A stretch of 64,000 nucleotides of DNA from a virus. The DNA lies in the IMG/VR virus record IMGVR_UViG_3300024182_000001, positions 1-64,000 of that record. The stretch is one strand, 5' to 3'. Position numbers and translations under genes: made by a program. This document shows, in pieces, positions 1 to 64,000 of this stretch (positions within the stretch are counted from its first letter, which is position 1; the number at the start of each line of letters is the position of its first letter). The notes beneath the pieces are model-generated. The model did not search any database. It saw only the letters and a program-made list of their open reading frames with translations, and was not told the origin of the DNA.

Positions 1-2
1 CC

Positions 3-332
3 CAGATCATCCTGGGGCCCGCGCCCGACGCGGCTTATGGCACCGAGGTGATCGCTACCATCCGGCCCAACCCACTTTCCAGTGGCAATAGCAGCACGTA
101 TCTTACTCAGAACCTGCCCGAGCTGTTTTTCGCGGGCGCCATGGTATTCTATACCGGCTATCAGCGTGATTTCGGCGCTCAAGCGGATAATCCACAGTCG
201 GCGCAATCATGGGAATCCCAATTCCAGAATCTGCTCAAGACCGCTGATGTCGACGCACTGCGTGCTAAATTCCAGTCGCAAGGCTGGACGCCGCAGATTC
301 CCAATCCGATCGCAACACCTTCGAGAGTATGA
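3..332 (+). CDS. hypothetical virion protein, 5' truncated at the window edge
   Basis: The frame is open from nt 3 with no upstream stop, and the gene is co-oriented with the downstream tail genes. Confidence 0.35.
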   Translation, partial: QIILGPAPDAAYGTEVIATIRPNPLSSGNSSTYLTQNLPELFFAGAMVFYTGYQRDFGAQADNPQSAQSWESQFQNLLKTADVDALRAKFQSQGWTPQIPNPIATPSRV

Positions 333-335
333 GCG

Positions 336-524
336 ATGAACTTCATATCCCGCGAACAAGTTATCGCAATTGTAAATGAGTGCGGAGATTGCAAAGAGGA
401 GACAATGCAGAGAGTGAAATCTTTATTTTCGTTTCCTGCACCGAATCCAAATTGGCAGCATAGCGATAAAAACATCATGGGCCAGACTGAGGATGAATTT
501 TGGGCAGCGGTTGATAGAGGATAA
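336..524 (+). CDS. small hypothetical protein (62 aa)
   Basis: Six-frame ORF tightly packed between structural genes. Confidence 0.3.
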   Translation: MNFISREQVIAIVNECGDCKEETMQRVKSLFSFPAPNPNWQHSDKNIMGQTEDEFWAAVDRG

Positions 525-527
525 AAA

Positions 528-2570
528 GTGCCCTTCGCCACCGTCATCCTTCGTCCTGGCGTCAACACGCAGCGTACTTTGGCGGGCAACGAAGCGGGTG
601 TGTCCCAAGCTAATCTCGTTCGCTATAAAGACCAAATCATTCAGAAAATCGGCGGTTGGGACTTATTCTATTCAGGTACATTTGGTTCGACCATCCGCGC
701 CATTCACGCATGGCAGGGCTTGACCGGAACCGGCTATCTCGCAGTCGGCACCACCGGCTCATCTGTTTCCGGCGGAGCCTTAAACGTCATATCCCTTGGA
801 TCCAATACCGATCTTTCTCCACAGACGAATACCTCGAACAACCCGCCTAGCTTCTCGGTTGCGGCGGGAAGCTGTATCGTTACCGTGGTGGACGCTAATT
901 CCAGCGCCTCCATTTATGATTCTGTCTATTTCAACACGCCTGTTGCGGTGGCGGGGCTACTCTTTAATGGAGCGTACCCGATCTATGCGGCTCTCGGCAG
1001 CAGCAGCTACCAAATACTTTCTACGAACATTTCCACTACGACGGTTTCAAGCGTCGGAACGCTGCCAACTTTCACGACAGTCGCCAATGATGCGAATGTT
1101 ACCGTCACGCTGCCGAACAACAATTTCACGGCAACGCCGGGACTGTTTCAGCAGTTCATAGCGCCCACAACTGTAACCGGCCTGTTGATCCAAGGCACCT
1201 ACGCCATCAATTCGGTCATCGATTCCACAACGTTCAAGATTACTGCAGCAAACCAATCGACCGGCGCCGGTACCGCTACGATGAACGGCGGCAACGCTCA
1301 GATTGTCTATTACGTGGCACTTGGACCACCTCCGGGTGCCGGCGGCTACGGTCTCGGAGGCTACGGTCTCGGCGGCTACGGTCTTGGCTCGCCAGTGCCT
1401 GGTGGTACAGGGACGCCCATAAATGCGACCGACTGGACCTTCGATAATTGGGGAGAAGCAATCCTGGCTTGCCCAACGGGCGGCCCGATCTACGTCTGGT
1501 CCCCGCGCTCCGGCTTCACAACAGCTTCCGTCATCCCGACCGCACCGTTTTTCAACGGCGGCATTTTCATCTCGCAGCCACAGCAGATCCTGGTGGCGTG
1601 GAAATCCGTGCAGACGACAGGGGTGCAGGACCCCTTGATCGTCAAATGGTCGGACGCCTTGAACTATAACGAGTGGACCATTTCCAACCAAACCGCGGCC
1701 GGGGCTTTCCATATCCCGACAGGATCAAAGATCGTCGGGGGCCTTCAGGCGCCATCACAGGGTATCATATGGACCGACGTAGACGTCTGGGCAATGCAAT
1801 ATGTCGGTGGAACGGTAATCTTCAACTTTACACGCATAGGTTCTGGATGCGGGTTGATCGGCATGCACGCTGCCGGGGTTATCGCCGGAACCGTGTATTG
1901 GTGCAGCAACAGCTTTCAGTTCTTCCGCCTTGGCCAGAGCGGTGTCGAGCCTATCCCCTGCACGGTCTGGGACTTCATTTTCCAAAACCTGTCGGCCGCC
2001 AATGCCACAAAGATCGTCTGTGCGCCGAACTCGGTTTTCAACGAGATCACCTGGTATTTCCCGTCGGCGGCTTCTACGGGTGAGAACGACTCGTATGTGA
2101 AGTATAATATCGTCGAAGGCGAGTGGGATACCGGCACCCTGGCGCGTAATGCTTGGGTCGACGTCACCGGACAGGGCACTCCGATTGCTGCCGATACCAG
2201 CCTGATCTACCAGCATGAGATCGGCTATGATAATGTCTCGCAGCCGATAAACCCGAACTTCGAGACCGGCTATTGGGCAATTGCCGAAGGCAACGAGATG
2301 GCTTTCGTCGACTGGGTACTTCCAGATATGAAGTTCGGGACTTACTCAGGGGCCAAGACTGCCAGTTTGCAGATCACATTCCTGGTTACGGACTACGCAG
2401 GCGACACCCCGACAGCCTATGGGCCCTATACCTACACGCAGGCGACGGAGTATATCACGGTGCGGTTTCGAGGGCGGTTCATGGCGATGCGGATCGAGAG
2501 CAGCGATACCGGGACATTCTGGCGCATCGGCGCGTTGAAGTACCGCTGGTCGCGGGCGGGGAGGCGCTGA
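528..2570 (+). CDS. virion/tail structural protein (680 aa) with a GYGLG x3 glycine repeat
   Basis: GTG start with an AGAGGA RBS. Large S/T/N/G-rich protein in the tail module; no recognisable enzymatic motif. Confidence 0.5.
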   Translation: MPFATVILRPGVNTQRTLAGNEAGVSQANLVRYKDQIIQKIGGWDLFYSGTFGSTIRAIHAWQGLTGTGYLAVGTTGSSVSGGALNVISLGSNTDLSPQTNTSNNPPSFSVAAGSCIVTVVDANSSASIYDSVYFNTPVAVAGLLFNGAYPIYAALGSSSYQILSTNISTTTVSSVGTLPTFTTVANDANVTVTLPNNNFTATPGLFQQFIAPTTVTGLLIQGTYAINSVIDSTTFKITAANQSTGAGTATMNGGNAQIVYYVALGPPPGAGGYGLGGYGLGGYGLGSPVPGGTGTPINATDWTFDNWGEAILACPTGGPIYVWSPRSGFTTASVIPTAPFFNGGIFISQPQQILVAWKSVQTTGVQDPLIVKWSDALNYNEWTISNQTAAGAFHIPTGSKIVGGLQAPSQGIIWTDVDVWAMQYVGGTVIFNFTRIGSGCGLIGMHAAGVIAGTVYWCSNSFQFFRLGQSGVEPIPCTVWDFIFQNLSAANATKIVCAPNSVFNEITWYFPSAASTGENDSYVKYNIVEGEWDTGTLARNAWVDVTGQGTPIAADTSLIYQHEIGYDNVSQPINPNFETGYWAIAEGNEMAFVDWVLPDMKFGTYSGAKTASLQITFLVTDYAGDTPTAYGPYTYTQATEYITVRFRGRFMAMRIESSDTGTFWRIGALKYRWSRAGRR

Positions 2571-2797
2571 TGGGAGCTTCTCTTACCGATCTGCTTTCGG
2601 CGATGCAGAATGGTGTCACAGCTATTCAAGGGCTTAGCACCAAGCTCGGAACGACATTTCTTCAGTCGGGTACAGTGGTATCATCCGCTGTCGCCACAAC
2701 GGGATCCACCATCACTTTCACGTCGTCACAGGCGGCAGGCTTTATCGCCGTGACGACATCCAGTGGGGCAGCCTATTACCTGCCTGTGTATCGATAA
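2570..2797 (+). CDS. small tail-associated protein (76 aa)
   Basis: ATG overlaps the upstream stop (TGATG) and is preceded by a GGGGAGG RBS. The protein is S/T-rich. Confidence 0.4.
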   Translation: MGASLTDLLSAMQNGVTAIQGLSTKLGTTFLQSGTVVSSAVATTGSTITFTSSQAAGFIAVTTSSGAAYYLPVYR

Positions 2798-2812
2798 AGG
2801 TAGTATAGTACG

Positions 2813-4228
2813 ATGGCTAGTCCCACAACCAACAAGGGATACCAATACGCAGCGCACGCTGGAAGTGTTGGCTCTTGGGATACCCAACTCAATGGAAATA
2901 TCGAGTACCAGGACCTTAACTTGGGCGGCTACTACTCGATCACGGCCAGTTCCTCGATTACAGTCGCTAATACGTTCAACAGTACCTTTGCGACCATCGC
3001 CAGCACCGCACAAAGCATCACGATGTCGGCGTCATTGGCACAAAACCTGTTTTATAATATTCTTGGAACGTTGCAGTCTTCGCTCACTATCAATATGCCG
3101 GCAGCGGGCTCAATTTATACATTTGGCAATAATCTGACCACTGGCACTTCGTATGCGGTTGTGGCGCAGCCGATCGGCGGCAGCGGGGTAACGCTGACTT
3201 CCGGAGGCCAAGAGATTCTCGTCTTTACATCCAGCCAGGCTAACCCGGCACAAAATACTTTCGGCGCGATCACGGCGCAAAGCGTTACGACATCCAGCGG
3301 TATCACAGCTACGGGCCCGATTACCCAGAATTCCAGCCAGTATGGAGCCATGGCGAGTGGCGACACCGCATCTCGCCCAGCCGCGACAGCCTCGTATTTT
3401 CGTTACAACACCACGCTCGGGCAGCCGGAATGGTCTGATGGCGTCTCATGGTACCCGATCGGCGCGCAGCCCATCGCTGCAGGATTCAAAAACCTACGCA
3501 TCACTAATGGAGCAACTCCGAATAGCCAGATTTCGCTTGCAGCCGATGCCGTAACGGTTGAGACAACGAGCGGAACCGCATACCGTTTGCTCACTGTCGC
3601 GTTCACGATTGATTGCACCATTACAGGCGCTAACGGCTTGGATGCCGGTGGATTAGCGAACAATACGTGGTATTCGGTTTGGGTAATCTATAACCCAACA
3701 ACGGCCACGACAGCAGGACTTGCATCCACGTCTGCTACTGCACCCGCAATGCCGGCAGGTTATATAGCAAAAGCCCGGTTGGGCTGGTTTCGAACCGACG
3801 CATCCGCACATTTTCATCGGCTGCTCCAGCTCGGTAAGCGCGCACAGTATGTGGTTACGGCGGGTAGTCCGACAGTAAAATTGCCGAACATCAATACCGG
3901 AGCGGTAGGCACATTTTCAAATACGGCACCTGTGTGGGGTACCGTATTTATAACGAGCGTGGTGCCTACGACAGCAAGCACCATATGGCTGGTTTTGACG
4001 GATGCCTATAATAACGCTACGGCAGCTACTGGAATGTACGCTGCTCCTAATAGCGCTTATGCGGGACGTGCTTCAACGAATCCCCCTCCTGTAGGTCTTG
4101 GCGATGCTTCTACTAGAACCGACGCCATCGTTCCTGCCGCCATAATGTTGGAAAGTACCGTGCTTTCTATCATAGCAAACCAAGCTGGAGGCGGGTTTCT
4201 CTGCCTTGGATGGGAGGACAACATCTGA
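2813..4228 (+). CDS. tail fiber-like protein (471 aa)
   Basis: S/T/N/G/A-rich composition typical of fibers, and it lies in the tail module. Confidence 0.45.
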   Translation: MASPTTNKGYQYAAHAGSVGSWDTQLNGNIEYQDLNLGGYYSITASSSITVANTFNSTFATIASTAQSITMSASLAQNLFYNILGTLQSSLTINMPAAGSIYTFGNNLTTGTSYAVVAQPIGGSGVTLTSGGQEILVFTSSQANPAQNTFGAITAQSVTTSSGITATGPITQNSSQYGAMASGDTASRPAATASYFRYNTTLGQPEWSDGVSWYPIGAQPIAAGFKNLRITNGATPNSQISLAADAVTVETTSGTAYRLLTVAFTIDCTITGANGLDAGGLANNTWYSVWVIYNPTTATTAGLASTSATAPAMPAGYIAKARLGWFRTDASAHFHRLLQLGKRAQYVVTAGSPTVKLPNINTGAVGTFSNTAPVWGTVFITSVVPTTASTIWLVLTDAYNNATAATGMYAAPNSAYAGRASTNPPPVGLGDASTRTDAIVPAAIMLESTVLSIIANQAGGGFLCLGWEDNI

Positions 4229-5055
4229 TGCCCCTCATAAAAAGTGGTTCAAAACAAGCCATCTCTACTAACATTCGAGAAATGGTTCGTGCGGGCCATC
4301 CGCAGGACCAAGCCGTAGCGGCGGCTATGCGGAATGCGCGCAAATACGGTAAAGGTTTTGCGGAAGGTGGTAGATCGTGGTGGCGCGATGATCGATACGA
4401 CTATTTTCCAGAATCGGAAAATATTGAAGACAGGCGCCGCGATCCAGCTCCATGGAAGCAGCGATATATTAAAGCGGCGCGAGAATCGGCGTTGCAGAGT
4501 CAATTGGCAGGAAGGGATACGCCACGCAAACTTGGGTATTTTGAATCTCACCAAGCCGATAAGGATGCTGAAAGCTTCGCTTCCGGTGGATCCTCTCCCT
4601 GGGAAGAACGCGCTTCCGGCCGGGCGCTCTCTCATGAGGGTATGATCAAAAGTCCTGTGCCGGGGCGAACGGATGCTTTGCCTATTACGGTGGGGGGTGG
4701 AGCTTATATCTTGCCGGCCGACCACCTTGCCGCCATTGGCCAAGGTAACTCAATTGCGGGCGGTCAGATCGCCAACCAAGTTCTGGGGCTTTCTAAGAAA
4801 GGCGGCTTGCGCACCCCGCGTGCCATCATCCATAAGCAAGGTCGGCTCAAGATGCCGAAGATCGCTTCTGGCGGCGCAGCGCCTGACGTCGATATCGTCG
4901 CAGCGGGCGGAGAATTCGTAGTTCCACCGGAAGTTGTACGTAGGATCGGTGGCGGCGACATGAAGCGAGGTCATTCCATCCTTGATCATTGGGTACTTTC
5001 TACTCGGAAGAAACATATTAGCACGCTCAAGAACTTGAAGCCGCCGAAGGTCTGA
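4228..5055 (+). CDS. hypothetical virion protein containing an FAEGGR motif
   Basis: ATG overlaps the upstream stop (TGATG) and a GGGAGGA RBS sits 10 nt upstream. Confidence 0.45.
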   Translation: MPLIKSGSKQAISTNIREMVRAGHPQDQAVAAAMRNARKYGKGFAEGGRSWWRDDRYDYFPESENIEDRRRDPAPWKQRYIKAARESALQSQLAGRDTPRKLGYFESHQADKDAESFASGGSSPWEERASGRALSHEGMIKSPVPGRTDALPITVGGGAYILPADHLAAIGQGNSIAGGQIANQVLGLSKKGGLRTPRAIIHKQGRLKMPKIASGGAAPDVDIVAAGGEFVVPPEVVRRIGGGDMKRGHSILDHWVLSTRKKHISTLKNLKPPKV

Positions 5056-5546
5056 TGACATCACCCTCCATCGTTCGCATCGCCGGTCCAACCGATTACG
5101 CCGAAGTGTGGCGCCTATTCCTGCAAGGACACAAGGAAAACGGGCAGTTCTCTTTAGCACCTCAAAAAGTTGAGTTCTTCGTCCGTCGCGCTTTGTGGCC
5201 CGAGCTTATTGATCCAACCGACATCGGCCAGCGCGGGGTGATCGGCGTCATCGGCGATGTCGGAAACCTGGAAGCTCTGGCATTTCTCGTTATCGGCGAG
5301 GTGTGGTACACCAACGACAAGCACCTTGGTGATTGCTTTGTCTTCGTGGATCAAGAGCATCGCAAGTCGCGGCACGCCAAGGCGCTGCTCGAATGGATGT
5401 GTGGGCAAGCAACCCAAACCAAACTGCCGCTGATGAGCGGGGTAGTCTCGTCGGAACGAACGGAAGCCAAGTGCGCACTCTATCGTCGCATGTTTCCGAA
5501 GGTTGGCGAGTTTTTCATGTGGAGCCCGACGGTTCCAAGTACCTGA
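5055..5546 (+). CDS. GNAT-family acetyltransferase-like protein
   Basis: ATGA start/stop overlap. A VFVDQEHRKSRHAKALLEW segment resembles GNAT motif A. Confidence 0.4.
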   Translation: MTSPSIVRIAGPTDYAEVWRLFLQGHKENGQFSLAPQKVEFFVRRALWPELIDPTDIGQRGVIGVIGDVGNLEALAFLVIGEVWYTNDKHLGDCFVFVDQEHRKSRHAKALLEWMCGQATQTKLPLMSGVVSSERTEAKCALYRRMFPKVGEFFMWSPTVPST

Positions 5547-5560
5547 GAAAGCGTTAGGCC

Positions 5561-8500
5561 ATGGGTTCCTTCTGCTCCAGCCCCACGACGGTTAATCAAA
5601 CCCAGACATACACTCCCAACCCCTACGCTGCGGGCGCAATTACTGGGTCCTTGAACCAGGCCCAAAACGTCGCGCAGACGCCATTCCACACCCCGGTGGC
5701 TCCCGTCGCTGGTTTCTCTCCGGATCAGTACAACGCCTTTCAAGGCGTGCGGAATGCACAGGGACAGGCGCAGCCTTATCTTGATCAAGCTCAAAATTAT
5801 TTTGCTGGCAATAACGTCAGCCAGTTCCTCAATCCCTTCGCTTCCAACGTCATGGCCGGCTTGAAGGATGTTTTCGGCCAGCAGCAACAGCAGACGACTG
5901 GAAACCTCACCCAGCAAGCCGGCGGTGTCGGTGCCGATCGCATCGCGGTGGGACAAGCCGATCTGGCCAAGCAGCAGGGACTCGCAGCCGGTCAGACATT
6001 GGCAGGCTTGTATCAACCTGCTCTAGCGGCTTCCCAGAATGCCGGCTTCGGTATCGGGGCGCTCGGGCCCGTCGCCCAGAACGCCGCGCTGCAGGGCTCG
6101 CAAGCGATGCTTGGGACCGGTGGATTACAGCAGCAACTAGCCCAAGCGCAGATGAATGCGCCATATCAGAACCAGCTCGCTGCGATCCAGTGGCCCTACC
6201 AGAATGCCCAGTTCGGCGCCAACATTACTGGAGCGCTCGCGCCAGGGCTGGGAGGAACAACTGCTGGCGGCACGAAATATCCGCCCGCAAGTCCGTGGGG
6301 CACGATCGCCGGGCTCGGGATGGCGGGTGCTGGGGTTTATGGCGTCGGCAATCAGAACGGATGGTGGAGTGGAAGCGGTGGAGGTACGTCGGGAGTCGAT
6401 CCATCGGGGAATCCGTATGCGTCTGGCGGCGTCGTTGGTTATGCCGATGGCGGCGGCGAAGACAGCGTGGATGACCAAATCCATTCCGCCGAGATCAAGG
6501 AATTACAGGATGCTGGGAACCCAGCAGTGGGCGGGATTCACGCGCAACCGATGAGCGGCTCGGCTCCGATCAACGTTGCGGCGCAATCGATGATCCCTAA
6601 CGGGCAAATTCAAGCCATCCAACCGCACATTCCCCAGCTTTCGTCTCCTCAACAAGGCGGGAGTGGAAGCGGTGGCATCGGTATGGGCGACATCGTCAAA
6701 ATGGCGACAGCAGTTGCGCCCTTGCTGCTCAACCGTGGCGGCGCAGTATCCAGCTATGCCGAAGGCGGTGTAGCCAAGGGTGACGAGAACAGCGGCAACT
6801 CGCCCTATTACGATAAGTTCCTGCGCGCCTTGCGCCACATCCGTGAGTCGATGGATCCGGTACCGCAAACCGGCTCGCTTGGCTCCGACATGCTGGCGGC
6901 GCTCCCGTTCGCATCCACGGCCCTGCGTCCAAGCGCTGTGCGCCTGACACCGACCAACCGGCCCGATCCACAATTACAGATGCGCGGACGCTTTACTCGC
7001 CTGCAAGACAGCGGCGCCTATATGCAGCATCCAGCCGTCGGCAAAGCCGGCCCCATCTGGGCCGGGCAACTAGCGGCAAACGCGTATCAGCACCATCCGG
7101 AAGATAGCGCGCCTGAAGTGCGACATGATGACACACCCGAAGTTTCCAACCCATTCGCCGATCGCTTTGGTGAGATGGCGCCTGCTTCCGAGCCGGGACC
7201 GCGACAAGATCCGCTATTCGCACAAAGCGCCATGCACGATATGCCTCCTTCACGTGAGGAAGCGGTATCGAGCCATGTCCCTATTCCGCGCTCCAACCCG
7301 TTTGTGGGACCGGCGCTGCAGCACGAAGCAAGGAAGCGCGCGGCTCTAGCCCCAATAGAAGAATTCCGCGCGCCGCCTTATCGGGCTTCGCACATGGCGG
7401 ACGGAGGTGTTCCGGATGAGGCTCCGGCATGGCCCTTTCTGGAGGGAATAGGACACGACACGCCCGATTTGGCGCCGTCGGTGCCGGAGTATGCGCGTCG
7501 CGGCCCACTACGTAGCATGGCTGCCGGCCGCCCCGTCGCGGATTGGCGCCAGCGCGATCCAGAAGCGGCTGCACAGGAAACCGGAGAGAAATGGCGAGAT
7601 ATCTATAACGATCCAGCAGGATCGGTAGAGGGCTTGGGGCTTACTGGGCAGATTATCGGTTCGGCAATCCGCAACGCTTCTCCGAATGCCGCACAAGCGG
7701 AGCCTGCAGGTGGCAAGAAAACTCAGCCAAAACAGTCAGCAAATATACAGCCTGACCCCGAACTCCTAAAAGAACAAAAGGCGCTTGCCGCAGAAGGATT
7801 TTATGAAGGCGTGCCCGATGGGCTACCCGGCGTTAAAACGCAAAATGCACGCAAGGCATATCGTGAAGCACAAGAAAGGTTGCGGCAGCAAGAACTTGAC
7901 AAGCTAAAGCTCGGCGCCACCACACAAACAGAAACAAATAAAACGCTGGAATTGAAAAACCAGCAAACTTTGCTTGAACAGCAAGGGCAAGAAAACGAGA
8001 GAAAAGAACAAGAGCGAAAAGAAGGCTTGGAACGGCTGCGTGAAGCAGAAAAGAATCTGCCATTTCGCGATCGAATGATGCGCGATTACGGACACCAGAT
8101 AGGTGGTCTTGGTGGAACTATGGCTGGCGCTATTATGCGCTATACAGCAAAAAAAGGAGGCGACTTATTTGCCGCGCGGCAGGCTGCACAAGCGGAAAAA
8201 ATTCTTGGTAATCCTACAGGCCCTGTGACTGCGGAAAATCTCGCCGAGCGTATCGGTAAAACTAATGATTGGTGGCGTAAAGGCGGCGGCAAAGAGCCGT
8301 TTGTCTCAACCCCGTTCAAAAATCCTGGCGCTGCCGTGAATGTTGATAAGAACGGTGTGCCGATTGGTACGCCGATCGGGCAACTATTCCAGCATGGCAA
8401 GATCGCACCGAAAGTCGTTGACACTGGCGCTCTTGGAACCATCGGAGCCACGGGTTACCTTAATGATGATTACGACGCTGCAAGAGAAAGATTTAATAAA

Positions 8501-10252
8501 GCCAAACTTGATGTCGATGAAAAACCATCTGATGTAAATATTGAAGCGTATCTTACTGCAAGACGCCACCTGGATAACGCAGAAGCAAAAAGATACGCAG
8601 TCGGCAGCGCAGCTGGTTCATATGTTGGATCTAGCATCTATAAGCCTCGAAGGCCAATTATACCTCCCACCGATGTGGCGGATAAAACAAAGCTGGAGAT
8701 TGAAAGATTCCTGCGTGAGGGTGAGAGCGCTGCGCAACGAGCGGCAAAAGCAGCGGCTACGCGCCAAGCTCGAAAAATGGCGGAAGCTGCTAAAGTCGAA
8801 TCGGGTGCGGCAGCTAATGAGACCGCGACGGCGCTGCCGTCTAACCCGCTGCGCAAATTTGATAACCAAGGCAATCTTATCAAAAGTAGATCCAAGCCCG
8901 CATCAAAGCAAACGCGCAAAAAGAAAGTGGAAACTCCTCCGATTGAGGAAACGCCTATTTCTGAATCGCCAACCATGCAGGCATCCGGCGGTCGCGTTAA
9001 TCCTTACGCTGGCAAGTTCGAAGCTGCCGGAGCAGTTCCCTTTCTTGACTATGCACGGCCTTCTTATGGTGCATCATTTCAATCTGCTGAAGCGCCGGGC
9101 ATTGCGAAAGAAAACACCTGGCTTGATGATACGCTCGAAGGCATTCGTAGCAGCACGCCTCCTGGAGGCATTCCCATCGGCTATAAGTTTCCAACGCTGG
9201 GCAATGGCAAATCGCCTGTAGCGCCACAAGATGGCGTGTCGCCGATCGCCAGCAGCACGCGTCTGGATGATGAAGGTGATTCATCCAATGACGGCGAACA
9301 TCCATCCTATCTTCGGGCGGATCAAGGAAGCACCAACGGGGCAAATCCTTATGCCGCCAGCATGCCGAAGCGAGGGAAAGATCTGATCGACAATCCGTGG
9401 ATGGCCTTGGTCCAAGCCGGCCTTGGAACCATGGCGGCTGCGGGGACGCGTGACGCACGCGGTTTACCAACAAGCCCAATGGCTGCCATCGGCCAAGGCG
9501 GTATGAAGGGGATGGAGGCGCTCAGGGAGCAGCAGGCAGCCGGGATCAAGCAGCAGTCGATCGAACAGGCGGCTAAGCGGCTTGATCAGCAGGCTCAGTT
9601 TCATCAGGATCAGTTTAAGGCGAATGAGGCTTACCGGCAGCAGCGATTGAAAAATGAGGATCGTAGAAATGCGGAGTTAGAAAACTATCGCGCTGCTGTG
9701 CTTGCTGGAAAAACGCCTGCAAGCGGAAAGCCGCTTCCATCACCGATCCAGAAGGACCTTGGCGAGAAAGCACAAACCTTCCAGACGCTCGATTCACTCT
9801 CCACCGGCTTCAAGCCTGAATACTCAGGATGGGGTTCATCTGGAGTGGGCGATGCTGCCAACTGGGCTGCTCGGCAACTAGGTATGGGCAATAAAGATGC
9901 TGCCGACTGGTGGCAACAGTATCAAGCGTATCGCAATACGGTACGTCACAAGCTGTTTGGTTCAGCGCTGACTCAAACAGAAGCGGCTGAGTGGGAAAAG
10001 CAGGACATTAATCCTGGCACACAGCCGGATGTGATCCAAGGCAATCTAAAGCGACAAACGAAGATCATCGAAAGCGCCATGGAGCGTCGCGCAAAGTCGC
10101 TGACTGCGCAGGGTTACTCGAAGGAAGCAATTGAAGCCGAACTTGGGCGTCCTCTTGGAGGCTCGACAGAACCGAAAGTAGGCGAGCGCAAGCAGTTCAA
10201 ACAAGGTTGGGGTGTTTGGAACGGTAAAGAGTGGGAAGCTGCAAAGGACTAG
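5561..10252 (+). CDS. giant internal virion/ejection-type protein (1563 aa) with a putative peptidoglycan-binding domain
   Basis: Q/G/A-rich low-complexity protein. An EQKALAAEGFYEGVPDGLPGVKTQNARKAYREAQ segment matches the PG_binding_1 consensus. Contains several (Y/F)AxGG(R/V) motifs. Confidence 0.6.
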   Translation: MGSFCSSPTTVNQTQTYTPNPYAAGAITGSLNQAQNVAQTPFHTPVAPVAGFSPDQYNAFQGVRNAQGQAQPYLDQAQNYFAGNNVSQFLNPFASNVMAGLKDVFGQQQQQTTGNLTQQAGGVGADRIAVGQADLAKQQGLAAGQTLAGLYQPALAASQNAGFGIGALGPVAQNAALQGSQAMLGTGGLQQQLAQAQMNAPYQNQLAAIQWPYQNAQFGANITGALAPGLGGTTAGGTKYPPASPWGTIAGLGMAGAGVYGVGNQNGWWSGSGGGTSGVDPSGNPYASGGVVGYADGGGEDSVDDQIHSAEIKELQDAGNPAVGGIHAQPMSGSAPINVAAQSMIPNGQIQAIQPHIPQLSSPQQGGSGSGGIGMGDIVKMATAVAPLLLNRGGAVSSYAEGGVAKGDENSGNSPYYDKFLRALRHIRESMDPVPQTGSLGSDMLAALPFASTALRPSAVRLTPTNRPDPQLQMRGRFTRLQDSGAYMQHPAVGKAGPIWAGQLAANAYQHHPEDSAPEVRHDDTPEVSNPFADRFGEMAPASEPGPRQDPLFAQSAMHDMPPSREEAVSSHVPIPRSNPFVGPALQHEARKRAALAPIEEFRAPPYRASHMADGGVPDEAPAWPFLEGIGHDTPDLAPSVPEYARRGPLRSMAAGRPVADWRQRDPEAAAQETGEKWRDIYNDPAGSVEGLGLTGQIIGSAIRNASPNAAQAEPAGGKKTQPKQSANIQPDPELLKEQKALAAEGFYEGVPDGLPGVKTQNARKAYREAQERLRQQELDKLKLGATTQTETNKTLELKNQQTLLEQQGQENERKEQERKEGLERLREAEKNLPFRDRMMRDYGHQIGGLGGTMAGAIMRYTAKKGGDLFAARQAAQAEKILGNPTGPVTAENLAERIGKTNDWWRKGGGKEPFVSTPFKNPGAAVNVDKNGVPIGTPIGQLFQHGKIAPKVVDTGALGTIGATGYLNDDYDAARERFNKAKLDVDEKPSDVNIEAYLTARRHLDNAEAKRYAVGSAAGSYVGSSIYKPRRPIIPPTDVADKTKLEIERFLREGESAAQRAAKAAATRQARKMAEAAKVESGAAANETATALPSNPLRKFDNQGNLIKSRSKPASKQTRKKKVETPPIEETPISESPTMQASGGRVNPYAGKFEAAGAVPFLDYARPSYGASFQSAEAPGIAKENTWLDDTLEGIRSSTPPGGIPIGYKFPTLGNGKSPVAPQDGVSPIASSTRLDDEGDSSNDGEHPSYLRADQGSTNGANPYAASMPKRGKDLIDNPWMALVQAGLGTMAAAGTRDARGLPTSPMAAIGQGGMKGMEALREQQAAGIKQQSIEQAAKRLDQQAQFHQDQFKANEAYRQQRLKNEDRRNAELENYRAAVLAGKTPASGKPLPSPIQKDLGEKAQTFQTLDSLSTGFKPEYSGWGSSGVGDAANWAARQLGMGNKDAADWWQQYQAYRNTVRHKLFGSALTQTEAAEWEKQDINPGTQPDVIQGNLKRQTKIIESAMERRAKSLTAQGYSKEAIEAELGRPLGGSTEPKVGERKQFKQGWGVWNGKEWEAAKD

Positions 10253-10255
10253 GTT

Positions 10256-11908
10256 ATGGCCGAACTCGAAGATGCTCCATGGTTAACCAAGAGCGAACTT
10301 CCGGATGCTCCATGGGCGACTAGTGCTACGCCACCTCCAGCTAAGGAAGAACCCGCAGCGCCTAAAAACTATTCTTGGTCCGACGTGCCTGGCGCTGCGC
10401 TCTCAAATTCCGGCCACAGCCTTGTCGAGTTCGGCAAAAGCATGGTGCAACCGGTTATCCATCCGATCGACACCGCCACGAACTTGAAGAATCTCGGCTT
10501 GGGCGTACTTGAGAAAGCTGGCAGCTATACCGGACTGACCAATCCAGGCGAACATGAGAAGTATGCCGAAGCCGTTGGGCACCATTTCAAGGAGCGCTAT
10601 GGTGGCTGGGATAATGTCAAGCGCAGCATGGCCGAAGATCCCGTCGGCGTGCTGGCGGATTTGTCGCTTGCCCTGACGGGGGCTGGAGCAGGCGTGCGAG
10701 CTGGAGCTAAGGGCGCAGAGCTTGCCGGTGCGGCCAAGACTGCCGACGTCGCGGGCACCATTGGACGTGGGTTGCAGACGGCAGGCTCTTATACCGATCC
10801 GATCAACCTTGCCGGCAAAACTGTTGCGGCGCCTTTTAAGCTCGGGCCTGAACAAAAGATGCTGGAACAAGCCGGTGTGCAGATGACGCCCGGCCAGATG
10901 ATGATCGGACCCAAAGGAGTGTTCAAGAAGCTGGAAGACGCAGCGAGCAGTATCCCCGTGCTCGGCTCTTTCATGAAATCGGGGCAAGAGCGTTCTATCA
11001 AGAGCTTTAATACTGCGGTCGGCAATCAGGCGCTTGAACCGATCGGGCAAACGGTTGCGAAGGGTGCAGCAGGGCACGAGGTTATTAAAGACGTCGGAAC
11101 CAAGCTTGGTGCTGCTTATGATAGTTTGCTGCCGCAGATAAAATTTGTCCCTGACGCTGGTTTTCACACCGATTGGCGAAATATTCTAGCTACTAAAGTT
11201 GCCACGTTGCCGCCAGCGCTGGCGCAACAGTTTCATACGATCATAAATCAGCATCTTGGACCGCCCGCTCCAATGGCCGGCCCGATGCTGAAGAAAGTGG
11301 AAAGCGAACTCGGCTACTACGCTAAAAACTATAGTGCGTCACCTAATCCAGCACAGCGCCAATTAGGACAAGCCGTCGGCAATGTTGTTACTGCTTTGCG
11401 TACGAATTTGGAGCGAGTAAATCCCGCGCATAGCGCAGAGTTGCAAGCCATCAATAACGGCTGGGCCATGTATGCGCGAATGCGCGATGCGGCCAGCAGA
11501 CGCGCTACAAGTGCCGGCATATTTACTCCTAGCGATCTTCTGCAGGCTGTTAAAAATGGGGATAAAACTGTAGGGCACGGCGCATTTGCCCGCGGGGACG
11601 CTCTCATGCAAACTTTCGGAGAAGCTGCCCAGAAAGTACTTCCCAGCACGTTACCCACCAGTGGAACGTCAGAGCGTATTGCGGCGATGGGTCTATTTGG
11701 TGGAAGCGCGATGGGGGCGGCATGGCTCCATAATCCAGCATTAGCGGCGGGAATTATTGGCGGTGCAGTTCCTTATACAAGAGTGGGGATGTACGCGCTG
11801 AACAAGCCTGCAAGAGCGCTGGTGCGTAATTCGACACCTTGGCGCGCGGGGGCCAATGCTGCCTACCGTGCCGGCCAAAACAACCAAGTGAACCCCTACG
11901 CCCCCTGA
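10256..11908 (+). CDS. hypothetical virion protein (550 aa)
   Basis: Has an AAGGA RBS and is co-linear with the ejection-type protein gene. Confidence 0.5.
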   Translation: MAELEDAPWLTKSELPDAPWATSATPPPAKEEPAAPKNYSWSDVPGAALSNSGHSLVEFGKSMVQPVIHPIDTATNLKNLGLGVLEKAGSYTGLTNPGEHEKYAEAVGHHFKERYGGWDNVKRSMAEDPVGVLADLSLALTGAGAGVRAGAKGAELAGAAKTADVAGTIGRGLQTAGSYTDPINLAGKTVAAPFKLGPEQKMLEQAGVQMTPGQMMIGPKGVFKKLEDAASSIPVLGSFMKSGQERSIKSFNTAVGNQALEPIGQTVAKGAAGHEVIKDVGTKLGAAYDSLLPQIKFVPDAGFHTDWRNILATKVATLPPALAQQFHTIINQHLGPPAPMAGPMLKKVESELGYYAKNYSASPNPAQRQLGQAVGNVVTALRTNLERVNPAHSAELQAINNGWAMYARMRDAASRRATSAGIFTPSDLLQAVKNGDKTVGHGAFARGDALMQTFGEAAQKVLPSTLPTSGTSERIAAMGLFGGSAMGAAWLHNPALAAGIIGGAVPYTRVGMYALNKPARALVRNSTPWRAGANAAYRAGQNNQVNPYAP

Positions 11909-11960
11909 TAGGCAACACGAAAAAAGTGTGGTACGGAAGTAGATGAACCAAGGGGGTTAC

Positions 11961-12290
11961 ATGCTTCGTATCACGCTGTTCACGCTACTTGTCTGTATAA
12001 TCGGAGTTGCCGCCTACGGGCAAGAACATGAACACGGGATAAACGGGCTCCCGACGTGGTACGATCCGGCTTGCTGCTCACAAAAAGACTGCAAGCCTGT
12101 GAATGACGTGGATATCGAGTTTATCACCGATCCCCAGTGGGGTTATGGGGCGCGCTACAAGCCAACCGGCAACGTCTTCTACAAATATCAGTTCAAGCAA
12201 TCCCAGGACGAGCGGTACCACGTGTGCATCAACCCGGCGGCGGACGGGAATAATGGAGCTTTGTGCTTCTACGACAGAACGGGGGCGTAA
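11961..12290 (+). CDS. small secreted protein with an N-terminal signal peptide
   Basis: An AAGGGGG RBS lies 8 nt before ATG 11961. The N-terminus MLRITLFTLLVCIIGVAAYG|QEH looks like a Sec signal. Confidence 0.45.
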   Translation: MLRITLFTLLVCIIGVAAYGQEHEHGINGLPTWYDPACCSQKDCKPVNDVDIEFITDPQWGYGARYKPTGNVFYKYQFKQSQDERYHVCINPAADGNNGALCFYDRTGA

Positions 12291-12292
12291 AC

Positions 12293-13090
12293 ATGAGAGA
12301 GAAGCTTTGGATCCTGGCAGCCTGCACGCTGCTGGGAGTGTTTACCGGTATGGTCATCCATTCCACCAACAAGCATAAGCCCAAACCGGTTCCGATCGTT
12401 CAGAAAGAAGACAAGGCCGAAGTCTATAGCCGCGTGGAACCACAGCGGGATCCGATCCGCGTCACCAAGACGGCGGACGAATATCTCTGTGACGTCTACA
12501 AGCGCACGCCGGAAAAGCGGGATGCTTCAGGCGACTTCACCTGGAAGGACCAGGCTGCCGCCCGCCGGCTCGGGATGGATGTCTGCACTTACGCGATTGG
12601 CGGTATGTCGCCGGAGCTGAAGGAGCGCTTGGTCACGTTCGGACAGGCTGCCGACGAGAAGGGGATTGAGTGGTCCATGCTGGCCGGCTTTCGCGACGAT
12701 TACCGACAATCGATTGCCAGCGGGCTCAAAGCACGTACTGGCAATAGCGTTCACGGCAACTCGCGCGCCACCAAGGGATATGGACATGGCCGCGCTGTGG
12801 ATATCGTGCCGGTCAAGGGCTCGGCGCACTCGCTGTTCTCCTTCCTCGACATCTTCGGGCCCAAGATCGGGCTGGTGCGCCCCTACAAGGGCTTCGATCC
12901 GAACCATGTCCAACTGGCGTCTTATCCGAGATATGAGGCGCCTGAGCGTACGAAAGTTGCGAAAGTAAAGCATAAAGTGCGGTATGCTAAGAAGGTGAAA
13001 CATCGTACGCGCGTGGCCGTATCTGAATATCGAGACGATCGGGCATGGAGTACACGCAGAGCGCCTTCGAACCGAAGGGACCAGCCGTGA
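12293..13090 (+). CDS. peptidase M15 (VanY/L-Ala-D-Glu endopeptidase-like) with an N-terminal membrane/SAR-like anchor
   Basis: The HGNSRATKGYGHGRAVDIV and DPNHVQL segments fit the M15 zinc-binding motifs. The N-terminus LWILAACTLLGVFTGMVI is a weakly hydrophobic TM segment. Confidence 0.55.
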   Translation: MREKLWILAACTLLGVFTGMVIHSTNKHKPKPVPIVQKEDKAEVYSRVEPQRDPIRVTKTADEYLCDVYKRTPEKRDASGDFTWKDQAAARRLGMDVCTYAIGGMSPELKERLVTFGQAADEKGIEWSMLAGFRDDYRQSIASGLKARTGNSVHGNSRATKGYGHGRAVDIVPVKGSAHSLFSFLDIFGPKIGLVRPYKGFDPNHVQLASYPRYEAPERTKVAKVKHKVRYAKKVKHRTRVAVSEYRDDRAWSTRRAPSNRRDQP

Positions 13091-14205
13091 AGAACTTCGA
13101 CGTTTGCATCGGGCCGTTGCTTGAGCACGAAGGTGGCAACGATGATGATCCGCAGGATCCAGGTGGGCGTACCTCGCGCGGGATCACGCAGCGGGAATGG
13201 GACGTCTGGCGTCGATCCAGGCTCGGGCTTCCCTCTGACGTGTGGAACGCCCCACAAACCGAAGTTCTGAAAATCTATAAGCAGAATTATTGGGACAAGA
13301 TGCGCTGCGATGATCTCCCTGCGGGCGTCGACTATGCGGTTTTCGACTATGGGGTCAACTCAGGCGTGGGACGAGCCGCCAAGGTTCTGCAGGGGCTTGT
13401 CGGTGTCGAACAGGATGGCGAGATCGGGCCCCAGACGATCGCGGCAGCATCGACTTCGCCTCCTGTGGGTACGGTCAACTCCATCTCGGTGGAGCGGTTG
13501 AACTTCCTTCGAGGACTGAGCACTTGGCCCCGGTTTGGCCGCGGCTGGACCACCAGGGTGAACGACGTCAAGGCGCTGGCGCTCAAGATGGCGGCTGGCA
13601 GCGTGGGGAAAGCTGCGCCTCCTCCGGTTCTATCCGATAGTTGGCTTTCCCGGCTGATAAAAGCCCTCTTTGGGGGTTCGAAGCCCGTTTCACCCCCTGC
13701 TCCGCAACCGGATGCGCCTGCTGCGAAAACGCCACCATGGATGGCGTGGGCCGCCAAGGAGGTGGGTTTCCATGAGACCGGAGAAAACCGTGACATCACG
13801 CGCTATACCGTCCCGGCCAAGTGCGGATCGGAGGGGGATCCGTGGTGCGCCATATTTGTTAATGCTGCTCTTGAGTCCACTGGCGTTGCTGGATCTCGCT
13901 CTGCCATGGCTCGATCTTTTGAACATCATCCCGGATTTGTGAAGCTGGACGGTCCTGCTTACGGCGCCATCACGACGATGTGGCGCGGCTCGCCCAGTTC
14001 AGGAACCGGCCATTGCTTCTTCTACGTTGGGCATCTCGACGATAGCCACGTGCTCGCTCTTGGCGGCAACCAATCGGACCAAGTTTGCCGGCAGGCCGAG
14101 CCGCTAAATCGCATGGTAGGATTTTATTGGCCGAAAGGCGTAGGGCTGCCCAAGATCGGGCGAATCGATGTAAGGGCCGATGCAGGCGAAGGAACCGAAA
14201 CATGA
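13045..14205 (+). CDS. endolysin with a GH108 muramidase domain, PG_binding_3 and a C-terminal CHAP/NlpC-P60-like (TIGR02594-type) domain
   Basis: An EGGxxDDPQDPGGRTSRGIT hallmark of GH108. The C-terminal half has DPWCAIFVN and GHCFFYVGH Cys/His motifs. Confidence 0.7.
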   Translation: MEYTQSAFEPKGPAVKNFDVCIGPLLEHEGGNDDDPQDPGGRTSRGITQREWDVWRRSRLGLPSDVWNAPQTEVLKIYKQNYWDKMRCDDLPAGVDYAVFDYGVNSGVGRAAKVLQGLVGVEQDGEIGPQTIAAASTSPPVGTVNSISVERLNFLRGLSTWPRFGRGWTTRVNDVKALALKMAAGSVGKAAPPPVLSDSWLSRLIKALFGGSKPVSPPAPQPDAPAAKTPPWMAWAAKEVGFHETGENRDITRYTVPAKCGSEGDPWCAIFVNAALESTGVAGSRSAMARSFEHHPGFVKLDGPAYGAITTMWRGSPSSGTGHCFFYVGHLDDSHVLALGGNQSDQVCRQAEPLNRMVGFYWPKGVGLPKIGRIDVRADAGEGTET

Positions 14206-14378
14206 GCATGCCATCTTCTCCTACCCCGTCACGCTGGCAGAACGCTTGGGACATAGCCGTACGCGACATTGGGACGATCCCGGCAGTCGTAAGCCTGCTT
14301 GCCGCACATCCCAAGACCTTCGGTGCCACGCTTATCGTCGGAGGAATTCTGGGCTTCTGGCTTGGACGCGTGGTGTGA
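14202..14378 (+). CDS. holin-like small membrane protein (58 aa)
   Basis: ATGA overlap with the endolysin stop and a GAAGGAA RBS. Has a hydrophobic core IPAVVSLLAAHPKTFGATLIVGGILGFWLG. Confidence 0.4.
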   Translation: MSMPSSPTPSRWQNAWDIAVRDIGTIPAVVSLLAAHPKTFGATLIVGGILGFWLGRVV

Positions 14379-14836
14379 TTCTCTTTGTCACCATCGCCAT
14401 CCTGGCGCTTCTGATCGCCGCCTATGCGGCCGGCGGCCGGAAGTGGCTGAAGACCAAGCCGTGGATGGCAGGCTTCTTCGCCAAGATCGAGCCGATGGAA
14501 ATCCTGCTATGGCGTAAGTCCGAGTCGATCCTCTGGGCACGCTTTCTGCAGGGATTGGGGCTTCTCCTAACCGCCCTCACGGCTCTCGGCACGTTCGATC
14601 TATCCCCGCTATTCCCCCTGCTCCCAGACAAATACCGCTGGGTGCAACCGATGCTACCGCTCATCATCTCCGCGGCCGGCGCCATGAATGAGGCGCTTCG
14701 CCGCTCGACATCCAAGCCGCTGGAGCTGGTTGAAGTACCTGACGCTGCGCCTCCACGTGTGGCGGCCGCGGTCGCTACGGCAGAAGCGACTAAAGAAATA
14801 GCCGTAGCCGCTGTTAAAGCAGAGGAAAAACCGTGA
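14375..14836 (+). CDS. membrane protein with 2-3 TM segments (lysis accessory candidate)
   Basis: GTGA-coupled start. TM segments include ILFVTIAILALLIAAYAA and LQGLGLLLTALTALGTF. An alternative ATG start at about 14468 is possible. Confidence 0.4.
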   Translation: MILFVTIAILALLIAAYAAGGRKWLKTKPWMAGFFAKIEPMEILLWRKSESILWARFLQGLGLLLTALTALGTFDLSPLFPLLPDKYRWVQPMLPLIISAAGAMNEALRRSTSKPLELVEVPDAAPPRVAAAVATAEATKEIAVAAVKAEEKP

Positions 14837-15153
14837 TCAAGGAGCTTCTCGACTCGGTTCAGCAGCGGATTGTCGATGCTTTCTCAGGGCTCTCCGAGTT
14901 CGTCTACTTGGCAGAATGGTACCTGCTCGGCTTCGTGATCCTCGCCATAGCCTTGGTCGTAGGCTACTTCTTCAACTTCTCCTGGGTTCGCTCTTTTCTC
15001 GGGTTCATCGTGCTGGCATTCGGGGCTTTCTTAGCCGGGCTTCAAGTAATGGCTAACCACGCCAAGAAGGATAACGAGAGTTATCGACAGAAAATCAAGG
15101 AACTCCAAGCCGAGCAGCGTGAAAAAAATACAAACCACAGTTGGTTTTCGTGA
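14833..15153 (+). CDS. two-TM membrane protein (holin/antiholin-like)
   Basis: GTGA-coupled start with an AGAGGAAAAA RBS. Two hydrophobic helices are followed by a charged tail. Confidence 0.45.
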   Translation: MIKELLDSVQQRIVDAFSGLSEFVYLAEWYLLGFVILAIALVVGYFFNFSWVRSFLGFIVLAFGAFLAGLQVMANHAKKDNESYRQKIKELQAEQREKNTNHSWFS

Positions 15154-15174
15154 TATTAGGAGGGAGGGCTCCTT

Positions 15175-15744
15175 GTGCGGCCCCCGAAGAAGGTTGGAAA
15201 TACGAGGCTGGCAATGTCTGCTCCTAAAAATGGGAACGGAAACGGAAATACTACGATTTATATAAGCATTGCGGCGGGAATCATTGTAGCATTGCTTCAG
15301 GCTTTCTGGGGAGTGGCATGGTCGGGCGTCAATGCCAACATAGACCGCCTGGAAAAACAGATCATTGCCCGCACTCGCGAACTGGAAGCCATACGCATAC
15401 GGGAACACGAAAGGATCGAGAACCAACTATCGGCTCGATTGGCGTTGGTCGAAAAGGATTTTCTCAGGCTGCAGGAGCACCGGGAGTTCACCGTCAGGCT
15501 GGATTCGCAGATTTCCAAGATGGAGGCGCGAATCGGGCTTGCGGCAACACATGAGGAAGTGGATACGCGGCTGGGAATAAATTCTACATCCATCATCCAG
15601 GTGCGAAATGAGATCGGAGAACTGAAAAGAGACCTGGGGCAAACATACCCTCTCAAGGAAGTGCTTGGAAATCTCACTTCTCGTATTGATCGTATGGAGC
15701 AATGGAGTCGTGCCCCGCCGCCGCACCAAGCGCCAGCAAAATAG
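15175..15744 (+). CDS. i-spanin-like protein (N-terminal TM plus periplasmic coiled coil)
   Basis: Strong AGGAGGGAGGG RBS before GTG 15175. TM segment IYISIAAGIIVALLQAFWGVAW followed by heptad-rich sequence. Confidence 0.4.
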   Translation: MRPPKKVGNTRLAMSAPKNGNGNGNTTIYISIAAGIIVALLQAFWGVAWSGVNANIDRLEKQIIARTRELEAIRIREHERIENQLSARLALVEKDFLRLQEHREFTVRLDSQISKMEARIGLAATHEEVDTRLGINSTSIIQVRNEIGELKRDLGQTYPLKEVLGNLTSRIDRMEQWSRAPPPHQAPAK

Positions 15745-16114
15745 TGTATCGCTCAAAGAACACTTGCAGGCTATTACGGATGCCAACGACAGGCGCTATT
15801 CTGAAGTCAATGTCGAGCGCGAAAAAGCCCTGAAGATCAAGGAGCGCGCGGATGAAGTGGCGTTGGGACTGGCGCGTGAGATCCAGACCTACAAGGACGA
15901 AAAAGCTAACGAATTGCGTGAACAAATCAACAGTGAACGTGGTATATACGCTACCAGGAACGAGCTGCAGGCAGCCGTACGTGAAATTTTAGCCGGCAGC
16001 GCGAGGAAATCGGAAACATCGACAGCATTCATATTCTCGATGATAGCCGCCGGTGCCGCTATTGCGGCAATTGTTGGTGTCGTGGTCACAGTTCTTACTA
16101 GAACCGGGCAATAG
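15710..16114 (+). CDS. coiled-coil protein with a C-terminal TM anchor (lysis/spanin-like partner candidate)
   Basis: Overlaps the previous gene in another frame. The C-terminus AFIFSMIAAGAAIAAIVGVVVTVL is a TM segment. The start is uncertain (GTG 15710 or TTG 15762). Confidence 0.3.
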   Translation: MPRRRTKRQQNSVSLKEHLQAITDANDRRYSEVNVEREKALKIKERADEVALGLAREIQTYKDEKANELREQINSERGIYATRNELQAAVREILAGSARKSETSTAFIFSMIAAGAAIAAIVGVVVTVLTRTGQ

Positions 16115-16130
16115 CCCCTAGGAGCCTCAA

Positions 16131-16352
16131 ATGGTTGCTCTTGCAGTTTCGATATTATGGCTTCTGATCGGCGTCATCGTTCTCCTGGGTGTCGTCTGGC
16201 TCGCCCTCTACGTGGTCAAGCTTTTCGTCCCGATTCCCGACAAGATCGAGTTGGCCATATGGTGCATCGTTCTTATCCTCTGCCTTATTGGCGCGCTTAC
16301 GCTGCTTTCCGGCGGTGGAGGTAGCTTGCACGTGCCTTCATTGACGCGATAG
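16131..16352 (+). CDS. small two-TM membrane protein (holin-like, 73 aa)
   Basis: AGGAGCC RBS. Two hydrophobic helices, and it is the last gene of the + strand block. Confidence 0.45.
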   Translation: MVALAVSILWLLIGVIVLLGVVWLALYVVKLFVPIPDKIELAIWCIVLILCLIGALTLLSGGGGSLHVPSLTR

Positions 16353-16354
16353 CG

Positions 16355-16654
16355 CTATTTCTGTTTGGATGGCACGCCTTCGGGTTTGTTATTCACGCCT
16401 GACGCACTTTGCTCATGAGCGTCGGCCCATCCGCCCGCAATGCCAGCCTTTCCCGCTGGCAATGTGGCGCAGTACGCCTCCCACTTTCCGATGCTGCCGA
16501 GATATTCATCGCGGCTGTTTAAGCAGAATTGAAGGTGTGCGCACTCATTGCGTAGCCGCTCGATCTCCTGAATAGCTGCGATTATCGTCTGGTCATTCGG
16601 AAAGACGATAACGCGGCCATTCAGCATCAACTTCAGTTGGTCGACGATATCCAT
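16355..16654 (-). CDS. hypothetical early protein (99 aa)
   Basis: First gene of the convergent minus-strand early block. Confidence 0.4.
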   Translation of the reverse strand: MDIVDQLKLMLNGRVIVFPNDQTIIAAIQEIERLRNECAHLQFCLNSRDEYLGSIGKWEAYCATLPAGKAGIAGGWADAHEQSASGVNNKPEGVPSKQK

Positions 16655-16656
16655 AA

Positions 16657-16917
16657 TCAGCGCCGCGCTTCCAAATATTCAATCCGTTTAGCTGGCGACA
16701 TCTGCGGAACCGGAAGCCCGCGCTTCTTCTTGAGCATGTCTTCAAGCTTGGCAAGTGCCACCTCGATCGCGTGCCGATCCAAAGGAGGCCCTCCGACGGA
16801 TCCCCCTTTGGTCCAGCCGCGGACAGTCGGATGCGGACGCTCAAACCAGCGCGCGAGATCGGCAACTGTCAGGTTGCCGTCCCGCATGATGGCGTCAAGG
16901 CGCTGCTTTATTTTCAT
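16657..16917 (-). CDS. putative HTH DNA-binding protein
   Basis: GGAGATAAAA RBS. A TVADLARWFERPHPTVRGW segment is helix-turn-helix-like. Confidence 0.4.
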   Translation of the reverse strand: MKIKQRLDAIMRDGNLTVADLARWFERPHPTVRGWTKGGSVGGPPLDRHAIEVALAKLEDMLKKKRGLPVPQMSPAKRIEYLEARR

Positions 16918-17083
16918 TTTTATCTCCGCGCACGGATTCGGCGTATTCGAGCGCCTTTTTATAGTTCCACTCGCCGTTAGCCACTTTCAAGCGCGCATCG
17001 TGAAACAAACAGTGGAGTGGGTGATCCCCTGGAGGCCACAAACGTTCATTGTGAAAATCGAAATGAGGAATCCAGTTTTTCAT
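16895..17083 (-). CDS. small hypothetical protein (62 aa)
   Basis: Strong GGAGGAAG RBS; overlaps its neighbour by 23 nt. Confidence 0.3.
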   Translation of the reverse strand: MKNWIPHFDFHNERLWPPGDHPLHCLFHDARLKVANGEWNYKKALEYAESVRGDKNENKAAP

Positions 17084-17346
17084 TTTCTGGCTTCCTCCAT
17101 CGCGGCAAGCACCTTTTTAGTGACCCAGCCGGAACCGCAGCACCAGTCGCAATGGCCGTTGGCGTCCTTGCCGTCTTCAGGACAGGGACATTTCACGACG
17201 AAAGTGGTGCAGCAGCCAACGGCAAACTCACCACCTTGCATGTTTTTCTCAGTAAGCTTCTGCCTCCATGCGCGTTGCGCCAAGTGCATCAGGTTGCCAT
17301 ACCCGATGCGCTCTCCAATCCATCGGACGTCGTCGATTTCAGCCAT
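17080..17346 (-). CDS. Cys-rich (zinc-binding) small protein
   Basis: A CCTTFVVKCPCPEDGKDANGHCDWCCGSGW Cys cluster. Confidence 0.4.
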   Translation of the reverse strand: MAEIDDVRWIGERIGYGNLMHLAQRAWRQKLTEKNMQGGEFAVGCCTTFVVKCPCPEDGKDANGHCDWCCGSGWVTKKVLAAMEEARK

Positions 17347-18464
17347 CAGCGATTCCCCGGAAAGAACTGCGCAAGCGTCGCCGTCAGCGCTGGATCCGGA
17401 GCCACACCAGGCTGGATACCGAACGTAGGTTGAGGGCTGGCGGGCGGTGCTGGATTGGCCATGGCCGGAGGTGGGTTGACGGGGAATGGCGCCTGCAGCG
17501 GTAGGTTCTGCTGCGTTGGAGCCGGTGCTGGGTTCGCGGCGTTACGCCGTCGGCGGCCGGGGGCTGGAGCCGATTCAGTAGGAGACACAGTTGCAGCCGT
17601 AGTTTGGATCGATTGGGGAACCGCACCCTCCACAGAAGGGGACTGCCCAACCGGTATATTCAGTGGGGCAGCCGGCACGAACGTCGTCTGCTGCCCCTGC
17701 GTAGGGCCCAGCAAAGCCTGCTGCGCGGCCGGCGCCGCGATCTGAGCCACAGCCTGGTCGCGCCCTACGATCGCATCCGTAGCCTTGGCGGCGAGGGCCT
17801 GGGAGGCCGCCATAGCCGTCTGCTCGCTGATGTAAGACACCGCGGCAAACTTGATCGTGTTCGGCTCATCCGGATCGAACTCGAAGCGCGTCACGACATC
17901 CGAAATGTCGGTTGGCCCTTTCTTGAAAAGCTCAGTGTAGGCTTTCCACTTCTTGAACGAGCCGGGAGTGATCTTATACCGGAAGACAGTATCCACTTCA
18001 GCCTGTGGAACCATCAAGGCCAGCCACTTCTCGTCCCGGCATGCCTTGATCGAGGCGCCGGATTTCTCCGACGTGGCTGAACCACGTTCGTTCCACTTGC
18101 ATTCCGCACAAGTGCGGGCCTGCTTCTGAGCCGAGTCGTTGCTCGGCACGTCGCCGTTGGCGCTGAAACATACTGGTGCGTCGGTAGAGTCCGGATTGTA
18201 CTTCTTGCCGCCATAATAAAGCTTGGAGACCGCAGCGTTGAGGTCGACGACGCAGGCGTCAAGGAAGGGCTGCTGGTACTCGCGCCCATCCTGGGCTTTG
18301 AACGTCAACCGTTTGGGGTTTCCGGCTGCGTCGATAAGGGTAAACACGCCGCCCTCAGTCGAGATGTGCGCCGGGAGAGATGTCCCGAGCCCGGCGGTGG
18401 CGTCGTCGACAAGCCGTCGAGTGCCTCGATTTTGGAGGTAGGTTGGTAAAGCGGGTTGGTTCAT
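17346..18464 (-). CDS. hypothetical phage protein with a CxxC..C zinc ribbon and a P/A/Q-rich C-terminal half (possible DNA-binding/recombination protein)
   Basis: AAGGAG RBS. An RTCAECKWNERGS...KACRDEKW segment, and a low-complexity C-terminus. Confidence 0.5.
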   Translation of the reverse strand: MNQPALPTYLQNRGTRRLVDDATAGLGTSLPAHISTEGGVFTLIDAAGNPKRLTFKAQDGREYQQPFLDACVVDLNAAVSKLYYGGKKYNPDSTDAPVCFSANGDVPSNDSAQKQARTCAECKWNERGSATSEKSGASIKACRDEKWLALMVPQAEVDTVFRYKITPGSFKKWKAYTELFKKGPTDISDVVTRFEFDPDEPNTIKFAAVSYISEQTAMAASQALAAKATDAIVGRDQAVAQIAAPAAQQALLGPTQGQQTTFVPAAPLNIPVGQSPSVEGAVPQSIQTTAATVSPTESAPAPGRRRRNAANPAPAPTQQNLPLQAPFPVNPPPAMANPAPPASPQPTFGIQPGVAPDPALTATLAQFFPGNR

Positions 18465-18646
18465 GTAGACTCCTTTGGAAGTTCACGTTTTTCTTTGGCC
18501 GTAAGATAGCAATTTGCAATATAAATTTCGCGGCTTAATTCTTCATATTCGCGTTTGCTCATAGTATGCGTTTTGCAGCGATAATGTAGCTTGTTGTTTG
18601 ATCGTTTTACCTTGCGGTTCATAATCGCTAAAAACGCGGCATCCAT
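18461..18646 (-). CDS. small basic hypothetical protein (61 aa)
   Basis: AGGAGC RBS; tightly coupled to the upstream small ORF. Confidence 0.35.
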   Translation of the reverse strand: MDAAFLAIMNRKVKRSNNKLHYRCKTHTMSKREYEELSREIYIANCYLTAKEKRELPKEST

Positions 18647-18648
18647 TT

Positions 18649-18828
18649 CTAGCTCCTGTTTTCACATTCGGGGCAAACGTGCTCCCATTCATTGTTAACT
18701 TTCTTCGATCTCCATCCCTCGCGCTTGGCCAAATTCCAAGCCGCAACCCAATCATGGAAGTTGGTATCGAATAATTCGCCGCAAGTATCGCACTCGAAGC
18801 TGATATCGCCGTGGTTGCGATGGATCAT
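18649..18828 (-). CDS. zinc-ribbon small protein (59 aa, below the ORF-track cutoff)
   Basis: My own translation gives MIHRNHGDISFECDTCGELF...EHVCPECENRS with two CxxC pairs. It fills the gap between annotated genes. Confidence 0.35.
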   Translation of the reverse strand: MIHRNHGDISFECDTCGELFDTNFHDWVAAWNLAKREGWRSKKVNNEWEHVCPECENRS

Positions 18829-18922
18829 TTTGGATTTCTCTTACGATCGTATTTGTGGTTACACTTTCTTTGGTATGCGTTTTCACAAATACGACACCTC
18901 CTATGGCCTTTCTTACTTAAAA

Positions 18923-19255
18923 TCAGGTTTGCTCCTTCAAGCAAATGTCCGTGCTGGCAGTGTGTTTGTCGCATCCTATGCCCGACCATCCATCACCACG
19001 TCGTAGATTTTCACGCCGCGTAACAGGCTCCAAATGATCAGGATTTACGCACGATCTATTACGACAAAGATGATCTAAGTCTAGCCTTAGCGCTATTTCT
19101 CCACGCAAAAAGATGTAAACAATTCTATGTGCTTGGATAGCTTTTCCTTTCCAAGACGATTTTCCATAACCAGTCCAATAGTGTGCTGCATCCCATAACC
19201 AGCAGCCTGACATTGGTTCTGGAAAAATGTGTCGCTCTATGTAGGCAGGAAGCAT
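18923..19255 (-). CDS. HNH homing endonuclease
   Basis: A DLDHLCRNRSCVNPDHLEPVTRRENLRR segment carries the H-N-H motif. The start shares a nucleotide with the upstream stop. Confidence 0.7.
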   Translation of the reverse strand: MLPAYIERHIFPEPMSGCWLWDAAHYWTGYGKSSWKGKAIQAHRIVYIFLRGEIALRLDLDHLCRNRSCVNPDHLEPVTRRENLRRGDGWSGIGCDKHTASTDICLKEQT

Positions 19256-19719
19256 TATGCACGCCTCACATTAACTCGCGTAAAGTGTGATACTTCAACG
19301 CCAGTTGGCGGATGCCCCTCATGCGATTCCATCCAAGACTTGACGGCATCTTTCTGGGCAGAAATTATAAGCATATCCCCGCCGATTTCTGCCCAATTAT
19401 CGAGGCATAAATCGAGAAGCTTGTCGCGATCGGTAATTTTTACATTCATGAGCACGGATTTATACGCCGTTCCATGCTCCGTCGGCGACGCATCTTGGCC
19501 ACGCTCGTTGAAGCGCTTGAGAAACTCGCCCTCGATCGCATCCATCTCACCCTTATGGGGTTCGAGATAGGCGTCAAAGCGCTTCTTCTCCCCTTCGATC
19601 CACGCCTTCAAAGCCAGATAGCGCGCCACCATATTCTCATCAGTATCGGCGATGATTGCCGGCGGTTGGGGCTGGGCAGCTTCAGCAGGGACTTCGGCTT
19701 CTGCTTTTTTGCGGGGCAT
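19255..19719 (-). CDS. hypothetical protein (possibly Gp157-like)
   Basis: 154 aa with a charged, helical N-terminal half. The family assignment is tentative. Confidence 0.4.
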   Translation of the reverse strand: MPRKKAEAEVPAEAAQPQPPAIIADTDENMVARYLALKAWIEGEKKRFDAYLEPHKGEMDAIEGEFLKRFNERGQDASPTEHGTAYKSVLMNVKITDRDKLLDLCLDNWAEIGGDMLIISAQKDAVKSWMESHEGHPPTGVEVSHFTRVNVRRA

Positions 19720-19726
19720 GAATATC

Positions 19727-20914
19727 TCACTGTTGGGGTGCCGGTTGTTTGGCTAAGCCGATAAGTGCGTCAATCATGCCTGGTGTAACCACGATCGGCG
19801 GGCCTTTTTCGCTAAGCCCCTTGCCGAGACCTTCCTGCACTTTCAGGTTAGCAAGAGCTTGCAGGACGACAAGAGCAGGACCAAGCTTGGTTGCCGCATA
19901 CGCGTCGTTAACGGCTTTTTGGACATCCTTGTCGAATTCGAAAGTGTCACCCCAGCCGATAAAATCAAGGGTCACGCCGACTGAACTGAAATACTCACGT
20001 GCTTTTGCTTCAACGGCTTCCATGATCTTGTTGGTATCTTCATTGGCCTGATCGAAGGTACGTGATGCAATCTCGGAACAAACGAGCGTCTGCACTTTCT
20101 TGCGACCTACATCATCCATGACTTCACGTACGGAACGGCCATAATAAACTGATGTAAAGATGACCTCACCAGATGTCCGCTCGCCCTTCGGTGGGGTCAC
20201 GCCAAATCGATAGAGAAACTTAGCTGCGTCGCGTTCAGCTACAGATGCGCCAATCGAAACGCCTGCAACAATGTTCAGTCCTTCTTTGCTCTGACAGGGG
20301 AAGCCTTCCTTGGTATGCGACGTACCGCGGTCAGCGGCATCAACCCACTCACGCGAATAAGGGGTACGGTCAAGAATGATCAGGCGCCCGGTTGGAACGT
20401 AGTAATCCCATGCGAGATAGCCGCCGGAATTCGTCAGCTTCTGGTGGGGGATAAGAAAGCGCTTTACTGCGAGCTTGTTCTGGTTGAGGTAGGCTTCACT
20501 TTCGAGCTGAGCCTGGCTATCCTTGTTCGCGCCAACATCAGGGATCCAGAACGCTGATTCGTTCGGCATAATGGTATAGGCTTCAGTGCGTTCCGTCTTC
20601 TCGAAGAACGCATATGAATGCTGGTTCGCTGCGAGCAGCAAGACCAAAATCAGCGCTACCAGCGTTTTAACCCAGCGCTTTATCGGCCCAAACCAGATAG
20701 CGACAACAGCTAGCAAAAACGAAAAAAGCAGCACGATCCCACCTCCTGACATAAGAGAAAAAGTATAGGACGTTACTAGAAACGCCCCATCATCATTGGC
20801 AAATTGCTGCCCGGCGGCTTTGCCGGTCACAAGTGCGGCGATCGGACCGAAAGCCGCAGCAAGTACCAGATAGATTGCCAAAATCAAGCCTGTTGCGATG
20901 ATTCTTCCAAACAT
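19727..20914 (-). CDS. membrane protein with an SPFH/band-7-like domain
   Basis: Several N-terminal TM helices. The C-terminal region (VREVMDDVGRKKVQTLV...GVTLDFIGWGDTFEFDKDVQKA) resembles stomatin/HflC SPFH domains. Confidence 0.4.
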   Translation of the reverse strand: MFGRIIATGLILAIYLVLAAAFGPIAALVTGKAAGQQFANDDGAFLVTSYTFSLMSGGGIVLLFSFLLAVVAIWFGPIKRWVKTLVALILVLLLAANQHSYAFFEKTERTEAYTIMPNESAFWIPDVGANKDSQAQLESEAYLNQNKLAVKRFLIPHQKLTNSGGYLAWDYYVPTGRLIILDRTPYSREWVDAADRGTSHTKEGFPCQSKEGLNIVAGVSIGASVAERDAAKFLYRFGVTPPKGERTSGEVIFTSVYYGRSVREVMDDVGRKKVQTLVCSEIASRTFDQANEDTNKIMEAVEAKAREYFSSVGVTLDFIGWGDTFEFDKDVQKAVNDAYAATKLGPALVVLQALANLKVQEGLGKGLSEKGPPIVVTPGMIDALIGLAKQPAPQQ

Positions 20915-22527
20915 TAGAATTCATCCTCCTTGATCAAATCTAAGAGAAAATTCTGGTTGAGCGTGTTTGTTTCAAGCGTCTGGAAAATGCCTGCTTCCAG
21001 TTTATTAGAGACGAGTTGCACCACTGTTACAGGGTACTTTTGCCCTGGCCGATGTGCCCTTTTATTGGCCTGCAAATATAGCTCGGTCTTGTCGCAAGGT
21101 CCGTACCAGATAACGGCCGTAGCCATCCAAAGGTTGAGCCCATGTGCCATCGTGCCGGGATCAGCAATGAGAACTCTCGGCTCGGGTTCTTGCTGGAAAG
21201 CTTGAAATATCCGGGCTCGATCCTTCTGACTGGTATTTCCATTCACGATCTCGCAGGTTGTCGTCCCTTTAAGCTCCTTATACAACATCTCCACCACACT
21301 TGTCAAGGGCGCAAAGATCAATATTTTTCCTGGTGCCTGCTCCATTACATTCTTGAGTTCGGCCACGCGCGGGGAGGCGTCGATCAGATGGACTTTGTGG
21401 TTACCGTCATAGATGGCGCCAAGGGCGATCTGGATAAATTTGGTGCGCGCCGCCGCGGCGTTGATCGCCGTGATGGCCTTGCCCGACTTGGCAACCACGA
21501 TCATGTCGCGCTTGAGATCGGCCATGTGCTTCTTCTGCTCGGGTGTCAGCTCCACATGCCGCTGCTCGGTGGTCATCTCGGGACCATCCCAAATGTCCTT
21601 TATGTCGAAGCGGATGGAGGGATGAAGCAATTGGCGGGCTTTCTCGTAGCCGTCGGGGCGTGGATCCCACCCCCAAGTCGAGAACGGCTTCTTGACCATG
21701 GTTTCCATTTGGAAGGCGGTGAACGACTTGCCTTGCGCGTTATTCACCATCTTCGCCAAGCCATAGGCGTCGGTAGGCTCGTTGGGGGTAGGGGTGCCCG
21801 TCATGAGCCATAGATAATCGCGCCAGCCGATGATCAGTCGCGCCAAGCGGTGGCGCTTGGTCTGCGCGTCCTTATAGGCGGACGCTTCGTCGGCAATCAC
21901 AAGCTTGATATCCTTGCGATCGGCCAGCGCCTTGGAGAAGCCGTCCAGTTCGATCTTCTTGCGGGTATGCGCACCCACCCCGATGCCGTCGTAATTGCAG
22001 AGATAGAAGTCCGCCGGCTTTTTGAGCAGTTCCAGCCGCTTCTGAGCGGATCCATGCAGGATCACGGCGGTGCGCTTGCCCAGAAAATGCTCGAAGATGC
22101 CGTTGCTCCACTGCTGGAGGATGGAAAGCGGGCAGACAATGAGGGCGCGGAATTCACCGGGCCGGTGCCATTTCATAAGATTGTCAGCCGCCCACATTGC
22201 AGCAAGGCTTTTTCCCCCGCCCATGTCGGTCAGGCAAAAGCAGCGTGGGTGCAGGATCAGAAAGTTGGTTGTGATCTTCTGCGACTCATAGGGATGCGGC
22301 ACCGTTCTGGTATTGCGCGGCCAATCGTAGTTGGTATCATCTATTACCGGCGTCACCGGAAAATTATAGTGGCGCAAAACCTGCAGGTTATGCAGGTTCC
22401 TAGGGACCGCAACATATTGCCCGTTGATCTCCTGCGCCTCTGGGATCGTTTGCGTGATCAACGCGTGGCGGGGGTAGATCAAGGTGTTGGATTGGGGGTC
22501 ATGGTAGAAAGCGCTCATGCAATCCAC
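20914..22527 (-). CDS. SNF2-family (SF2) DNA helicase/ATPase
   Basis: Motifs GGGKS (I), DEAS (II), MTGTP (III) and HRPGQ (VI). Confidence 0.8.
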   Translation of the reverse strand: MDCMSAFYHDPQSNTLIYPRHALITQTIPEAQEINGQYVAVPRNLHNLQVLRHYNFPVTPVIDDTNYDWPRNTRTVPHPYESQKITTNFLILHPRCFCLTDMGGGKSLAAMWAADNLMKWHRPGEFRALIVCPLSILQQWSNGIFEHFLGKRTAVILHGSAQKRLELLKKPADFYLCNYDGIGVGAHTRKKIELDGFSKALADRKDIKLVIADEASAYKDAQTKRHRLARLIIGWRDYLWLMTGTPTPNEPTDAYGLAKMVNNAQGKSFTAFQMETMVKKPFSTWGWDPRPDGYEKARQLLHPSIRFDIKDIWDGPEMTTEQRHVELTPEQKKHMADLKRDMIVVAKSGKAITAINAAAARTKFIQIALGAIYDGNHKVHLIDASPRVAELKNVMEQAPGKILIFAPLTSVVEMLYKELKGTTTCEIVNGNTSQKDRARIFQAFQQEPEPRVLIADPGTMAHGLNLWMATAVIWYGPCDKTELYLQANKRAHRPGQKYPVTVVQLVSNKLEAGIFQTLETNTLNQNFLLDLIKEDEF

Positions 22528-22799
22528 TGCTTTATTAATTGGATAGCTCTCTCAGCGGTTCCCCAACAAGCGAAACCGCCCGCAAGTTCTACCTCATCTA
22601 TTCGCTTTACCTGGAGCTTAGTCGGCTGTTTACCTTCCCGCTTTACTTCAACTGAAAAAAAGCGCCCACGGTAGCATCCCACAATATCCGCCACGCCGGA
22701 TTTGCCGAACCCCATCGTGGTCGGCTTGAAGTACCAAGCTCCGATCGAGTCGAGGTAGGCGCAGATTTCTTTTTTCTCATATGATTCGGGGGTTTTCAT
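22515..22799 (-). CDS. VRR-NUC domain nuclease
   Basis: A GKSGVADIVGCYRGRFFSVEVKREGKQPTKLQ segment fits the VRR-NUC consensus; the gene is adjacent to the SNF2 helicase, as is typical. Confidence 0.7.
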   Translation of the reverse strand: MKTPESYEKKEICAYLDSIGAWYFKPTTMGFGKSGVADIVGCYRGRFFSVEVKREGKQPTKLQVKRIDEVELAGGFACWGTAERAIQLIKQWIA

Positions 22800-22809
22800 T
22801 TCGGCCTCA

Positions 22810-23559
22810 CTACTCTGCCGCCAACGCTATTGGATCGGCATCGCCACATTCAACGCAAATTGATGCCTCTTTTGCAGATTTTTTACGAGGCTGATTCCAT
22901 CCCCAGCCCCATTTACAGCGAGTAGGATGTTTGTTTTTTATTTCATTTTCTAGAGAGTGAAAACGTTCTGCGATTCCTGGATAATGCAGGCTCATAATTT
23001 CAGCTTCGCCCTGTCTGGCGAATGCCCCACATAGGCAATCTCCGCTTACAGTTAGTGTATCATAAGCCGGCGCTCGTGTGAATCCGCATTCCCAAAAAAA
23101 CTCCCAAGTTTGTTCTGTTGACCAGTTATATATTGGGGTTAAAATCGGCACGTTTTCCCAAACACTCACGGGCTTGGTGTTAATCAGCCGTCTATTGCTT
23201 TCATTAAGCCGCGTACCCGAAGCCAACACACCGCGTGGGTGGGCTTTTTTGAATTTTCGCACTCCACGGCCCTTGAGATAGTTCATAAAAATTCCATGCT
23301 TGCCGGGACCGGGGAAGCCATATTTTATAACCAGATCGTCGTAACTCGAATCGGTCGCATAAAATTCTAACGGCCATCCACGATCCGCGCAAGTCTTGAT
23401 GACGAAGGCTTTCCAATCTGGAGTGCTGACTCCTGTTTCAAACGACACGCACGCAACTAATTTTCCAGCACGTGATAAAACTTCAGCGGCAGAAAGGCTA
23501 TCTTTGCCGCCACTTACCAAAGCGTAACATTCTGGATAGAATAGTTTTGCGTTCATCAT
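22810..23559 (-). CDS. PP-loop ATP pyrophosphatase of the PAPS reductase/DndC-like family
   Basis: SGGKDS PP-loop motif and C-terminal Cys residues. The start was chosen at MMNAK (GAGGAAA RBS) rather than the long 23679 extension. Confidence 0.7.
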   Translation of the reverse strand: MMNAKLFYPECYALVSGGKDSLSAAEVLSRAGKLVACVSFETGVSTPDWKAFVIKTCADRGWPLEFYATDSSYDDLVIKYGFPGPGKHGIFMNYLKGRGVRKFKKAHPRGVLASGTRLNESNRRLINTKPVSVWENVPILTPIYNWSTEQTWEFFWECGFTRAPAYDTLTVSGDCLCGAFARQGEAEIMSLHYPGIAERFHSLENEIKNKHPTRCKWGWGWNQPRKKSAKEASICVECGDADPIALAAE

Positions 23560-24236
23560 TTCCTCGCTACAAACCTGTGCTGACAATCTTCCACGGAACA
23601 ATATCCACAGAGCCCCGACTTGTGCTTCGCAAAATCGCCCGTTTTTGTTTTGGCCTCGATCTGCCCCATCAGGGCGCAAATGCGCTTCCAGGTCCCGTCG
23701 AAGTCGGACAGGTCGTAGAGCTGGCCCATCCGGTTTTCCTTGAGCCAGCAGTATGAGCCGGCGATCTTCTTCAACCCCGGCTTCTTCGCCTTGAGCAAGA
23801 GGGCGTTAGTCTCAAGCTCGAACGGGTCTTCATAGTTCGATTTTCCTGTCTTAAAGTCGCACAGGTACGCGGTATCGCCTTGAATGACCGTGACGTCGTT
23901 CTTGCCGCGAAACCATACATCCTTATCCCAGAAGCCGGTTGAGGCTCGGGTTCTCGTCATTCCCAGTTTCTGCTCCACTTGGGGAAGCAGTCCGTCGAAG
24001 GGGGCCGCAAAACATTCCCACTGGCGCAAGTCGACGACGTTCCCTTTTCCATCCGGAACGCCGTCGGGGAGAGGCTCGCAAGAACCTATCCGACGCTCGA
24101 AAGCCTTGTGAACGTCCTCTCCGAATTTAGCCTCGGGCGACTGCACATAGGGCCCAAGGTCTTTCTTGATATACCTGCGATACATCGCGTGTTCGCAGCT
24201 GAGGAATGCCGCCAGCTGGGTAAATGTGCCCGCCAC
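23556..24236 (-). CDS. PD-(D/E)xK nuclease, Cas4/RecB-like, with a probable Fe-S cluster
   Basis: A GDTAYLCDFKTGK core motif. Four Cys residues (N-terminal C plus C-terminal CGYCSVEDC) are typical of Cas4/AddB. Confidence 0.65.
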   Translation of the reverse strand: MAGTFTQLAAFLSCEHAMYRRYIKKDLGPYVQSPEAKFGEDVHKAFERRIGSCEPLPDGVPDGKGNVVDLRQWECFAAPFDGLLPQVEQKLGMTRTRASTGFWDKDVWFRGKNDVTVIQGDTAYLCDFKTGKSNYEDPFELETNALLLKAKKPGLKKIAGSYCWLKENRMGQLYDLSDFDGTWKRICALMGQIEAKTKTGDFAKHKSGLCGYCSVEDCQHRFVARK

Positions 24237-24237
24237 T

Positions 24238-24579
24238 TTACGAAAGCACCTGGTTCAAAACCGCAAGCACCCGGCCCCGGCCTTCGTAGGGACGCAAAAG
24301 CTCGTACGCTTTCGCAAATACCTCCATGTCAGGCGCCTGCAACGTTCGAAAGATGCACTGGATGTCGTCCGGTGGCTCGACGGTTTCGGGCTCAGCTTTA
24401 CGCGCCTTGCGCTTCTGCGGGGCTTCAGCGGCTTGTACGTTGGGATCGCGCTTCGGCCGACCGCGGCGCTTGGGTTCTTCAGCTAGTACAACCGGCGAAT
24501 AGCCATGTGGAACTTGTCCGTCGAGCGGATTGCCCGGTGCGTTATGGATCGAAAAGTTTTGGAAATCCTGGTTGCTCAT
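24238..24579 (-). CDS. hypothetical protein with an AT-hook-like RRGRPKR segment
   Basis: ATGA-coupled to the upstream small ORF. Confidence 0.4.
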   Translation of the reverse strand: MSNQDFQNFSIHNAPGNPLDGQVPHGYSPVVLAEEPKRRGRPKRDPNVQAAEAPQKRKARKAEPETVEPPDDIQCIFRTLQAPDMEVFAKAYELLRPYEGRGRVLAVLNQVLS

Positions 24580-24734
24580 TTCTTCTCATCCTTCTGTGGG
24601 TAGTGTTCATCTCGATAGGTAAAGAGCTTGCCTATCAGTTTGTCGAAATCTTCGCGGGTAGAAAGCTCAGCGCGAACCACAACCGCATTCATGCCGTCTC
24701 GATCTTGGTCGAAGTTGGTTATTGTGTAGTTCAT
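24576..24734 (-). CDS. small hypothetical protein (52 aa)
   Basis: My own translation gives MNYTITNFDQDRDGMNAVVVRAELSTREDFDKLIGKLFTYRDEHYPQKDEKK. It exactly fills the gap, with ATGA coupling. Confidence 0.3.
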   Translation of the reverse strand: MNYTITNFDQDRDGMNAVVVRAELSTREDFDKLIGKLFTYRDEHYPQKDEKK

Positions 24735-25085
24735 TTACAGGCCATCCGCAGCGCGAGGTTTCATAGCCATATGAAGCATCTCTAGCGCCATCACCCCCCC
24801 ACCCGTGTTGAATCCGGAATCAAACGCGCTTTGCAAAAGCATCTTCAGCGCATCGTCTTTTTCACCGGCAGGAATCATGCTCATACCAAGCCGTACCATC
24901 GGTTCTTCCAACCACTTTTCAAACGCAGTTTTTCTGGCTTTTTGTCGTTCTTGTTCGCGCGCATCATTCTGCATTATCTTCCTCTTTTGCAAGAATTTCG
25001 GCCACGTCTCTTTTGGCCGTTTTCGAAGTTCTTCGTAGCAAGCCTGAATTGATTTAGCGAAGTCGTCGCGGGGGTTGTAGGTCAT
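24735..25085 (-). CDS. hypothetical protein
   Basis: Start chosen at MTYNPRDDF, which overlaps the DNA polymerase stop. Confidence 0.4.
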   Translation of the reverse strand: MTYNPRDDFAKSIQACYEELRKRPKETWPKFLQKRKIMQNDAREQERQKARKTAFEKWLEEPMVRLGMSMIPAGEKDDALKMLLQSAFDSGFNTGGGVMALEMLHMAMKPRAADGL

Positions 25086-26947
25086 CCATAACGTTCTCGC
25101 AGCTCGCCATCGCAGCCTAAAGGAAGATTGGGAAGCCATGGCGGCGGCTTCGTCATCTCATCCTTGCACCTTTGCAGATGTTGAGCCTCTTGTCCATCGC
25201 GAGGTATGAGAATTAACAGTTCATCATACGGGCAGTTGAGCGTTCGATAGCCCAGCCGGTTGATCCGTACCATTGCGTCGGAAACGAGATTCCAGGCCAA
25301 TCCCTGAATTAGGTTTTCGACAGCTTTCGCGCCGTATGTTTTTTCCCATCCTTTGCGAGTTTTTAGACGCCAGTAATGCTCGCCTGATTCCTCATCGTGG
25401 TGCCACTGGAGTGTATCGAAGATGATCGGGGATCCATTCGGCAGCCACATACGCCCATCACGAATTTCCACTGGGCCCCAGCTGCATGATTCCCTGTTTG
25501 CCAGGCGCTCCAGCATCCGGCCGCCTTCCCACCAGAGTTTCACGACGGCGGGGTGTGTATTGCGGTAAGCGTCTCGCAGGTCGTTGCCGCGTTCGGGCGG
25601 AAGGATGATCTTAGCCTTGTTGCGGAGCGTGGCGAGGATCTTGGCGCCACCGGAGCCATAGCCGGCCTGTAGCTCCACGACTTTGCCGACCTGGCGTTCG
25701 GTTTTATGGTCGTTCTTGTTAACGGGATAGCCGTAGAACGCTGACGCCACGGTGGAATAGACGTCTTCCCCGTTGCGGAATTTCTCGATAACATCGTGCT
25801 GGCCCGCTACCTCATTCAACAGGCGGCACTCGATCTGTGATGAGTCGATCGGTGCCAGCAGGTAGCCTTCAGGCGCGCAGATGCCTCCTTTGAGATTGGT
25901 GTTCGTATCATCCGGCGGCATGTCGGGATCGGCTTTCTTCATGTTCAAAAAGTTACTGCCATCCCCACCACTTGGGCGCGTTGTTCTTGCACCGTACGCG
26001 CGGATATAGACCGGCAAAGCGCCTCGTGAAGACATCCACCCGAGCGTGGCGGCACGCGTCTGCTGGATCGTGGATTTCACGCCCAGGCGCGCTTGGGCCA
26101 GCAGCGATACCGTCTCGTTCTCATGTTCCGGCAGGTTCTTGAGAAAGCCGTCGTTCTTGGCAAAGGCATAGATAGGACCGTTCTTGCCTTCCTTCATTTC
26201 CGGCTCGACGCCTTGTTGGCGAAGTAAGTCAGCAAAACGATCTCCTGACTGAAGGTCAGCTTCGGTAAGACTGAGTTTCTGGAGCAGCTCCTGCTTCTTG
26301 CGCGCTTCCGCTTCCCATACCTTACCAAAGAAAGCCGAATCGCCTTGTAGTACCGGATTAACGAACATGCGTATGAGGATGTCAACGACTTCAAATTGAG
26401 CCGACGGAAAGGTTTTTGTCATCTCGCCAAATACCCGCCAGATGCTTTCAACCTCGTCGCACGCTCCATCTCCAATAAGCTCCTGGGTTGACGAATCCAG
26501 CTCATACCAATGCTTTCCTCGAAAGAGGTTGTAGGGGGTCTTCTTCAGCGGGATTCCGAATTGTTCGCGTACTGAATCCAGAGAGACTCCAATATGATTG
26601 CCGAGTAGCAGCCGAGCCATATTGAGAGTACAGCCATAAAGCTTGGGTATAACGCCGTAGCGATGAGAAAGAATGAAACCGTCAAAATTAGCGTGATGGT
26701 TAATAAGAAAAGTGTTCGACCAGTCGTGCTCCTTGAGAACATATCTCAGCTCCTTTTCCGGATACCAACGCGCGGGGACGGATGGGCTCCACTTGATGGC
26801 GGCGCCATGGGCTTCGAACCACGGGTGCCGCACGTAAGCTTCCGTTGGATACCCGGTGCCGCCACGTCCTTGTAGTTTGTAGGCAATACCGCGCTCATCC
26901 TGCGCATCTGTAAAAAACGTCTCGAAATCAAGTACTACAACGTCCAT
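25082..26947 (-). CDS. family A DNA polymerase with an N-terminal 3'-5' exonuclease
   Basis: Exo I motif in DFETFF; motif A in IDSSQIECRLL; motif B in RQVGKVVELQAGYG; motif C in PYDELL. Confidence 0.85.
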   Translation of the reverse strand: MDVVVLDFETFFTDAQDERGIAYKLQGRGGTGYPTEAYVRHPWFEAHGAAIKWSPSVPARWYPEKELRYVLKEHDWSNTFLINHHANFDGFILSHRYGVIPKLYGCTLNMARLLLGNHIGVSLDSVREQFGIPLKKTPYNLFRGKHWYELDSSTQELIGDGACDEVESIWRVFGEMTKTFPSAQFEVVDILIRMFVNPVLQGDSAFFGKVWEAEARKKQELLQKLSLTEADLQSGDRFADLLRQQGVEPEMKEGKNGPIYAFAKNDGFLKNLPEHENETVSLLAQARLGVKSTIQQTRAATLGWMSSRGALPVYIRAYGARTTRPSGGDGSNFLNMKKADPDMPPDDTNTNLKGGICAPEGYLLAPIDSSQIECRLLNEVAGQHDVIEKFRNGEDVYSTVASAFYGYPVNKNDHKTERQVGKVVELQAGYGSGGAKILATLRNKAKIILPPERGNDLRDAYRNTHPAVVKLWWEGGRMLERLANRESCSWGPVEIRDGRMWLPNGSPIIFDTLQWHHDEESGEHYWRLKTRKGWEKTYGAKAVENLIQGLAWNLVSDAMVRINRLGYRTLNCPYDELLILIPRDGQEAQHLQRCKDEMTKPPPWLPNLPLGCDGELRERYG

Positions 26948-27359
26948 ATTTCTTCCTCAAATTATAAACCGTCTGCCGCGAAATTCCGTACGCTTGCGCG
27001 ATCTCCCCAGCAAGTCGACGGTCGCGCGCCACTTCCAGGCGCTGCTCTGGAGAGAGATGAAGCCCCCGCGCGCTTTCATGAACAATCCGGTAAACCCCTC
27101 CGGGGCCGCCTGTTGCCCGGATCCGGAACTCACTGTTGCTATTTTTAAGCTTCTCGTTGGCGATATAAACCATTACAGCCACACCGTGACGACAATCGGG
27201 ACCTCCATTCGGATCATCGGCGTAGACATGGTTGATAATCTGCTCGTACGTGGCTCCTTCCGGCCGGCGCGAGATGAAATCGACGATTGCCTGGCGTCTT
27301 AATCCTCCAACTTGGATCTTGGGAGGATAGGGCCGATTACAGGTTGGGCAACATTTCAT
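26928..27359 (-). CDS. putative transcriptional regulator (N-terminal CxxC zinc ribbon, winged-helix-like core, C-terminal HTH)
   Basis: Begins MKCCPTCNRP and ends with an ISRQTVYNLRKKYG HTH. Confidence 0.45.
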   Translation of the reverse strand: MKCCPTCNRPYPPKIQVGGLRRQAIVDFISRRPEGATYEQIINHVYADDPNGGPDCRHGVAVMVYIANEKLKNSNSEFRIRATGGPGGVYRIVHESARGLHLSPEQRLEVARDRRLAGEIAQAYGISRQTVYNLRKKYGRCST

Positions 27360-27775
27360 TGCTGCTTCCCACTGCCGCGATAGCGCTTCAACCCGGCTTC
27401 ATGCTCCACAATCGAGACAAGTGCGACCGAGCAATTACATTCCTTCGCGATCTGCACCTGACTCATGCCTCCTTGTTTCGAGAGTTTTATAATCTTAGCC
27501 CTTCGCTCCGGATCATCCGTCTTTGGGCGCTTGGGAAGCCCGGCCATGCGAGCGTAGCGCAATACCGTGTTATTCGAGCAGCCGTATTCCTGCACGATAT
27601 CGCGTACCGGCTTACCATTCCGGTACGCACGCACAACACGCAGAAAGCGCACCGGTCGGTTAGCTCGCTCTTGCGCGAAATCAAAGATGCGCTTGACGCT
27701 CATAATCACGGCCAGAAAAGCGCGCGATGCTTTTGACGTCTGGACGTATTCGGCGGCTACCTTCAAGGTTATCAT
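27356..27775 (-). CDS. HTH-domain DNA-binding protein (two HTH-like segments)
   Basis: Segments VRDIVQEYGCSNNTVLRYAR and MSQVQIAKECNCSVALVSIV. Confidence 0.45.
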   Translation of the reverse strand: MITLKVAAEYVQTSKASRAFLAVIMSVKRIFDFAQERANRPVRFLRVVRAYRNGKPVRDIVQEYGCSNNTVLRYARMAGLPKRPKTDDPERRAKIIKLSKQGGMSQVQIAKECNCSVALVSIVEHEAGLKRYRGSGKQQ

Positions 27776-28248
27776 TCCTTCGGCTCCAGAATGAAGCAGG
27801 CAATATGACGCCCTGTGCCTTTTCCCGCAGTTCCATCTTCGGTCGCCAGCCAGCGCACGTCACCAAGATTACGGACCTTAGCGCCTGCCGCCAAGAGCAT
27901 GAGTACCCACTTGTCGATCGGGTAAACAAGAACAACGCGCTTACCCTTTTGGTTTTCCGCTATGGCCTTGCGCGCCCAAGCCGTCGGGCCCTTTTTCTTG
28001 CCTTGGTGCAGGATCGAGCCGAACGGGGGATTGACGTAGTTCGATTTCCCCCATTCAGATGTTAATCCATCGAAGCCGGCAGGAAGGGGAAACGGAGCAG
28101 GATCGAAGTCAAAATCGAATTCTGCATTCAGCTTTTGATAAACATCTGGAGGCGTGATCCAATAATGCTTTTGGTCTTCCCCATTTCCCTTGTGGAATTT
28201 GTTATTGGCTGGGGGCAGTTGCGATTGGTGTTTCATCGCGACGACCAC
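27772..28248 (-). CDS. phage-type DNA N6-adenine methyltransferase (Dam-like)
   Basis: YVNPPFG (NPPF) catalytic motif, with an N-terminal region like phage Dam proteins. Confidence 0.65.
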   Translation of the reverse strand: MVVAMKHQSQLPPANNKFHKGNGEDQKHYWITPPDVYQKLNAEFDFDFDPAPFPLPAGFDGLTSEWGKSNYVNPPFGSILHQGKKKGPTAWARKAIAENQKGKRVVLVYPIDKWVLMLLAAGAKVRNLGDVRWLATEDGTAGKGTGRHIACFILEPKE

Positions 28249-28317
28249 ATAACCACTGGGCGTCTTGGATCGTTTTTGTTCATCTCGTCTGGAATGGTTA
28301 TTGTTATAGCAGGCATC

Positions 28318-28569
28318 TTACTCTGCCCCTACGTTCCAATCCCAACCATTGGGCGCTTTATCACGAAGCAGCGTGTCCAGGCCAAAACACGCCAAGCGAT
28401 AGCGCTGCCATACCCACGGCTTGATCCTTCGATCCCTGGCGCCATGCGGCATCATCCCGGATTCGAACGAGTTTATGGACTCGCGCGAGTATCCGAGCGC
28501 CTCACCCAAGGCTTTCTGGGTGAGGTTGAGGGATTGGCGCCAGACTTTTGCTTTTTCGTATTCGGTCAT
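28318..28569 (-). CDS. XRE-family HTH regulator
   Basis: An LTQKALGEALGYSRESINSFESG segment is an HTH_3-like motif. Confidence 0.5.
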   Translation of the reverse strand: MTEYEKAKVWRQSLNLTQKALGEALGYSRESINSFESGMMPHGARDRRIKPWVWQRYRLACFGLDTLLRDKAPNGWDWNVGAE

Positions 28570-29072
28570 GCCGGCGGAAATCCATCTTTTGGCGTGTATA
28601 TTTTACCGCCAGCGATGATCAATGAAGGCGCGTAACCATCAGCGACAAACTTTTCAGCATTTGCGCGTGGCCACGGCCCGTCACCTTGTTGCTGATCCCA
28701 GAAATCTCCATGGATTGCGAGATAGTCGATCAATTCTTCCGGGGTGGCGAAAGGCGGTGTTACCGGAGTTCCCTCACTGACTGTTTCCCACACCTGGATC
28801 CAGGTAGCTTCTTCGTCCGAATAGGTACGATAATATTCGCGATCGGGCGGCGGGTTGTTGCTCCATTCCCAATACTGGAGGTCAGCTGGATAGTTATCGG
28901 CTTTGAAATAGCTCGGGCGTTCGCCTCGCTCCCACGCCGCATATTCAGCTTTCCATTTCGCAGCGGCTTCAGCAAATGTCTGTTTATACATCGGCTGCAA
29001 ACGGCCGTCGCTCCATTCTTCCTGCTTAGGGTGATCCCAATTCGGCGGTACTTTGCGAATCTCGCGTCCCAT
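28566..29072 (-). CDS. hypothetical W/Y-rich protein
   Basis: Start chosen at MGREIRK; the upstream 30 codons of the ORF-track model are probably not translated. Confidence 0.4.
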   Translation of the reverse strand: MGREIRKVPPNWDHPKQEEWSDGRLQPMYKQTFAEAAAKWKAEYAAWERGERPSYFKADNYPADLQYWEWSNNPPPDREYYRTYSDEEATWIQVWETVSEGTPVTPPFATPEELIDYLAIHGDFWDQQQGDGPWPRANAEKFVADGYAPSLIIAGGKIYTPKDGFPPA

Positions 29073-29253
29073 TCGTTTCCCTCTTTCTGACGTACAAACC
29101 TTGGGTGTATTTCTTAACCCGCCTGAAAACCGTCGAATGTTCCACACCAAAGCGCATGGCAATCCGCCGGTAGGATTTCCCGCGCCGGCGCATTTCCACC
29201 ATCTCGATGGTTTGCGCCCAGCGAAGAGCGAAGACGCCTTTGTTTGTGCTCAT
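29026..29253 (-). CDS. small HTH protein (resolvase-type HTH); candidate early regulator
   Basis: A KSYRRIAMRFGVEHSTVFRRVKK segment. It is the first minus-strand gene next to the divergent control region. Confidence 0.4.
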   Translation of the reverse strand: MSTNKGVFALRWAQTIEMVEMRRRGKSYRRIAMRFGVEHSTVFRRVKKYTQGLYVRKRETNGTRDSQSTAELGSP

Positions 29254-29413
29254 TTCTCGTGCGCCCACACATAACATAGCCCGAGAAACGCAACTAAAAC
29301 CCCAATACCAGTAGCGTGGGTATCCACAAACTGAATCAGTTGATCCATTTGCCCCTCGTTTCCAACTATCGTAACCATTACACTAGTGTATTACCAAAGT
29401 CAACAGATTCAAG

Positions 29414-29429
29414 ATCACGAACTCGTGAT
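29414..29429. promoter_or_regulatory. palindromic operator-like site ATCACGAACTCGTGAT in the divergent early control region
   Basis: Perfect half-sites ATCACGA/TCGTGAT. It is one member of a family of nine similar sites, all in intergenic DNA. Confidence 0.5.
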
Positions 29430-29614
29430 CTCATTTACAGCTTGACTATGACAAGGGGGTTGGCGCAGCCTTGGCGCCCCAGGGGGCAAAAAAGATACGG
29501 CCCCGATGGGGGAGCACCGGGGCCGCGCACGCATAAGGGAAGTGTGGGGTAGTTGGAAGCCTCATACCTATCACTGGCGCGGCTGGTTGTCAATAGTTCG
29601 CAAGGGATAGGTTC

Positions 29615-31954
29615 ATGGATCGCTCGACCACGCCACTGCTAGACGCTGCTTTGCAATATGCGGGTCGGGGGTGGCGAGTCTTTCCGCTCCATTCCGTGTG
29701 GTTCCGCTCGGCAGGGGAACCTGTCTGCACTTGCAGACGCGGGGCCGAATGCCCGAACGCGGGGAAGCACCCGCGCACCGCCAACGGCTTCAAGGACGCG
29801 ACAACCGATCCGAAGCAGATCGAAGCCTGGTGGGACAAATGGCCACAGGCTAATATCGGGATCGCCACAGGCAACGGCCTCACCGTCATGGATATCGACG
29901 GTGAGGCCGGTCGGAAAGAGCTTATCGATCTCGTTTCGAATGATCCTGCTCCATTCCCAATAACACTCGCCGCGCGCACCGGCAACGGCGGGCATCTATA
30001 TTTCTCATGCGAAGGGCCCGGCTCTGCCGCCAAAGGACATCTGCACGTCCGCGGCGAGGGTGGGTATGTGGTGGCGCCGCCTAGTATTCACAGGAGCGGG
30101 CGCTATTACGAGTGGATCGATTCGCGCGTAGGGGCTGCGGTTCCACCGGACTGGTTGCGAAGCTGGCTGCTGGCGGGCGGAGATGGGGCCAGAGCCTCGC
30201 AGCAACGTCCGATGGGCGGTGTCGAAGCGGGAATTGCCGGTACGGCTTTAGCGCTCGGGCCCGTGCCAGCCTACCTTCAGAAGGGTAGCGCCTCGCGCCT
30301 GGTCGATAAGGCTGCGATCGGGGTGCCGTGCACGTTACACGAACAGGCACGACTGTGGAGCGCGCTCAAGGCCATTCCACCGTCAATAGACGGCAAGACC
30401 TGGGTAAGCATCGGGCGGGCGCTCCATGACCTCGATTGGACTGAAGCCCCTGGGGAAGACCTCGGGCTGGATATGTGGGACGAGTGGTCCAAGGGCTCGC
30501 AGGGGCGCGGGGATGGGCTCGGGCTCTATCGTGGCAGGGAGGATCTGGAGAAGCGATGGGCGAGCTTCGAGCGGGCACCTGGAGGAGGTCGGACGTTCAC
30601 CATCGCGTCGGTGTTCCACCTTGCTGCGGAGCATGGATGGGACGGCAAGGTGGAAGCGCCGCATGGAACCAACGGACATAAGGTCGAAGAAATCAACGGC
30701 TTCAATTTCGCGGGAGCGACGTCGGCAGGCGGTGGGCCCATTTTCGTTGATACCTACAAGAATGGCGATCCAAAGCCGACTTGCGCCAATTCACGTATAG
30801 CCATTCGGGCGCTTGGAATCACGTGCAAGCACGATCAGTTCCACGACAAGCTGGAAGTCGGCGGGCAAATTCTAGGCCGATGGGCGGGCGAGCTTACCGA
30901 CAACGCCATCCACATGCTGCGGGTAGCCATCGACAGCGCCTACCAGTTCGATCCGGGGACGGTTCCGGCGCACGATGCGGCGGTACAAGAATGCTTATTG
31001 CACGCCTACGATCCAGTAGCAGAATACCTTGACGGTCTGGAGTGGGATAGAAAGCCGCGGCTGGAAAACTGGATGTCCACCTATCTCGGGGCCGAACTAT
31101 CGCGCCTTAACAGTACCATAGGTATTCTTGGCTTGGTCGCAGCTTGCCGCAGGGTCCGAATGCCTGGCGCCAAGTTCGACGCAATCACGGTTCTGGTTGG
31201 GGACGAGGGGCGGGGAAAGTCGCAAGCAATCGAGATTCTCGCGGGCGAATCCAATTTCTCGGACCAGCCTATTTTGAATATCGACGAACGCGCGCAGCAG
31301 GAAGCTATGCAAGGCGTATGGCTGTACGAAATAGCCGACTTGGCGGGGATGGGGAAGGCGGACGTGGATAAGGTCAAGGCATTTGCCTCGCGGCGCATAG
31401 ACCGGGCCCGACCCGCATACGCGCGAACCCGAATAGATCGGCCACGACGTTGCGTGTTCTTTGCCACCACCAACCTACACACGTTCTTGAAATCACAGAC
31501 AGGCAACCGACGCTTTTGGCCTGTTCAGGTCGGACATCGGATAAGAATCGACGAGCTTGTGCGGGATCGAGACCAACTGTGGGCGGAAGCCAATGCGCTG
31601 GAACGCGCTGGAATTCCATTAGGGCTGCCGGAGGCGCTTTGGAGCGAAGCGGCGGCGATCCAATTGGAACGTATGGAAATCGATCCTTGGGACGACATTT
31701 TAGCGCACATAAAACCAGGGGATCCGCACGAGACGTGGGCGCAAGGATTCAAAGACGCCGGAGCGTGGAAGGAATACCGGATAACCACCCGTGACCTATT
31801 CGAGATACACTTAAAGATTCCTGCCGACCGTCAACACGATGGAAACTATAAGCGTCTGGCGTATGCCATGCGCCGACTAGGGTGGGATGGGCCCAAAAAG
31901 ATGCGAATCGGCAACGGCGTGGCGCGCGGTTTCGCGAAAGCCTGTTCCACGTGA
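29615..31954 (+). CDS. DNA primase-polymerase (PrimPol N-terminus) fused to a VirE/P4-type P-loop C-terminal domain
   Basis: N-terminal PrimPol motifs (RVFPLH..., GKHP, MDIDGE). C-terminal Walker A in VLVGDEGRGKSQ. Confidence 0.8.
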   Translation: MDRSTTPLLDAALQYAGRGWRVFPLHSVWFRSAGEPVCTCRRGAECPNAGKHPRTANGFKDATTDPKQIEAWWDKWPQANIGIATGNGLTVMDIDGEAGRKELIDLVSNDPAPFPITLAARTGNGGHLYFSCEGPGSAAKGHLHVRGEGGYVVAPPSIHRSGRYYEWIDSRVGAAVPPDWLRSWLLAGGDGARASQQRPMGGVEAGIAGTALALGPVPAYLQKGSASRLVDKAAIGVPCTLHEQARLWSALKAIPPSIDGKTWVSIGRALHDLDWTEAPGEDLGLDMWDEWSKGSQGRGDGLGLYRGREDLEKRWASFERAPGGGRTFTIASVFHLAAEHGWDGKVEAPHGTNGHKVEEINGFNFAGATSAGGGPIFVDTYKNGDPKPTCANSRIAIRALGITCKHDQFHDKLEVGGQILGRWAGELTDNAIHMLRVAIDSAYQFDPGTVPAHDAAVQECLLHAYDPVAEYLDGLEWDRKPRLENWMSTYLGAELSRLNSTIGILGLVAACRRVRMPGAKFDAITVLVGDEGRGKSQAIEILAGESNFSDQPILNIDERAQQEAMQGVWLYEIADLAGMGKADVDKVKAFASRRIDRARPAYARTRIDRPRRCVFFATTNLHTFLKSQTGNRRFWPVQVGHRIRIDELVRDRDQLWAEANALERAGIPLGLPEALWSEAAAIQLERMEIDPWDDILAHIKPGDPHETWAQGFKDAGAWKEYRITTRDLFEIHLKIPADRQHDGNYKRLAYAMRRLGWDGPKKMRIGNGVARGFAKACST

Positions 31955-32215
31955 GGTGGAACAGGGTGGAACAGAAATGGCATTGAAAAACCACGATATT
32001 TCCATCTGTTCCATCTGTTCCACCTTTTATATAAGTTTATACAATAGAAAAAAGGGGGGAGGGGGGACACGTAATAATTACATATAGGGGGTATAGAAAT
32101 ATTATAAGGCTATAGAGGCGAAGGCGGGACTCGCGGGAACGCGCGGCACGCCATTGATATATAAGGATAAATCGCGTTTTTTGACGTGGAACAGGATGGA
32201 ACAGGATGGAACGGG
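31942..32215. repeat. putative replication origin with eight copies of a TGGAACAG iteron (direct and inverted) flanking an AT-rich segment and two G6 tracts
   Basis: Copies start near 31942 (inverted), 31957, 31967, 32006 (inverted), 32015 (inverted), 32187, 32196 and 32206. The AT-rich TTTTATATAAGTTTATACAATAG segment and AAAAAAGGGGGGAGGGGGG lie between them, directly downstream of the primase gene. Confidence 0.6.
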
Positions 32216-32236
32216 AAACCGTAACCATTAAACATA

Positions 32237-32252
32237 AGTGTAATGATTGCGA
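32237..32252. repeat. copy of the AGTGTAAnGATTnCG direct-repeat family
   Basis: AGTGTAATGATTGCGA. Related copies lie at 33699, 33741 and 33763, and a variant at 36368. Confidence 0.4.
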
Positions 32253-32361
32253 TTTTTAAACCTTCGCGCCTGCCTCCGAAGGTATCCGGCTTGCGTCTTC
32301 GCCCATGGTTTTCGGTGCTGGCGCCAAGTCCTGGCGCAGAGCAGTTGCGCCAAGACGAGGT

Positions 32362-32607
32362 TCAGGCGGTAGCAGGACTTGAACCGCCAGGGATGGAACG
32401 CGCGGGAGCTATAGTGTCTCCTGGCGCGGGCTGTACGGTTTCCACACTGTCGTACCCATCGACGCTATCTTCGATTTCAGTCATGATGGGATCAGCGTGT
32501 TCGCCCGCGTAATATTTTTCTATTGCGGCGTCCTCGCTTTCGGCTTCGATTATGTAGGTCCATTTTACGAAACTGGCTTGGGTCGAAGTGACTTGGAATT
32601 TAGACAT
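32362..32607 (-). CDS. small highly acidic protein (81 aa); DNA-mimic/anti-restriction candidate
   Basis: AGGGAG RBS. About 13 D/E residues against about 4 K/R, in an early position next to the origin. Confidence 0.4.
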   Translation of the reverse strand: MSKFQVTSTQASFVKWTYIIEAESEDAAIEKYYAGEHADPIMTEIEDSVDGYDSVETVQPAPGDTIAPARSIPGGSSPATA

Positions 32608-32620
32608 GGTCCGAATCTCC

Positions 32621-33268
32621 CTATCTGTGAACCGCAACCCCACGCGAATAATAGCCGGAAACGTCCTCCCCCGATGGAACATCGCCCGGCCGCAAGACGT
32701 ACAGCGCGCAGCCTCTAGGATCGCTCTGGATGTAGGTTCTAAGATTTGGGTACTTGGCCATGATTTTTGCCAAATGCTTACGGGCGCCCTTTTCTCGGTC
32801 CGGGATAGGGGTGTAGCGAGGCTGTGGCGGTCCCTGGTGGGGGTGGAATTTGATGAAGGGCGTTCCATCGTCGTTATGGACGAAATCGCGCCTACAGGCC
32901 GCGCAATCGATCCATTCAGCGGTTTCGAAGGTATCGTCAGGGATGCCGAATGCCTCGAAAGCAGCCTTTTCGGTGCTGGTGTATAGTTTCAGGGGATGTT
33001 TAGGCGTGTTAGCCGTCCACATCTCGCCGTCCCACCATGCGCCAGATGCGTTTTTGATAGCCCATTCGGCTGGCGCCTTGTGCTGCGCGCCTCGCACGAT
33101 GCACCAAGACCCATATATGTCCGAATTGCCACACTCGCCTTCAAACCAGCGTTGCAGGGTCATGGAAATCTTGCGCAGCGCCCAGGCGTCCTCGTAGGTG
33201 ACGCCGGCTTGGGTCAGGGCGTTGACCATGCGGGAAGTTGCTTCCCATTCGGCTTTTGTGCGGCTCAT
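32621..33268 (-). CDS. hypothetical Trp-rich early protein (215 aa)
   Basis: Start chosen at MSRTKAEW. The 19-bp palindrome TCGCGAATTAAATTCGCGA lies 43 nt upstream. Confidence 0.45.
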   Translation of the reverse strand: MSRTKAEWEATSRMVNALTQAGVTYEDAWALRKISMTLQRWFEGECGNSDIYGSWCIVRGAQHKAPAEWAIKNASGAWWDGEMWTANTPKHPLKLYTSTEKAAFEAFGIPDDTFETAEWIDCAACRRDFVHNDDGTPFIKFHPHQGPPQPRYTPIPDREKGARKHLAKIMAKYPNLRTYIQSDPRGCALYVLRPGDVPSGEDVSGYYSRGVAVHR

Positions 33269-33310
33269 GGCTTTTTGCTTTCTGTGACGTGGCAAATGTC
33301 GGTGGTGTTT

Positions 33311-33329
33311 TCGCGAATTAAATTCGCGA
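33311..33329. promoter_or_regulatory. perfect 19-bp palindrome TCGCGAATTAAATTCGCGA
   Basis: Located in the divergent region upstream of the minus-strand gene at 33268. Confidence 0.45.
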
Positions 33330-33698
33330 TTTCATACGCCAAGTGCCGAGCTTGTGCTTCGGTCGTAGCGTGCAGGATAGTGTCGCCGACGTGTACGTTG
33401 AAAGCCATCAGGCTGTGGAAATACGAATTGGGACTGGATCGTGATTTTGATCATTTTCCACCTTGCTCCGGACTCTTGGCGCCGGGAAGCCGTTTTAGGG
33501 TTAGCGTTGCCAGTCGGTGGGCAGAAAGCCCCCTTTTGAGAGCCAGGCGTCTAGCCCTGTTATGAGGTCTGCTAATTCGAGACAGAGCGCTCCGAAATCC
33601 TGCGAATCTACAGTTTCGGTTTCTGCGCATTTGGCACGAATTAATTCTAGCGTTGCGTTTGGGTCCATCTGCTTTCCTCTCGTTTCGAACAATTCACA

Positions 33699-33778
33699 GT
33701 GTAATGATTACGCATAAAATGTCCAATCACGAACGCGTGAAGTGTAACGATTGCGGTATTGGAGTGTAAGGATTACGG
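33699..33778. repeat. three direct repeats AGTGTAA(T/C/G)GATT(A/G)CG(C/G) interleaved with an operator-like palindrome
   Basis: Copies at 33699-33714, 33741-33756 and 33763-33778. The palindrome ATCACGAACGCGTGA lies at 33726-33740. Confidence 0.5.
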
Positions 33779-33827
33779 TAACGCGTTTGTGATTGGGGGC
33801 TGACTATTTTTTCCTTGCGTGCTGGAA

Positions 33828-33842
33828 GTGGAAGCATTACAC
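33828..33842 (+). promoter_or_regulatory. conserved promoter-like box GTGGAAGCATTACAC, followed by the conserved leader GAAACAAGGGGAGTTGAGAAATG
   Basis: One of three copies of GTGGAA-N3-TTACAC, each 30-45 nt upstream of an early ORF start. Confidence 0.45.
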
Positions 33843-33872
33843 TTGGGAAATCGAAACAAGGGGAGTTGAGAA

Positions 33873-34124
33873 ATGTCTAAGCTTACTAAATTGCAGCGGC
33901 GGGCAATCGAGCGGGCGCTATATCATGCGCAGCGAGCGCAGAAATATATTGCGGATAATCGGACGGCTGTTGCGCGCGTCGATAATACTGCGACCACGAC
34001 GTTGCACTATACGCGGCAAGATGGGCGTATTTTGTACGAGGTAGCGAAAGATATAGGAAGTGATTTATGCGGCTTGCCTGACGCGATTCGGGAATTGGAA
34101 CAGCTACTAATCACGAAAGCGTGA
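33873..34124 (+). CDS. hypothetical early protein (83 aa)
   Basis: Has the conserved leader and RBS (AAGGGGAG). Confidence 0.45.
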   Translation: MSKLTKLQRRAIERALYHAQRAQKYIADNRTAVARVDNTATTTLHYTRQDGRILYEVAKDIGSDLCGLPDAIRELEQLLITKA

Positions 34125-34125
34125 C
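34110..34125. promoter_or_regulatory. palindromic operator-like site ATCACGAAAGCGTGAC
   Basis: Overlaps the stop of the previous ORF and immediately precedes the promoter box at 34137. Confidence 0.45.
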
Positions 34126-34136
34126 TTGAATTCCGC

Positions 34137-34153
34137 TAGTGGAAAGGTTACAC
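34137..34153 (+). promoter_or_regulatory. promoter-like box TAGTGGAAAGGTTACAC with the conserved leader GGAAACAAGGGGAGAGAGAAATG
   Basis: The 17-mer is identical to the copy at 34944. Confidence 0.45.
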
Positions 34154-34184
34154 GTTTAGGCGTTGGAAACAAGGGGAGAGAGAA

Positions 34185-34787
34185 ATGCTTAGGACGCAAG
34201 GTTTATTCGAGCGAATCGCCAAACACGTGCCGTATGAGGAATTGGACTGGGCGAACCATTACGGCGAACCTGGTTACACCGATCCGGAGCGTGGCATTTT
34301 ATTTGCCAATTGGAACAAGGTTCCGCAACCCGTGCAGGATGTGCTAGAACGCAATGGTTTCGCGCTCGAATGGTCGGATGAATGGATCATAGATCATGAG
34401 AGTGACAAGGCATACCGTTGCTCGCCTGATTGTTATTCATGGGTGCCTTCCTACGTTATGACGGAGGATTGTGAGATTATCGGCAAGGATGATTTGGACG
34501 ATCATATTGATTCGTATATTGAAATCTATTTGAACGACTCGAATCGCGCGGCAACGTTCGATAACTTCGATCCGGCTCAATACGGTTTCGAGAAATACAA
34601 TGGCACGTTCGAGTCGGGGGTTCATCCTGGTCAAACGGACGATCCGAAGAAGGTTGCAGAGAAGATTGAATCCATGCACCCGAATCACGACTATCTGTTT
34701 ACGATTGATGAGCAATCACAATTCTATACCAAATGGTGCGCTTGGATTCGGCCGCAAGATTATGACCAGCAGGAAAGTGCAGCATGA
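34185..34787 (+). CDS. hypothetical acidic early protein (200 aa)
   Basis: Has the conserved leader and RBS. Confidence 0.45.
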   Translation: MLRTQGLFERIAKHVPYEELDWANHYGEPGYTDPERGILFANWNKVPQPVQDVLERNGFALEWSDEWIIDHESDKAYRCSPDCYSWVPSYVMTEDCEIIGKDDLDDHIDSYIEIYLNDSNRAATFDNFDPAQYGFEKYNGTFESGVHPGQTDDPKKVAEKIESMHPNHDYLFTIDEQSQFYTKWCAWIRPQDYDQQESAA

Positions 34788-34882
34788 TCACAGCCAAGGA
34801 TATATTCTGGACTTGCGCCCTTACATGCTTGTTGTGGGGCTTGTTGTACCTTTGGAGCTTGAGCCTCACACCTCCCGTCTAA
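34784..34882 (+). CDS. very small hydrophobic peptide (32 aa)
   Basis: ATGA-coupled to the upstream gene and ends just before a rho-independent terminator. Sequence MITAKDIFWTCALTCLLWGLLYLWSLSLTPPV. Confidence 0.25.
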   Translation: MITAKDIFWTCALTCLLWGLLYLWSLSLTPPV

Positions 34883-34887
34883 TGCCT

Positions 34888-34914
34888 AGCCCCGGTCAAT
34901 CCGGGGCTTTTTTA
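34888..34914 (+). terminator. rho-independent terminator
   Basis: A GCCCCGG-tcaat-CCGGGGC hairpin followed by TTTTTT. Confidence 0.6.
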
Positions 34915-34916
34915 TT

Positions 34917-34932
34917 ATCACGCGTTTGTGAT
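34917..34932. promoter_or_regulatory. palindromic operator-like site ATCACGCGTTTGTGAT
   Basis: Lies between the terminator and the promoter box at 34944. Confidence 0.5.
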
Positions 34933-34943
34933 TAGATTCTTGA

Positions 34944-34960
34944 TAGTGGAAAGGTTACAC
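34944..34960 (+). promoter_or_regulatory. promoter-like box TAGTGGAAAGGTTACAC
   Basis: Third copy; it sits 33 nt upstream of ATG 34993. Confidence 0.45.
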
Positions 34961-34992
34961 ATAGAAATCGGCAACGCAATGGAGCAACTAAA

Positions 34993-35241
34993 ATGAGTAT
35001 GTGCAAGGCGACTTTATTGGATGATAATGCTGTACCAGCGGCAAAGCCTGAAAGTCTCTGCGAGCAACTGGAAGCGATGATTGATCGCGCTAGCCTGCTC
35101 GACGTGTTGACGGCGCTAGAGTGTGTATGCGGTGAAAAGGCGGATCACATCCGGGCTAACTGGCAAGATAAGACGACGGCGCGGCCATGGGCTACGGCAT
35201 CCAAGCGGATCGGAGTGGTGGCGCGACAAACTGAGATTTAG
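34993..35241 (+). CDS. hypothetical early protein (82 aa)
   Basis: Follows the promoter box and is followed by a terminator. Confidence 0.45.
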   Translation: MSMCKATLLDDNAVPAAKPESLCEQLEAMIDRASLLDVLTALECVCGEKADHIRANWQDKTTARPWATASKRIGVVARQTEI

Positions 35242-35269
35242 CGTTTCGCGCCTAGCGTCTGATCCCAAA

Positions 35270-35294
35270 GGCCCGCATTGACTGCGGGCCTTTT
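35270..35294 (+). terminator. rho-independent terminator
   Basis: A GGCCCGC-attgact-GCGGGCC hairpin followed by TTTT. Confidence 0.6.
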
Positions 35295-35336
35295 CATTTG
35301 TTATGATAGCGCGAATATTAATGAGGCATACAATCC

Positions 35337-35894
35337 ATGGGCGTGTTACGCAATGCGAAGTGGGAAGCGTTCGCACAAGCCTTATCAAAAGGACAACCCG
35401 TCTTATCATCGTATGTGCTTGTAGGATATAGAGAAAATGCGCCTAACGCCACGCGCCTAGCAAAAAATGATAAGATTCAGACAAGAATTGACGAATTGAT
35501 AGCAAGAAAAGACGAATCATTGATAAGAGCGGAAACGCGGGCGATTAGTGCCGCAGCCGTTGACAAGAAATGGGTATTGCAACGTCTTGTTTATGAAGCG
35601 GAAAAAGGTGAGCAATCATCAGCCAGATGCAAGGCCTTAGAGCTAGTCGGCAAGGAAATGGGGATGTTTATCCAGCGCCAAGAGATAGGCACGCCAGGAT
35701 CATTCGAGACGCTAGACACCACGCAAGCCATCCTTGACGCCGTGCGCCAACAGCTCGGAGACGAAGCATACAACGCAATGAGGGCGCTAGTCGATAAAAA
35801 GACCAACGCCCCCAAGGTAATAGAGCATCGCGAAAACGAATCAGAGCAGGACTCGGAGATCATCGACGCTGAGCCGATCCGGGGCTTCGACTAG
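35337..35894 (+). CDS. terS: terminase small subunit (Terminase_2-like)
   Basis: The N-terminus KWEAFAQAL...VGYRENAPNATRLAKNDKIQTRIDEL matches the TerS family pattern KQExFxQEY...AGYS..A...A..L...N..IQ.RI.EL, as does a later R.KALELVGKEMGMF segment. Confidence 0.65.
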   Translation: MGVLRNAKWEAFAQALSKGQPVLSSYVLVGYRENAPNATRLAKNDKIQTRIDELIARKDESLIRAETRAISAAAVDKKWVLQRLVYEAEKGEQSSARCKALELVGKEMGMFIQRQEIGTPGSFETLDTTQAILDAVRQQLGDEAYNAMRALVDKKTNAPKVIEHRENESEQDSEIIDAEPIRGFD

Positions 35895-36056
35895 CTCACG
35901 CGCCAGCAACTCGATAGTCTGCATCCAATCCGCTGCGCTCTCGCCCCGCATGATTAGTGCGTCGACTTGGTAGCGCTTGCTAGGCGTTGCCGGCTTCGCC
36001 GTCACGTCTTGGACAACTGCATTCCCCTTGCGATCAAACACCAATTGCTTTGCCAT
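35841..36056 (-). CDS. hypothetical protein overlapping the terS 3' end on the opposite strand
   Basis: ORF only; the convergent 54-nt overlap makes it doubtful. Confidence 0.2.
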   Translation of the reverse strand: MAKQLVFDRKGNAVVQDVTAKPATPSKRYQVDALIMRGESAADWMQTIELLARELVEAPDRLSVDDLRVLL

Positions 36057-36060
36057 GGTC

Positions 36061-36243
36061 TTAGCCTCCCATGACTTGGCAAGTGTTCATTGCGGCTGCG
36101 ATTTCTTCCGCGAGTTCAGCGCCGTCGGTATGATCACTGTGTGGGTCTACTATCGCAACCACTGCGTTGCTGTGCGCGTCAACGATGTGATACTCCGCAT
36201 CCCCTGAGTCGTGCGGGATGTGAGCTTTAACGAAATAGCGCAT
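36061..36243 (-). CDS. small hypothetical His/Asp-rich protein (60 aa)
   Basis: The palindrome at 36313 lies 70 nt upstream. Confidence 0.35.
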   Translation of the reverse strand: MRYFVKAHIPHDSGDAEYHIVDAHSNAVVAIVDPHSDHTDGAELAEEIAAAMNTCQVMGG

Positions 36244-36312
36244 TGACTAATCTCCCCTAAGCCGCACCATCGCGGCAAGCACACGATAGCAGTGCAACCA
36301 TTCCACTTCCTA

Positions 36313-36328
36313 ATCACAATGTCGTGAT
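36313..36328. promoter_or_regulatory. palindromic operator-like site ATCACAATGTCGTGAT
   Basis: Upstream of the minus-strand gene that starts at 36243. Confidence 0.45.
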
Positions 36329-36648
36329 AATGCAAACCTCTCAACGTCCGTTGATAGGATCGTAATGGTGTAAGGTATTGCCGCAAGTGTTGCGCGCCAG
36401 CAACAGTATAGACAAAGGCAAGGCTTAGGGAGGAGGATAGGAGCAGGGCAGGGCCAAAGGCTGGCGGCTCAGGGCCACGCGCCGATCGCCAACTGGGTCC
36501 GGTGCATACCCGAGCCCCCCGCTAATCGAGCCGCGCTGCGATGACGGTTCCCCTCCGCCCCTCACGCAAAGCTCTGAAAAATATAAAAATTTTCTATAAA
36601 CTTTTAGTCCACTTCTATACCAAGTTGCCAAACGCGAGACACTTCGCC

Positions 36649-37500
36649 CTAAGCCCCAAGGGTCCCATCCACCCGCTTTTGCGCCATCTCCGCGTACGTC
36701 GGGTTCAACTCCACTAAGATACAATGTCGCCCCAACTTCTTCGCCACCACCCCGACGGTCCCACTCCCTCCGAATGGATCCAGAACAACTCCGCCCACAG
36801 GACTTCCCGCCAGCATGCACGGTTCGACCAGCTTCGTCGGGAACGTGGCGAAGTGCGCTTCGCGAAACGGTTCCGGCGCTATACTCCAGACGCTTCGCTT
36901 GTTGCGTGTCTCTCTTGCGCCGATCTCCGTGAACCCGACTTTCGTACGCATCTTCTCGTCGCCGGCCTCGTAGGCGGTCTTACCTTTATGGGTCTTATTG
37001 CCTGGCGGCCGGTTCGTGGCTTCTTCCTTGATCGCATCTGCATCAAACCAATATTTCTCACTCTTGCTCAGCAGGAACAGATACTCATGCGCCTTGGTAC
37101 ATCGATCTCTCACGCTTTCCGGCATCGGGTTCGGCTTTGACCAGATGATGTCTTGCCGCAAGTACCAGCCGTCGGCCTGCAGCGCGAACGCGAGGCGCCA
37201 GGGAATACCTAGCAAGTCCTTAGGCTTGCAGCCTTGTTCCGCGCCGTTCGCGTAACTGTCCCCCACGTTCAGCCACAACGTCCCATCCGGCCGCAGCACT
37301 CTTCGCACTTCCCGAAACACTTCAACCAATTTACCCAGGTATTCATCGAATGTTTTTTCCAGCCCGATCTGACCGTCGGCGCCGTAGTTTCGCAAACCAA
37401 AATAGGGAGGGGACGTGATGGTACAGTTGATGCAGTCGGAAGCCATCTGCTTTAGCCAATGGAGTGCGTCGCCTGTGCAAATCCGAAGTTCTGGTTTCAT
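36649..37500 (-). CDS. DNA methyltransferase (N4-C/N6-A, beta class)
   Basis: Motif IV in TSPPYF and motif I in VVLDPFGGSGTVGVVA. Confidence 0.75.
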   Translation of the reverse strand: MKPELRICTGDALHWLKQMASDCINCTITSPPYFGLRNYGADGQIGLEKTFDEYLGKLVEVFREVRRVLRPDGTLWLNVGDSYANGAEQGCKPKDLLGIPWRLAFALQADGWYLRQDIIWSKPNPMPESVRDRCTKAHEYLFLLSKSEKYWFDADAIKEEATNRPPGNKTHKGKTAYEAGDEKMRTKVGFTEIGARETRNKRSVWSIAPEPFREAHFATFPTKLVEPCMLAGSPVGGVVLDPFGGSGTVGVVAKKLGRHCILVELNPTYAEMAQKRVDGTLGA

Positions 37501-37753
37501 AGTCTGAATATATACCTTCTACCCCAAAAGAAAAAGGGCCCCCTAAACCAAGACCCCTACCGCGCGCCAGGCGCTAAACCCACAGCCTCTTTAAGTTCTT
37601 CTAAACTCTCAGCTCCAAGCGGTTTCCACCACTTGCAGTCTCGGCCCTTCCAACCTGTTCGTAAACACCCGTCCCATGCGCCCTACGCGTTTTTGCCCCA
37701 ATAACAGTCTGCTTCGCGCTCGCAGCTTCCGTAGTTGTCGAGCAGATATTCTC

Positions 37754-37936
37754 TCACCTCAACCCCTTCAAAGTCTTCGCCAAATTCGCCTCTTTCCGAA
37801 CCTTCGGGCTCCCGCTCGACGCCGCCTTCTCGATTTTCTTCTCGGGGATCTTCTGCCCCTGTGGAACCCCCAGGCTCCGGTGCAAGCCACCCTTATTCTT
37901 AGTGGCTCCAGCGATCCAGTTCTTGGCCATCTCCAC
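37754..37936 (-). CDS. small basic hypothetical protein (60 aa)
   Basis: GTG start; sequence MEMAKNWIAGATKNKGGLHRSLGVPQGQKIP... Confidence 0.3.
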   Translation of the reverse strand: MEMAKNWIAGATKNKGGLHRSLGVPQGQKIPEKKIEKAASSGSPKVRKEANLAKTLKGLR

Positions 37937-37987
37937 ACTCCTTATAAGTAGCCTGGGAACAAGCGACGACGGGCTCTTACTACCATT

Positions 37988-38041
37988 GCTCTACCAGCTG
38001 AGCTACCGGCTTTCACCGGGTTGGACTCGAACCAACGACCC
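37988..38041 (-). other. tRNA-gene fragments: a T-arm plus acceptor 3' half next to a D-arm 5' fragment, not a functional tRNA
   Basis: On the minus strand, GGTCGTTGGTTCGAGTCCAACCCGGTGA (T-stem/loop plus 3' acceptor) is followed by GGTAGCTCAGCTGGTAGAGC (D-arm). No matching acceptor 5' strand or anticodon arm is present. Confidence 0.4.
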
Positions 38042-38097
38042 ACGGTTCCATTGCGAAGTATCCGTTGTCTACGCCACAGGCTATTTTCAGACTACCA

Positions 38098-38376
38098 CTA
38101 AACACTTACCCACGCAATCCGTATCGAATCGATTTCTCGAAATGCGACGGATGACCATCGGCCGAATTCGACGCGTTCAACCCTCTGCCGGCCGTAGGCA
38201 TCCCAACCTGTTACGAGATACGCAGCTGTTTCTGTTCTCGCTGGATCCGCTAAATTCCATGCCAAGTACAGCGGTGGATCCAACGCTCTGACCTTCATCA
38301 AACTCTCAACCCGCACAATAGCCGGAGCCGCGACTAAACCCGCCAGCCCGGTGATCAGCCCTCGTCTTGAGATCAT
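38098..38376 (-). CDS. hypothetical protein with a twin-arginine-like N-terminus (MISRRGLITGLAGLVAAPAI)
   Basis: ORF between the tRNA fragment and the recombinase gene. Confidence 0.3.
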   Translation of the reverse strand: MISRRGLITGLAGLVAAPAIVRVESLMKVRALDPPLYLAWNLADPARTETAAYLVTGWDAYGRQRVERVEFGRWSSVAFREIDSIRIAWVSV

Positions 38377-38384
38377 AGATCACC

Positions 38385-38642
38385 TCAGTTAGTCATCTGC
38401 GGATTTTCTTCTCGTCGCCGCTTGATCAAAGCATCTAGCTGCTCGATAAGCCATATCGATGTCTCGATCGTCATCTTGCAGTGTGCGATCAGGTGGTTCG
38501 GTTCATAGTAAACCCGGAGGTGGACCGCCTGACACGTAGGATCGTCGCAGGAGGTTACGGCGATGGTCTGGCCCATCACGACTTCCGGCGGTTCAAAATC
38601 TACTGACATTGCAAAACCCTGCCTACTTGCGAGCTGCTCCAT
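38385..38642 (-). CDS. hypothetical protein
   Basis: ORF; the start is uncertain. Confidence 0.3.
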   Translation of the reverse strand: MEQLASRQGFAMSVDFEPPEVVMGQTIAVTSCDDPTCQAVHLRVYYEPNHLIAHCKMTIETSIWLIEQLDALIKRRREENPQMTN

Positions 38643-39277
38643 CCCCCAACCCCGCGCGCGGTTGGAACCCCGCGCTGGGTGAGATCAGCAGCGATTTCCG
38701 TAAGGGATGGAACCCTGCCTCCTTTTCTCTCTATGATGTCTACGATCGTCGGGTACACATCCTTGGCTCTTGCCCGAGCCCGCTCCCTCACTACCCGCGC
38801 TCCCTCCAGCTGCGCCTCCCGGCTCACCACAACCCCCCGATTTCCTCCGAGCTTCACGCCTCGGGCCTTCGCCGCCGCCAGCGCCGCCTTGGTTCTCGCA
38901 CTTATAAGTCCAGCCTCCAGCTCCGCCACTGCCGCCATTTGCTGGAGCATAAACCGTCCCGTCGGCCCCTCGATCATCGGCAGATCGGCAAATCGCACCT
39001 CTACCCCAGCTTCCAGCAATCTCGATAAAAACGCCACGCTTCTCGTCAGCCGGTCCACCTTCGCGACCACCACCGGGATCCGATGGAGTCTCCCGACCGC
39101 CAGAGCCTTGTCCAGCTCTGGACGATCGCTTCGCTTGCCCGTCTCCACCTCGGTAAACTCTGAATGGATCCGACCGCCTCCGAGATACCCGAGCACCGCA
39201 GCCCTTTGCGCTTCGAGCCCGAGCCCGCTCAGCCCCTGCTTCTTAGTGCTGACCCTGTAATAAGCCACGAACTGCAT
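38600..39277 (-). CDS. small serine recombinase (resolvase/invertase family)
   Basis: The N-terminal AYYRVSTKKQ carries the catalytic Ser. A C-terminal HTH is present. The length of 225 aa is far too short for a large serine integrase. Confidence 0.8.
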   Translation of the reverse strand: MQFVAYYRVSTKKQGLSGLGLEAQRAAVLGYLGGGRIHSEFTEVETGKRSDRPELDKALAVGRLHRIPVVVAKVDRLTRSVAFLSRLLEAGVEVRFADLPMIEGPTGRFMLQQMAAVAELEAGLISARTKAALAAAKARGVKLGGNRGVVVSREAQLEGARVVRERARARAKDVYPTIVDIIERKGGRVPSLTEIAADLTQRGVPTARGVGGWSSSQVGRVLQCQ

Positions 39278-39335
39278 CTTCCATCTCCCTCTCTAGTCCA
39301 TAACAAGACTATCAACCCTACCCCTTCTTGTCAAG

Positions 39336-39365
39336 AAAAACCGCCCGGTGTTTCCACAGGGCGGT
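39336..39365 (-). terminator. rho-independent terminator (minus strand)
   Basis: On the minus strand, a CCGCCC-N12-GGGCGG hairpin followed by TTTTT, between the Ig-like gene and the recombinase gene. Confidence 0.5.
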
Positions 39366-39430
39366 AAGTTTCTAGGGAGGAAGTTGCCCTTCTCAGAGCC
39401 CCTCCCTTATGGCACGTCCAGACCTGGACC

Positions 39431-39748
39431 TCAAGCGTTAAGCGCTGCCGTCAAGTCTGCTACCGGGTTCGGCGCTGCGAGCGTAGCCGCTACTGTCACG
39501 GTTGCGGTATTACTTGCTGCCGACACGTGCCCGGTCGTATCCGTCACCACGACCGTGAAGGTATGGGTTCCGACCGTCAGAGCGTCGGTGGTGAAAGTCT
39601 GAACCCCACCCAGGACGCTGCCGATGGCACGCGATGGATCCGGAGCTGCGGTATCGAATATGTCGACGCGGGCGATATCGGATGGGGCAAGCGCCGATCC
39701 GTCGGTACGGCTTGTCGGGTCAGTCCACTTCAGGGTCGCAGTTGTCAT
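39431..39748 (-). CDS. Ig-like/FN3-like domain protein (105 aa)
   Basis: AGGAGA RBS. T/V/D-rich beta-strand pattern TDALTVGTHTFTVVVTDTTGHV. It is the last gene of the island operon. Confidence 0.45.
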   Translation of the reverse strand: MTTATLKWTDPTSRTDGSALAPSDIARVDIFDTAAPDPSRAIGSVLGGVQTFTTDALTVGTHTFTVVVTDTTGHVSAASNTATVTVAATLAAPNPVADLTAALNA

Positions 39749-39910
39749 ACAGTGTCTCCTGTGGAGTTGGGCGCGCAGATGCCGCGCAGGCCGCGGTGGC
39801 GCACGACGGTGGTGCTTGTGGTGATGGTGTCGCATCGCTTTTCATATAGGGTGGGATTGTGACGGCGCTATTGCTTACCGCGTGTCATGAACCACATCTC
39901 GCAAAGAGCC

Positions 39911-39924
39911 ATCACGCACGTGAT
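39911..39924. promoter_or_regulatory. palindromic site ATCACGCACGTGAT (14-bp variant)
   Basis: Same half-sites as the operator family; it lies between the island biosynthetic operon and the Ig-like gene. Confidence 0.4.
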
Positions 39925-39959
39925 AGTTCCAGCGACCATAAGAAGAAATTGTGATTCGG

Positions 39960-40139
39960 TCATGGCACCCTCATGAATGGATAAGCTTCCTGGCAATGTT
40001 CGGCGCAGTAGGCCGCGCGTGCTCCTTGCCTCTGCAGCGCCGGCTTCCCGCAGAACAGATGCCGGTACTCGTCTTCACCCGTCGGGTACCTGCATCCGCT
40101 CTCGGGTACCTCCCAGATGGGAATTCCTTCATTTTCCAT
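39960..40139 (-). CDS. small Cys/His-containing protein (59 aa, zinc-binding candidate)
   Basis: My own translation gives MENEGIPIWEVPESGCRYPTGEDEYRHLFCGKPALQRQGARAAYCAEHCQEAYPFMRVP. It overlaps the PseI stop by 11 nt. Confidence 0.3.
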   Translation of the reverse strand: MENEGIPIWEVPESGCRYPTGEDEYRHLFCGKPALQRQGARAAYCAEHCQEAYPFMRVP

Positions 40140-41208
40140 CAGCGTTCTCCATCGGGCGAAGTACGCGCTCGAACATTTCCAGCTTTAATGGCTCTCCACG
40201 CTCGATATCACGCGTGGCTTTATTCCCTACAATCTTGTCGATCGTATCCGGCGGCCAGCCGTGCCCCGGCCGGATGCTTCTCACATTCTCGTAGCTGAAT
40301 ACTTCCCCTTTCTTGATATCCTGCACGACGAACAGCGAGCGTCGATACGCTTTATGCACGCTCTCGGTCGTCACTTCCTCACTCTCTTGCATCGCCGACC
40401 ACGTCTCGTAGACCGCCTTGACCATCCGGGCGAACGCCGCCGGCTGCAAACTAAAAGCCTCATCCTCGCTATTCACACCCTCCAGTCTGAAATGCTTCTC
40501 GACCATGCACGCCCCAAGCGCTGTCGCAGCAATTGGAACCTCAAGCCCGAGCGTATGGTCTGACACGCCGTAGAGCGGGGAGTATCTCCGCATCTTGCCG
40601 AGGTTATAATCGCTTGTCTTGGCGGGGTATCCGGAGACGCAGTGGAGCACCACAGGTCCTGTCCCTACATCGCCCAGCCAACTTCCATCCGCGTACACGT
40701 TCGCCACGGCCCCGAGCGCTTTCAGTATGTCGTGCTGGTTCGCCATCCCGGTGGATAAAATAACGGGCTTCCCGGTTCGCGCCGCGTACCTGATCAGTGG
40801 GATATCCGTGATCTCGAACGAGGCAATCTTATATGCCGGGCACTTCAGCTTTTCCAGCATGTCGACGCTCGACGGGTCAAAAACGGAGGCAAACCACTCG
40901 ATCCCTATTGCCTTGGCATGCTCGGCGATCCAGGGGAACCACTCGAACGGCGTCTCACACTTCTTATACAGGTCCCACAGCCGCTTCCCCTTCCAGGGCC
41001 CATCCTTGATAAAAAACTCGTCCCGATCGCAATTCAGCGTGATCGTCTCGGCCGTATATGCCTGCAATTTACAAGCATCGGCTCCGCTCCGCTTGGCGGC
41101 TTCCATCGTTTCCAGGCACCGGTCCAAGCTCCCCATATGGTTCGCGCCTATCTCACAAACGATATAGGGGGCTTCCCCGCCTCCGATTTCTCTACTTCCG
41201 ATTTTCAC
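40129..41208 (-). CDS. pseI: pseudaminic/N-acetylneuraminic acid synthase family protein (NeuB/PseI-like, with SAF domain)
   Basis: N-terminus IGGGEAPYIVCEIGANHMGSLDRCLETMEAAKRSGADACKLQ. The family identification is confident; the exact sugar product is inferred. Confidence 0.8.
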   Translation of the reverse strand: MKIGSREIGGGEAPYIVCEIGANHMGSLDRCLETMEAAKRSGADACKLQAYTAETITLNCDRDEFFIKDGPWKGKRLWDLYKKCETPFEWFPWIAEHAKAIGIEWFASVFDPSSVDMLEKLKCPAYKIASFEITDIPLIRYAARTGKPVILSTGMANQHDILKALGAVANVYADGSWLGDVGTGPVVLHCVSGYPAKTSDYNLGKMRRYSPLYGVSDHTLGLEVPIAATALGACMVEKHFRLEGVNSEDEAFSLQPAAFARMVKAVYETWSAMQESEEVTTESVHKAYRRSLFVVQDIKKGEVFSYENVRSIRPGHGWPPDTIDKIVGNKATRDIERGEPLKLEMFERVLRPMENADGK

Positions 41209-41446
41209 TCAGTACCTCCCTTGGATCATACGTCCCGTTTGTATCTGGTATCCAGCCGGGGCACGTCATGAGCCCGTCGACATACCACACGGCTCCTTCC
41301 TTCTTATGGTCCCGGAAGCACTTGCCTGTGGTCTCGTCTTCTCCCGAGAACGTTTTGAACGAATAGTATCCACACATCCAGCATCGGTGTGGATCATCCT
41401 TGGTCGTAAGCTTCGCATCCGGCGGTGCGGCGTCGAAGATGCTCAT
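41192..41446 (-). CDS. small Cys-containing hypothetical protein (84 aa)
   Basis: ATGA-coupled to the PseC stop. Start chosen at MSIFDAAPPD. Confidence 0.35.
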   Translation of the reverse strand: MSIFDAAPPDAKLTTKDDPHRCWMCGYYSFKTFSGEDETTGKCFRDHKKEGAVWYVDGLMTCPGWIPDTNGTYDPREVLSENRK

Positions 41447-42585
41447 AGCTTCATCTCCTCCGCTACTTTCTTGAAAGCGTTTCCGATCTGCTTGATCTGT
41501 TCTCGCGTTGGCGACCACGCGCAATTCTCGAACAAAAAGAGCCTGCGGTCGTGAAGGTCTTCTGCCACCGGGCACTCTCTTGCATACTTCGAGAACGCCG
41601 GCAGCCGGTACAGCGGCGCCACATATCCCTGGCTCACCGGCACGCCTTCCATGAACAGCCGGCTGGTGAACTCGGCCCGCGCTCCTGACGTTTCGTTCTT
41701 CATGAGAAACGGGATGGCATAATAAACATGCTTGCATCCTTCCCGCACCGCGGGCCCTCGTATTCCAGGAATATCCCCGATCGCCTCGATGATCGCTTCT
41801 GCTTGCTCGATCCTTCCGCCAATCAGCTCGTCCGCCCTTTGGAGCTGCGAGAGCGCAATGGCCGCGGATACCTCGGTAAGTCGGAGGTTGAGGCCAATAG
41901 CCTTTCCCGCCATCTCCCCATGGTTAACGAATCTCCGTATTTTTTCCGCAAGCTCGTCGTTATCCGTGACGCATATACCTCCCTCACCACATTGCAAATG
42001 CTTATGTACGTTGAGGCTGAAAACTCCGATGTCTCCGAATGTTCCGGCATATTCACCTCGCTCCATTGCAAAGGGGGATTGGGAATTGTCTTCGATCACC
42101 GTGATATAGTTGGGTAGTTGTATCATTAAATCCTGTACTGCGGATGGATGCCCGAACAAGTTTGTTATTATAAGAGTTTGGCACCTATCTTCGTTGAAGT
42201 CGATATCGGCTGCGTGCTCAGGATTCATACAGAAGGTTGCATCTTCCACGTCAATAAAATGGGGACGGGATCCGGTGAACATTGGGGCTGCGACAGTAGC
42301 CGACATGGTGTAAGGTGAGACGGCAAACCTATTGAAGGTGGAAAGCCCGACCGCAAACGCCGCCGCCAGCAGCCCCGACGTTGCCGAATTGCATGCAACG
42401 GCGTGTTTGACGTCAAATCGCGCAGCCCACTTTTCCTCCAATTCGCAGACGTAATATCCATTCGATCTCAGCTTGCCGCCGATAAAGCCTGACAGGGTAT
42501 GACCACGCAGCATATTGTACGCGTTATATTTATCGGCGTGACTAACAGCTTCGTACGGCGCAATAGCCCCTTTCACTTCCGGCAT
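41443..42585 (-). CDS. pseC: DegT/DnrJ/EryC1-family PLP aminotransferase (PseC-like sugar aminotransferase)
   Basis: 380 aa of the DegT family, co-operonic with PseB- and PseI-like genes. Confidence 0.8.
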   Translation of the reverse strand: MPEVKGAIAPYEAVSHADKYNAYNMLRGHTLSGFIGGKLRSNGYYVCELEEKWAARFDVKHAVACNSATSGLLAAAFAVGLSTFNRFAVSPYTMSATVAAPMFTGSRPHFIDVEDATFCMNPEHAADIDFNEDRCQTLIITNLFGHPSAVQDLMIQLPNYITVIEDNSQSPFAMERGEYAGTFGDIGVFSLNVHKHLQCGEGGICVTDNDELAEKIRRFVNHGEMAGKAIGLNLRLTEVSAAIALSQLQRADELIGGRIEQAEAIIEAIGDIPGIRGPAVREGCKHVYYAIPFLMKNETSGARAEFTSRLFMEGVPVSQGYVAPLYRLPAFSKYARECPVAEDLHDRRLFLFENCAWSPTREQIKQIGNAFKKVAEEMKL

Positions 42586-43463
42586 AATTCCTCCCTCAAT
42601 TCCTCAACCGACATTCTTCGTGCGTCTTTGCTGCAGTTTGTTTCGTCCATGCTTTCGTGCAGCTTTTCCCAGCGCGGCAACCCGATTACGCGCATCTGCG
42701 CTTGGAATGCCTCAACGAGATCGCCCAGCCGATAGGCCGGCAACCGCGGGATTGCCAGTTCGCCACCTCGCATATCCTTGGCGGTATTGAGCACAAGGTC
42801 GACGGCTTGCTCCATCCGCATGAAGAAGCGCGTGCAGTTGGGATCGGTGACGTTGAGCCACGCGGGGTTCGGGTAGTACTTCTCGCATTCGGCTTTCCAC
42901 AATGGAACCACTGATCCTGTGGAACCCCAGACGTTGCCGTACCGGCAGACTGCAAACCGTGGGCCCTCTGCCCCGGTCGTATTATTTGCCGCGAGAAACA
43001 ACGACTCCATCATCGCTTTGCTGCACCCATATGGCGAGATTGGCTGGAACGCCTTGTCGCTCGATACTCCCACCACTTTCCTGACGCCTGCGTCTTGCGC
43101 CGCTTCTACCACGTTCATGGCCCCGAACACGTTGGTCTTCACCATCTCGATCGGGTTGTAGTGTCCCACCTCGATCCGCTTAAGCGCCGCGGCGTGGATC
43201 ACCACGTCGATACCGCGCATGGCGCGCACCAGTCGATCTCGATCCCGCACGTCGCCGATGAAGAAGCGTAACCGCTTATGTGGATCTAACCCTGCAAGCT
43301 CTTGGGACATCTGGTGCTGGCGGAATTCGTTGCGCGAGAATATGACTATCTTGCTAATATTTTCATATAAGGCGAGCGACGCGAAACGCGTAGTTTCTAG
43401 TAGCTGCTTCGCCAGCGCGGTTCCAAGCGCCCCTGAGCCTCCGGTTATTAAATACGACGTCAC
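42573..43463 (-). CDS. pseB: UDP-GlcNAc 4,6-dehydratase of the PseB/FlaA1/CapD type (short-chain dehydrogenase)
   Basis: ITGGSGALG Rossmann motif. Segments KIVIFSRNEFRQHQM, RFFIGDVRD and HAAALKRIE resemble PseB. Confidence 0.8.
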   Translation of the reverse strand: MTSYLITGGSGALGTALAKQLLETTRFASLALYENISKIVIFSRNEFRQHQMSQELAGLDPHKRLRFFIGDVRDRDRLVRAMRGIDVVIHAAALKRIEVGHYNPIEMVKTNVFGAMNVVEAAQDAGVRKVVGVSSDKAFQPISPYGCSKAMMESLFLAANNTTGAEGPRFAVCRYGNVWGSTGSVVPLWKAECEKYYPNPAWLNVTDPNCTRFFMRMEQAVDLVLNTAKDMRGGELAIPRLPAYRLGDLVEAFQAQMRVIGLPRWEKLHESMDETNCSKDARRMSVEELREELCRK

Positions 43464-45481
43464 GCTCTCACCATCGGTTCAACGCTTCCCCCTTCCAACC
43501 TCTTTTCCACGTCCCCCTTCCTTACCGCTTCCTCGATCACGCCCAGGGTGTGGTCGTACGATTTCAGCACGCGCTTGATCTCGCTCATTCCATGCGCCGC
43601 GCAAATGTTGTGTGAAGCGATGATCAGCGTCCCGGTCGCGATCATTTCCTTCCGGAATAGCGCGGCGATGGAACCGGCGGCAGGCATGCTTGTGTGATCC
43701 TTGAACTTCAGTCGAATGAGTGGCTCTGCACCATACAGCGAGATGTATTCAGTGAGTTCGGCGTCTTCTATTTTCAGGGCTACTTGTGCGCCAAGGTCTG
43801 CGCCTTTGAACCATAATCCGTCGATCACATTATCTCGCTCCAGCTTCTTGATCGTCGCAATCCCGGCCGCCAGGCTTAAAGCCTCTCCGAAGAACGTTCC
43901 GGAATAGAAGATATTATCTGGCGGCTCCATCCGCTTCATAATATCCCTTCGGCCGACGATTGCCGACAGCGGCATCCCGTTGGCCATCGCCTTGCCGAAG
44001 CACGCGAGATCGGGTGTCACGCCATAGAGCTTTTGCGCTCCTCCTAGGTCGAAGCGGAAGCCGGTTATGACTTCGTCGAATATAAGGACGGTGCCGGTCT
44101 CGTCGCAGTATTCGCGCAACGATTTCAGATAAGCTGGATTGCTTTCTGGTTCGACGATAACAGCGGCAAACCGTTCGATACCTGCGAGCCAGGGGTTCCA
44201 TCCAAAAGCTTCGCGCCTGCTGAATACCTGTATTCCTCCTGGGATGCCGATAGTTCGCTCGCAACTCCAGTCTGCCCACCCGTGGTACCCTCCGCATATA
44301 AGTACCCGGTTCCTGCCGGTATAAGCCCGCGCCAACCGCACCGCGCACGTGGTTGCATCCGTCCCGGTCTTGCCGAAGCGCACCATCTCGGCGCAAGGGA
44401 TCAGTCTTACCAGAAGTTCGGCTAATTCAGCTTCGAGTTCGGTGGCAAGGGAAAATGAGATGCCTCGGGAGAGTTGATCTCGGATTGCTCCATCGACGTT
44501 AGGATCACAGTAGCCCAGGATGTTTGGGAGCAGGCCGGACACAAGATCAGTGTATGAGTTACCGTTGACATCCCAGACTGTTCCTCCTTGCCCGTGGGTG
44601 AGGAAGAGTGGGGAGGGTTGGGGGAATTGGAGTTTTGACTTGCTGAATGTTTGTGTGCCCAGCGGAATGACAGCTTCAGCGCTTCCCAAAAGACTTTGGG
44701 AGCGATCATAGCTGCGGCGATATACGGGCTCCTCCACCAACGCATCGTAATACCTCTGATTTATTTCGTGATCAGTATTCAGTTTTCGCAGCGCCGGGCT
44801 TTTGTCCAGAATATCGAGGATAGCCAGTTGTGACGGCGGCCCTTTTTCCCACGGCCAGTTGGTGGCGATTGCCTTGCAGAATTCGTAATCTGCCGCAGTG
44901 TCGAGAACGTATCTTTCTTTATGTTGGTTTGAAATAGGGTTGATAATGGTTCTGGCGGAAAACCGCGACTGGTTGGCCTGTATCCACGTCGTTACGCATT
45001 CCCGATCGATGGGGCGGATGGCTTCTTTGTCGGCGGCACGTAGCGCGTCGATCGTAACCGCCTCACAATCTTGCCCGTCAGCGAAGGTGCGCGGGCTGAC
45101 ATTGCTAGCGTAATCGCAGCCAGTATCTTTTTGGAGCCTGACGACTTCCCCGATAATATTTGGATCAATTAGCGGACAGTCACAGGTGACCCTTATTGCA
45201 ACACTGGCGTTTGCCGCTTCGGCAGCACCGAGAAAGCGAGAGAGCACATCGGTCTCCGAGCCGCGGAAGACATTGACAGCGTGACTGTGGCACCAATCTT
45301 CAACAGTGTCGTCTGCAGGCAGCGTAGACGTAGCGATCCATACTTCATCCACTCCGATTGCAGCTTTCGCGGCGCGCGTAACCCATGCTATGACGGGCTG
45401 GCCGCCAAGATCCATCATCACTTTCCCCCTGAGCCGCGTAGACCCCATTCGGGCAATGCCGATAAAAACTGTTTTCACCAT
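43460..45481 (-). CDS. bifunctional protein: N-terminal cytidylyltransferase (CMP-nonulosonate synthetase/SpsF-like) fused to a class-III (GSA-aminomutase-like) aminotransferase
   Basis: N-terminus VFIGIARMGSTRLRGKVM. C-terminal DEVITGFR, FGKAMANGMP (Lys) and SGTFFGEALS motifs are typical of PLP class-III aminotransferases. Confidence 0.7.
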   Translation of the reverse strand: MVKTVFIGIARMGSTRLRGKVMMDLGGQPVIAWVTRAAKAAIGVDEVWIATSTLPADDTVEDWCHSHAVNVFRGSETDVLSRFLGAAEAANASVAIRVTCDCPLIDPNIIGEVVRLQKDTGCDYASNVSPRTFADGQDCEAVTIDALRAADKEAIRPIDRECVTTWIQANQSRFSARTIINPISNQHKERYVLDTAADYEFCKAIATNWPWEKGPPSQLAILDILDKSPALRKLNTDHEINQRYYDALVEEPVYRRSYDRSQSLLGSAEAVIPLGTQTFSKSKLQFPQPSPLFLTHGQGGTVWDVNGNSYTDLVSGLLPNILGYCDPNVDGAIRDQLSRGISFSLATELEAELAELLVRLIPCAEMVRFGKTGTDATTCAVRLARAYTGRNRVLICGGYHGWADWSCERTIGIPGGIQVFSRREAFGWNPWLAGIERFAAVIVEPESNPAYLKSLREYCDETGTVLIFDEVITGFRFDLGGAQKLYGVTPDLACFGKAMANGMPLSAIVGRRDIMKRMEPPDNIFYSGTFFGEALSLAAGIATIKKLERDNVIDGLWFKGADLGAQVALKIEDAELTEYISLYGAEPLIRLKFKDHTSMPAAGSIAALFRKEMIATGTLIIASHNICAAHGMSEIKRVLKSYDHTLGVIEEAVRKGDVEKRLEGGSVEPMVRA

Positions 45482-45990
45482 CGTGCAAATTCTCCATGAT
45501 ATTTTTTAGCGGCTTTTTGGTATGCTGTGGCTGCGTCGCTGATGTTGTTAAAATAGCCTAAAAATTTGCGCTGTTTATTGGTTGTTATTTGTGCCAGCCA
45601 TTTTTTCATATCCGGATGCCAGCATACGCCTTTAACGCCGCTTGTGTTTCGGATCGATGGTTTTTTATTATATGTATTTTGAGGCCGCGTGGCATCTCGC
45701 AGATTGGAAATTCGGTTGTCACTTCTATTTAAATTTCTATGATCTAGATCATTGATAGGCCAGCGACCACGTTCGTAGAACCAAGCTACTCTAGCAGCTT
45801 GAAAAAGCGTACCATCAACTCTTATCTGTATGTATCCGTCAGCTTTTAGGGAGCCGGCTACGTCACCTGTTTTACTGTTTCCGCGTGATATAAGGCGCGT
45901 AAATACGCCGGTGGCACGATCATAGTGAAGTACTTCTAAAAGCCGCGCGTGGAGTAGTTGCTTTTCTTTTTTCCTGTTTATTGCGGTCAT
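45475..45990 (-). CDS. HNH-AP2 homing endonuclease
   Basis: HNH_3 motifs in ARVAWFYERGRWP and DLDHRNLNRSDNRISNLR. AP2 DNA-binding domain in GVKGVCWHPDMKKWLAQITTNKQRKFLGYF. ATGA-coupled at both ends within the operon. Confidence 0.75.
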   Translation of the reverse strand: MTAINRKKEKQLLHARLLEVLHYDRATGVFTRLISRGNSKTGDVAGSLKADGYIQIRVDGTLFQAARVAWFYERGRWPINDLDHRNLNRSDNRISNLRDATRPQNTYNKKPSIRNTSGVKGVCWHPDMKKWLAQITTNKQRKFLGYFNNISDAATAYQKAAKKYHGEFARW

Positions 45991-46868
45991 CCCAACCCCA
46001 CCTTTTCCTTAACTTGCCGGCAAATCTCCAGCACTCGAAGCCCATCTTCACCCGTGGCCCATTGAACTGGCGGTTCTGCCGCGGTTCTAGTTGGGGCTAT
46101 GCCACCTATGAACGCCTGCATCTCATCGATATAGTCGTCATTCCACTCCCCACCGAACTGCTGCGTCATCTTGCCGAACGACACTTGCCGTCCGAGCATA
46201 TCCAGCCCGATGTTCTTCTCGGTACCGACGATCCAGCCTTCCCGGATTTCGTTCCGGGTCACATAATCCAGGTGGATGGTACTTCGGGCGCCGCTGTCGT
46301 GTTCAAGCACAATGTCGGCAATGTCATCCTTGCCGTCCACGACATGCACGGACGCCGCCACCACCTTCGCTGGCCCCAGCAGATAAAGCGCCAAGTCGAT
46401 CTCGTGCGACCAGTTCAGCACGACTCCATCACGCAGATAATCCGGCTTGTCGTTGTATTGCCCGCAGATGAAGGTAGCCCACAGCGGCGTGCCGATATGC
46501 CCGGCGTCGATCCAATTCTTGGCCGCTTTGATGCAGGGATGGAACCTGAGAAAATAGCCGAGAAATAGTTCTTTAAGCAGGTCTTCTTGCCAGAACTGTG
46601 CGATCTGGGCGCAAGTTCCTAGCGGCTTTTCCATAAAGATTTTGGCTCTTGCGGACATGGTAGCCCAGTCGTCGTAGTGACGGTTGGTGGGAGTGCATAT
46701 GAGAATAGCGTCGCTTTCAATTACTTCATCTCGATCCCAGAGTACGCCGCTGAGCGCCAACCTTTTTTTCATATCAGTGTCATACCCAATAACCTGGTGC
46801 CCCATCATTTTAAGATTACGCGCATGTCGCATCCCGATCGAGCCCAGCCCAAGAATCCCTATCTTCAT
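45987..46868 (-). CDS. Gfo/Idh/MocA-family NAD(P)-dependent oxidoreductase
   Basis: MKIGILGLGSIGMRHA Rossmann motif. The start was moved to M17, which is ATGA-coupled. Confidence 0.65.
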   Translation of the reverse strand: MKIGILGLGSIGMRHARNLKMMGHQVIGYDTDMKKRLALSGVLWDRDEVIESDAILICTPTNRHYDDWATMSARAKIFMEKPLGTCAQIAQFWQEDLLKELFLGYFLRFHPCIKAAKNWIDAGHIGTPLWATFICGQYNDKPDYLRDGVVLNWSHEIDLALYLLGPAKVVAASVHVVDGKDDIADIVLEHDSGARSTIHLDYVTRNEIREGWIVGTEKNIGLDMLGRQVSFGKMTQQFGGEWNDDYIDEMQAFIGGIAPTRTAAEPPVQWATGEDGLRVLEICRQVKEKVGLG

Positions 46869-47482
46869 GTTCTCACCGGTATTGCGTTTGTTCGTTTTTG
46901 CAGGATGGTTATGCACTCATCTTCCACATATAGGCGCGACCTATCCTGTACGTGATACCAAGGGTGTGCCGTCCACAATTCCGAGAAATCGAGATGGTAC
47001 GCGAGTAAACCTTCTTTCGGACTGTATGGAACGGCGTATGCAGGCTGGAGCGTGTTGAAATCATGAATAACCAGCCACCCTCCATCCGCCAGCAGCCTGT
47101 CCGCTTCCGCCACGATCCGGAACCATTCACGTGGCTCCGTAACATACAAGCAGAACCCGAAGATGATCATGTCGAACGTGCCGCCAAGCCATGGCTCGCT
47201 GTATCCGAACTTGCCCCAGCAGACATCATCCAGCCCGCTCGTAATAGCGACTGCCACGGCATCCTGGCTGGTATCAATCCCCGACACCCGGCAGCCGTAT
47301 TTATCTCGCATCTTGCGCAGTCGCCAGCCGTTGGAACATCCGACTTCGAGCACCCGCTTCGGGCGGATCAGCGGCAATAGCCCGAGTAGATCGCCGACCG
47401 GATCGCGCTTGCCGAGCTTCTCCTTGTTGCGATGGTACCAGGCATCGCCCTCGCCATTTAGGAATGTGTCGCTCTGGCTCAT
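46865..47482 (-). CDS. class I SAM-dependent methyltransferase
   Basis: Motif I in VLEVGCSNG, with an acidic residue at the end of beta-2 (GID). Confidence 0.65.
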   Translation of the reverse strand: MSQSDTFLNGEGDAWYHRNKEKLGKRDPVGDLLGLLPLIRPKRVLEVGCSNGWRLRKMRDKYGCRVSGIDTSQDAVAVAITSGLDDVCWGKFGYSEPWLGGTFDMIIFGFCLYVTEPREWFRIVAEADRLLADGGWLVIHDFNTLQPAYAVPYSPKEGLLAYHLDFSELWTAHPWYHVQDRSRLYVEDECITILQKRTNAIPVRT

Positions 47483-48240
47483 TTGTTTCCTAGTACGTAG
47501 AGGAAGTTGGGGGAGTAGAATTCTGGGCTAAATCCGAGTGATGGCAGTTGCGAGGCGACTTTATTGATCAGGTGCCCATAAGCCGGCTCTTTATCATCAG
47601 CCTTGCAGAGAGCGGCGTACACGGCGCGCGAGATTATATAGTAGAGGTTGCCGATATTCTCGCGACCGATGATATCGAAATGCGTGCTGGCGAACGGCTC
47701 GAATTCTCCTATCCACATATAGCGGTTATGCCAGCGTTCTTCGATCTTATGCAGGTCGAATTGAGCGCGTAGGTAGTTTAGGCTATGCAAGCCGTCTTTG
47801 AAGTTTTCAACGAGTATGATCGTTCCGCCCGGCTTCAGGCACTTCTTCATTTCCAGCAGCGCCACCTGCTGTTCTTCCCAACTCGCGAGATTGATCAGGC
47901 AACGTCCGGAGATGATGATATCTTGGTTATGCGCGTGCTTCGATAGTTCCCGCACGTCGCCGACAATAAAAGCGATATCGGAGTACGTTTTTCGCGCTTC
48001 ATGAATCATCTTCTCTGAGTAATCAACTCCGACGAAATCCGAGTCACAGGCTTCCCAGAACTTCTGGGTCGAATACCCGTTCCCACACCCGACGTCCAAT
48101 ATCTTTCTTCCTGGCTCCAGGTGCTCGATAATCTTCCTGATTTCCAGGTCCCGATAGAAATGATCCGGAGCGGTGGCGAGATCGGACGCGCCATGTTCTT
48201 GCGCTTGGGCGTCCCAGAATTCTTTTACTTTATCATTCAT
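47479..48240 (-). CDS. class I SAM-dependent methyltransferase
   Basis: Motif I in ILDVGCGNG. Start chosen at MNDKVKEF, which is ATGA-coupled. Confidence 0.65.
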   Translation of the reverse strand: MNDKVKEFWDAQAQEHGASDLATAPDHFYRDLEIRKIIEHLEPGRKILDVGCGNGYSTQKFWEACDSDFVGVDYSEKMIHEARKTYSDIAFIVGDVRELSKHAHNQDIIISGRCLINLASWEEQQVALLEMKKCLKPGGTIILVENFKDGLHSLNYLRAQFDLHKIEERWHNRYMWIGEFEPFASTHFDIIGRENIGNLYYIISRAVYAALCKADDKEPAYGHLINKVASQLPSLGFSPEFYSPNFLYVLGNK

Positions 48241-48416
48241 TCTGGAAGCTCCACTTTGATCCAATGGGTAAAACCAGCTTTTTCTGGTTCTAGATAATGA
48301 GTAGCGCTGCTGGTAAACCACGCCACCGGATGTGGAGCATCTTTATTCCATACAAGTATGATGGATCCATCACGTGGAGCCGCGCAGTATTCCAGATTTT
48401 CCCATTCCCACTTCAT
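48237..48416 (-). CDS. small hypothetical protein (59 aa)
   Basis: My own translation gives MKWEWENLEYCAAPRDGSIILVWNKDAPHPVAWFTSSATHYLEPEKAGFTHWIKVELPE. ATGA-coupled on both sides. Confidence 0.3.
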   Translation of the reverse strand: MKWEWENLEYCAAPRDGSIILVWNKDAPHPVAWFTSSATHYLEPEKAGFTHWIKVELPE

Positions 48417-48928
48417 TTAAACCTCCCATAAAGCAAAGCCCCAACCGGGGCGTGATCGATGATGAATTTATTCTTCCGTTCCCCCTCAAGTACGAACCTC
48501 GATTTCTCAAGGATACGCTTCATCGGGATATTAGCTGCCGCGCACCCGGCTTCCAGTTTCCGTATCTGGCCGCCATCTCGTTGATCAAGTAGCCAGTTGG
48601 TAGCAGCCAGCCAAGCCTCGAAGCCATAGCCCTGCCCCCACACGTTCATGAACCCGATCATGATCCCGACGTCGGCGACGTTGTTCGGATGATCCACTTC
48701 TGCCGAGATATTGCCGATATGCTCGCCGCTCTTGACGGTGTATATGCCCCACAGGTATCCACAAAATCCGCTTACGTAGCGGTTCTGGGTACTGAGCGTG
48801 TGTTCCTTATGGCGTTGCTCCGAGAACTTTGTGACTTCCTTATCCCGGAGCCAGTCTACTTGACGTTGGGTGGCTTTGGTTAGGGGGCGTAGCGTTAGCC
48901 TTTGGGTAGAGATGGTGGGGACGATCAT
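48413..48928 (-). CDS. GNAT N-acetyltransferase (RimL/PseH-like)
   Basis: GNAT core GIMIGFMNVWGQGYGFEA. In the context of PseB, PseC and PseI it suggests a PseH-like role. Confidence 0.6.
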   Translation of the reverse strand: MIVPTISTQRLTLRPLTKATQRQVDWLRDKEVTKFSEQRHKEHTLSTQNRYVSGFCGYLWGIYTVKSGEHIGNISAEVDHPNNVADVGIMIGFMNVWGQGYGFEAWLAATNWLLDQRDGGQIRKLEAGCAAANIPMKRILEKSRFVLEGERKNKFIIDHAPVGALLYGRFK

Positions 48929-49413
48929 CAGAACGACGCGACGTTGACCACAACCATCTTGAGATCGCGGATTTTAGCCGGCTCCAGATACTCAGTGCGT
49001 TCCTTCACCTTCTTGTCGACGATCTTGACGCGCTTGGCGTTGTGGGCTTCCAGGATCGTCTTGATATCGATCTCGAAGAATAGTTCCTGGTCGGTCGCAT
49101 CGGTAAGTTTCTGCTCGCCGCTATAGAGCAGCGCTATATCGAGCGGCACATTTTCGTTCGGGTCGGCGATGAACACTTGCACGAGGCGGCGAGTGGTTAC
49201 GGCCATAAGATTTTCCTTCAATGGTGGTGGAATAGGGTGGGTAGCGTGTCTGTCTAGCGCATTTTTATATTGTTGAGCGAGGTTGCCATGATTTTGTGCG
49301 AGAGGGGAACCTACAATTTGCCCAGCTTGTGCTTGCCCAAAGCAAGCCAAGTTCATAGGAGTGCTGGCGTAGGTACTTGACGCGATGTGCGGGATATCAC
49401 CGGTTGCCATCAT
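48928..49413 (-). CDS. hypothetical protein (161 aa)
   Basis: GAGGCGAGGAAA RBS with ATGA coupling. An internal start at 49206 (also with a strong RBS) is an alternative. Confidence 0.4.
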   Translation of the reverse strand: MMATGDIPHIASSTYASTPMNLACFGQAQAGQIVGSPLAQNHGNLAQQYKNALDRHATHPIPPPLKENLMAVTTRRLVQVFIADPNENVPLDIALLYSGEQKLTDATDQELFFEIDIKTILEAHNAKRVKIVDKKVKERTEYLEPAKIRDLKMVVVNVASF

Positions 49414-49571
49414 TTCCTCGCCTTCTCAAGCGCATGGTCCGTCAGCTTTAACAGGCTCTCGATCGCCAGCCGTATGGTGGCGGCCGAAGCGTCGAAGTCG
49501 CCGATGATTTTGAGCCTGTCGCGTTCCAGCAGGAGCGTATTTCTAAGTTCAACGATTTCGTCGCGGGTCAT
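49410..49571 (-). CDS. small hypothetical protein (53 aa)
   Basis: My own translation gives MTRDEIVELRNTLLLERDRLKIIGDFDASAATIRLAIESLLKLTDHALEKARK. ATGA-coupled on both sides. Confidence 0.3.
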   Translation of the reverse strand: MTRDEIVELRNTLLLERDRLKIIGDFDASAATIRLAIESLLKLTDHALEKARK

Positions 49572-49906
49572 GGTTTACTTTCTGGGGTCGAATCGCTAGT
49601 TTTTGGTTCGTCGTCTTCGACAGCTATTTCAAGCGCATCGACGATAACTTTAGCAATACGATCGGATGCGCCAAGAAGAAATTTTTCCATCTGGATGGCA
49701 GTTTCAAAAACATGATCGAGATGTAGTGTTGTTATATTTCTGCCCTCCAGCTTATATTGCTGGTACAAGGCGCCATCATGGATGGTGTTCATATTGTGGT
49801 ATTGAATCGCCATGTTTAGAGCTAGAGCGGCGATACCATGCGCTGGCGCGATCGGCGCGTCTTTGAGGGCTTCCAGTTCTTTAAAAGGACGTTCTTCAGG
49901 GTTCAT
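49568..49906 (-). CDS. hypothetical protein (112 aa), first gene of the island operon
   Basis: AAGGAG RBS before MNPEERPF. The Arg-rich 42-aa extension in the ORF track is probably untranslated. Confidence 0.4.
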   Translation of the reverse strand: MNPEERPFKELEALKDAPIAPAHGIAALALNMAIQYHNMNTIHDGALYQQYKLEGRNITTLHLDHVFETAIQMEKFLLGASDRIAKVIVDALEIAVEDDEPKTSDSTPESKP

Positions 49907-50150
49907 GTTGAACTCCTTGCCGAAATTTCTTGCCGCCAATCGACGTGGATACCTTCTCGCTTCTCGTCCACGATGCGCCTTACGACCTCCGAAACCGACA
50001 CGCTGTATTCGCGCGCCCGCTTTTCCAGCCATTGCATCTGGGATTTTGTAAAAACGATGCCGCGTTGTATGCCTGTCACCCGAATTCTCCCGTCAATGTT
50101 AGGTTAGTCTATATACGGACTAGTCATCTGTCAAGCGGTTTGTTCCAAAA

Positions 50151-51818
50151 ATGAACGTTCCCCTTACTCCAAAGCAGCTCGCCCAGTTCGCTCAAGCCTT
50201 AGAGCGCCAGAAAATCGTCGATGAAGCCGAAAAACTGGAGGGATCACTCTACGAATTCGTCAAAGCAGCGTGGCCATTCTTCGATCCAGCCGATTTTCAG
50301 GGAAATTGGCACCTGGAAGATGCCTGCAGGCACTTGGAAGCCGTTGCCAGGGGGCATATCAACCGGCTTTTGATCAATGTTCCGCCACGGACGGCAAAAT
50401 CCAGCCTGGCATCAGTCTGTTTTATTCCTTGGATATGGGCGCAACGTGAAGAAGGCCCCCTCTTGGGGCCGAAAGTGTCGGCTTTTTACGCTTCCTACGC
50501 TGAATCGCTTGCCCTGGAGCATTCTCTTAAGTGCCGACGCCTCATCGAATCCAAGTGGTACCAGCGCCGATGGGGGAATCGCTTCAAATTGGTCTCTGAT
50601 CGCAATAAAATCGGGCATTTCGAGAATGATAAGGGCGGCTATCGCATGGCGTCATCCGTTGGCGCGCGGGCGACGGGCTGGGGCGCCTCACTTATCCTTG
50701 CCGATGACCCTCACCTTGTTCAGGAAGCCGAATCCGAGGTGGTGCGGGAAAGTGTGATCAAGTGGTGGTCGGAATCGATGCCCTCGCGCCTCAATGACCG
50801 GCGCACCGGGGCCATGATCGTCATCATGCAGCGTGTCCATGCTGGTGACGTAGCCGGCTACGTGCTCTCCGGCGAGATGGGCTACGTCCATTATTGCGTC
50901 CCCATGTGCTATATGCCTTGCCGGCACGTGAATGCGTGGGTCGGCGACCAGGTCCAAACGTTTTTGGGCGATGACGTCGACAAAGTGAAGGAAGAAGACA
51001 TTTTCTGGGTCGATCAACGTACCGAAGACGGCCAATTGCTGTGGCCCGAGCGCTTTCCGGCCAAGGACGTGGCCAAATTAGAGACGGAATTGGGGCCTTA
51101 CGGCTTTGCCGGGCAGTACCAGCAGAATCCAGCCCCCCGCGGCGGCGGGATCATTCGGGAGGAATGGTGGAAGGAGTACGACGACGAGTCTGGCGCTGAA
51201 TTCGGCGCCAAGCCGGGGCAATATCCGGCCTGCGAGTACATTCTGGCATCTCTCGATACGGCTTACACTGAGAAAGAGGAAAATGACCCGTCAGCACTTT
51301 CTATTTGGGGTGTTTTCCGGGATAAAATGTCCAACCCGCAGATCATTCTCATGTTCTGCTGGCAAGAGCGTATGGTGATCCACGAGTTGGTCTCGCGGGT
51401 GGGGGCGGACTGTAAACGCTTCAAGGTTGACCGGTTGATCATTGAAGACAAGGCGGCTGGGCACTCGGTTTCCCAGGAAATAGCACGTCTGTTTGGCAAT
51501 TTCGATTTTGGCATCGAACTCGTCAACCCGCGCACTGGCTTTATCGCTTCTCCGGATAAAGTGGCTCGTGTGCAGACGGTGGTGCACTTGTTCGCGGAAG
51601 GAATGATCTGGGCGCCGGATAAGAAGTGGGCCGATGAGATGATCAACCAGTGTTCGCTATTTCCGCGCGCTACTCATGATGACCTGGTCGACACTCTTTC
51701 CCAAGGGCTTATCTATCTCCGCCGTGCCGGCTGGGCGGTAAAGAAGGAGGAACGCACTCTTGAGATCGAGGATGAGCTGCGTTATCGCCCGAAATTTCAG
51801 CCGCTTTATCCAGCGTAA
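50151..51818 (+). CDS. terL: terminase large subunit
   Basis: ATPase Walker A-like VPPRTAKSS and Walker B LILADDPH. The C-terminal region is nuclease-like and rich in acidic residues. Confidence 0.8.
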   Translation: MNVPLTPKQLAQFAQALERQKIVDEAEKLEGSLYEFVKAAWPFFDPADFQGNWHLEDACRHLEAVARGHINRLLINVPPRTAKSSLASVCFIPWIWAQREEGPLLGPKVSAFYASYAESLALEHSLKCRRLIESKWYQRRWGNRFKLVSDRNKIGHFENDKGGYRMASSVGARATGWGASLILADDPHLVQEAESEVVRESVIKWWSESMPSRLNDRRTGAMIVIMQRVHAGDVAGYVLSGEMGYVHYCVPMCYMPCRHVNAWVGDQVQTFLGDDVDKVKEEDIFWVDQRTEDGQLLWPERFPAKDVAKLETELGPYGFAGQYQQNPAPRGGGIIREEWWKEYDDESGAEFGAKPGQYPACEYILASLDTAYTEKEENDPSALSIWGVFRDKMSNPQIILMFCWQERMVIHELVSRVGADCKRFKVDRLIIEDKAAGHSVSQEIARLFGNFDFGIELVNPRTGFIASPDKVARVQTVVHLFAEGMIWAPDKKWADEMINQCSLFPRATHDDLVDTLSQGLIYLRRAGWAVKKEERTLEIEDELRYRPKFQPLYPA

Positions 51819-51977
51819 AGGGTGTGAGGGTCCTTAGCGTCACGCCGTCCGCGCAAGGCATGCTTATGCGCGTCGTGGATTCCAACCACCACCCTCACAT
51901 TGGCCCGGACGCGGGCAACCTGATGGTACATTGCCTGCCTCCTAGCGCCAATCACTTTCTCGTGATAAACCCTTGAT

Positions 51978-54515
51978 ATGCCCGCGCCGCTTACCCTCCC
52001 CTTTAACGGCCAGATGCCGATTCCCATCGGCTCCGAGCCTATCGGGGGGCCCTTTGCCCCGGCTACGGTCGAAGTCCCCCACGATGATCCTGCGGTTTCC
52101 TTCAAGGACGGCGTGCTTAAGATCGACCATCCGGATGGGTCGACGACTATCGATTTCAACCCGGATATGTCCGACGCCAAGGTTGATACCAAGGACTTTT
52201 ACCGCAATATCGCCAACGAAATTCCGTCGGAAGACCTGGCCAAGATTGCCAACGATCTCCTGACCGGGATTGAATACGACGAGCAATCGCGTAAAGAGTG
52301 GCTCGATATGCGCGCTCGGGGGATCAAGCTCTTGGGCTTGAAGCTGGAAGATCCTCGCGGGGATCTTGGGACATCCTCTGCCCCCCTTGAAGGGATGTCC
52401 GTCTTTAACCACCCGCTCTTGCTGGAAGCGACCGTTCGGTTTCAGGCTTCAGCTTGTGGCGAACTCATGCCGGCGGCGGGTCCGGTCAAGGTGCGTTCCG
52501 ATGCCGTCATGCCGCCCGAGCAAGCGCCTCCCGCCATGGGCCACAACGGTGGTCCACCGCTAAATCCCATCGAACCCCCGATCGACGATCTGGCCGAAGC
52601 GCTGCAGAAAGACCTCAACCACTACCTTACCGTGGTGGCGACTGAATGGGTTCCGGATACCGACCGGATGCTGTTCTACATCGGCTTCGGCGGCGACGGC
52701 TTCAAGAAAGTCTACAACTGCCCGCTCAAGCGCCGGCCGGTTTCCGAGTCGGTGGATGCCGAGAACATCATCGTTTCCAACGCCGCGACGGATATCCAGA
52801 ACTGCGGGCGCGTGACGCATAAATCCAAGATGCGCCCCAGCACCCTAAAGCGTATGCAGATCGCTGGGGCGTATCGGGATGTGTCACTGGCACCTCCACA
52901 AGCCGAAGCTCAAACCAATCAGGTCGACTTGAAGAAAGCGGAAATAGCAGGCGTAAAGCCGCAGCCGCTGGATAATAAGGATAACGACTACACGGTTTTC
53001 GAGACGTATTGCGAACTCGACATCGACAAGTTCGCGCCCAAGCAATTCAAGGGCAAAGCGCTGCCGTTGCCTTATGTGGTGACGATGGAGAAGGAAAGCC
53101 GCCAGGTTCTGGCCGTGCGGAGGAATTGGGATGAGAAAGACCCACAGTGCCTTGCCAAGCAATTCTTCGTTCACTTCCCCTTTATCCGGGGCCTCGGTTT
53201 TTATGCTATCGGTCTCGTACATCTCCTCGGAAACATCACTATCGCCCTTACCGCTATATTTCGAGAATTCATCGATAAAGGAATGTTTGCCAATTTCCCC
53301 GGCTTTCTCTACGCCAAAGGAGCCGGGCGACAATTAAGCAATCAAATTCGCGTTCCTCCAGGTGGGGGAATGGCGATAGACGTACCTCCTGGCATGAGCA
53401 TCAAAGATGCGATCATGCCCATCCCATATCAGGATATCTCGGCTAATTTTGCTGCCTTTGTGAAGCAAGTTGAGGATATGGGACAGCGGCTAGGACAAAC
53501 AGCCGAAATCCAGGTTGGTGAGGGCAAGCAGGAAATGCCGGTTGGCACCACCATGGCGCTGATCGAGCAGGCGACCAAGATGCTTGATTCGGTGCATAAG
53601 CGCCTGTGTCGCGCCATGGCTGAAGAATTCGGGCTGCTCAAGGAGCGCTTCAAAGAAAACCCAGATGCGTTCGTTAAGTCGCTGAAACAGCCGACCAAGC
53701 CGTGGACGGGAGAAACGTTCAAGCAGGCACTGGAGAAATACGAGCTGGTGCCAGTGGCCGATCCGAACAATCCGACGTCGCTGCACCGGACCATGAAGGC
53801 TAACATCATCGATGGGCTGATTACTAAATACCCGCAACTGATGAACGCAATGAATGGGCTCAAGCGTATCCTGCGTACTGCGGGCATCGACTCGGAAGGG
53901 CTGCTCAATACCCAACCGGCACCGCCTCCGCCTGATCCCAGGATGGAAGCGATTGCTGCCAAGGAGCGGTCGGAGCAAGCCAAGAACCAGATCGCTCAGG
54001 TGCAAACCCAGATCAAGATGCTGGAAGCCCAGCACAATATGCAGGATTCGGCTGCTGAACGTCAGGTCAAGGAAAAGATCGAGATGCTCAAGCTGGAGGA
54101 AGGGCGTTTACGCCTCCAGCAGGAAATGATCATCCACGCCCATGAGATTAACCGTGACAATACGTCCGCCCAGGCCGATATAGAGAAGGATGCAATCAAG
54201 ACCGCGCACACTGTCATGATGGAGCGGGTCAAGGGCGAGAACGAACTGCAGATGGCTGGGCAGCGGCATCAGCAAGAGGTACAGACGCAAGGGGCGAAAA
54301 CCGCTATACAGCTGGCGGCAGAAGAAGCGCGGCACGGCCAGAAGATTCAATCCGAGCACGAAGCGCATGTGCAGCAAACGCAAAAAGACCGCGAGACTCA
54401 CGAGCAAACCCTGCGACATAAAGACGCAGCCCATGAAGCCGACCTGGAGCATAAGCGCGCTCTGGCAAAGGTCGCGGCAGCTGCTGCGCGGGCTAAGCCC
54501 AAGGAGAAAAAGTGA
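51978..54515 (+). CDS. portal protein candidate (845 aa) with a long C-terminal coiled-coil barrel-like region
   Basis: Lies immediately after terL. The size and a charged, helical C-terminal 230 aa recall P22-type portals. Confidence 0.5.
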   Translation: MPAPLTLPFNGQMPIPIGSEPIGGPFAPATVEVPHDDPAVSFKDGVLKIDHPDGSTTIDFNPDMSDAKVDTKDFYRNIANEIPSEDLAKIANDLLTGIEYDEQSRKEWLDMRARGIKLLGLKLEDPRGDLGTSSAPLEGMSVFNHPLLLEATVRFQASACGELMPAAGPVKVRSDAVMPPEQAPPAMGHNGGPPLNPIEPPIDDLAEALQKDLNHYLTVVATEWVPDTDRMLFYIGFGGDGFKKVYNCPLKRRPVSESVDAENIIVSNAATDIQNCGRVTHKSKMRPSTLKRMQIAGAYRDVSLAPPQAEAQTNQVDLKKAEIAGVKPQPLDNKDNDYTVFETYCELDIDKFAPKQFKGKALPLPYVVTMEKESRQVLAVRRNWDEKDPQCLAKQFFVHFPFIRGLGFYAIGLVHLLGNITIALTAIFREFIDKGMFANFPGFLYAKGAGRQLSNQIRVPPGGGMAIDVPPGMSIKDAIMPIPYQDISANFAAFVKQVEDMGQRLGQTAEIQVGEGKQEMPVGTTMALIEQATKMLDSVHKRLCRAMAEEFGLLKERFKENPDAFVKSLKQPTKPWTGETFKQALEKYELVPVADPNNPTSLHRTMKANIIDGLITKYPQLMNAMNGLKRILRTAGIDSEGLLNTQPAPPPPDPRMEAIAAKERSEQAKNQIAQVQTQIKMLEAQHNMQDSAAERQVKEKIEMLKLEEGRLRLQQEMIIHAHEINRDNTSAQADIEKDAIKTAHTVMMERVKGENELQMAGQRHQQEVQTQGAKTAIQLAAEEARHGQKIQSEHEAHVQQTQKDRETHEQTLRHKDAAHEADLEHKRALAKVAAAAARAKPKEKK

Positions 54516-54733
54516 TGCCCCACGAATTTCGCTCTGAAGCCAAGAAGTCACTTGGCGACAAGCTTGACGCCATGACCGGCAAGCGCGGGGAATACCCGCC
54601 CGATCGTGCCGCGCGCATCGTCGGGCCTAATCCTGGTGGCGGTCAGGGCGATGCTTCCAAGGAGCCGGAGGAAGTGTTCGCGGGCGGGGCTTCGGCGCGA
54701 CAGGTTTCGAACTATGGGACGGTTCGGAAATGA
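54515..54733 (+). CDS. small hypothetical protein (73 aa)
   Basis: ATGA-coupled to the portal gene. Confidence 0.3.
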   Translation: MPHEFRSEAKKSLGDKLDAMTGKRGEYPPDRAARIVGPNPGGGQGDASKEPEEVFAGGASARQVSNYGTVRK

Positions 54734-54889
54734 TAGAATTTCTTCGGACTCGAACCAAGATGCAGTGGGCGCTGGCTAGTGCTTGGGCGGTAGGAATAGC
54801 ACTGCTGGGTATTTCGGACCCCGTTTTCGCGCTTGCTCAAGTACCGCTTTTCTGCGCTGCAGCGTATCTCGGACACGTAGGAGGCTAAT

Positions 54890-55423
54890 GTGCACCCCTT
54901 CCATCAGCACAGCGAACACAAAAAGGGCCATGAGCGCGTCAAGCACATCATGAAATCGGGCGGTGTGCCCCATTCGGACGCGGCGGCCGACAAGAAGCTT
55001 TTCAGCAAGCTCATCTCTGAGCATGAGCGCAGCGAGTCAAAAGTTGAGGGTGAGAAAAGCCGGGGCCGTTTCGCTCGCGGCGGGCGTACCAAGCACAAGG
55101 GTTCTCAAACCAATATCGCGATTGTGGTCCCTCAAAAAGGATCCTCCAGCCCTTCCGAGGCTCCACAGGCAGGACCGGCCCCACCTCTCCCCAGCCCAAT
55201 GGCCGGTCCTGCACCTCCTATGCCCGGCGGACCCCCCGGCGGACCCCCCGGCGGACCTCCTCCGATGCGTGCCAGCGGCGGACGTGTCGGCGGCGACTCG
55301 TCAAAATCCAATCTCGACGGATGGAGTGCACGCGCTAAGGCGAATTCTTATGCGCGTGGCGGCCGGCTGCCGACGGCCGGCGCTGAGAGCGGGGTGGGTC
55401 GGTTACAGAAGGCGAAGAAGTGA
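54890..55423 (+). CDS. basic, Pro/Gly-rich virion-associated protein with three ARGGR-type motifs
   Basis: RFARGGRT, ASGGRVGGD and YARGGRLPT motifs, plus a PGGPPGGPPGGPPP tract. Confidence 0.45.
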   Translation: MHPFHQHSEHKKGHERVKHIMKSGGVPHSDAAADKKLFSKLISEHERSESKVEGEKSRGRFARGGRTKHKGSQTNIAIVVPQKGSSSPSEAPQAGPAPPLPSPMAGPAPPMPGGPPGGPPGGPPPMRASGGRVGGDSSKSNLDGWSARAKANSYARGGRLPTAGAESGVGRLQKAKK

Positions 55424-55605
55424 TCGAGAGCCGGCATTCTGGCGTCTTCAAGCGACTGCTTGCGGAGTATCGGCAAACGTTGCTCGAAGCAATGGTAGGC
55501 ACTGGAGATGTCGATACGTTTAAGAATTTGCGAGGCCGCATCCAAGGGCTGGCCGATGCAGTAAACCTATCTGATGCCGCTGACGAAGAAATCAATGGAG
55601 GATAA
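55420..55605 (+). CDS. small hypothetical protein (61 aa)
   Basis: ATGA-coupled. Confidence 0.3.
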   Translation: MIESRHSGVFKRLLAEYRQTLLEAMVGTGDVDTFKNLRGRIQGLADAVNLSDAADEEINGG

Positions 55606-56016
55606 ATGTCGATTGCGGTTGCCAAGAAGCTTGAACTTTTAAGCCAGGCTGATGATCCCCGAATGGCTATCGTCAAGGCGGTCGGTGACCTGGAAGACGT
55701 CGAGGTGTTTTCCGACATGGTGCTGGTCGGCACTTTTATCCGTCATGAGAAGACGGCCGGCGGCATCATCATGACTAAAGATCATATCGCCGAAGACATC
55801 TGGCAGGGCAAGGTTGGGCTCGTTTTGAAAACCGGCCCGCTCGCATATGCGGATTGGGAACCACCCGAAGATCGCGGCAAAGCCGCCGAACTCGGCTCGT
55901 GGATCGTCTACGCGATCAAGGACGGATGGGGCATTACGTTGAACGACGTCCCCTGCCGCCTTATTCCGTACGATAAGATCCGGATGCGGGTCAGCGATCC
56001 CAAGAAGGTGTTTTAA
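55606..56016 (+). CDS. GroES/Cpn10-like co-chaperonin homolog
   Basis: DMVLVGTFIRHEKTAGGIIM aligns with GroES [20 protein letters not shown]. A later GKVGLVLKTGP...GSWIVY segment matches GEVLAVGNG...GDIVIF. Confidence 0.5.
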   Translation: MSIAVAKKLELLSQADDPRMAIVKAVGDLEDVEVFSDMVLVGTFIRHEKTAGGIIMTKDHIAEDIWQGKVGLVLKTGPLAYADWEPPEDRGKAAELGSWIVYAIKDGWGITLNDVPCRLIPYDKIRMRVSDPKKVF

Positions 56017-57017
56017 TGCCTAGACTTCGCCCTATGCGAACTGCGGAAGAAGCGCTCGCGGTGCCGGCCGACGAGCCGGTGTTGATCGAGCTGACTTCCG
56101 AATCGAGCGTCGTCACGGCGCCAGGCGCCGAACCCGAGATCAAAGCGGCTGAAGTCACGGTCGGCTCGTCCGAGCCTGTCGTCGAAAAGACTGAGCCCGC
56201 TGAGGAGTCGCCTCTCCAGAAGCAGCTTGACGACATGCGCAAGGCGGAAGCCGAAGCGCGTCGCCAGCTTGCTGAATCACAAGCGCGTGAAGCAGCGGCT
56301 ATCCAGGCTGCCAATCAGCGCGGTGAAGCCCTCTATCAAGCCGAAGGCGCAAGGGAGCAGGCGCAATATGACGCGGTTCTCAACGCGATCGGGGCGGCAG
56401 AGTCGGAAGCGAGCCGAGCGGAAAACGACTACGCTGCCGCTATGGCCGCTTCCGACTTTGTGGCAGCCGCGGCCGCGCAACGGCGCCTCTCCATTGCCAC
56501 GACTAGATTGGTTCAGCTCGAAGATGGTAAAGCCGCCTTTGAGGCTCGAACGGAACCCGCCAAGCACGAACCATTAAGGCCGCAAGCTGTTGATCCGATC
56601 GATGCCAACCCCAATCTGTCGGGGAGGCAGAAGGAATGGCTTAAGGGGCATCGCGATGCGCAGTCAAACCCAGCGCAGCTTGCTCGGCTGGGAGCAGCAC
56701 ACTGGGACGCGCTTGCGGCCAAGCACCAACAGGATAGTGATGGCTATTTCCAATTTCTTGAAGAACGTCTGGGTTATCGGCAAGCTGCCAAACAAGATCC
56801 AGAGCCGGAACCATACAGGAGCATGCCGATGAGCGCCCCCGTTACCCGAGAATCACCCAGCATCAATGGTGGCTCCGTTCGTCCCACCCAGATTACGCTG
56901 AGTCCTGCCCAACGGGAAGCAGCGCGTATTTCCGGCGTTTCCGACGTGGAATACGCTAAGAACTATATGCGGCTGCAAGCGCTTAAGCGTGACGGCCACT
57001 ACCAGGAGCGCGGATAA
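56016..57017 (+). CDS. scaffolding-like protein (A/E/Q-rich coiled coil)
   Basis: Composition and helical character, and a position between the portal/GroES-like genes and the capsid genes. Confidence 0.5.
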   Translation: MPRLRPMRTAEEALAVPADEPVLIELTSESSVVTAPGAEPEIKAAEVTVGSSEPVVEKTEPAEESPLQKQLDDMRKAEAEARRQLAESQAREAAAIQAANQRGEALYQAEGAREQAQYDAVLNAIGAAESEASRAENDYAAAMAASDFVAAAAAQRRLSIATTRLVQLEDGKAAFEARTEPAKHEPLRPQAVDPIDANPNLSGRQKEWLKGHRDAQSNPAQLARLGAAHWDALAAKHQQDSDGYFQFLEERLGYRQAAKQDPEPEPYRSMPMSAPVTRESPSINGGSVRPTQITLSPAQREAARISGVSDVEYAKNYMRLQALKRDGHYQERG

Positions 57018-57631
57018 TGACTGAAGAAACCCCCAAAGGCGCGTGGCCGGGCCGACGCCCCAATCGCGAAGCCGTAAAGGAAATCGCCGACCGCGCGGAG
57101 GCAATGCCGCGGGCGCACTCGCTGCTTTCCAAAATGAAAGCGCGCCCCAATTGGGACGACGATACTGCCAATGAGGTGGGTGACGAAAGCGCTGATCGCC
57201 TCAAGATCCCGCGGGATATCATCGACAAATTCGCTCGCGACGGCGTCGCGCTGCAATGGATCACGCGGTCGGTGCGCGGCCAAGACGCTCCCCAGGAGAT
57301 ATCCAAATTCGTCAAGGGCGGCTGGACACCGGTGCATGCTTCCGACTTCGACGGGGCTTTTGACGGCATGTTCATGCCCAAGGGGTCGGATGACGTCGTC
57401 GGTGTGGATGACTGCATGCTGGTTGCTCGCCCAATGGAAATCCAGCGGCGCTCCAAGGAGCGCGAGCGCATGCAGGCGGCCGAACCGCTTCGGATCAAGA
57501 TGGCGGAGCTGGGCGCCGGGCTCAATATTCCTGGCGGCAACCATCCGACGGCTGTTCGACAGAATCACATCACAGTCACGCGCGAAGGGATTGCTGTTCC
57601 CGTCGATGCGCTTGGGCAACAGGATCATTAA
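57017..57631 (+). CDS. hypothetical head-assembly-region protein
   Basis: ATGA-coupled to the scaffold gene. Confidence 0.45.
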   Translation: MTEETPKGAWPGRRPNREAVKEIADRAEAMPRAHSLLSKMKARPNWDDDTANEVGDESADRLKIPRDIIDKFARDGVALQWITRSVRGQDAPQEISKFVKGGWTPVHASDFDGAFDGMFMPKGSDDVVGVDDCMLVARPMEIQRRSKERERMQAAEPLRIKMAELGAGLNIPGGNHPTAVRQNHITVTREGIAVPVDALGQQDH

Positions 57632-57632
57632 A

Positions 57633-57809
57633 GTGGATTCGGAAGATACCATATGTTCTGAAACTGGTTATTGCCAAGCAAGTCCTGGCGAGCGCGATAT
57701 AACCAACTGCGAGTTTTGTGGTAAGGAATTGCATGAACGTAATGGCCAATGGTGGACGTGGGATGCCGATCAATATGATAATCCATACCCACAATGCTTC
57801 GTATGTTGA
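57633..57809 (+). CDS. small Cys-rich (zinc-binding) protein, 58 aa, GTG start
   Basis: Sequence DSEDTICSETGYCQASPGERDITNCEFCGKELHERNGQWWTWDADQYDNPYPQCFVC. The RBS is weak. Confidence 0.25.
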   Translation: MDSEDTICSETGYCQASPGERDITNCEFCGKELHERNGQWWTWDADQYDNPYPQCFVC

Positions 57810-57961
57810 AGCTATTGCGCCTACTGAAAAAGTGGTGTAATTGAGTTCCATCAGCAGAGCGGCGCCCGCCTGCCGATCCCTACCTCCATCACGTGCCGTG
57901 ATGGTTCCACGCAGCCAAATCAGCGGAGTTCGCTGAAGCGGTTGGCAGCAGGAGCCGTCAT

Positions 57962-58633
57962 ATGGCTAACGTGTTGGAAAGCCCAACCAGGGGATTTCAA
58001 GAATTCGGCCGCGCTGAAGGTGGGTCCCCGACTGCGGGTATGACCCCGGTTTGGATTGGTTCGACCGATCCGGCACTGATCTTCCGCGGCGATACCGTCA
58101 TTCGATCGTCCAACAATACCGGCACTTCCGGCCAATACATCACCGCAGCGATCAACTCCACGGGCGGCCCGGTGCGTGGCGTGTTCATGGGCTGCGAGCA
58201 GTATATCCCGACTGCCGGCCGTGTTGTCTGGTCCAACTACTACAACGGTGTGGTCACGGGCTCGACCGGTGACGTCAGGGCATGGGTCATCGACGATCCC
58301 GCTCGGCTCTTTCTCGTACAGTGCTCGACCATCAACACGGTCACATCCTCGTATGTCGGCCTGAACGCAGGCTTTACGTCCTCGCTGTCGAGCTTAGGCA
58401 ACACCACCGTCGGCCTGTCGGCCCAGCAACTCACTTCTTCGCTCGTCGGGTCGACTGGCGGCCTACCATGGCGTATCGTCGACTTCTACTCGAATTACGC
58501 CCCGCCCGGCGTGCCTGGTATTGGCACCAACGCTTTCATCAATGGCACTGACAATACGACCGCAGCCAACATGGTGATCGTGCGACTCAACAACTGCGAG
58601 CGTCTCAATCTGACTGCTCCTAGCTCGGCATAA
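57962..58633 (+). CDS. virion structural protein (223 aa, S/T/G-rich)
   Basis: AGGAGC RBS; lies in the head/structural module. Confidence 0.45.
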   Translation: MANVLESPTRGFQEFGRAEGGSPTAGMTPVWIGSTDPALIFRGDTVIRSSNNTGTSGQYITAAINSTGGPVRGVFMGCEQYIPTAGRVVWSNYYNGVVTGSTGDVRAWVIDDPARLFLVQCSTINTVTSSYVGLNAGFTSSLSSLGNTTVGLSAQQLTSSLVGSTGGLPWRIVDFYSNYAPPGVPGIGTNAFINGTDNTTAANMVIVRLNNCERLNLTAPSSA

Positions 58634-58644
58634 GGGAGTTCGTG

Positions 58645-59043
58645 ATGGATATCCTTTCGCACGACAAGAAAGCCGAAGATAAGTGGCACGATCATCGGCA
58701 TCCACCGGTCGGCATCGGTTCGAGCGAGGCGATGGTCGTTACCAGGGCGTCGTCATATACGCTTCTGGTTTTGTCGCCGACGGTCGGCGCCATGGCGCTC
58801 CAGCTTCCCATCACAAATCCGTCTACGACAGTTACGGAGGGCTCGACGGTTCCGATCCCTCCGGCAGTCGTTGTGGGCGACGTGGTTGAAGTCTGCGTCG
58901 AGCCGGATAGCGCCGCCAGCGCGTATGTCTGGTACGGCGCGACTACCGCCGATTCCATGCACGGCAACTATGATGAAGTCAGCCCCGGAAAGTGTCGCGT
59001 TTACCGCTACGTGTCCGGGGCTGTTTGGAATCGGTATTCCTAG
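58645..59043 (+). CDS. virion structural protein (132 aa)
   Basis: AAGGGAG RBS placed 6 nt before ATG 58645. Confidence 0.4.
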   Translation: MDILSHDKKAEDKWHDHRHPPVGIGSSEAMVVTRASSYTLLVLSPTVGAMALQLPITNPSTTVTEGSTVPIPPAVVVGDVVEVCVEPDSAASAYVWYGATTADSMHGNYDEVSPGKCRVYRYVSGAVWNRYS

Positions 59044-59061
59044 ATGTTGAACGCCGGCAAC

Positions 59062-59892
59062 TCAGCTTTTTCTTGGTTTGCGCTTTTTGGGAAGCGCAGT
59101 CAGGATTTCGCTTGGGGTTTTGCCGGTAGCGGTTTCTCGGGTAATATGTTCAATAAGTTTGGCGTCAACTCTATGGTTTCTAGCGTCAAACCAGTCTTGA
59201 ATATTTCCCGCATTCGTAACCCATTCGAGGTTATTCGAGCGGCAGTTTGTCTTGTCTTCGTCTATGTGGTTAACAACCGGCAGGTTATCAGGATTTGGAA
59301 CGAAAGCTGCTGCAACAAGTCGATGTACAAGCAGGGTTTTTATAATACCAGCCTTGCTCAATTCGACTTTAGGGTACCCGCTTCCATCACTCCCGTTGGT
59401 GGTGATTCTAGCGCTCCAGAAACGCTTACGCCCAAGGGTATCTTCAAGGTGTCTTCCAACGCTGTGGATTCGCCCCAGGTTGCTGATTTGGTAAAATCCT
59501 TCGTATCCAGAGACGTCTTTCCATTCTTCTCCGGGAAGGCTGTCGGGGCGTTCTATCATTTTTGGAAAAAGCTCCATCACCGCTTTATCGACATAGAAAG
59601 CCCGTGCGCGCGGCTTTCCAGCAGGTTGATTAGGGATGGCCAAGTAGGCGACTCTAAATCCTTCGTTGATGGAGATTTTAAGCATGCGGCTACGTACGGT
59701 TCGTCCGGAACAATCCAGACGATTGAGTCGAAATACTCTCCCGAGGTTCGATACTTCGTAAATCCCCTCGTAGTTAGGAATAGGTTTCCATTCTTCACCG
59801 GGGCGATCATTGCGTGGTTCTCCCGGTTCAGTCGTTCTCTTTGTCAAAAGAGTCTCCCTTTCATGTCGATGATAGTATCGCTGCACTATCAT
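59062..59892 (-). CDS. HNH homing endonuclease with two NUMOD4 motifs
   Basis: GEEWKPIPNYEGIYEVSNLGRV and GEEWKDVSGYEGFYQISNLGRI match NUMOD4. HRLVAAAFVPNPDNLPVVNHIDEDKTNCRSNNLEWVT matches HNH_3. Confidence 0.75.
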   Translation of the reverse strand: MIVQRYYHRHERETLLTKRTTEPGEPRNDRPGEEWKPIPNYEGIYEVSNLGRVFRLNRLDCSGRTVRSRMLKISINEGFRVAYLAIPNQPAGKPRARAFYVDKAVMELFPKMIERPDSLPGEEWKDVSGYEGFYQISNLGRIHSVGRHLEDTLGRKRFWSARITTNGSDGSGYPKVELSKAGIIKTLLVHRLVAAAFVPNPDNLPVVNHIDEDKTNCRSNNLEWVTNAGNIQDWFDARNHRVDAKLIEHITRETATGKTPSEILTALPKKRKPRKS

Positions 59893-59965
59893 AGATACGT
59901 TATTGACGAAGCATCGTCAAGCACCAGCGCAGTGAGAAAGGGTGGATTCCTGTGCCAGTAGCATT

Positions 59966-59981
59966 ATCACAAATTCGTGAT
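59966..59981. promoter_or_regulatory. palindromic operator-like site ATCACAAATTCGTGAT just upstream of a TTGACT/TAAATA-like promoter for the capsid gene
   Basis: Same half-sites as the operator family; it precedes ATG 60030 by about 50 nt. Confidence 0.5.
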
Positions 59982-60029
59982 TTGTTGTTGCCAGGGCTTT
60001 GACTCTGGGGCATAGATGGTAAATACAAG

Positions 60030-60872
60030 ATGATCGAACGGCAGTGGCCGCAGATCTTCAAGTCCGTCGACTCGAACATGGCGCTCGAACGTCGTGTCGC
60101 GGTGCGCTTCCTAGGCTACGCGCAGCTCAAGAACGAAGGCGCTCCGACCGCCGCGGACAATAACGCCGGCCAGCGCTACGTGTACAATGCCGAACACTTT
60201 GAAATCGGTCTTATGTACGCGATCACTCGCAAGGCGATCGACGACAACCTCTACAAATCCGAGTTCGGCCCCAACAACGACGGCCTTATGGAGTCGTTCA
60301 AGGAAACCGAAGAAGTCTACGCCGGCAACGTGCTCAACAACGGCTCCGTCTATAACCCGGCCGTTCAGGGCGACGGTGTTGCGCTTATCTCGACCGCGCA
60401 TCCGATCGACGGAGCGACAATTGCCAACCAGCCTTCTCCGGATGTTTCTCTGAATGAGACTTCGCTGCTCAATTCGGCGATTGTCATCCGATCGACCTGG
60501 AAGAACAACGCTGGCCTGAAAATCCATGCGCGTGGGCAGAAGCTGATCGTGCCTCCGAACCTGGAGCCGATCGCCGCGCGCTTGTTTCGATCTGAGTTGC
60601 GAGTGGGTACTGGTCAGAACGACGTTAACGCCGTGCGCGAGATGGAGCAGTCCTTCAAGGAAGGCTACATGGTGTACGACTATCTCACGTCGTCTTTTGC
60701 CTGGTTCGTGCTGACGAATATTCAGGGACTTGTGTTCTTCCAGCGTAAGGCGTTCGAGAGTGACATGAGCGTCGAGTTTACTACTGATAACCTTTTAGTC
60801 AAGGGTTATCAACGCTACATTCCAACATATTTTGACTGGAGGAGAATTTTTGGAACCTACCCTACGTCGTAA
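60030..60872 (+). CDS. putative major capsid protein (280 aa), assigned by position
   Basis: Follows the scaffold/assembly genes and has its own promoter. It shows no clear similarity to T7 or lambda capsid proteins, so this is tentative. Confidence 0.4.
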   Translation: MIERQWPQIFKSVDSNMALERRVAVRFLGYAQLKNEGAPTAADNNAGQRYVYNAEHFEIGLMYAITRKAIDDNLYKSEFGPNNDGLMESFKETEEVYAGNVLNNGSVYNPAVQGDGVALISTAHPIDGATIANQPSPDVSLNETSLLNSAIVIRSTWKNNAGLKIHARGQKLIVPPNLEPIAARLFRSELRVGTGQNDVNAVREMEQSFKEGYMVYDYLTSSFAWFVLTNIQGLVFFQRKAFESDMSVEFTTDNLLVKGYQRYIPTYFDWRRIFGTYPTS

Positions 60873-60939
60873 TATCCTCTATTGACAGTGGGGTACATAA
60901 AGGGTATGTTGTCTGCATCCAGCAACGGAGGCGGACAAT

Positions 60940-61872
60940 ATGGAAACGAAAGCTCCTATTACTCATGCACGCGTTCGAGCACTTCTTGAGTATGATGCGG
61001 AAACAGGCGTTTTTCGTCGCAATCTTAGGAAATCAGATTTGCGCGAAGATGAGCCGCTTTCGCATGAGCGTTTGCTTCAAGTTCTCGAATATGATCCTCT
61101 TACGGGCATCTTTATCTGGAAAGAAAAAACAGGTCATAGATCGGTCATTGGAACTGAAGCCGGAACAAATAAAATTGTCACTAGCGGCGTGTATCGATAT
61201 ATCGCTGTCGACGGTGTCAGGTACCTTGCCCATCGACTTGCATGGTTCTGGGTCCGAAAAACGTGGCCCCGACTTCTTAAATTCAAAGACGGTGACTCCC
61301 TTAATTGTGCATTTGAAAACCTCGAAGATGCCGGAGAAGCTGTTGGAAGTGGTAAAACTAGTGAAGGATACGTCTACATTAGACTTGATGGCTCTGACTA
61401 TCCCGCAGCGCGACTCGCATGGTTTTGGACGTATGGAGAATGGCCGGGACTTCTTCGTTTTCGAGACGGTAATAAAGAAAATCTTCGGTTGGGTAATTTG
61501 CGAGATTCTGCAGCGGAGCCAGCGTACGCCAAAAGCGATCAAGAGCGGTATGAAGATCGAAAATCAGTGTACGCAAGAGATCGTGAACGGTCTCGAAATC
61601 TTGCATTCAAAAACAAGTATGGAATCTCACTGGCAGATTTCCGACGCATGGAAGCCGAGCAAAACGGCGTCTGTTCTATCTGCGGCCAACCGGAAACTAT
61701 CGAGCGTAACGGAAAAGCTCGGCTGCTCGCTGTTGACCACTGCCATGACACCGGCAAGGTTCGAGGGCTGCTTTGCGGGAAATGTAATCCGATGATCGGG
61801 TACGCAGATCACAGTATTGACATCCTCACGCGCGCTATTGATTATCTGAAGCGCACGAACGGAGCTGACTAA
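60940..61872 (+). CDS. composite homing-endonuclease-like protein: two degenerate HNH_3-type repeats plus a C-terminal endonuclease VII-type nuclease
   Basis: The repeats YRYIAVDGVRYLAHRLAWFW...DGDSLNCAFENL and YVYIRLDGSDYPAARLAWFW...DGNKENLRLGNLR parallel the HNH-AP2 protein at 45475. The C-terminus CSICGQPE...LAVDHCHDTGKVRGLLCGKCN is EndoVII-like. Confidence 0.6.
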   Translation: METKAPITHARVRALLEYDAETGVFRRNLRKSDLREDEPLSHERLLQVLEYDPLTGIFIWKEKTGHRSVIGTEAGTNKIVTSGVYRYIAVDGVRYLAHRLAWFWVRKTWPRLLKFKDGDSLNCAFENLEDAGEAVGSGKTSEGYVYIRLDGSDYPAARLAWFWTYGEWPGLLRFRDGNKENLRLGNLRDSAAEPAYAKSDQERYEDRKSVYARDRERSRNLAFKNKYGISLADFRRMEAEQNGVCSICGQPETIERNGKARLLAVDHCHDTGKVRGLLCGKCNPMIGYADHSIDILTRAIDYLKRTNGAD

Positions 61873-62891
61873 TGGGTATCACCGCAGTCTCGGGTCCGAG
61901 CATCACCTACGGATCAGTATCAACCTCGTCCGCCGGGACGGGGCTGCTCGGCAACGACATGGAGCATAACGATCAGCGCGCACCGGATTTCTCTGATCTT
62001 GGTTTTGCTATGCTCGATCCGCGGCAAGCCTATGCTTACAATCCAGGCTCTGGCGTCACGGACCAGTTTGTAGGCTTCTACGGCAGTGTCGGCTTTGTCG
62101 ACTTTGTTCCAGCCACGCGCTCGGATTCGTCCGCGACCGGCTCTCTAGTGCAATCCAGTCGCACCAATGCGGCAGCAGGAGCTGCGCTCACGCTCACGGC
62201 GGCTTCCACCGCACTCGGCACTTACGCGACAACGATCATCGCCCCGGAAACCGGCAAAGTAACAGGTACGCTCCTGGCGATTGATTCGACCGCAGCTACA
62301 GTCAGCTTTGGCCCGACCGGAACCGCAACGGTATGGAACCCCGGTGCCGGCACCGGTCGCTGCATTGCAATCACTACGTCCTCGTCAGGTGACGTCGGCA
62401 CGTTTACGATCATCGGCCGCGATATGTACGGCTATAAGATGACTGAGAACGTTACCGCCAACGTCGGCACCACCAACTCGTCGGGGTACACGGTTACGAG
62501 CCAGAAGGCGTTCAAGTACGTTTCGTCGATCATCAATACGACTACAACGACGTCGACGAGCATTTACGCCGGCTTTACCGACACCTTCGGCTTCCCGCTT
62601 TTCGTGCCGTATCTCGGGTTCAACGCACAAGTTCGGCTGATGCCGACTGCCTATTCGAGCGTCACTTATGTGGCGCTAATGTCTTCGGCTGCAGTGGTTC
62701 TTGGACAATCGAGCATTGCCACCCAGACATCGACCACGCCGGATGTGCGCGGTACCTACACATCCAGCACGGCCTCGAATGGCACGCTTCGGCTGCAGAT
62801 GCTGGTGACGCCTTGCGCTTCGGCAGTCGCCACGGTGACTTCCACCAATTTGTCGCCGCTGTTCGGGTATCCCCAATTCTCGTCCGTCTAA
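61872..62891 (+). CDS. S/T-rich virion structural protein (339 aa)
   Basis: ATGA-coupled. Long Ser/Thr tracts (TTTTTSTS, SSTASN...). Confidence 0.5.
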   Translation: MGITAVSGPSITYGSVSTSSAGTGLLGNDMEHNDQRAPDFSDLGFAMLDPRQAYAYNPGSGVTDQFVGFYGSVGFVDFVPATRSDSSATGSLVQSSRTNAAAGAALTLTAASTALGTYATTIIAPETGKVTGTLLAIDSTAATVSFGPTGTATVWNPGAGTGRCIAITTSSSGDVGTFTIIGRDMYGYKMTENVTANVGTTNSSGYTVTSQKAFKYVSSIINTTTTTSTSIYAGFTDTFGFPLFVPYLGFNAQVRLMPTAYSSVTYVALMSSAAVVLGQSSIATQTSTTPDVRGTYTSSTASNGTLRLQMLVTPCASAVATVTSTNLSPLFGYPQFSSV

Positions 62892-62902
62892 GGAGTGTAT
62901 CT

Positions 62903-63130
62903 ATGGCTAATCGACACAAGTTCGCCAAGGGCGGGCGCACGGTCTATTCCGGTAGCGGCTCGAATGTCGTCAAGGAAGCCGACAGCGACGCCAACTTCAA
63001 GAAGGGCGGCAAGGTGGCCAAGATGGAAGGCCACAAGGGTAAGCACCGGTTTGCTCGCGGCGGCCGGGCTGGCTGCGACAAAGAACCCTATAGCTCGGCT
63101 CATACCGGCCCATCCGGGGGCGGCAAATAA
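62903..63130 (+). CDS. small basic protein with FAKGGR/FARGGR motifs (75 aa); paralog of the 54890 protein
   Basis: AAGGAG RBS. Motifs HKFAKGGRT, FKKGGKV and HRFARGGRA. Confidence 0.4.
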   Translation: MANRHKFAKGGRTVYSGSGSNVVKEADSDANFKKGGKVAKMEGHKGKHRFARGGRAGCDKEPYSSAHTGPSGGGK

Positions 63131-63139
63131 GGCGCCGCG

Positions 63140-63475
63140 ATGCAGCCGGTTTACCTCGTCCGAACGTCTACGGGATCTTCCCCCTGGAAGCAGACTAATT
63201 GGCACTGCACCGGGCCGATGAATATCGGCGTGGCAGTTGCCTGCAATTCCACGTCCACGTGGCAGATCGACTATACGGTTGATGATCCAACCAATAACTT
63301 CCCCAATCCGACCTTGGGGTCCTCTGCGGTTACGATCTTCAGTTCCACAAGTGGTTCGTCATCGACATATGCCAGCTTCAGTACGCCCGTAGCGGCTATC
63401 CGACTGACGATGAATGCGCTGTCCAGTGCTGGCGGCAACGTGACAGCCACGATCTTACAGGCTGGCATCGGTTGA
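63140..63475 (+). CDS. virion structural protein (111 aa)
   Basis: ORF in the structural block; S/T-rich. Confidence 0.4.
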   Translation: MQPVYLVRTSTGSSPWKQTNWHCTGPMNIGVAVACNSTSTWQIDYTVDDPTNNFPNPTLGSSAVTIFSSTSGSSSTYASFSTPVAAIRLTMNALSSAGGNVTATILQAGIG

Positions 63476-63478
63476 TCG

Positions 63479-63494
63479 ATCACGATTTCGTGAT
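63479..63494. promoter_or_regulatory. palindromic operator-like site ATCACGATTTCGTGAT followed by a GGTGGAAC-TTCCACC palindrome
   Basis: Nearly identical to the site at 29414. The second palindrome (63500-63516) contains the origin iteron core GGTGGAAC. Confidence 0.5.
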
Positions 63495-63526
63495 ATAAGG
63501 GTGGAACTTCCACCGGGCCCGCGCCG

Positions 63527-63907
63527 ATGAGCGTCAACTATAACACTCCGACCATTTCCAACCGGCTTACGCAGGTTATCAACGGTATGGATGGGGGTGG
63601 GGCGGCAGGGGCGCTCAAGCTGCTGGATTCGGGCGGTAACGTGCTTTCCACCATGCCGCTGGCATTCCCAAGTGGGACGGTTGCGGGCAACACGTTGCAG
63701 TTCAACGGGCTCTCGCTCATCGACCCTTCGATTGCTGCAAGTGGGACCGCAACGGCTGCCCGGATCGATGATTCGAGCGGGACGACCATAATCAGCGGGC
63801 TTACGGTCGACAGCGTGAGCGGGGCCGATATCATCCTTTCACCCACGAATGTGCTGGTTGCCGGCCAAGTGTTGGCGATCCAAGCCGCAACAATTACAGG
63901 AGTTTGA
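63527..63907 (+). CDS. virion structural protein (126 aa)
   Basis: ORF downstream of the operator/promoter region; the structural block continues to the window end. Confidence 0.4.
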   Translation: MSVNYNTPTISNRLTQVINGMDGGGAAGALKLLDSGGNVLSTMPLAFPSGTVAGNTLQFNGLSLIDPSIAASGTATAARIDDSSGTTIISGLTVDSVSGADIILSPTNVLVAGQVLAIQAATITGV

Positions 63908-64000
63908 GGTTGGGAAAGCTGACACCGACATTTGCCGATCAAATGGCCGCCAACGGAAATGGAGCCGGCGTCGTTCCAGTTCACGCTATTGCACCACATG

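Follow-up and report, generated by a model that had tools for sequence, protein, structure and literature searches.

Repeated cassettes in the early region of an uncultured phage: probable host sigma70-type promoters with two putative operators

Results

Cassette organization

Three consecutive small genes, with start codons at 33873, 34185 and 34993 of the window (the whole stretch of phage DNA analyzed here, 64,000 nt in total), are each preceded by a short cassette in which a palindrome, P (ATCAC-N6-GTGAT), lies upstream of a 15- to 17-nt box. The box, GTGGAA-N3-TTACAC, is one variant of a 15-bp dyad, B, with the core TGTA-N5-TACA. The same architecture of P and box is found ahead of minus-strand genes, at 33699-33741, 36283-36328 and 29369-29429. 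The features are listed below; B dyads marked as minus are given in the minus-strand reading, and all -10 and +1 positions, as well as the transcription starts, are predictions from the sequence.

29369-29429, minus: leftward replication-operon promoter, with P (29414-29429), a 10-bp gap, TTGACT (29403-29398), a 17-bp spacer and TAATGG (29380-29375); a reversed B (29369-29383) overlaps TAATGG
32238-32252, minus: B dyad TCGCAATCATTACAC, adjoining the origin iterons; no promoter recognized
33501-33668, minus: 55-aa gene (phrog_865), served by the leftward cassette
33699-33713, minus: B dyad GCGTAATCATTACAC; its 3' end TACACT (33703-33698) is the predicted -10 of a leftward promoter
33720-33725, minus: TGGACA, the -35-like hexamer that belongs to the leftward promoter, with a spacer of 16; directly adjoins P
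33726-33741: P ATCACGAACGCGTGAA, one mismatch, centre near -42.5 of the leftward promoter
33742-33756, minus: B dyad CCGCAATCGTTACAC, directly adjoining P
33764-33778, minus: B dyad CCGTAATCCTTACAC, overlapping the degenerate P by one base
33778-33793: degenerate P GTAACGCGTTTGTGAT, two mismatches, 21 bp upstream of the cassette 1 -35, centre near -64.5
33815-33843, plus: cassette 1 core promoter, with TTGCGT (33815-33820), a 17-bp spacer and the predicted -10 TACACT (33838-33843)
33828-33842, plus: cassette 1 box GTGGAAGCATTACAC
33853-33872, plus: leader and Shine-Dalgarno block GAAACAAGGGGAGTTGAGAA, upstream of ATG 33873
33873-34124, plus: 83-aa gene, no family match
34110-34125: P ATCACGAAAGCGTGAC, one mismatch; overlaps the 83-aa gene at its stop codon; centre near -43.5 of cassette 2
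34126-34154, plus: cassette 2 core promoter, with TTGAAT (34126-34131), a 17-bp spacer and the predicted -10 TACACG (34149-34154)
34137-34153, plus: cassette 2 box TAGTGGAAAGGTTACAC
34166-34184, plus: leader and Shine-Dalgarno block GAAACAAGGGGAGAGAGAA, upstream of ATG 34185
34185-34787, plus: 200-aa gene (phrog_35561, unknown function)
34784-34882, plus: 32-aa hydrophobic ORF, overlapping the 200-aa gene
34888-34914, plus: intrinsic-terminator-like hairpin (34888-34908) and T-run, ending the second transcription unit
34917-34932: perfect P ATCACGCGTTTGTGAT, centre near -43.5 of cassette 3
34933-34961, plus: cassette 3 core promoter, with TAGATT (34933-34938), a 17-bp spacer and the predicted -10 TACACA (34956-34961)
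34944-34960, plus: cassette 3 box TAGTGGAAAGGTTACAC; orthologous cassette at position 4977 of the related contig L015
34993-35241, plus: 82-aa gene, no family match
35267-35293: terminator-like hairpin after the 82-aa gene
35841-36056 and 36061-36243, minus: 71-aa and 60-aa genes behind the next cassette
36283-36328, minus: related cassette, with P (36313-36328), TAGGAA, box GTGGAATGGTTGCAC (36306-36292) in the spacer, and TATCGT

The first-pass annotation described repeated promoter/leader cassettes that head separate small transcription units, and the terminator-like hairpins at 34888-34908 and 35267-35293 support this description. Its view that the cassettes carry lineage-specific, putative protein-binding sites is likewise consistent with what we find. 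The leader and ribosome-binding block GAAACAAGGGGAG..GAGAAATG is indeed identical in two genes (at 33853 and 34166), but the motif by itself is not significant (three matches at up to two mismatches against 1.3 expected).

Box and B dyad

The repeated box ahead of the three starts is confirmed and lies far above chance. Exact copies of GTGGAANNNTTACAC (GTGGAA-N3-TTACAC) occur at 33828-33842, 34139-34153 and 34946-34960, all on the plus strand, and end 30, 31 and 32 nt before the respective ATG codons. Allowing up to two mismatches, the window holds 14 matches against 2.9 expected, a number reached in none of 100 shuffles. The 17-mer TAGTGGAAAGGTTACAC is the same, letter for letter, at 34137-34153 and 34944-34960 (17/17), while the 11 nt separating P from the box differ between cassettes 2 and 3. 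The hexamer TTACAC is intergenic in 11 of its 17 occurrences, in a window that is itself only about 11% intergenic. Together, the box identity, the differing flanks and this intergenic bias suggest selection rather than recent copying.

The box is one variant of the broader GNAA-N3-TTACAC, of which the window contains eight exact copies (0.21 expected), all of them intergenic and located between 29.3 and 35.0 kb. In five of the eight B copies of the window, CGTAA or CGCAA replaces TGGAA. From 29.3 to 36.4 kb, B covers the -10 region in one orientation or the other at approximately 10 sites, as it also does in four related phage contigs. It is forward at 34139, 34946, 33828 and 33699 (minus) of the window and reversed at 29369 of the window, 3519 and 9166 of L001, 1222 of L015 and 1844 of L097; the exceptions are the forward copies at 36313 (minus) and in L097, which lie in the spacer or over the -35. 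The box bears some likeness to gal operators of the LacI/GalR type. Operators of that type are 16-bp dyads with an even centre and a central CG, the box is 15 bp long with an odd 3-nt centre, and no LacI-family protein was detected.

A tandem duplication of one gene, considered in the first-pass annotation as a trivial source of the repeat, does not explain it: the 83-, 200- and 82-aa proteins share no similarity and the DNA self-similarity of the three regions is limited to discrete blocks of 13-17 nt. More broadly, the repeats could mainly mark recombination boundaries or be left over from recent duplication, without themselves taking part in regulation. Between two anchors, the 215-aa gene (32621-33268) and a small-terminase-like gene, the genes are wholly different in the window, L001 and L015 while the cassettes persist, which resembles the description of the PeSL cassettes of T4-type phages (PMC2839356, PMC4122927). 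However, the downstream proteins are not paralogs, the flanks of the similar blocks have diverged, the blocks match the promoter geometry and the distance to the start codons, and cassettes are kept among phages with protein identities of only 50-70%. We therefore regard this explanation as highly improbable; a shuffling role is compatible with a regulatory one and probably secondary to it.

The first-pass annotation also suggested that the protein binding the origin iterons binds the box. If the box were bound by the protein that initiates replication, be it through the primase C-terminal domain or as some other iteron binder, early transcription would be coupled to the origin. GTGGAA is indeed common to the box, the iterons and the palindrome GGTGGAACTTCCACC at 63500-63514, and the B dyad at 32238 lies beside the iterons. 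On the other hand, GTGGAA occurs 67 times in the window, most B copies have CGTAA or CGCAA where the box has TGGAA, and box and iterons do not co-vary. The iterons (RTGGAACAG, 31942-32215) form tandem arrays with a 10-bp period and all read TGGAAC with an invariant C, where the single-copy boxes have A, G or T. In L015 the iteron has become TGGGACA, yet the orthologous box is GTGCAAGGTTTACAC; in L001 the TGGAAC iterons are kept and the boxes, CGTACTCGTTACAA, are mostly without GTGGAA. A shared binder is thus very unlikely.

Predicted core promoters

Contrary to the earlier statement that the box does not resemble sigma70 elements, the hexamers TTGCGT, TTGAAT and TAGATT precede its 3' end, TACACN, by 16-17 bp, and with this spacing the cassettes read as sigma70-type promoters. 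In every cassette, 16-18 bp separate a -35-like hexamer from a downstream hexamer that starts with TA, the pairs being TTGCGT-17-TACACT, TTGAAT-17-TACACG, TAGATT-17-TACACA, TGGACA-16-TACACT, TAGGAA-18-TATCGT and TTGACT-17-TAATGG. Orthologous pairs are found in L001, L015, L097 and L004. For the last pair, at 29414 (minus), an alternative TTGAAT-16-TACACT was dropped because only the -35 of TTGACT-17-TAATGG is kept in L001, L015 and L097. The predicted leaders, 23-25 nt long, fit the start codons. Moreover, a canonical promoter, TTGACT-18-TGnTATGAT, is present at 35278-35307, indicating that the phage does use host-type promoters. E. coli sigma70 needs a T at -7 within the -10 element; two of the three -10 candidates, TACACG and TACACA, do not have it.

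This atypical -10 is one of several observations consistent with the box itself being a phage-specific promoter, read by a phage polymerase, a sigma-like factor or an RNA-polymerase modifier instead of host sigma70, as proposed in the first-pass annotation. Conservation spans 15-17 nt including spacer positions (17/17 in two cassettes), the box keeps a constant 30-32 nt from the start codons, and several large proteins carry no annotation. In addition, a 139-aa protein (27356-27775, minus) has two helix-turn-helix motifs, one of which matches Sigma70_r4_2 at 29.8 bits (cut-off 25.7). This is, however, the only sigma-related match, and about 80 ORFs (all but a few small ones) compared with Pfam and PHROGs included no RNA polymerase and no sigma factor, in particular none with a region 2. 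The 139-aa protein is absent from L001, where B-type sites are still present, and -35-like hexamers stand at canonical spacing. L004, which has no P, carries TGTA-N5-TACA dyads over the promoters TTGACA/TTGACT-17-TATACA/TACATA, which match the sigma70 consensus. Finally, B is a dyad that covers the -10 in both orientations, unlike the asymmetric, fixed-orientation promoters of polymerases or sigma factors. A phage-specific promoter is thus unlikely, and host sigma70-type promoters remain the preferred reading.

Palindrome P

Six perfect copies of P are present in the window, against 0.03 expected. As the first-pass annotation reported, a palindrome precedes the box in all three cassettes, but the first copy is degenerate, with two mismatches, and lies 21 bp further from its promoter than the other two. 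In the window, L001, L015 and L097, the gap between P and the -35 is 0 bp in eight cassettes, 10 bp in five and 21 bp in one, which places the centre of P near -43.5, -53.5 or -64.5, on the same face of the helix. Given the predicted -10, the centre falls between -42.5 and -44.5 in eight cassettes, the other copies being at -53.5, at -64.5 or away from promoters. The -35 is weak where P abuts it and consensus where P is missing or stands off by 10 bp. Of 34 P flanks, 5 reached a score of at least 8 at a fixed offset from the palindrome, against a background frequency of 0.9%. Copies with no recognizable promoter occur at 51951 (11 nt upstream of the portal start codon), 59966 and 63479, as well as inside a gene at 56276.

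The half-site consensus of the lambda operators is TATCAC. The P half-site ATCAC equals this lambda half-site and, as in the cI/Cro system of lambdoid phages, operators are clustered between divergent promoters. The arms of P are, however, spaced by N6, compared with N5 in lambda, and no cI/Cro homologue tied to P was found.

Relatives and candidate proteins

In aligned orthologous and paralogous cassettes, the invariant columns are the arms of P, TCTnTTGAC or TnG at the -35, GnA, and TTACA. As many cassettes are orthologs or copies, the cassette counts are not independent. The replication-operon promoter (29369-29429) is conserved in L001, L015 and L097.

Megablast of the 31-39 kb region against phage records gave no match, and only distant isolates came up in searches at the protein level. 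For the large-terminase gene, the nearest are Roseobacter, Paracoccus and Rhizobium phages (approximately 31-42% identity). The lineage consists of uncultured phages of about 70 kb (the contig measures 71,657 nt), possibly with alphaproteobacterial hosts. Rfam found nothing in the whole window. Scanning IMG/VR for paired P sites yielded 80 contigs, most of them from an unrelated marine group in which the gap is 17 nt. Proteins in common with the window were found only in L053 (large terminase, 43%) and in the contig of L001 itself, so the set does not help in finding the P binder. The composite pattern P + TAGAYW + TACA matched only the L001 contig in IMG/VR.

Several candidate binders were rejected. 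An XRE-type helix-turn-helix protein (28318-28569) does not co-vary with P: its recognition helix is SRESINSFE in the window and SIEAIYWFE in L001, with P in both, and L012 has an L001-like helix yet no P. The same lack of co-variation led us to set aside a 143-aa protein (26928-27359) with a zinc ribbon, a winged helix and a helix-turn-helix, which matches no solved structure and has few homologues. For the conserved 215-aa neighbour, considered as the B binder, the confident AlphaFold2 model (pLDDT 84) showed no recognizable DNA-binding fold, and Foldseek against the PDB gave no match at E < 0.1. Several large proteins of the window remain without annotation.

Discussion

The cassettes are probably host sigma70-type promoters with an operator, B, overlapping the -10 and a phased upstream site, P. 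The host housekeeping (sigma70-type) RNA polymerase would use the three plus-strand cassettes as promoters, together with at least three on the minus strand, and each would head a short early transcription unit whose leader measures about 23-25 nt. B would be an operator extending over the downstream half of the spacer as well as the -10, its TACA half doubling as the -10 (TACACN). Since a protein sitting on B would block the -10, this dyad is most likely where a phage repressor binds, and such a repressor most likely controls all early-region promoters between 29 and 36.4 kb together. P would serve as another operator, independent of B, for a DNA-binding protein that acts as a dimer, and its register relative to the -35 is fixed. 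The weak -35 where P abuts it, and the consensus -35 where P is distant or absent, slightly favour an activator of class II type, as with Mor of Mu; a co-repressor bound immediately upstream of the -35, in the manner of RK2 KorB, would fit the geometry equally well. The assignment of proteins to the two sites and the direction of regulation are inferences.

The closest analogues appear to be the KorA/KorB promoters of RK2, the Mor site of Mu and the PeSL cassettes of T4-type phages. In RK2, the KorA/KorB operator pair recurs at several promoters as ready-made units, and the upstream-type operator is also found far from promoters (PMC2680271). At korA, trfA and klcA of RK2/RP4 (IncP-1), as here, one palindromic operator lies over the -10, and the dual layout of KorA (OA) and KorB (OB) sites, with one operator over the -10 and another just upstream of the -35 at several promoters, recurs in our cassettes. 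The operators are 27.5-28.5 bp apart from centre to centre here, compared with 32-33 bp at RK2 korAp, their sequences differ, and a phage is compared with a plasmid. Moreover, cooperativity between KorA and KorB does not depend on phasing, whereas P and the -35 are strictly in helical register. No ParB-family (KorB-like) or KorA-like domain was detected in the scanned ORFs of the window, in which repression is a prediction.

The Mor site of Mu is a 16-bp element of two 5-bp inverted repeats with a 6-bp spacer, centred at -43.5 (PMC4390567). P shares this anatomy and, if the predicted -10 is right, would take the same position in eight cassettes; the Mor/C sites, which serve the middle and late promoters of Mu, lie beside a weak or absent -35. 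In contrast to Mu, P is also found at -53.5 and -64.5 beside a consensus -35 and at non-promoter sites, a second operator covers the -10, the arms of P differ from those of the Mor site, and no scanned ORF matches Pfam Mor or otherwise belongs to the Mor/C family.

In T4-type phages, short conserved PeSL (promoter-early/stem-loop) cassettes, each combining a terminator stem-loop with an early promoter, head small variable ORFs and persist through gene swaps (PMC2839356, PMC4122927). Here too, conserved cassettes lie in a plastic region while small lineage-variable ORFs change, and recombination at the cassettes may be responsible. Unlike PeSL, a stem-loop precedes cassette 3 only, the phage is not T4-type, and the conserved parts are operator dyads rather than a T4 early-promoter consensus.

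A bolder reading, which we consider quite unlikely, would be a two-site code made of B doubling as the -10 and P on one face of the helix (-43.5, -53.5, -64.5), extending to late-gene junctions. Portable P+B cassettes would then carry ORFan genes between phages, a PeSL-like shuffling outside T4, and the reader might belong to a new family, such as the 139-aa protein or an unannotated one.

With host sigma70-type promoters as the preferred reading, the cassettes would not constitute a novel promoter class but elements of an ordinary type, found in a new lineage, which corrects the idea of a novel promoter class or an iteron-linked factor. The finding opens no long-standing question. It provides a testable map of an early regulatory circuit, with some six promoters, operators of two types and the register that these keep, and it shows how small genes are exchanged behind promoter-operator cassettes that stay conserved.

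Repeated control regions in the early gene cluster

The window is phage-like; its source contig measures 71,657 nt, has no nucleotide match among deposited phages (31-39 kb as query), and yields only distant protein matches to them. Besides a Prim-Pol/PriCT-2/VapE primase-helicase (29615-31954), a family A DNA polymerase, an SNF2 helicase, a large terminase, an SU10-type portal and a DNA methylase are encoded. Between the origin (iterons 31942-32215) and a small-terminase-like gene (35337-35894) lie three control regions, cassettes 1, 2 and 3, each ahead of a gene start (33873, 34185 and 34993). Each combines the palindrome ATCAC-N6-GTGAT (P) with a box, GTGGAA-N3-TTACAC, that occurs exactly three times in the window (starts 33828, 34139 and 34946) and ends 30, 31 and 32 nt before the respective start codon. 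P is perfect at 34917, carries one mismatch at 34110 and is degenerate at 33778. A 17-mer, TAGTGGAAAGGTTACAC, is identical in two boxes, and the DNA between each of these and its upstream P differs. Cassettes 1 and 2 have the leader GAAACAAGGGGAG in common, and terminator-like hairpins at 34888 and 35267 bound the transcription units. With three exact boxes and six perfect copies of P in the window (0.03 expected), the repeated architecture described in the first-pass annotation is real, non-random and conserved.

That annotation also named tandem gene duplication as a trivial source of the repeat. The three downstream proteins are unrelated to each other, and DNA self-similarity among the cassette regions does not extend beyond blocks of 13-17 nt; duplication was therefore rejected.

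The box is one variant of a wider element, B, an imperfect 15-bp palindrome with core TGTA-N5-TACA. Of 17 TTACAC copies in the window, 11 fall in intergenic DNA, which makes up roughly 11% of the sequence. For GNAA-N3-TTACAC, 0.21 exact copies are expected and eight are present, none of them outside 29.3-35.0 kb. Three are of the GTGGAA form and the rest CGTAAY/CGCAAT. B is found only in the early region, where the leftward replication operon also has it at its promoter.

Copies of B beyond the three boxes
29369 (+), CGTAAY/CGCAAT form
32238 (-), CGTAAY/CGCAAT form
33699 (-), CGTAAY/CGCAAT form
33742 (-), CGTAAY/CGCAAT form
33764 (-), CGTAAY/CGCAAT form
36292 (-), further box-type copy GTGGAATGGTTGCAC

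Promoter geometry

Each P in the window and in the related viral contigs L001, L015 and L097 was oriented to the nearest gene start, after which the best -35 and -10 hexamers were marked.

Distance from P to the -35 hexamer
0 bp: window 34110+, 34917+, 33726-, 36313-; L001 8125-, 8773-, 8794+; L015 4977+; -35 TTGAAT, TAGATT, TGGACA, TAGGAA, TAGACA, ATGTAA; -10 TACACN, TACAAA, TATCGT, TATGCT; spacers 16-18
10 bp: window 29414-; L001 3519-, 9166+; L015 1222-; L097 1844-; -35 TTGAC[A/T/G]; -10 TA-starting hexamers; spacers 17-18
21 bp: window 33778+; -35 TTGCGT, -10 TACACT

When the inferred -10 is set as -12 to -7, P is centred at -42.5 to -44.5, -53.5 to -54.5 or -64.5, in steps of about one helical turn. 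In a small sample of non-independent cassettes, -35 hexamers agree with TTGACA at a mean of about 3.9/6 positions where P abuts them, 5.2/6 where it lies 10 bp off, and 5.5/6 in the relative L004, which is without P. Alignment columns without any variation are the arms of P, the -35 and, within B, GnA and TTACA. B covers the -10 in both orientations, forward in the 0-bp class and reversed in the 10-bp class, with 36313(-) and one L097 copy as exceptions.

A canonical TTGACT-18-TGnTATGAT promoter (35278-35307, +) precedes the small-terminase-like gene; it lacks P and B and shares part of its length with the terminator hairpin (35267-35293). At 33693-33720(+), a strong sigma70-like TTCACA-16-TAAAAT (10/12) fully overlaps the leftward promoter; its spacer holds a B dyad, and P at 33726 would fall at about +1 to +14. 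The arrangement is possibly a face-to-face switch, possibly accidental.

Probable operators on host-type promoters

Judged from sequence, the cassettes appear to be sigma70-type promoters with two operators; start sites, binders and the direction of regulation are all inferred. The earlier view that the box does not resemble sigma70 elements is not supported, given the hexamers at spacers of 16-18 and the L004 dyads lying over consensus promoters. Nor did Pfam and PHROGs scans of about 80 ORFs find a phage RNA polymerase or sigma factor; the annotation had proposed a phage factor or RNA polymerase modifier as the reader of the box.

Repressor operators classically lie as dyads over the -10. 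This placement, together with confinement to the early region, leads us to read B as the operator through which a phage repressor would jointly control all early promoters. For P, the weak -35 next to it and the helical phasing slightly favour an activator site; a co-repressor site like that of KorB has an equally good geometric fit. The published Mor site of phage Mu is a 16-bp element with two 5-bp inverted repeats and a 6-bp spacer, centred at -43.5 (PMC4390567); P agrees with it point by point, with a centre that would match in the 0-bp class if the inferred -10 is right. In RK2 korAp, the KorA operator overlaps the -10; P is placed as the KorB operator is, and B as the KorA operator is (PMC2680271). 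Copies of P away from promoters recall distant KorB sites.

Late-region copies of P without a recognisable promoter
51951-51966, 11 nt 5' of the portal start codon
59966-59981, precedes a putative capsid gene (60030)
63479-63494, palindrome GGTGGAACTTCCACC (63500-63514) begins after 5 nt
56276-56291, single mismatch, within a gene

P followed by 6 nt and GTGGAA occurs with the same spacing at 63479 and 36313(-). Between the divergent genes 56999-57652(-) and 57962-58633(+), the region 57835-57902 carries ATCAC-N5-GTGAT (57888-57902; lambda-like N5 spacing) and a B-like site with a 4-nt centre, TGGAACTCAATTACAC. Arrays of three to four ATCACG-N4-CGTGAT sites per about 150-330 bp are found in other viral contigs:
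L053 529-656, with two sites exactly as in the window (ATCACTTTCTCGTGAT, ATCACGAACTCGTGAT)
L033 497-785
L063 2524-2852
The large terminase of L053 is 43% identical to that of the window.

Iterons and candidate binding proteins

The origin-like region 31942-32215, immediately 3' of the primase gene, holds about nine iterons RTGGAACAG flanking an AT-rich stretch (32027-32110).
31942-31974, iterons
32000-32024, iterons, reversed
32186-32215, iterons

GTGGAA had suggested that one protein binds both iterons and box. The iteron C is invariant, whereas boxes show A, G or T there. At the same place, L015 has iterons altered to TGGGACA with a GTGCAA... box, and L001 retains TGGAAC iterons with mostly CGTAC-type boxes. 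Since the box lacks the invariant C and does not co-vary with the iterons, having this hexamer in common is best seen as coincidental, or at most as a distant half-site likeness.

Candidate proteins
16657-16917, HTH protein, 86 aa
26928-27359, HTH protein, 143 aa: zinc ribbon, OmpR-like winged helix (by eye), C-terminal HTH
27356-27775 (-), 139-aa protein, two tandem HTH (HTH_23/HTH_7; Sigma70_r4_2, 29.8 bits)
28318-28569, XRE-type HTH protein
38600-39277, resolvase (HTH)

Neither the XRE-type nor the 143-aa protein has a recognition helix that varies with the presence or absence of P. L001 has no 139-aa protein at the corresponding place, and the confident structure model of a conserved 215-aa neighbour has no recognisable fold. 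Attempts to match these four proteins to P or B therefore assigned no binder.

Other conserved elements

A long minus-strand sugar (nonulosonic-acid-type) biosynthesis operon (40129-48321), common to the relatives L013 and L014, encodes NeuB/SAF, DegT-type aminotransferases, a cytidylyltransferase-aminotransferase fusion, a Polysacc_synt_2 epimerase, a GFO/IDH oxidoreductase, two methyltransferases and an acetyltransferase. A 29-nt block, GGGTCCGGTGCATACCCGAGCCCCCCGCT, followed by an AT-rich stretch, is perfectly identical between the window (36495-36523) and L001 (about 11937-11965) within diverged non-coding DNA; it has no Rfam match, and its possible roles include those of an attachment, cos or pac site and of an RNA element. 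A conserved leader of ~35 nt on the transcribed (minus) strand, CACCTTGCTCCGGRCTCTYGGYGCCGGGAARCCGT, lies immediately 5' of small-gene start codons, once in the window (33459-33493) and twice in L001 (8038-8075, 8511-8548). At 18840-18895, an 11-bp inverted repeat, TCGTATTTGTG...CACAAATACGA, with a 27-nt loop containing TTACAC, lies between two genes of the minus strand; it does not represent B.

Conservation among relatives

Relatives were contigs found via the primase and fall into two groups by its identity. In the close clade (at least 58%: L001, L015, L097 and L004), the first three keep P exactly and carry B as CGTACTCGTTACAA, TTGTA-N5-TACxx or GTGCAAGGTTTACAC. L004, whose primase is 72% identical over the part compared, has no P at all; its perfect TGTA-N5-TACA dyads (TGTATAAATTACAT, TTGTAGTTTATACAA) extend over both spacer and -10 in consensus TTGACA/TTGACT-17-TATACA/TACATA promoters. 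P is also absent from the distant relatives L012-L014 and L010 (primase about 50% identical). In L014, GTAGT-N7-ACTAC is repeated over TTGCCA-18-TACTCT/TATAGC-type promoters at 14374, 16600, 17692 and 18600, inside the cassette AATAATATCTCCCCGGTAGTTGCC.CCACTAC, an analogous system of different specificity.

The 215-aa gene and the small-terminase-like gene are conserved and bracket the small genes as anchors. Genes between these are wholly different in the window, L001 and L015, and the cassettes persist: those at 34917 and at L015 4977 are nearly identical across about 45 nt, with unrelated genes behind. The PeSL cassettes of T4-type phage, likewise kept while genes change (PMC2839356, PMC4122927), and RK2 promoters as 'preformed units' (PMC2680271) are parallels. 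We see in the cassettes a known kind of element, the host-type promoter carrying phage operators, new in an uncultured lineage. Given the L004 dyads and the L014 palindrome, this phage family as a rule has host-type promoters overlaid by lineage-specific operators.

Follow-up and report, generated by a model that had tools for sequence, protein, structure and literature searches.

In phages related to the one described here but lying outside its group, a small gene adjoins the gene for the large terminase subunit (terL) on the same strand, as seen in all five outgroups checked at gene level; in three of the five it was recognised as the small subunit gene (terS). Outgroup L097, whose TerL is 50% identical to ours, has a 155-aa ORF that overlaps the start of terL and matches the PHROG 309 terS family (E 4e-9), and the P0124 contig (TerL 47%) has an unannotated 132-aa same-strand ORF directly upstream of terL. 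A small same-strand gene also lies directly upstream of terL in MW202675 (TerL 41.5%) and Roseobacter phage CRP-901 (39%), and none of these four carries such a block.

The window analysed here, 64,000 nucleotides of IMG/VR record IMGVR_UViG_3300024182_000001, belongs to a complete phage genome, about 71.5 kb long, from a large group of uncultured phages. The group is characterised by an SU10-type portal and contigs of about 70–77 kb, and it comprises over 100 TerL clusters at 60–82% identity. The terminase genes of the window are separated as the original prediction had described, with a gap of 14,256 nt (35895–50150) in which all credible genes are on the minus strand. GC skew changes sign at about 36 kb and reverts at about 49–50 kb, as expected from the strand switch at both ends. 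The original prediction had taken the block for a moron island, possibly one delivered by a mobile element. We find instead that it is mostly an old, clade-defining sugar operon of pseudaminic acid (Pse) type beside terL and not a recently inserted mobile island. The features at its two borders are as follows.

35267–35293, plus strand: terminator-like hairpin just upstream of terS, 11-bp stem with 7 GC pairs (consensus match only)
35278–35307, plus strand: sigma-70-like promoter match, TTGACT-18-TATGAT with extended TG, overlapping the hairpin (consensus match only)
35337–35894, plus strand: TerS, 185 aa, Pam5-like/PHROG 51 type, closing the rightward early block
50080–50150, no strand assigned: divergent intergenic region between the minus-strand sugar operon and terL
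50134–50106, minus strand: sigma-70-like match, TTGACA-17-TAGACT, inside the divergent region (consensus match only)
50151–51818, plus strand: TerL (PHROG 38, E 6.7e-90; Terminase_6C, PF17289), opening the rightward morphogenesis block, with the SU10-type portal gene downstream

Sigma-70-like matches are no more frequent here than in shuffled sequence. The identification of the ORF at 35337–35894 as terS was upheld by matches to the "terminase small subunit" families PHROG 51 (E 9e-10) and PHROG 11494 (E 1e-8), and by a family profile built from the window protein and nine homologues, which matches the Pam5 small terminase (PDB 21di, E 2e-30) and SF6 TerS (3zqp, E 1.3e-5). Annotated terS genes of cyanophages and alphaproteobacterial phages were matched by tblastn, and Pfam Terminase_2 scored 13 bits on the window protein alone, under its threshold of 26.1.

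Alternatively, the separation might stem from a chimeric assembly or from wrong gene calling, for example with the true terS being one of the plus-strand ORFs of 74–89 aa just upstream of terL; similar ORFs of 90–190 aa recur in relatives. These ORFs, however, are Arg/Ser/Cys-rich products of antisense frames and are not conserved, an unrelated 91–94-aa gene in L037–L039 excepted, and no homologue of the outgroup terS types was found in the window. Two independent assemblies of the genome agree: the ENA contig has 71,657 nt and the Logan contig, which is permuted differently, 71,546 nt. The same junction occurs in more than 30 independent contigs. We regard an artefact as having a negligible probability.

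The block has two parts, a TerL-proximal sugar operon (40.1–49.6 kb) and a TerS-proximal variable region (35.9–40.1 kb). The sugar operon named in the original prediction is borne out by its gene content, listed here together with the small ORFs at its start.

40129–41208, minus strand: pseudaminic acid synthase PseI, NeuB family plus SAF domain (TIGR03586 PseI equivalog, 384.2 bits against a cut-off of 340.25; PF03102, E 1.6e-68)
41192–41446, minus strand: 84-aa ORF separating pseI from the aminotransferase gene and kept in L006 (66% identity)
41443–42585, minus strand: DegT-family sugar aminotransferase, PseC/LegC-like (PF01041, E 3.7e-57)
42573–43463, minus strand: UDP-GlcNAc 4,6-dehydratase, PseB-like (PF02719, E 1.1e-71)
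43460–45481, minus strand: fusion of an N-terminal SpsF/PseF-type cytidylyltransferase (PF02348, CTP_transf_3, E 3.7e-24) and a C-terminal class-III aminotransferase (PF00202, Aminotran_3, E 1.2e-43)
45475–45990, minus strand: HNH-AP2 homing endonuclease inserted in the operon (PF13392 and PF00847)
45987–46916, minus strand: GFO/IDH/MocA-family sugar oxidoreductase (PF22725, PF01408)
46865–47482, minus strand: SAM-dependent methyltransferase 1 (PF13489, PF13649), conserved in most of the clade
47479–48321, minus strand: SAM-dependent methyltransferase 2 (PF13649, E 2.4e-19), present in only some relatives
48413–48928, minus strand: GNAT acetyltransferase (PF13302, E 2.9e-17), conserved in the clade
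48928–49413, minus strand: 161-aa protein (PHROG 17203, unknown function, E 7e-7), carried by 10 relatives in the interval from the GNAT gene to terL
49410–49571, minus strand: 53-aa helical protein with no Pfam match
49568–49906, minus strand: 112-aa ORF preceded by AAGGAG, read directly from the sequence
49903–50079, minus strand: 58-aa ORF at the start of the operon, read directly from the sequence

PseI is the sole operon protein above an equivalog threshold, the PseB, PseC and PseH functions being assigned at family level. The dehydratase has TIGR03589 PseB as its best match (290 bits, under the cut-off of 407.75), and the aminotransferase scores 137.5 bits for PseC and 133.4 bits for LegC, each under its own cut-off. 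The GNAT protein, which matched no NCBIfam equivalog, may have a PseH-like role. The C-terminal part of the fusion protein resembles glutamate-1-semialdehyde aminomutase (NF004856, E 9e-91), and the fusion itself is a hallmark of the clade. A single-sequence structure model of the 161-aa protein was unusable (pLDDT 33). The 58-aa and 112-aa ORFs (49568–50079) have no Pfam match and no homologues in the relatives compared and are unique to this genome; a 154-aa ORF called at 49568–50032 is probably over-extended.

Conservation of the operon was assessed in 28 in-clade loci, defined by a TerL 62–82% identical to that of the window and at least 1 kb of sequence upstream of terL. Genes of the block adjoin terL on the opposite strand, upstream and in constant order, in 28 of 28, and wherever at least 9 kb was available (15 of 15 loci) the GNAT, GFO, fusion and PseC genes are all present in identical order. 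The GFO gene is kept in every locus that extends that far, tblastn picked up the 53-aa protein in 27 of these 28 loci, and the HNH-AP2 gene occurs sporadically. In one relative, L013, the gene order is rearranged, and the operon there adjoins the portal gene and runs in the same direction. The closest TerL relative also has the most similar sugar genes. No operon was found in the outgroups (TerL at most 50% identical), and among 50,697 GenBank phage records only 3 have NeuB homologues. Out of 5.8 billion proteins, the top 120 homologues of the fusion enzyme all lie on contigs no longer than 90 kb, many of which measure 66–77 kb, and no integrated copies were found in 185,579 species-representative genomes. 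The synteny, the sugar-gene similarity that tracks the closest TerL relative and the phage-only nearest homologues together point to vertical inheritance.

Codon usage of the block correlates with that of the core genes at r = 0.92, compared with 0.94 between two halves of the core, and the tetranucleotide correlation of 0.88–0.90 equals that of core against core. The HNH endonuclease gene is the only clearly atypical gene of the block by composition, with GC 0.43 and GC3 0.37 versus about 0.55 and 0.6–0.7. A search for direct or inverted repeats at either border found none. Genome-like codon and tetranucleotide usage together with the lack of border repeats argues for an ancient clade-defining module and not a recent moron.

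The position between terS and terL has been demonstrated for five loci only. L006–L008 (TerS 69% and 49% identical) have the same layout as the window, and in L035 TerS lies within 9.2 kb of TerL. A homologue of the window TerS was undetectable in most clade members, with only 10 clusters found. The separated arrangement is a derived state, as the outgroups indicate; the expected relatives with terS beside terL do exist there, but those at 62–82% TerL identity all carry block genes in that place. Since the window TerS (PHROG 51, Pam5-like) belongs to a different family from the terL-adjacent terS of the outgroups, the present terS may never have been adjacent to terL.

The remaining part of the block, on the TerS side, contains the following features.

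35841–36243, minus strand: two small ORFs of 71 and 60 aa (gene calls), the first overlapping the 3' end of terS, at the distal end of the minus-strand block
36292–36306, minus strand: one copy of the near-palindromic motif GTGGAAnnnTTACAC (motif search)
36649–37500, minus strand: N6/N4 DNA methyltransferase (PF01555, E 1.9e-52)
37960–38068, minus strand: YrlA-like Y RNA with tRNA-like T and D arms (Rfam RF02553, 43.6 bits against a gathering score of 69, E 4e-8)
38098–38642, minus strand: two small ORFs of 92 aa and 74–85 aa, weakly similar to ORFs in L007 and L008
38600–39277, minus strand: small serine recombinase of resolvase/invertase type (Resolvase PF00239, E 1.1e-26; PHROG 125 "DNA invertase", E 1.7e-32)
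39326–39420, minus strand: possible mmgR/suhB-like sRNA (weak match, RF00519, 22.8 bits, E 0.59)
39431–39835, minus strand: ORF of 105–134 aa, Ig-like below threshold (Big_13, 19.8 bits against a cut-off of 27, E 0.0011)

The methyltransferase and the small serine recombinase named in the original prediction are both confirmed. Its Ig-like protein exists as an ORF with a Big_13 match, but the match is weak, and the ORF has no PHROG match and no homologue in relatives, being unique to this genome. The tRNA gene fragments hold up in part: tRNA-like T and D arms are present, but ARAGORN found no tRNA in the window and the arms belong to the Y RNA-like element. The methylase gave no tblastn match in the other loci and is absent from the relatives compared, and the two ORFs at 35841–36243 have neither homologues in the loci compared nor a Pfam match. 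In L007 and L008 the slot equivalent to 39326–39420 scores 42.6 bits for RF00519, over the gathering score of 41. The motif GTGGAAnnnTTACAC also precedes rightward small genes at 33.7–35.0 kb; its 14 matches exceed the 2.9 expected and were reached in 0 of 100 shuffles, and it is probably an operator of a phage regulator. In relatives, an IS1595 element, a TROVE/Ro60 gene, a tRNA and GcrA genes replace the methylase of the window. The 4 kb nearest TerS are thus a genuine hot-spot of variation with fast turnover of accessory cargo, which in this genome consists of the DNA methylase, orphan Y RNA, serine recombinase and small ORFs between terS and the operon.

It is on this region that a recent insertion, with the serine recombinase as integrase and the tRNA remnant as attachment scar, would have to rest. 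Such an insertion between once-adjacent terS and terL would fit the outgroup arrangement, the presence of a recombinase and a tRNA-like sequence, the variability of the region among relatives (with an IS1595 element in one) and the less core-like codon usage of the recombinase and ORF 39431–39835 (correlation with core 0.37–0.41, the ORF at 0.37). The recombinase, however, sits 2.7 kb inside the block, is of the small resolvase/invertase type and has homologues only in L006, L007 and L008 (66–69% identity), so that it is confined to the four loci, the window's own contig included, that have the window's TerS family. Neither an invertible segment nor convincing inverted repeats were found for it. 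The tRNA-like sequence is a Y RNA of YrlA type, and its counterpart in L006 accompanies a Ro60 gene; no Ro60/TROVE gene was found in the window, and such genes occur in L006, L036 and L013. Nor is the terS of the clade orthologous to the adjacent terS of the outgroups. For the operon part, a recent insertion is largely refuted by the invariant synteny, the core-like composition and the lack of repeats, and for the block as a whole we consider it very improbable. The best overall explanation, and in our judgement a likely one, is a conserved CMP-Pse-type operon acquired once and inherited vertically. Acquisition would date to the base of the group, composition having since become genome-like. 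In the group, the slot directly upstream of terL is taken by the divergently transcribed operon instead of terS, and the only recognisable terS, of another family, ends the rightward early block.

From the gene families present, the product of the operon would be a CMP-activated nonulosonic acid of pseudaminic acid type. Its synthesis would proceed through the PseB-like 4,6-dehydratase, the PseC-like aminotransferase, N-acetylation by the GNAT protein, condensation with PEP by PseI and activation by the fusion protein through its cytidylyltransferase domain. The class-III aminotransferase of that fusion, the GFO oxidoreductase and one or two SAM methyltransferases would then tailor the sugar. 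Because only PseI passes its equivalog threshold and PseG is missing, the product could also be another 2,4-diamino-hexose-derived nonulosonic acid, or the pathway could be incomplete. Family-level gene identities, the PseI equivalog, synteny, conservation and composition are direct results; which sugar exactly is made, when the operon is expressed and what acceptor receives the sugar are matters of prediction. Neither a glycosyltransferase nor PseG was found in any ORF scanned or in the precomputed Pfam matches across the whole 71.5 kb.

The lack of a transferase for a protein or glycan acceptor would suit a role unrelated to surface glycans, either a drain on UDP-GlcNAc and PEP that cripples host envelope synthesis or a sugar for phage DNA or another intracellular target as anti-defence. 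Genes of DNA-modification or anti-restriction type (the N6_N4 methylase, a Dam-like ORF and a PAPS-reductase-like ORF) and an Acb2/Tad1-like small ORF within the operon of one relative point the same way. We nevertheless think such a role improbable, as multi-enzyme tailoring with CMP activation poorly fits a simple metabolic drain, and neither hydroxymethyl-pyrimidine or other base-precursor genes nor a DNA glycosyltransferase were detected. No nonulosonic acid is known on DNA, which counts against DNA modification.

Glycosylated virions are known from mycobacteriophages, chloroviruses and mimiviruses, and haloarchaeal HRPV-1 carries a legionaminic acid. Decoration of the virion (capsid, tail or fibre proteins) through an unrecognised family of phage transferase ranks second among the possible roles, although we hold it to be rather unlikely. 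Strict conservation while TerL diverges to 62% identity suggests a host-independent role, the operon abuts the morphogenesis module everywhere (and the portal gene in L013), tailoring genes (methyltransferase 2, ATP-grasp, PIG-L, an extra GNAT) differ among members as for a surface antigen, and many conserved structural-region ORFs have no assigned function. Against this, a new transferase family must be assumed, and the absence of PseG implies dependence on a host already making Pse. Choosing between host surface and virion is a guess from absence of evidence. As neither a glycosyltransferase nor PseG is recognisable in the genome, our leading suggestion, a tentative one at somewhat under even chances, is that modified CMP-Pse may be fed to the host's own Pse-transferases, so that a glycoconjugate on the host surface (flagellin, capsule or LPS) would be remodelled in the course of infection. 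If the virion were decorated, the sugar would provide a glycan coat for shielding, adhesion or stability.

The small and large terminase genes of this genome lie apart, as the original prediction had it. The adjacent, co-oriented pairing that is usual, though not obligatory, for terS and terL is absent, with 14,256 nt of minus-strand genes between them, and the GC skew changes sign at both borders of this block. The window is tailed-phage-like, with a GC content of ~55% and no tRNA genes, and the genome is approximately 71.5 kb in size. The genome was also assembled independently, as contigs of 71,657 nt and 71,546 nt with differing permutation, so the layout is not an assembly artefact. The large subunit is encoded by ORF 50151–51818 (plus strand; PHROG 38, E 6.7e-90), and an SU10-type portal gene comes after it.

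Several lines of sequence evidence uphold the identification of ORF 35337–35894 (plus strand) as the predicted small terminase. It matches the 'terminase small subunit' families PHROG 51 and PHROG 11494 with E 9e-10 and 1e-8, respectively, and a profile built from it and nine homologues matches the Pam5 cyanophage small terminase (PDB 21di, E 2e-30) and SF6 TerS (E 1.3e-5). No Pfam model exceeds its threshold on the ORF; the PF03592 (Terminase_2) model scores 13 bits on the window protein, with a cut-off of 26.1, and finds matches in eight of ten members of the TerS family (best E 5.8e-5). Annotated terS genes from cyanophages and from Sinorhizobium, Mesorhizobium, Brevundimonas and Ruegeria phages are recovered by tblastn, and the homology to established TerS proteins includes the N-terminal helix-turn-helix region. 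Plus-strand ORFs 5' of terL were considered as a second, terL-adjacent terS and rejected; they look like antisense artefacts.

The block consists of a sugar operon next to terL and a variable region next to terS, with the following contents.

Features of the block, ordered leftwards from terL; (-), minus strand
Nearest terL (-): two small ORFs, 58 aa and 112 aa, unique to the window genome
49410–49571 (-): 53-aa helical ORF, more widely conserved than any other small gene of the block; tblastn matches in 27 in-clade loci, always near terL
After the 53-aa ORF (-): 161-aa ORF, found in 10 relatives
After the 161-aa ORF (-): GNAT acetyltransferase (PF13302, E 2.9e-17)
After the GNAT gene (-): two SAM methyltransferases
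After the methyltransferases (-): GFO/IDH/MocA oxidoreductase
45475–45990 (-): HNH-AP2 endonuclease, GC 0.43, within the sugar operon
After the HNH-AP2 gene (-): 673-aa fusion of an SpsF/PseF-type cytidylyltransferase and a class-III aminotransferase
After the fusion gene (-): PseB-like dehydratase
After the PseB-like gene (-): DegT aminotransferase (DegT family, E 3.7e-57)
Between the DegT gene and pseI (-): 84-aa ORF
Last gene of the operon part (-): PseI
39431–39835 (-): 'Ig-like' ORF, match under threshold
39326–39420 (-): mmgR/suhB-like sRNA (RF00519), weak match
Variable region (-): small serine recombinase of the resolvase/invertase type (PF00239, E 1.1e-26; PHROG 125, E 1.7e-32)
Between the recombinase and the Y RNA (-): two small ORFs
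37960–38068 (-): YrlA-like Y RNA (RF02553), 43.6 bits with a gathering threshold of 69, E 4e-8
Variable region, left of the Y RNA (-): N6/N4 DNA methylase
Left end of the block (-): two more small ORFs, the last overlapping the end of terS

Domain matches agree with the DNA methyltransferase, small serine recombinase and sugar operon named in the original prediction. For the 'Ig-like protein', the ORF is present and the Ig-like match is sub-threshold. The 58-aa ORF at the start of the operon had the look of a ribbon-helix-helix protein by eye only, without Pfam support, and this assignment was dropped. The genome contains four homing-endonuclease genes; a NUMOD4-HNH gene (59062–59892, minus strand) and an HNH-EndoVII gene (60940–61872, plus strand) lie on either side of the capsid gene at 60030–60872. 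The fourth is a GIY-YIG gene (locus L095, 16814–17710) with an SU10_adaptor ORF on each side, which may mean a split adaptor gene.

Megablast of window positions 33–53 kb found no match among 50,697 phage records, which indicates that close relatives in culture are lacking; the highest identity of TerL to that of a cultured phage is 41.5%. Single-sequence scanning with TerL recovered only distant loci in IMG/VR and none in GTDB genomes, which called for an alignment-based rescan; loci with TerL at least 62% identical to that of the window are in-clade. At the cluster level, relatives of TerL with 60–82% identity number more than 100, many of them on contigs of 70–77 kb. Some TerL relatives (P0016, P0020, P0045 and P0053) are 908–968 aa long, and P0016 and P0045 carry Hint/intein domains (PF07591, PF14890), pointing to inteins in terL within the TerL group of the window.

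From metagenomes and IMG/VR, 31 in-clade loci were selected by TerL alone. Each of the 28 loci whose sequence extends 1 kb or more 5' of terL has block genes there, on the opposite strand, and the GNAT, GFO, fusion and PseC genes follow in identical order in all 15 loci with at least 9 kb. TerS homologues 69% and 49% identical to that of the window occur on metagenomic contigs of the same layout, in which terS (plus strand) is followed by a minus-strand block with the recombinase and then by PseI, PseC and PseB. The nearest TerL relative also has the most similar sugar genes (L010; TerL 82%, sugar genes 59–75%), and in locus L013 the corresponding values are 62% and 33–59%. L013 (1–13128) is rearranged to portal (-), sugar operon (-), TerL (+) and variable genes (-), so that terL is alone on its strand with its divergent junction to the sugar operon retained. 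None of the best 120 homologues of the fusion enzyme, out of 5.8 billion proteins, is on a contig longer than 90 kb, and many are on contigs of 66–77 kb.

The block had been read as a moron island placed in the packaging module, possibly by a mobile element, with the recombinase and a tRNA remnant as pointers to it. Its composition does not set it apart. Codon usage of the block correlates with that of the core genes at r = 0.92, compared with 0.94 for one half of the core against the other, and its tetranucleotide correlations (r 0.88–0.90) equal those of core segments among themselves. Individual sugar genes have codon correlations of 0.71–0.85, the core range being 0.58–0.92. The only clear outlier in base composition is the HNH gene, which occurs only sporadically among relatives. 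Lower codon correlations (0.37–0.41) are found for the recombinase and the 39431–39835 ORF; apart from these three genes, per-gene values of the block stay inside the core range. A search for direct or inverted repeats at both borders gave only short imperfect matches of 15–18 nt, which are common throughout the region. The recombinase and the YrlA-like element lie 2.7 kb and 2.1 kb inside the block, respectively, and with both internal, no tRNA and no border repeats, delivery by a mobile element is not borne out. A search of 185,579 species-representative bacterial genomes recovered no in-clade TerL, which speaks against frequent integration (lysogeny) and against the recombinase serving as an integrase. 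Patchiness among close relatives is confined to 35.9–40.1 kb. This terS-proximal 4 kb resembles phage morons and accessory hot-spots in that its content differs between relatives; unlike morons, the 9.5-kb sugar operon shows no patchiness, since every examined member (28 of 28 in-clade loci) has it, and its composition is that of the genome. As an 'island' the block is ordinary and mostly misread; the sugar operon has come to behave like a core module.

Comparison with more distant phages (TerL at most 50% identical) bears out one part of the expected synteny, namely a gene abutting terL and no block, whereas within the clade the operon is missing from none of the 28 loci. A small same-strand gene abuts terL in all five outgroups examined at gene level, including the four below.

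Genes abutting terL in outgroups
L097 (nearest outgroup locus), TerL 50%: 155-aa ORF, PHROG 309 terS, E 4e-9
P0124 contig (TerL relative), TerL 47%: 132-aa ORF, not annotated
MW202675, TerL 41.5%: annotated terS
CRP-901, TerL 39%: annotated terS

No operon genes were found in ~55 loci with TerL at most 44% identical. The split between terS and terL is a derived state, so something replaced the usual adjacency, in what would have been an ancient event, placed where a large group originates. The TerS of L097 is homologous to that of CRP-901 and not to that of the window, and the window holds no homologue of TerS from MW202675, CRP-901 or L097. Because the terS of the window group belongs to a family other than the terS abutting terL in outgroups, an insertion that parted two neighbouring genes is just one of the histories that could explain the split; the data agree equally well with the old terS having been lost and another having been recruited elsewhere. 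For genome annotation, a terS–terL gap alone is not a sign of recent insertion. L097 is without the Pse operon; at 1–1718, ~9 kb 5' of terL, it carries a UDP-GlcNAc 2-epimerase-family gene and a Gly_transf_sug glycosyltransferase, so other kinds of glycan genes occur in neighbouring lineages.

The terS-proximal 4 kb is an accessory hot-spot in its behaviour, containing, depending on the genome, a methylase, an IS1595 element, TROVE and YrlA, a tRNA, or GcrA genes. The IS1595-family element of locus L006 (5068–6987), a true mobile element whose terminal inverted repeats match perfectly over 24 nt, is absent from the window. A complete tRNA (anticodon CCA, 62 bits) is found in L007 (11452–11524) and L008 (4056–4128), at about the place of the methylase and Y RNA of the window. 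In the same two loci RF00519 exceeds the Rfam gathering threshold (L007 13169–13245 and L008 5773–5849), at the position directly following the recombinase gene, where the window has its weak match. The sRNA mmgR is alphaproteobacterial. The recombinase carries the Resolvase catalytic domain, and no convincing or conserved inverted repeats that could mark an invertible or resolvable segment were found in the window, L006 or L007.

The 'tRNA gene fragments' of the original prediction correspond to a real tRNA-like sequence that is not a tRNA. In the YrlA-like Y RNA, the tRNA-like T-arm/D-arm module, GGUUCGAGUCC and GUAGCUCAG..GGUAGAGC, aligns with high posterior probability, and the known mimicry of tRNA T and D arms by YrlA RNAs (PMC4201824) explains the fragments. 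This mimicry is common to the window RNA and the bacterial and phage Ro60 (TROVE)/Y RNA modules (Chen et al. 2014, PMC4201824; Thermus phage Ro60, PMC12135203); unlike them, the window RNA is an orphan that scores under the Rfam gathering threshold, with no Ro60/TROVE homologue in the window (best tblastn E 0.89). TROVE is encoded by the relatives L006, L036 and L013, and in L006 a YrlA match (9930–10045) adjoins it (8361–9722). For genome annotation, the case shows that Y RNAs can lie behind tRNA-like fragments in phages.

A near-palindromic motif, GTGGAAnnnTTACAC, has 14 matches compared with 2.9 expected. Sites at 33699, 33828, 34139 and 34946 (plus strand), 36292 (minus strand) and 17935 (minus strand) are among them, and three copies have an ATCACG..GTGAT hairpin just before. 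The motif clusters ahead of small genes on either side of terS; a phage regulator probably uses it as its operator. Besides the N6_N4 methylase, the replication block contains a PAPS-reductase-like ORF (22810–23679, minus strand) and a Dam-like ORF (27772–28248, minus strand), which suggests several DNA-modification functions.

Within the sugar operon, PseI scores 384.2 bits against the pseudaminic acid synthase equivalog TIGR03586, above the cut-off of 340.25, and 253 against the N-acetylneuraminate synthase model NeuB_NnaB, below its cut-off of 399.65. For the PseB-like gene TIGR03589 is the top-scoring model, at 290 bits with a cut-off of 407.75. PseC is the top model for the DegT aminotransferase (137.5 bits, compared with 133.4 for LegC), both scores being far under the cut-offs. 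The GNAT protein, the PseH candidate, has no NCBIfam equivalog match. The N-terminal part of the fusion is a CTP_transf_3 domain (E 3.7e-24), with the PseF equivalog absent among the best 25 of 72 NCBIfam matches. Pfam and PHROG scans gave no PseG candidate in the block ORFs or the rest of the genome. Promoter and terminator matches were as numerous as in shuffled sequence and were used as positional hints only. Single-sequence AlphaFold models of the 161-aa ORF (pLDDT 33) and of a 372-aa ORF at 17346–18464 (pLDDT 40) were too low in confidence for use. In locus L012, a 72-aa ORF inside the sugar operon (4535–4753) has a weak hairpin match to Acb2/Tad1, the anti-CBASS/anti-Thoeris sponge.

The gene families and their order are demonstrated, and from these we infer the pathway. 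UDP-GlcNAc would be converted to a 2,4-diacetamido-hexose by the PseB-like, PseC-like and GNAT enzymes, PseI would condense this hexose with PEP, and the cytidylyltransferase domain of the fusion would activate the condensation product. The fused aminotransferase, the oxidoreductase and the methyltransferases would add amino and/or methyl decoration.

As to the acceptor, we see close to an even chance that the modified CMP-sugar is supplied to Pse-transferases of the host and so remodels flagellin, capsule or LPS. Glycosylation of the virion by a transferase of an unrecognised family is the rival reading, and we consider it rather doubtful. It would fit the strict conservation across a diverged group, the constant position of the operon at the morphogenesis module and the differences in tailoring genes among members, but the 71.5 kb hold no recognisable glycosyltransferase and PseG is absent. 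No glycosyltransferase, Maf or FlmG domain was detected by Pfam or PHROGs in the scanned window ORFs (structural, tail, replication and small), nor any glycosyltransferase in precomputed Pfam hits for the remaining 7.6 kb of the genome. It is mainly this lack of PseG and of a recognisable glycosyltransferase that places supply to the host surface ahead of virion glycosylation. It is correspondingly unlikely that this uncultured, tailed ~70–77 kb phage family makes a tailored pseudaminic-acid-type nonulosonic acid that such an unrecognised transferase attaches to the virion or another phage-specified target. If it does, the strict divergent junction of sugar operon and terL would reflect co-regulation with particle assembly, and the group would be the first lineage among phages to encode a sialic-acid-like coat of its own. 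GcrA genes and the mmgR-like sRNA in relatives, together with TerS relatives in rhizobial and roseobacter phages, hint at Alphaproteobacteria as possible hosts.

The operon resembles the bacterial CMP-pseudaminic acid pathway (PseB, PseC, PseH, PseG, PseI and PseF of Campylobacter and Helicobacter; flm genes of Caulobacter) in its PseI above the equivalog threshold and in combining a PseB-like inverting dehydratase, a DegT aminotransferase, a GNAT and a CTP_transf_3 cytidylyltransferase in a single operon. It differs in being phage-encoded, in having no PseG and no Maf/FlmG-type or other transferase that was found, in the fusion of the cytidylyltransferase to a class-III aminotransferase, and in PseB and PseC scores under the equivalog cut-offs; the GFO oxidoreductase and one or two methyltransferases imply a tailored derivative. 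Viral glycan machinery includes the nucleotide-sugar pathways of chloroviruses and mimiviruses and the glycosyltransferases beside mycobacteriophage capsid genes, systems with recognisable glycosyltransferases and demonstrated virion glycans. Like these, the phages described here have lineage-conserved sugar-biosynthesis genes of their own beside structural genes; unlike them, the 71.5-kb tailed phage of the window has a nonulosonic-acid pathway with no recognisable transferase. The seroconversion modules of temperate phages (gtrABC, oac) modify the host O-antigen with one to three genes, in lysogens, acting on undecaprenyl-linked glycans. Alteration of a host surface glycan that serves as receptor is a possible likeness, whereas here 8–10 biosynthetic genes are involved, the usual kind of integrase is missing and the 185,579 reference genomes yielded no integrated copy. 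A full-text literature search of a limited collection returned no description of phage-encoded pseudaminic or nonulosonic acid synthesis. Virus-encoded sugar pathways are already known; as a nonulosonic-acid operon shared by a whole clade of phages, the case is of moderate to high interest.

Bacteria display nonulosonic acids, among them pseudaminic and legionaminic acid, as surface sugars on flagella, capsules and LPS, which many phages use as receptors. That a large, apparently widespread phage group keeps an 8–10-gene pathway at a fixed place beside a packaging gene suggests that the sugar is central to infection or persistence, and it may act either through a change of the host surface or as a coat on the particle. 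Sequenced phages from culture almost completely lack the pathway (3 of 50,697 GenBank phage records have NeuB homologues, and one of the three is labelled Moritella viscosa), so the group offers a defined, testable system, and also compact, diverged enzymes for modified pseudaminic acids.

Follow-up and report, generated by a model that had tools for sequence, protein, structure and literature searches.

The locus examined here raises the question of which sugar an operon resembling a nonulosonic acid pathway would provide to a phage, and on what that sugar would be placed. The window, a 64,000-nucleotide stretch of the phage genome, was taken from a source contig of 71,657 bp (~71.6 kb). It harbors genes for a large terminase, an SU10-type portal and adaptor, a capsid protein, a DNA polymerase, helicases, and a primase, and the claim of the first-pass annotation that the window is phage rather than host chromosome therefore holds. 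The operon occupies about ten kb of the minus strand (39960-50032) and consists of 14 tightly overlapping genes in a row according to the ORF calls, from 50032 or 49906 down to 39960. Overlaps were observed at 12 of the 13 junctions, eight of them of the 4-nt ATGA/GTGA type, in agreement with the translational coupling proposed previously; the remaining overlaps are 1, 7, 11, 13, or 17 nt, varying with the start chosen. The sole intergenic gap (91-172 nt) separates the GNAT gene from the first methyltransferase gene. The divergent large terminase subunit gene (TerL; 50151..51818, plus strand) adjoins the cassette in every clade member, and the 118-nt gap between them contains a promoter-like site, TTGACA-17-TAGACT (50106..50134, minus strand), with 10 of 12 consensus matches. 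Such sites are no more numerous here than expected by chance, so of this one only the position is suggestive.

The core enzymes support a pseudaminic acid (Pse)-type sugar, as first proposed, with CMP activation and tailoring. The synthase (40129..41208, minus strand) has NeuB and SAF domains (1.6e-68 in the profile search) and passes the PseI equivalog threshold (TIGR03586, 384.2 bits against a cut-off of 340.25). The PseB-like UDP-GlcNAc 4,6-dehydratase (42573..43463, minus strand) matches Polysacc_synt_2 (1e-71) and contains the catalytic D-K and Y-x3-K motifs as SSDK and YGCSK. Its closest solved relative is H. pylori PseB (2GN4, 214 bits), and its score against the PseB equivalog model (290 bits) is below the cut-off of 408. 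The third enzyme (41443..42585, minus strand) is a DegT/DnrJ/EryC1-family sugar aminotransferase (DegT, 4e-57), as annotated, presumed to catalyze the PseC step; it is divergent, and its likeness to PseC and LegC is weak, with 137 bits for PseC and 133 bits for LegC as top NCBIfam matches (cut-offs about 420). PseC is not among its best solved relatives, which counts against the reading that we favor below. The GNAT N-acyltransferase (48413..48928, minus strand; Acetyltransf_3, 3e-17) was described as PseH-like; the family assignment stands, whereas the PseH equivalog model was not matched. PseG was absent from this genome and from every relative examined, as had been remarked. The description of the pathway as complete, and as sufficient to produce the sugar, was overstated: given the absence of PseG and the unmatched PseH and PseF models, the predicted pathway cannot be shown to run alone.

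The 673-aa protein encoded at 43460..45481 (minus strand) combines two domains, and the fusion of a cytidylyltransferase to a class-III aminotransferase was thus confirmed. Residues 1-235 correspond to an SpsF/COG1861-type cytidylyltransferase (CTP_transf_3, 4e-24) without a match to the PseF equivalog model, and residues 255-673 to a class-III aminotransferase resembling GSA aminomutase (Aminotran_3, 1e-43). The latter domain is predicted to be competent; its PLP lysine K497 and the DE motif D469-E470 are invariant, and sugar C-6' aminotransferases are among its solved class-III relatives. Domain matches likewise bear out the two SAM methyltransferases and the oxidoreductase annotated earlier. 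The first methyltransferase (47479..48240, minus strand; start ATG 48240 or GTG 48321) is accessory and occurs in only some relatives, and the second (46865..47482, minus strand) is near-core in the clade. The Gfo/Idh/MocA NAD-dependent sugar oxidoreductase (45987..46868, minus strand) carries an N-terminal GxGxxG and resembles UDP-GlcNAc 3-dehydrogenase (6e-17).

Every chemical step proposed for these enzymes is inferred. UDP-GlcNAc would be dehydrated and inverted by the PseB-like enzyme, aminated at C4 by the DegT enzyme, and acylated at the new amine by a GNAT. The phage has no gene for the UDP-sugar hydrolase (PseG), and this step must be supplied by the host or by a protein that escaped recognition. 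The released hexose would be condensed with PEP by PseI, and the cytidylyltransferase domain would form the CMP-sugar. The oxidoreductase, the fused aminotransferase, a GNAT, and the methyltransferases may act as an oxidize-transaminate-acylate/methylate module, most likely replacing a free hydroxyl, at C8 or C4 of the CMP-sugar, with one more substituted amino group; where this extra amine sits is inferred as well.

Bacterial capsule loci contain a GNAT-oxidoreductase-cytidylyltransferase-aminotransferase module within pseBC…GHI clusters. The Wza/Wzz/GT4 capsule locus of Janthinobacterium sp. CG3 (L028) is ordered PseB-PseC-GNAT(Acetyltransf_3)-aldo/keto reductase-CTP_transf_3-class-III aminotransferase-PseG/PseH-PseI, and the L. 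pneumophila Sg6 O-antigen locus lists the same pairing as this tailoring module (PMC3694923). The phage shares with this variant the PseB-like, DegT, GNAT(Acetyltransf_3), oxidoreductase, CTP_transf_3, class-III aminotransferase, and PseI proteins; the aminotransferase domains are 40-45% identical, and the operon GNAT shares 34% identity with the "extra" GNAT found in the bacterial pse capsule loci. However, the phages always lack PseG, this genome also lacks a PseH-type GNAT, and Wzx/Wzy/export genes are missing. Gfo/Idh/MocA stands where the bacterial loci carry the aldo/keto reductase, methyltransferases are added, and the cytidylyltransferase is fused to the aminotransferase, a fusion also found in some bacteria. 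Fusion of a cytidylyltransferase with an enzyme that tailors C8 has a precedent in EpaA of A. baumannii prophages, a CTP_transf_3 and aldo/keto-reductase fusion that, with EpaB, turns already made Pse into 8-epi-Pse (PMC12053666). Both systems are phage-borne, fuse CTP_transf_3 to a Pse-tailoring enzyme, and have a separate oxidoreductase partner (PMC12053666). They differ in the fused domain, which is an aldo/keto reductase giving the 8-epimer in EpaA and a PLP aminotransferase here, and in size, a two-gene module against a ten-kilobase operon. Moreover, the Epa phages are temperate and wholly reliant on host psa genes and host transferases.

Judged by comparison with related loci, the cassette is a hallmark of a monophyletic clade of uncultured phages, whose sequences grouped together in a neighbor-joining tree. 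It was present in 6 of 6 loci with at least 63% TerL identity, counting only loci with enough upstream flank, and its order was kept in 17 of the first 19 IMG/VR loci (35-66% identity). The fusion was found in more than 120 protein clusters. Among relatives the tailoring genes vary, with a formyltransferase, a PIG-L deacetylase, an ATP-grasp ligase, an extra GNAT, or an SDR reductase swapped in. The rarity claimed previously was also upheld: the cassette was not found in INPHARED phages, and the 50,697 deposited phage records contained neither a close PseI nor the fusion protein. Among viral auxiliary metabolic genes, pseI has been reported from Pacific Ocean viromes and read as "motility augmentation" (summarized in PMC6359870). 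There too, viral contigs carry a gene for a Pse synthase, but the report was a single-gene observation without a pathway, lineage, fusion protein, or transferase.

The first-pass annotation recognized no glycosyltransferase, which remains true only of sequence profiles. By fold, a candidate CMP-nonulosonate transferase, p297, is encoded in the capsid module about 14 kb from the operon. Its first 30 codons lie in the window (63910..64000, plus strand), and the gene runs beyond the window end (L185:10384-11277, 297 aa). The predicted model (mean pLDDT 80, core above 90) gave Cst-II (E 9e-5) and a P. multocida sialyltransferase (E 1e-3) as top Foldseek matches, both with probability 1.00, and CMP-sugar transferases ranked first in both structure-comparison programs. 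On the strength of this model, p297 is a previously unrecognized sialyltransferase-like protein with a Maf/GT42-like fold; its transferase activity is inferred. It contains the motifs GTAPSS, WFEIH, and TSS…KEIALYGIDMA…EY. There was no significant sequence match to Maf/GT42 and no Pfam PF01973 or GT42 assignment. Compared with M. magneticum Maf (5MU5), p297 is much shorter (297 against about 630 aa), and unlike Maf and the GT42 enzymes (C. jejuni Cst-I/Cst-II) it has a long C-terminal helix and is encoded in a phage capsid module.

The fusion gene was also found on 14 of the 16 p297-bearing contigs longer than 45 kb, and none of ten cassette-less sister contigs appeared in the p297 list; these counts were obtained by pattern-based scanning, and phylogeny confounds them. 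The cassette-less sister L145, the one locus on which the syntenic absence of p297 rests, retains the capsid gene along with p75 and a gene resembling p111, but p297 is missing and a gene of only 152 aa occupies the place of p339. An unrelated HK97-type phage contig (L018) carries a p297 homologue (hhalign probability 99.5%) in the order TerL-[PseB, MT, 2x PseI-like, GFO, aminotransferase, CTase, GNAT]-portal-protease-MCP-179-aa Ser/Thr-rich protein-p297 homologue.

The major capsid protein (MCP, Phage_capsid_4; 60030..60872, plus strand) anchors the order MCP-p339-p75-(p111)-p126-p297-p185, which was kept in 45-50 of 56 loci. Ser and Thr make up 22-30% of the neighbors of p297, whereas the median for the proteome is 10.6%. 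Candidate acceptors are p339 (61872..62891, plus strand; 29% Ser/Thr), directly 3' of the capsid gene, and the small structural-module proteins p111 (30%) and p126 (22%), encoded immediately upstream of p297 (63140..63907, plus strand). The earlier suggestion that the sugar could go onto Ser/Thr-rich virion proteins gains some support from the presence of a Maf/GT42-fold protein in the capsid module. Ser/Thr-rich composition is frequent in phage fibers and decoration proteins, and this counts against our preferred reading.

With a probability of roughly 0.55, we infer that the operon makes a CMP-activated, decorated Pse-type sugar, which p297 would use to O-glycosylate Ser/Thr-rich head-associated proteins before assembly. 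Given the conserved operon and the sialyltransferase-like protein in the capsid module, phages of this clade probably cover their own virions with a sialic-acid-like sugar of the bacterial kind, and the coat would be variable. Pathway identity, the tailoring module, selection, the transferase fold, linkage, synteny, and composition were counted for this reading; no chemistry or protein mass data stand behind it, and the phage is uncultured. What the analysis shows directly is gene content, conservation, synteny, similarity of fold, and co-occurrence, and from these the chemistry, the transfer by p297, and the acceptor are inferred. Virion glycosylation in mycobacteriophages uses ordinary host nucleotide sugars and GT-A/GT-B transferases, unlike the operon described here, and those phages are not known to encode a nonulosonate pathway. 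The likeness is that the enzymes are phage-encoded and that Ser/Thr-rich stretches of structural proteins are the presumed acceptors; modification of capsid and tail proteins by phage-encoded glycosyltransferases is cited in PMC11256854.

The main competitor, possible though clearly weaker, is that host glycosyltransferases build the modified CMP-nonulosonate into capsule, LPS, or flagellin, altering the cell surface during infection, e.g., for superinfection exclusion or to stop progeny from sticking to debris. In that case p297 would play no part, or its target would be a protein of the host, for instance flagellin, which is glycosylated by Maf enzymes. The lack of both PseG and a PseH-type GNAT in this genome implies dependence on a host already making Pse, the nearest bacterial counterpart of the tailoring module is in a capsule locus, and the variable tailoring genes resemble O-antigen/capsule diversification. 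The prophage proteins EpaA/EpaB do exactly this to the A. baumannii capsule (PMC12053666). However, known seroconverting cassettes are small, and the cassette here is fixed across the whole clade, not sporadic. The phage also looks virulent, with its own replication module and just a 225-aa resolvase-type recombinase. Furthermore, two unrelated phages with nonulosonate genes each have a sialyltransferase-fold gene within the capsid module, beside Ser/Thr-rich head-module proteins.

It is doubtful that p297 is no glycosyltransferase and merely a structural or pyrophosphokinase-like protein sharing a Rossmann-like fold, with the nonulosonate serving as a soluble metabolite, as a host-enzyme substrate, or on an unknown acceptor via an unrecognized transferase. 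GT42 enzymes made up 8 of the 11 best PDB sequence matches of the broad p297-family profile without reaching significance (E 0.1-0.3), yet these weak matches align on one conserved sialyltransferase motif, TS…A.AI..G..EI.L.G.D…Y. The p297 family is very large (~4,000 clusters at 50% identity), which also counts in favor of a non-transferase role, and it may be wider than the cassette, so p297 need not use the cassette's sugar. Against a non-transferase role stand the first rank of CMP-sugar transferases by structure, the absence of p297 from a cassette-less sister, and its occurrence alongside nonulosonate genes in two phage lineages that are unrelated. Least credible by far is attachment of the sugar to phage DNA to evade restriction. 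Diversifying tailoring genes would be in keeping with an arms race against restriction, and a DNA methylase lies on the same strand as the operon, but none of the window ORFs was identified as a thymidylate-synthase-like hydroxymethylase, a 5-hmdU kinase, or another base-modification gene, none is on record for the remaining 7.6 kb, literature searches found no nonulosonate-DNA linkage, and the candidate transferase is located among capsid genes.

The operon was also said to encode six small unknown proteins, of which only u53 and u161 are conserved in relatives. The small, helical-looking u53 (49410..49571, minus strand), at the cassette head, is kept in the close subclade (33-54% identity in 16 related loci). 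The u161 protein (48928..49413, minus strand) begins with a conserved motif, GD-P-I-SS-Y-S, in its N-terminal part, followed by a Gly-rich linker and by a C-terminal domain of 90 aa that is very conserved. It has 800 homologues but no Pfam match, and no match was found for its fold (best Foldseek E 1.4). The first operon ORF, u112 (49568..49906, minus strand; 154 aa from the alternative start 50032), is not conserved, and the Cys-rich u84 (41192..41446, minus strand) occurs only in this genome. The last gene of the overlapping run, a non-conserved 59-aa ORF (39960..40139, minus strand), resembles a fragment of the GcrA C-terminus exactly at the Pfam cut-off. One of the six is not unknown: the 171-aa ORF (45475..45990, minus strand) is an HNH_3+AP2 homing endonuclease (phrog_99, 1.5e-65) inserted in the operon, which overlaps its neighbor genes at both ends and is absent from this site in relatives.

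The sugar operon was called as 14 head-to-tail ORFs on the minus strand, running from 50032/49906 to 39960. Adjoining genes overlap at 12 of the 13 junctions, eight of these overlaps being of the 4-nt ATGA/GTGA type, and only the GNAT and the first methyltransferase gene are separated by a gap. The GC content of the operon is in line with that of the rest of the genome. The 118-nt spacer that it shares with the divergent terminase gene holds a TTGACA-17-TAGACT site; in promoter and terminator scans of the region, sites of this type were no commoner than chance. The profile searches identified, all on the minus strand, a Polysacc_synt_2 dehydratase, a DegT aminotransferase, a Gfo/Idh/MocA oxidoreductase, two SAM methyltransferases, an Acetyltransf_3 GNAT, a 673-aa protein fusing CTP_transf_3 to a GSA-aminomutase-like class-III aminotransferase (43460-45481), and a NeuB plus SAF synthase that passed the PseI equivalog cut-off. 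The final ORF is similar to the GcrA C-terminus. The first-pass annotation had described a phage-borne operon of the pseudaminic acid (Pse) type with six small unknown proteins. The ORF calls, the profile searches and the PseI cut-off confirm that observation and support its reading with corrections; one of the six unknowns is by profile match an HNH_3+AP2 homing endonuclease (45475-45990, minus strand), both ends of which overlap the adjoining genes.

The pathway was then assessed step by step. The synthase scored 384.2 bits against TIGR03586 (PseI equivalog), above the cut-off of 340.25, and just 253 bits against the NeuB/NnaB model, whose cut-off is 400. The dehydratase reached 290 bits against TIGR03589 (PseB), below the cut-off of 408, and is about 30 aa shorter at its C-terminus; among solved proteins it comes closest to H. 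pylori PseB (214 bits, compared with 165-168 for FnlA/CapE), and it keeps the D-K and Y-x3-K motifs as SSDK and YGCSK. The DegT protein resembles PseC (TIGR03588, 137 bits) and LegC (133 bits) equally weakly, the cut-offs being near 420; H. pylori PseC ranks 26th among its solved relatives, the closest of which are other sugar aminotransferases, including Kdo8N transaminase. The GNAT of the window had no match to TIGR03585 (PseH) at E<=1e-3, but it may still do the PseH job because the Pfam family Acetyltransf_3 is common to both. Another GNAT, found in some relatives such as clade member L020, scored 40 bits against the same model, below the cut-off of 93. The N-terminal domain of the fusion belongs to CTP_transf_3 (4e-24), with 6OEW, an unnamed 'cytidylyltransferase', as its best solved relative; it had no match to TIGR03584 (PseF), and its KdsB-type matches were weak. 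This domain is likely a functional analogue of PseF, since the bacterial loci are without any other cytidylyltransferase. A tblastn search with Janthinobacterium PseG, verified as a query by its 267 bits against TIGR03590 (cut-off 154), matched neither the window nor any of 20 related phage loci at E<=10.

Because the PseI model is met, the dehydratase falls below its cut-off and the PseH, PseF and PseG models are unmatched, the operon is inferred from sequence to cover most of the Pse route and not the whole. The earlier claim of a complete pathway is therefore withdrawn. The comparison that had been proposed with PseB, PseC, PseH, PseI and PseF was borne out for PseI, failed for PseH and PseF, and left PseB and PseC short of their cut-offs.

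A counterpart of the fusion occurs in bacteria, where cytidylyltransferase and class-III aminotransferase genes, either fused or side by side, lie between pseBC and pseI in true chromosomes, as in Janthinobacterium, Endozoicomonas and Paenibacillus and in MAGs assigned to Undibacterium and Colwellia. The capsule locus of Janthinobacterium sp. CG3 reads Wza-Wzz-GT4-PseB-PseC-GNAT(Acetyltransf_3)-aldo/keto reductase, followed by CTP_transf_3-aminotransferase-PseG/PseH fusion-PseI. In the O-antigen locus of L. pneumophila Sg6 the same genes are listed as neighbours (PMC3694923). The prophage protein EpaA is a fusion of CTP_transf_3 and an aldo/keto reductase, which with the SDR EpaB converts Pse to 8-epi-Pse (PMC12053666). 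EpaA has a C-terminal aldo/keto reductase and an SDR partner, whereas the phage fusion has Aminotran_3 and a Gfo/Idh/MocA partner; the phage protein is analogous to EpaA in architecture and is not an EpaA-type member. The oxidise-transaminate-acylate logic is established in amino-sugar pathways, namely WbpB/E/D and GnnA/B. By analogy with both systems, the oxidoreductase, aminotransferase and GNAT would turn a nonulosonate hydroxyl into an acylated amine. The amine would sit at C4 or C8, the only free hydroxyls left once the sugar is condensed; the tailoring would most likely act on the CMP-sugar, and the methyltransferases may decorate the nonulosonate further. Bacteria also carry the cytidylyltransferase-aminotransferase module with oxidoreductase and GNAT in their capsule and O-antigen loci, and its product there is not known; working out the compact phage operon would therefore account for a branch of Pse chemistry that recurs but is uncharacterised.

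The contig met the tailed-phage test, as terminase, portal, capsid and replication genes fill it, and the view that the window is phage and not host chromosome was upheld. The window encodes a large terminase (TerL), an SU10-type portal with adaptors, a capsid protein and a GH108 lysin, besides a DNA polymerase, helicases and a primase-helicase; tRNA genes are absent, and an integrase was not found. The source contig measures 71,657 bp, and contigs of 71-77 kb turn up repeatedly among its relatives. Locus L185, which overlaps the window end, supplies the 7.6 kb missing from the window and closes the circle. The host was not identified. An alphaproteobacterium is only hinted at in the sequences, by the GcrA-like fragment at the Pfam cut-off and by relatives of TerL in phages of Roseobacter, Paracoccus and Rhizobium.

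The cassette is absent from deposited phages: no near-identical DNA was found among 50,697 phage records, and protein searches of deposited phages with PseI, the fusion and PseB returned remote matches or host-contaminated records only. The cassette was found in IMG/VR and metagenomes, where an initial scan gave 19 viral contigs and a later one 80. The same two-domain fusion occurs in more than 120 protein clusters (53-100% identity), many on 71-77-kb contigs. In a neighbour-joining tree, the aminotransferase domains from phages group together as a single clade, next to a broad clade of bacterial ones. The gene order GNAT-methyltransferase-oxidoreductase-fusion-PseB-(variable)-DegT-PseI is kept in 17 loci, and in each the cassette is transcribed away from TerL and the portal gene. 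TerL relatives were searched with an alignment, a single-sequence scan having returned distant relatives only. The cassette was present in all six loci with at least 63% TerL identity and enough flank; at 39-46% TerL identity some relatives carried it, mostly those of at least 50% portal identity, and a sister group with 40-49% portal identity was without it. The extra genes of relatives encode an ATP-grasp ligase, a PIG-L deacetylase, a PseH-like GNAT, a formyltransferase, an RmlD-type reductase and a second methyltransferase. These inserted genes are enzymes varying N-acyl groups, with no transferase and no PseG among them. L020 is a MAG contig (JAWVGY010000297.1, GCA_040384185.1) of 89,982 bp, about 15 kb above the usual 72-77-kb genomes; the surplus could be a concatemer or host flank, and might show the host. 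Cytidylyltransferase and class-III aminotransferase fusions of about 28-30% identity were also seen on two giant-virus metagenome-assembled contigs (L292 and L298, IMG/VR GVMAG) and on a 130-kb viral contig (L288).

A candidate transferase was found in the capsid module. The gene of the 297-aa protein p297 lies 3' of those of the Ser/Thr-rich p111 and p126, starts at 63910 and extends past the window end. It has no Pfam family on record, and phmmer and profile searches against the PDB gave E>=0.1 throughout, so that p297 has no significant sequence-profile match to the Maf/GT42 family. The test for a sialyltransferase-type (GT-A variant) fold was met: with a predicted model of mean pLDDT 80, Foldseek returned Cst-II at the top (E 9e-5), then a Pasteurella sialyltransferase (E 1e-3). 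Eight of 11 sub-threshold matches of a broader family profile against the PDB were GT42 sialyltransferases aligned on one motif, and PDB alignment confirmed this motif at the Cst-II-aligned place in p297. An hhalign comparison with a Cst-II sequence fell in the same place and was weak (probability 43%, 47 columns). Identity is 59-79% among the closest relatives, and the family comprises about 4,000 clusters at 50% identity. Resting on the modelled fold, p297 remains a candidate, and its use of a CMP donor to transfer a nonulosonate is inferred.

The order MCP-p339-p75-(p111)-p126-p297-p185-p100 is kept in most of 56 loci, and the fusion gene is present in 14 of 16 long p297 contigs. Of ten sister contigs without the cassette, none is in the p297 list. 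A cassette-less sister, L145, keeps the capsid, p75-like and p111-like genes; the syntenic position is without p297, and where p339 would be there is a 152-aa gene. In an unrelated HK97-type phage, L018, the terminase-portal interval holds PseB, a methyltransferase, two PseI-like proteins, a Gfo/Idh/MocA oxidoreductase, an aminotransferase, a cytidylyltransferase and a GNAT. Past its portal lie a protease, a capsid protein whose identity was confirmed by comparison with solved capsids, a 179-aa protein with 22% Ser/Thr and a p297 homologue (hhalign probability 99.5%). The same arrangement in two lineages argues that sugar pathway, transferase and head-associated acceptor form one functional unit.

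The system most likely serves to glycosylate the virion with a decorated Pse derivative, a reading to which we assign a probability of roughly 0.55; nothing has been shown chemically. Its main rival, which we consider unlikely, is that host surface glycans are converted via host transferases. Pfam scans for glycosyltransferase, Maf and PseG found none in any window ORF nor in 32 accessory ORFs from relatives' cassettes, which held only tailoring enzymes and one Metallophos phosphoesterase. The first-pass statement that no glycosyltransferase is recognisable thus stands by Pfam, but by fold p297 is a candidate. A 372-aa ORF (17346-18464) was rejected as a hidden transferase because it had no enzyme-like matches and a low-complexity C-terminus. 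A DNA-modification reading was also set aside, no base-modification genes being found in any window ORF or on record for the other 7.6 kb.

Virion glycosylation can be put more broadly, and only tentatively, at somewhat less than even odds: that capsids are 'sialylated' by the phages themselves in a widespread, uncultured SU10-like clade of about 72-77 kb and in at least one unrelated HK97-type lineage, which would place a hypervariable CMP-Pse derivative (possibly 5,7,8-triamino) on Ser/Thr-rich head proteins through a new and unannotated Maf/GT42-fold transferase family. Nonulosonic acids are viewed as sugars found on the surfaces of bacteria, archaea and animals. Phage sugar auxiliary genes, virion glycosylation and Maf-type protein sialylation are already known in kind; if true, this would be the first case of a bacteriophage particle glycosylated with a nonulosonic acid, would extend the repertoire of virion post-translational modification past the mycobacteriophage case and would show virion glycan diversification to be a common phage strategy. 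Phages may then mimic or mask host-like surfaces, with effects on adsorption to debris, grazing, stability and recognition, and the large p297-like family would gain a testable function. The accessory formyltransferase, deacetylase, ATP-grasp ligase and methyltransferases are a toolbox for chemo-enzymatic synthesis of Pse derivatives.

The most conserved unknown of the cassette is u161 (48928-49413, minus strand), from a family of about 800 small phage proteins in which a GD-P-I-SS-Y-S motif is conserved at the N-terminus and a Gly-rich linker leads to a C-terminal domain of 90 aa that hardly varies. Its partly confident model had no solved Foldseek match with E<1, and roles as transferase or acceptor were considered and left unsupported; the Ser-rich motif could be a modification site. 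Directly past the operon lies a small Ig/FN3-like protein (39431-39835, minus) with a weak Big_13 match and a Ser/Thr-rich C-terminus; its likely start at 39748 gives 105 aa, and it is not kept in relatives. Further downstream are a 225-aa resolvase/invertase-type serine recombinase (38600-39277, minus) and an N6/N4 DNA methylase (36649-37500, minus), with CcrM as second-best solved relative. A PAPS-reductase-like protein (22810-23679, minus) lies in the replication block.

Four homing endonucleases were counted in the genome, including the one inside the sugar operon. The others are a NUMOD4+HNH protein antisense just upstream of the capsid gene (59062-59892, minus), an HNH+Endonuclease VII protein directly 3' of that gene (60940-61872, plus) and a GIY-YIG protein between both SU10-adaptor genes (L185:15871-16767). 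The plus-strand ORF at 59044-59961 is probably a spurious antisense reading of the NUMOD4-HNH gene. In the tail/internal-protein module, a 163-aa ORF (5055-5546, plus) with a weak GNAT (Acetyltransf_7) signal is flanked by 281-aa and 1563-aa proteins. A tail-fibre-like protein (2813-4228, plus; 24% Ser/Thr) had a sub-threshold match to the second domain of Mtd, the tropism determinant of a Bordetella phage; a search of the window's genes showed no reverse transcriptase. Past the window end, between p297 and the adaptor genes, lies a collagen-like repetitive Gly/Ser/Thr-rich protein of 369 aa (L185:12684-13793).
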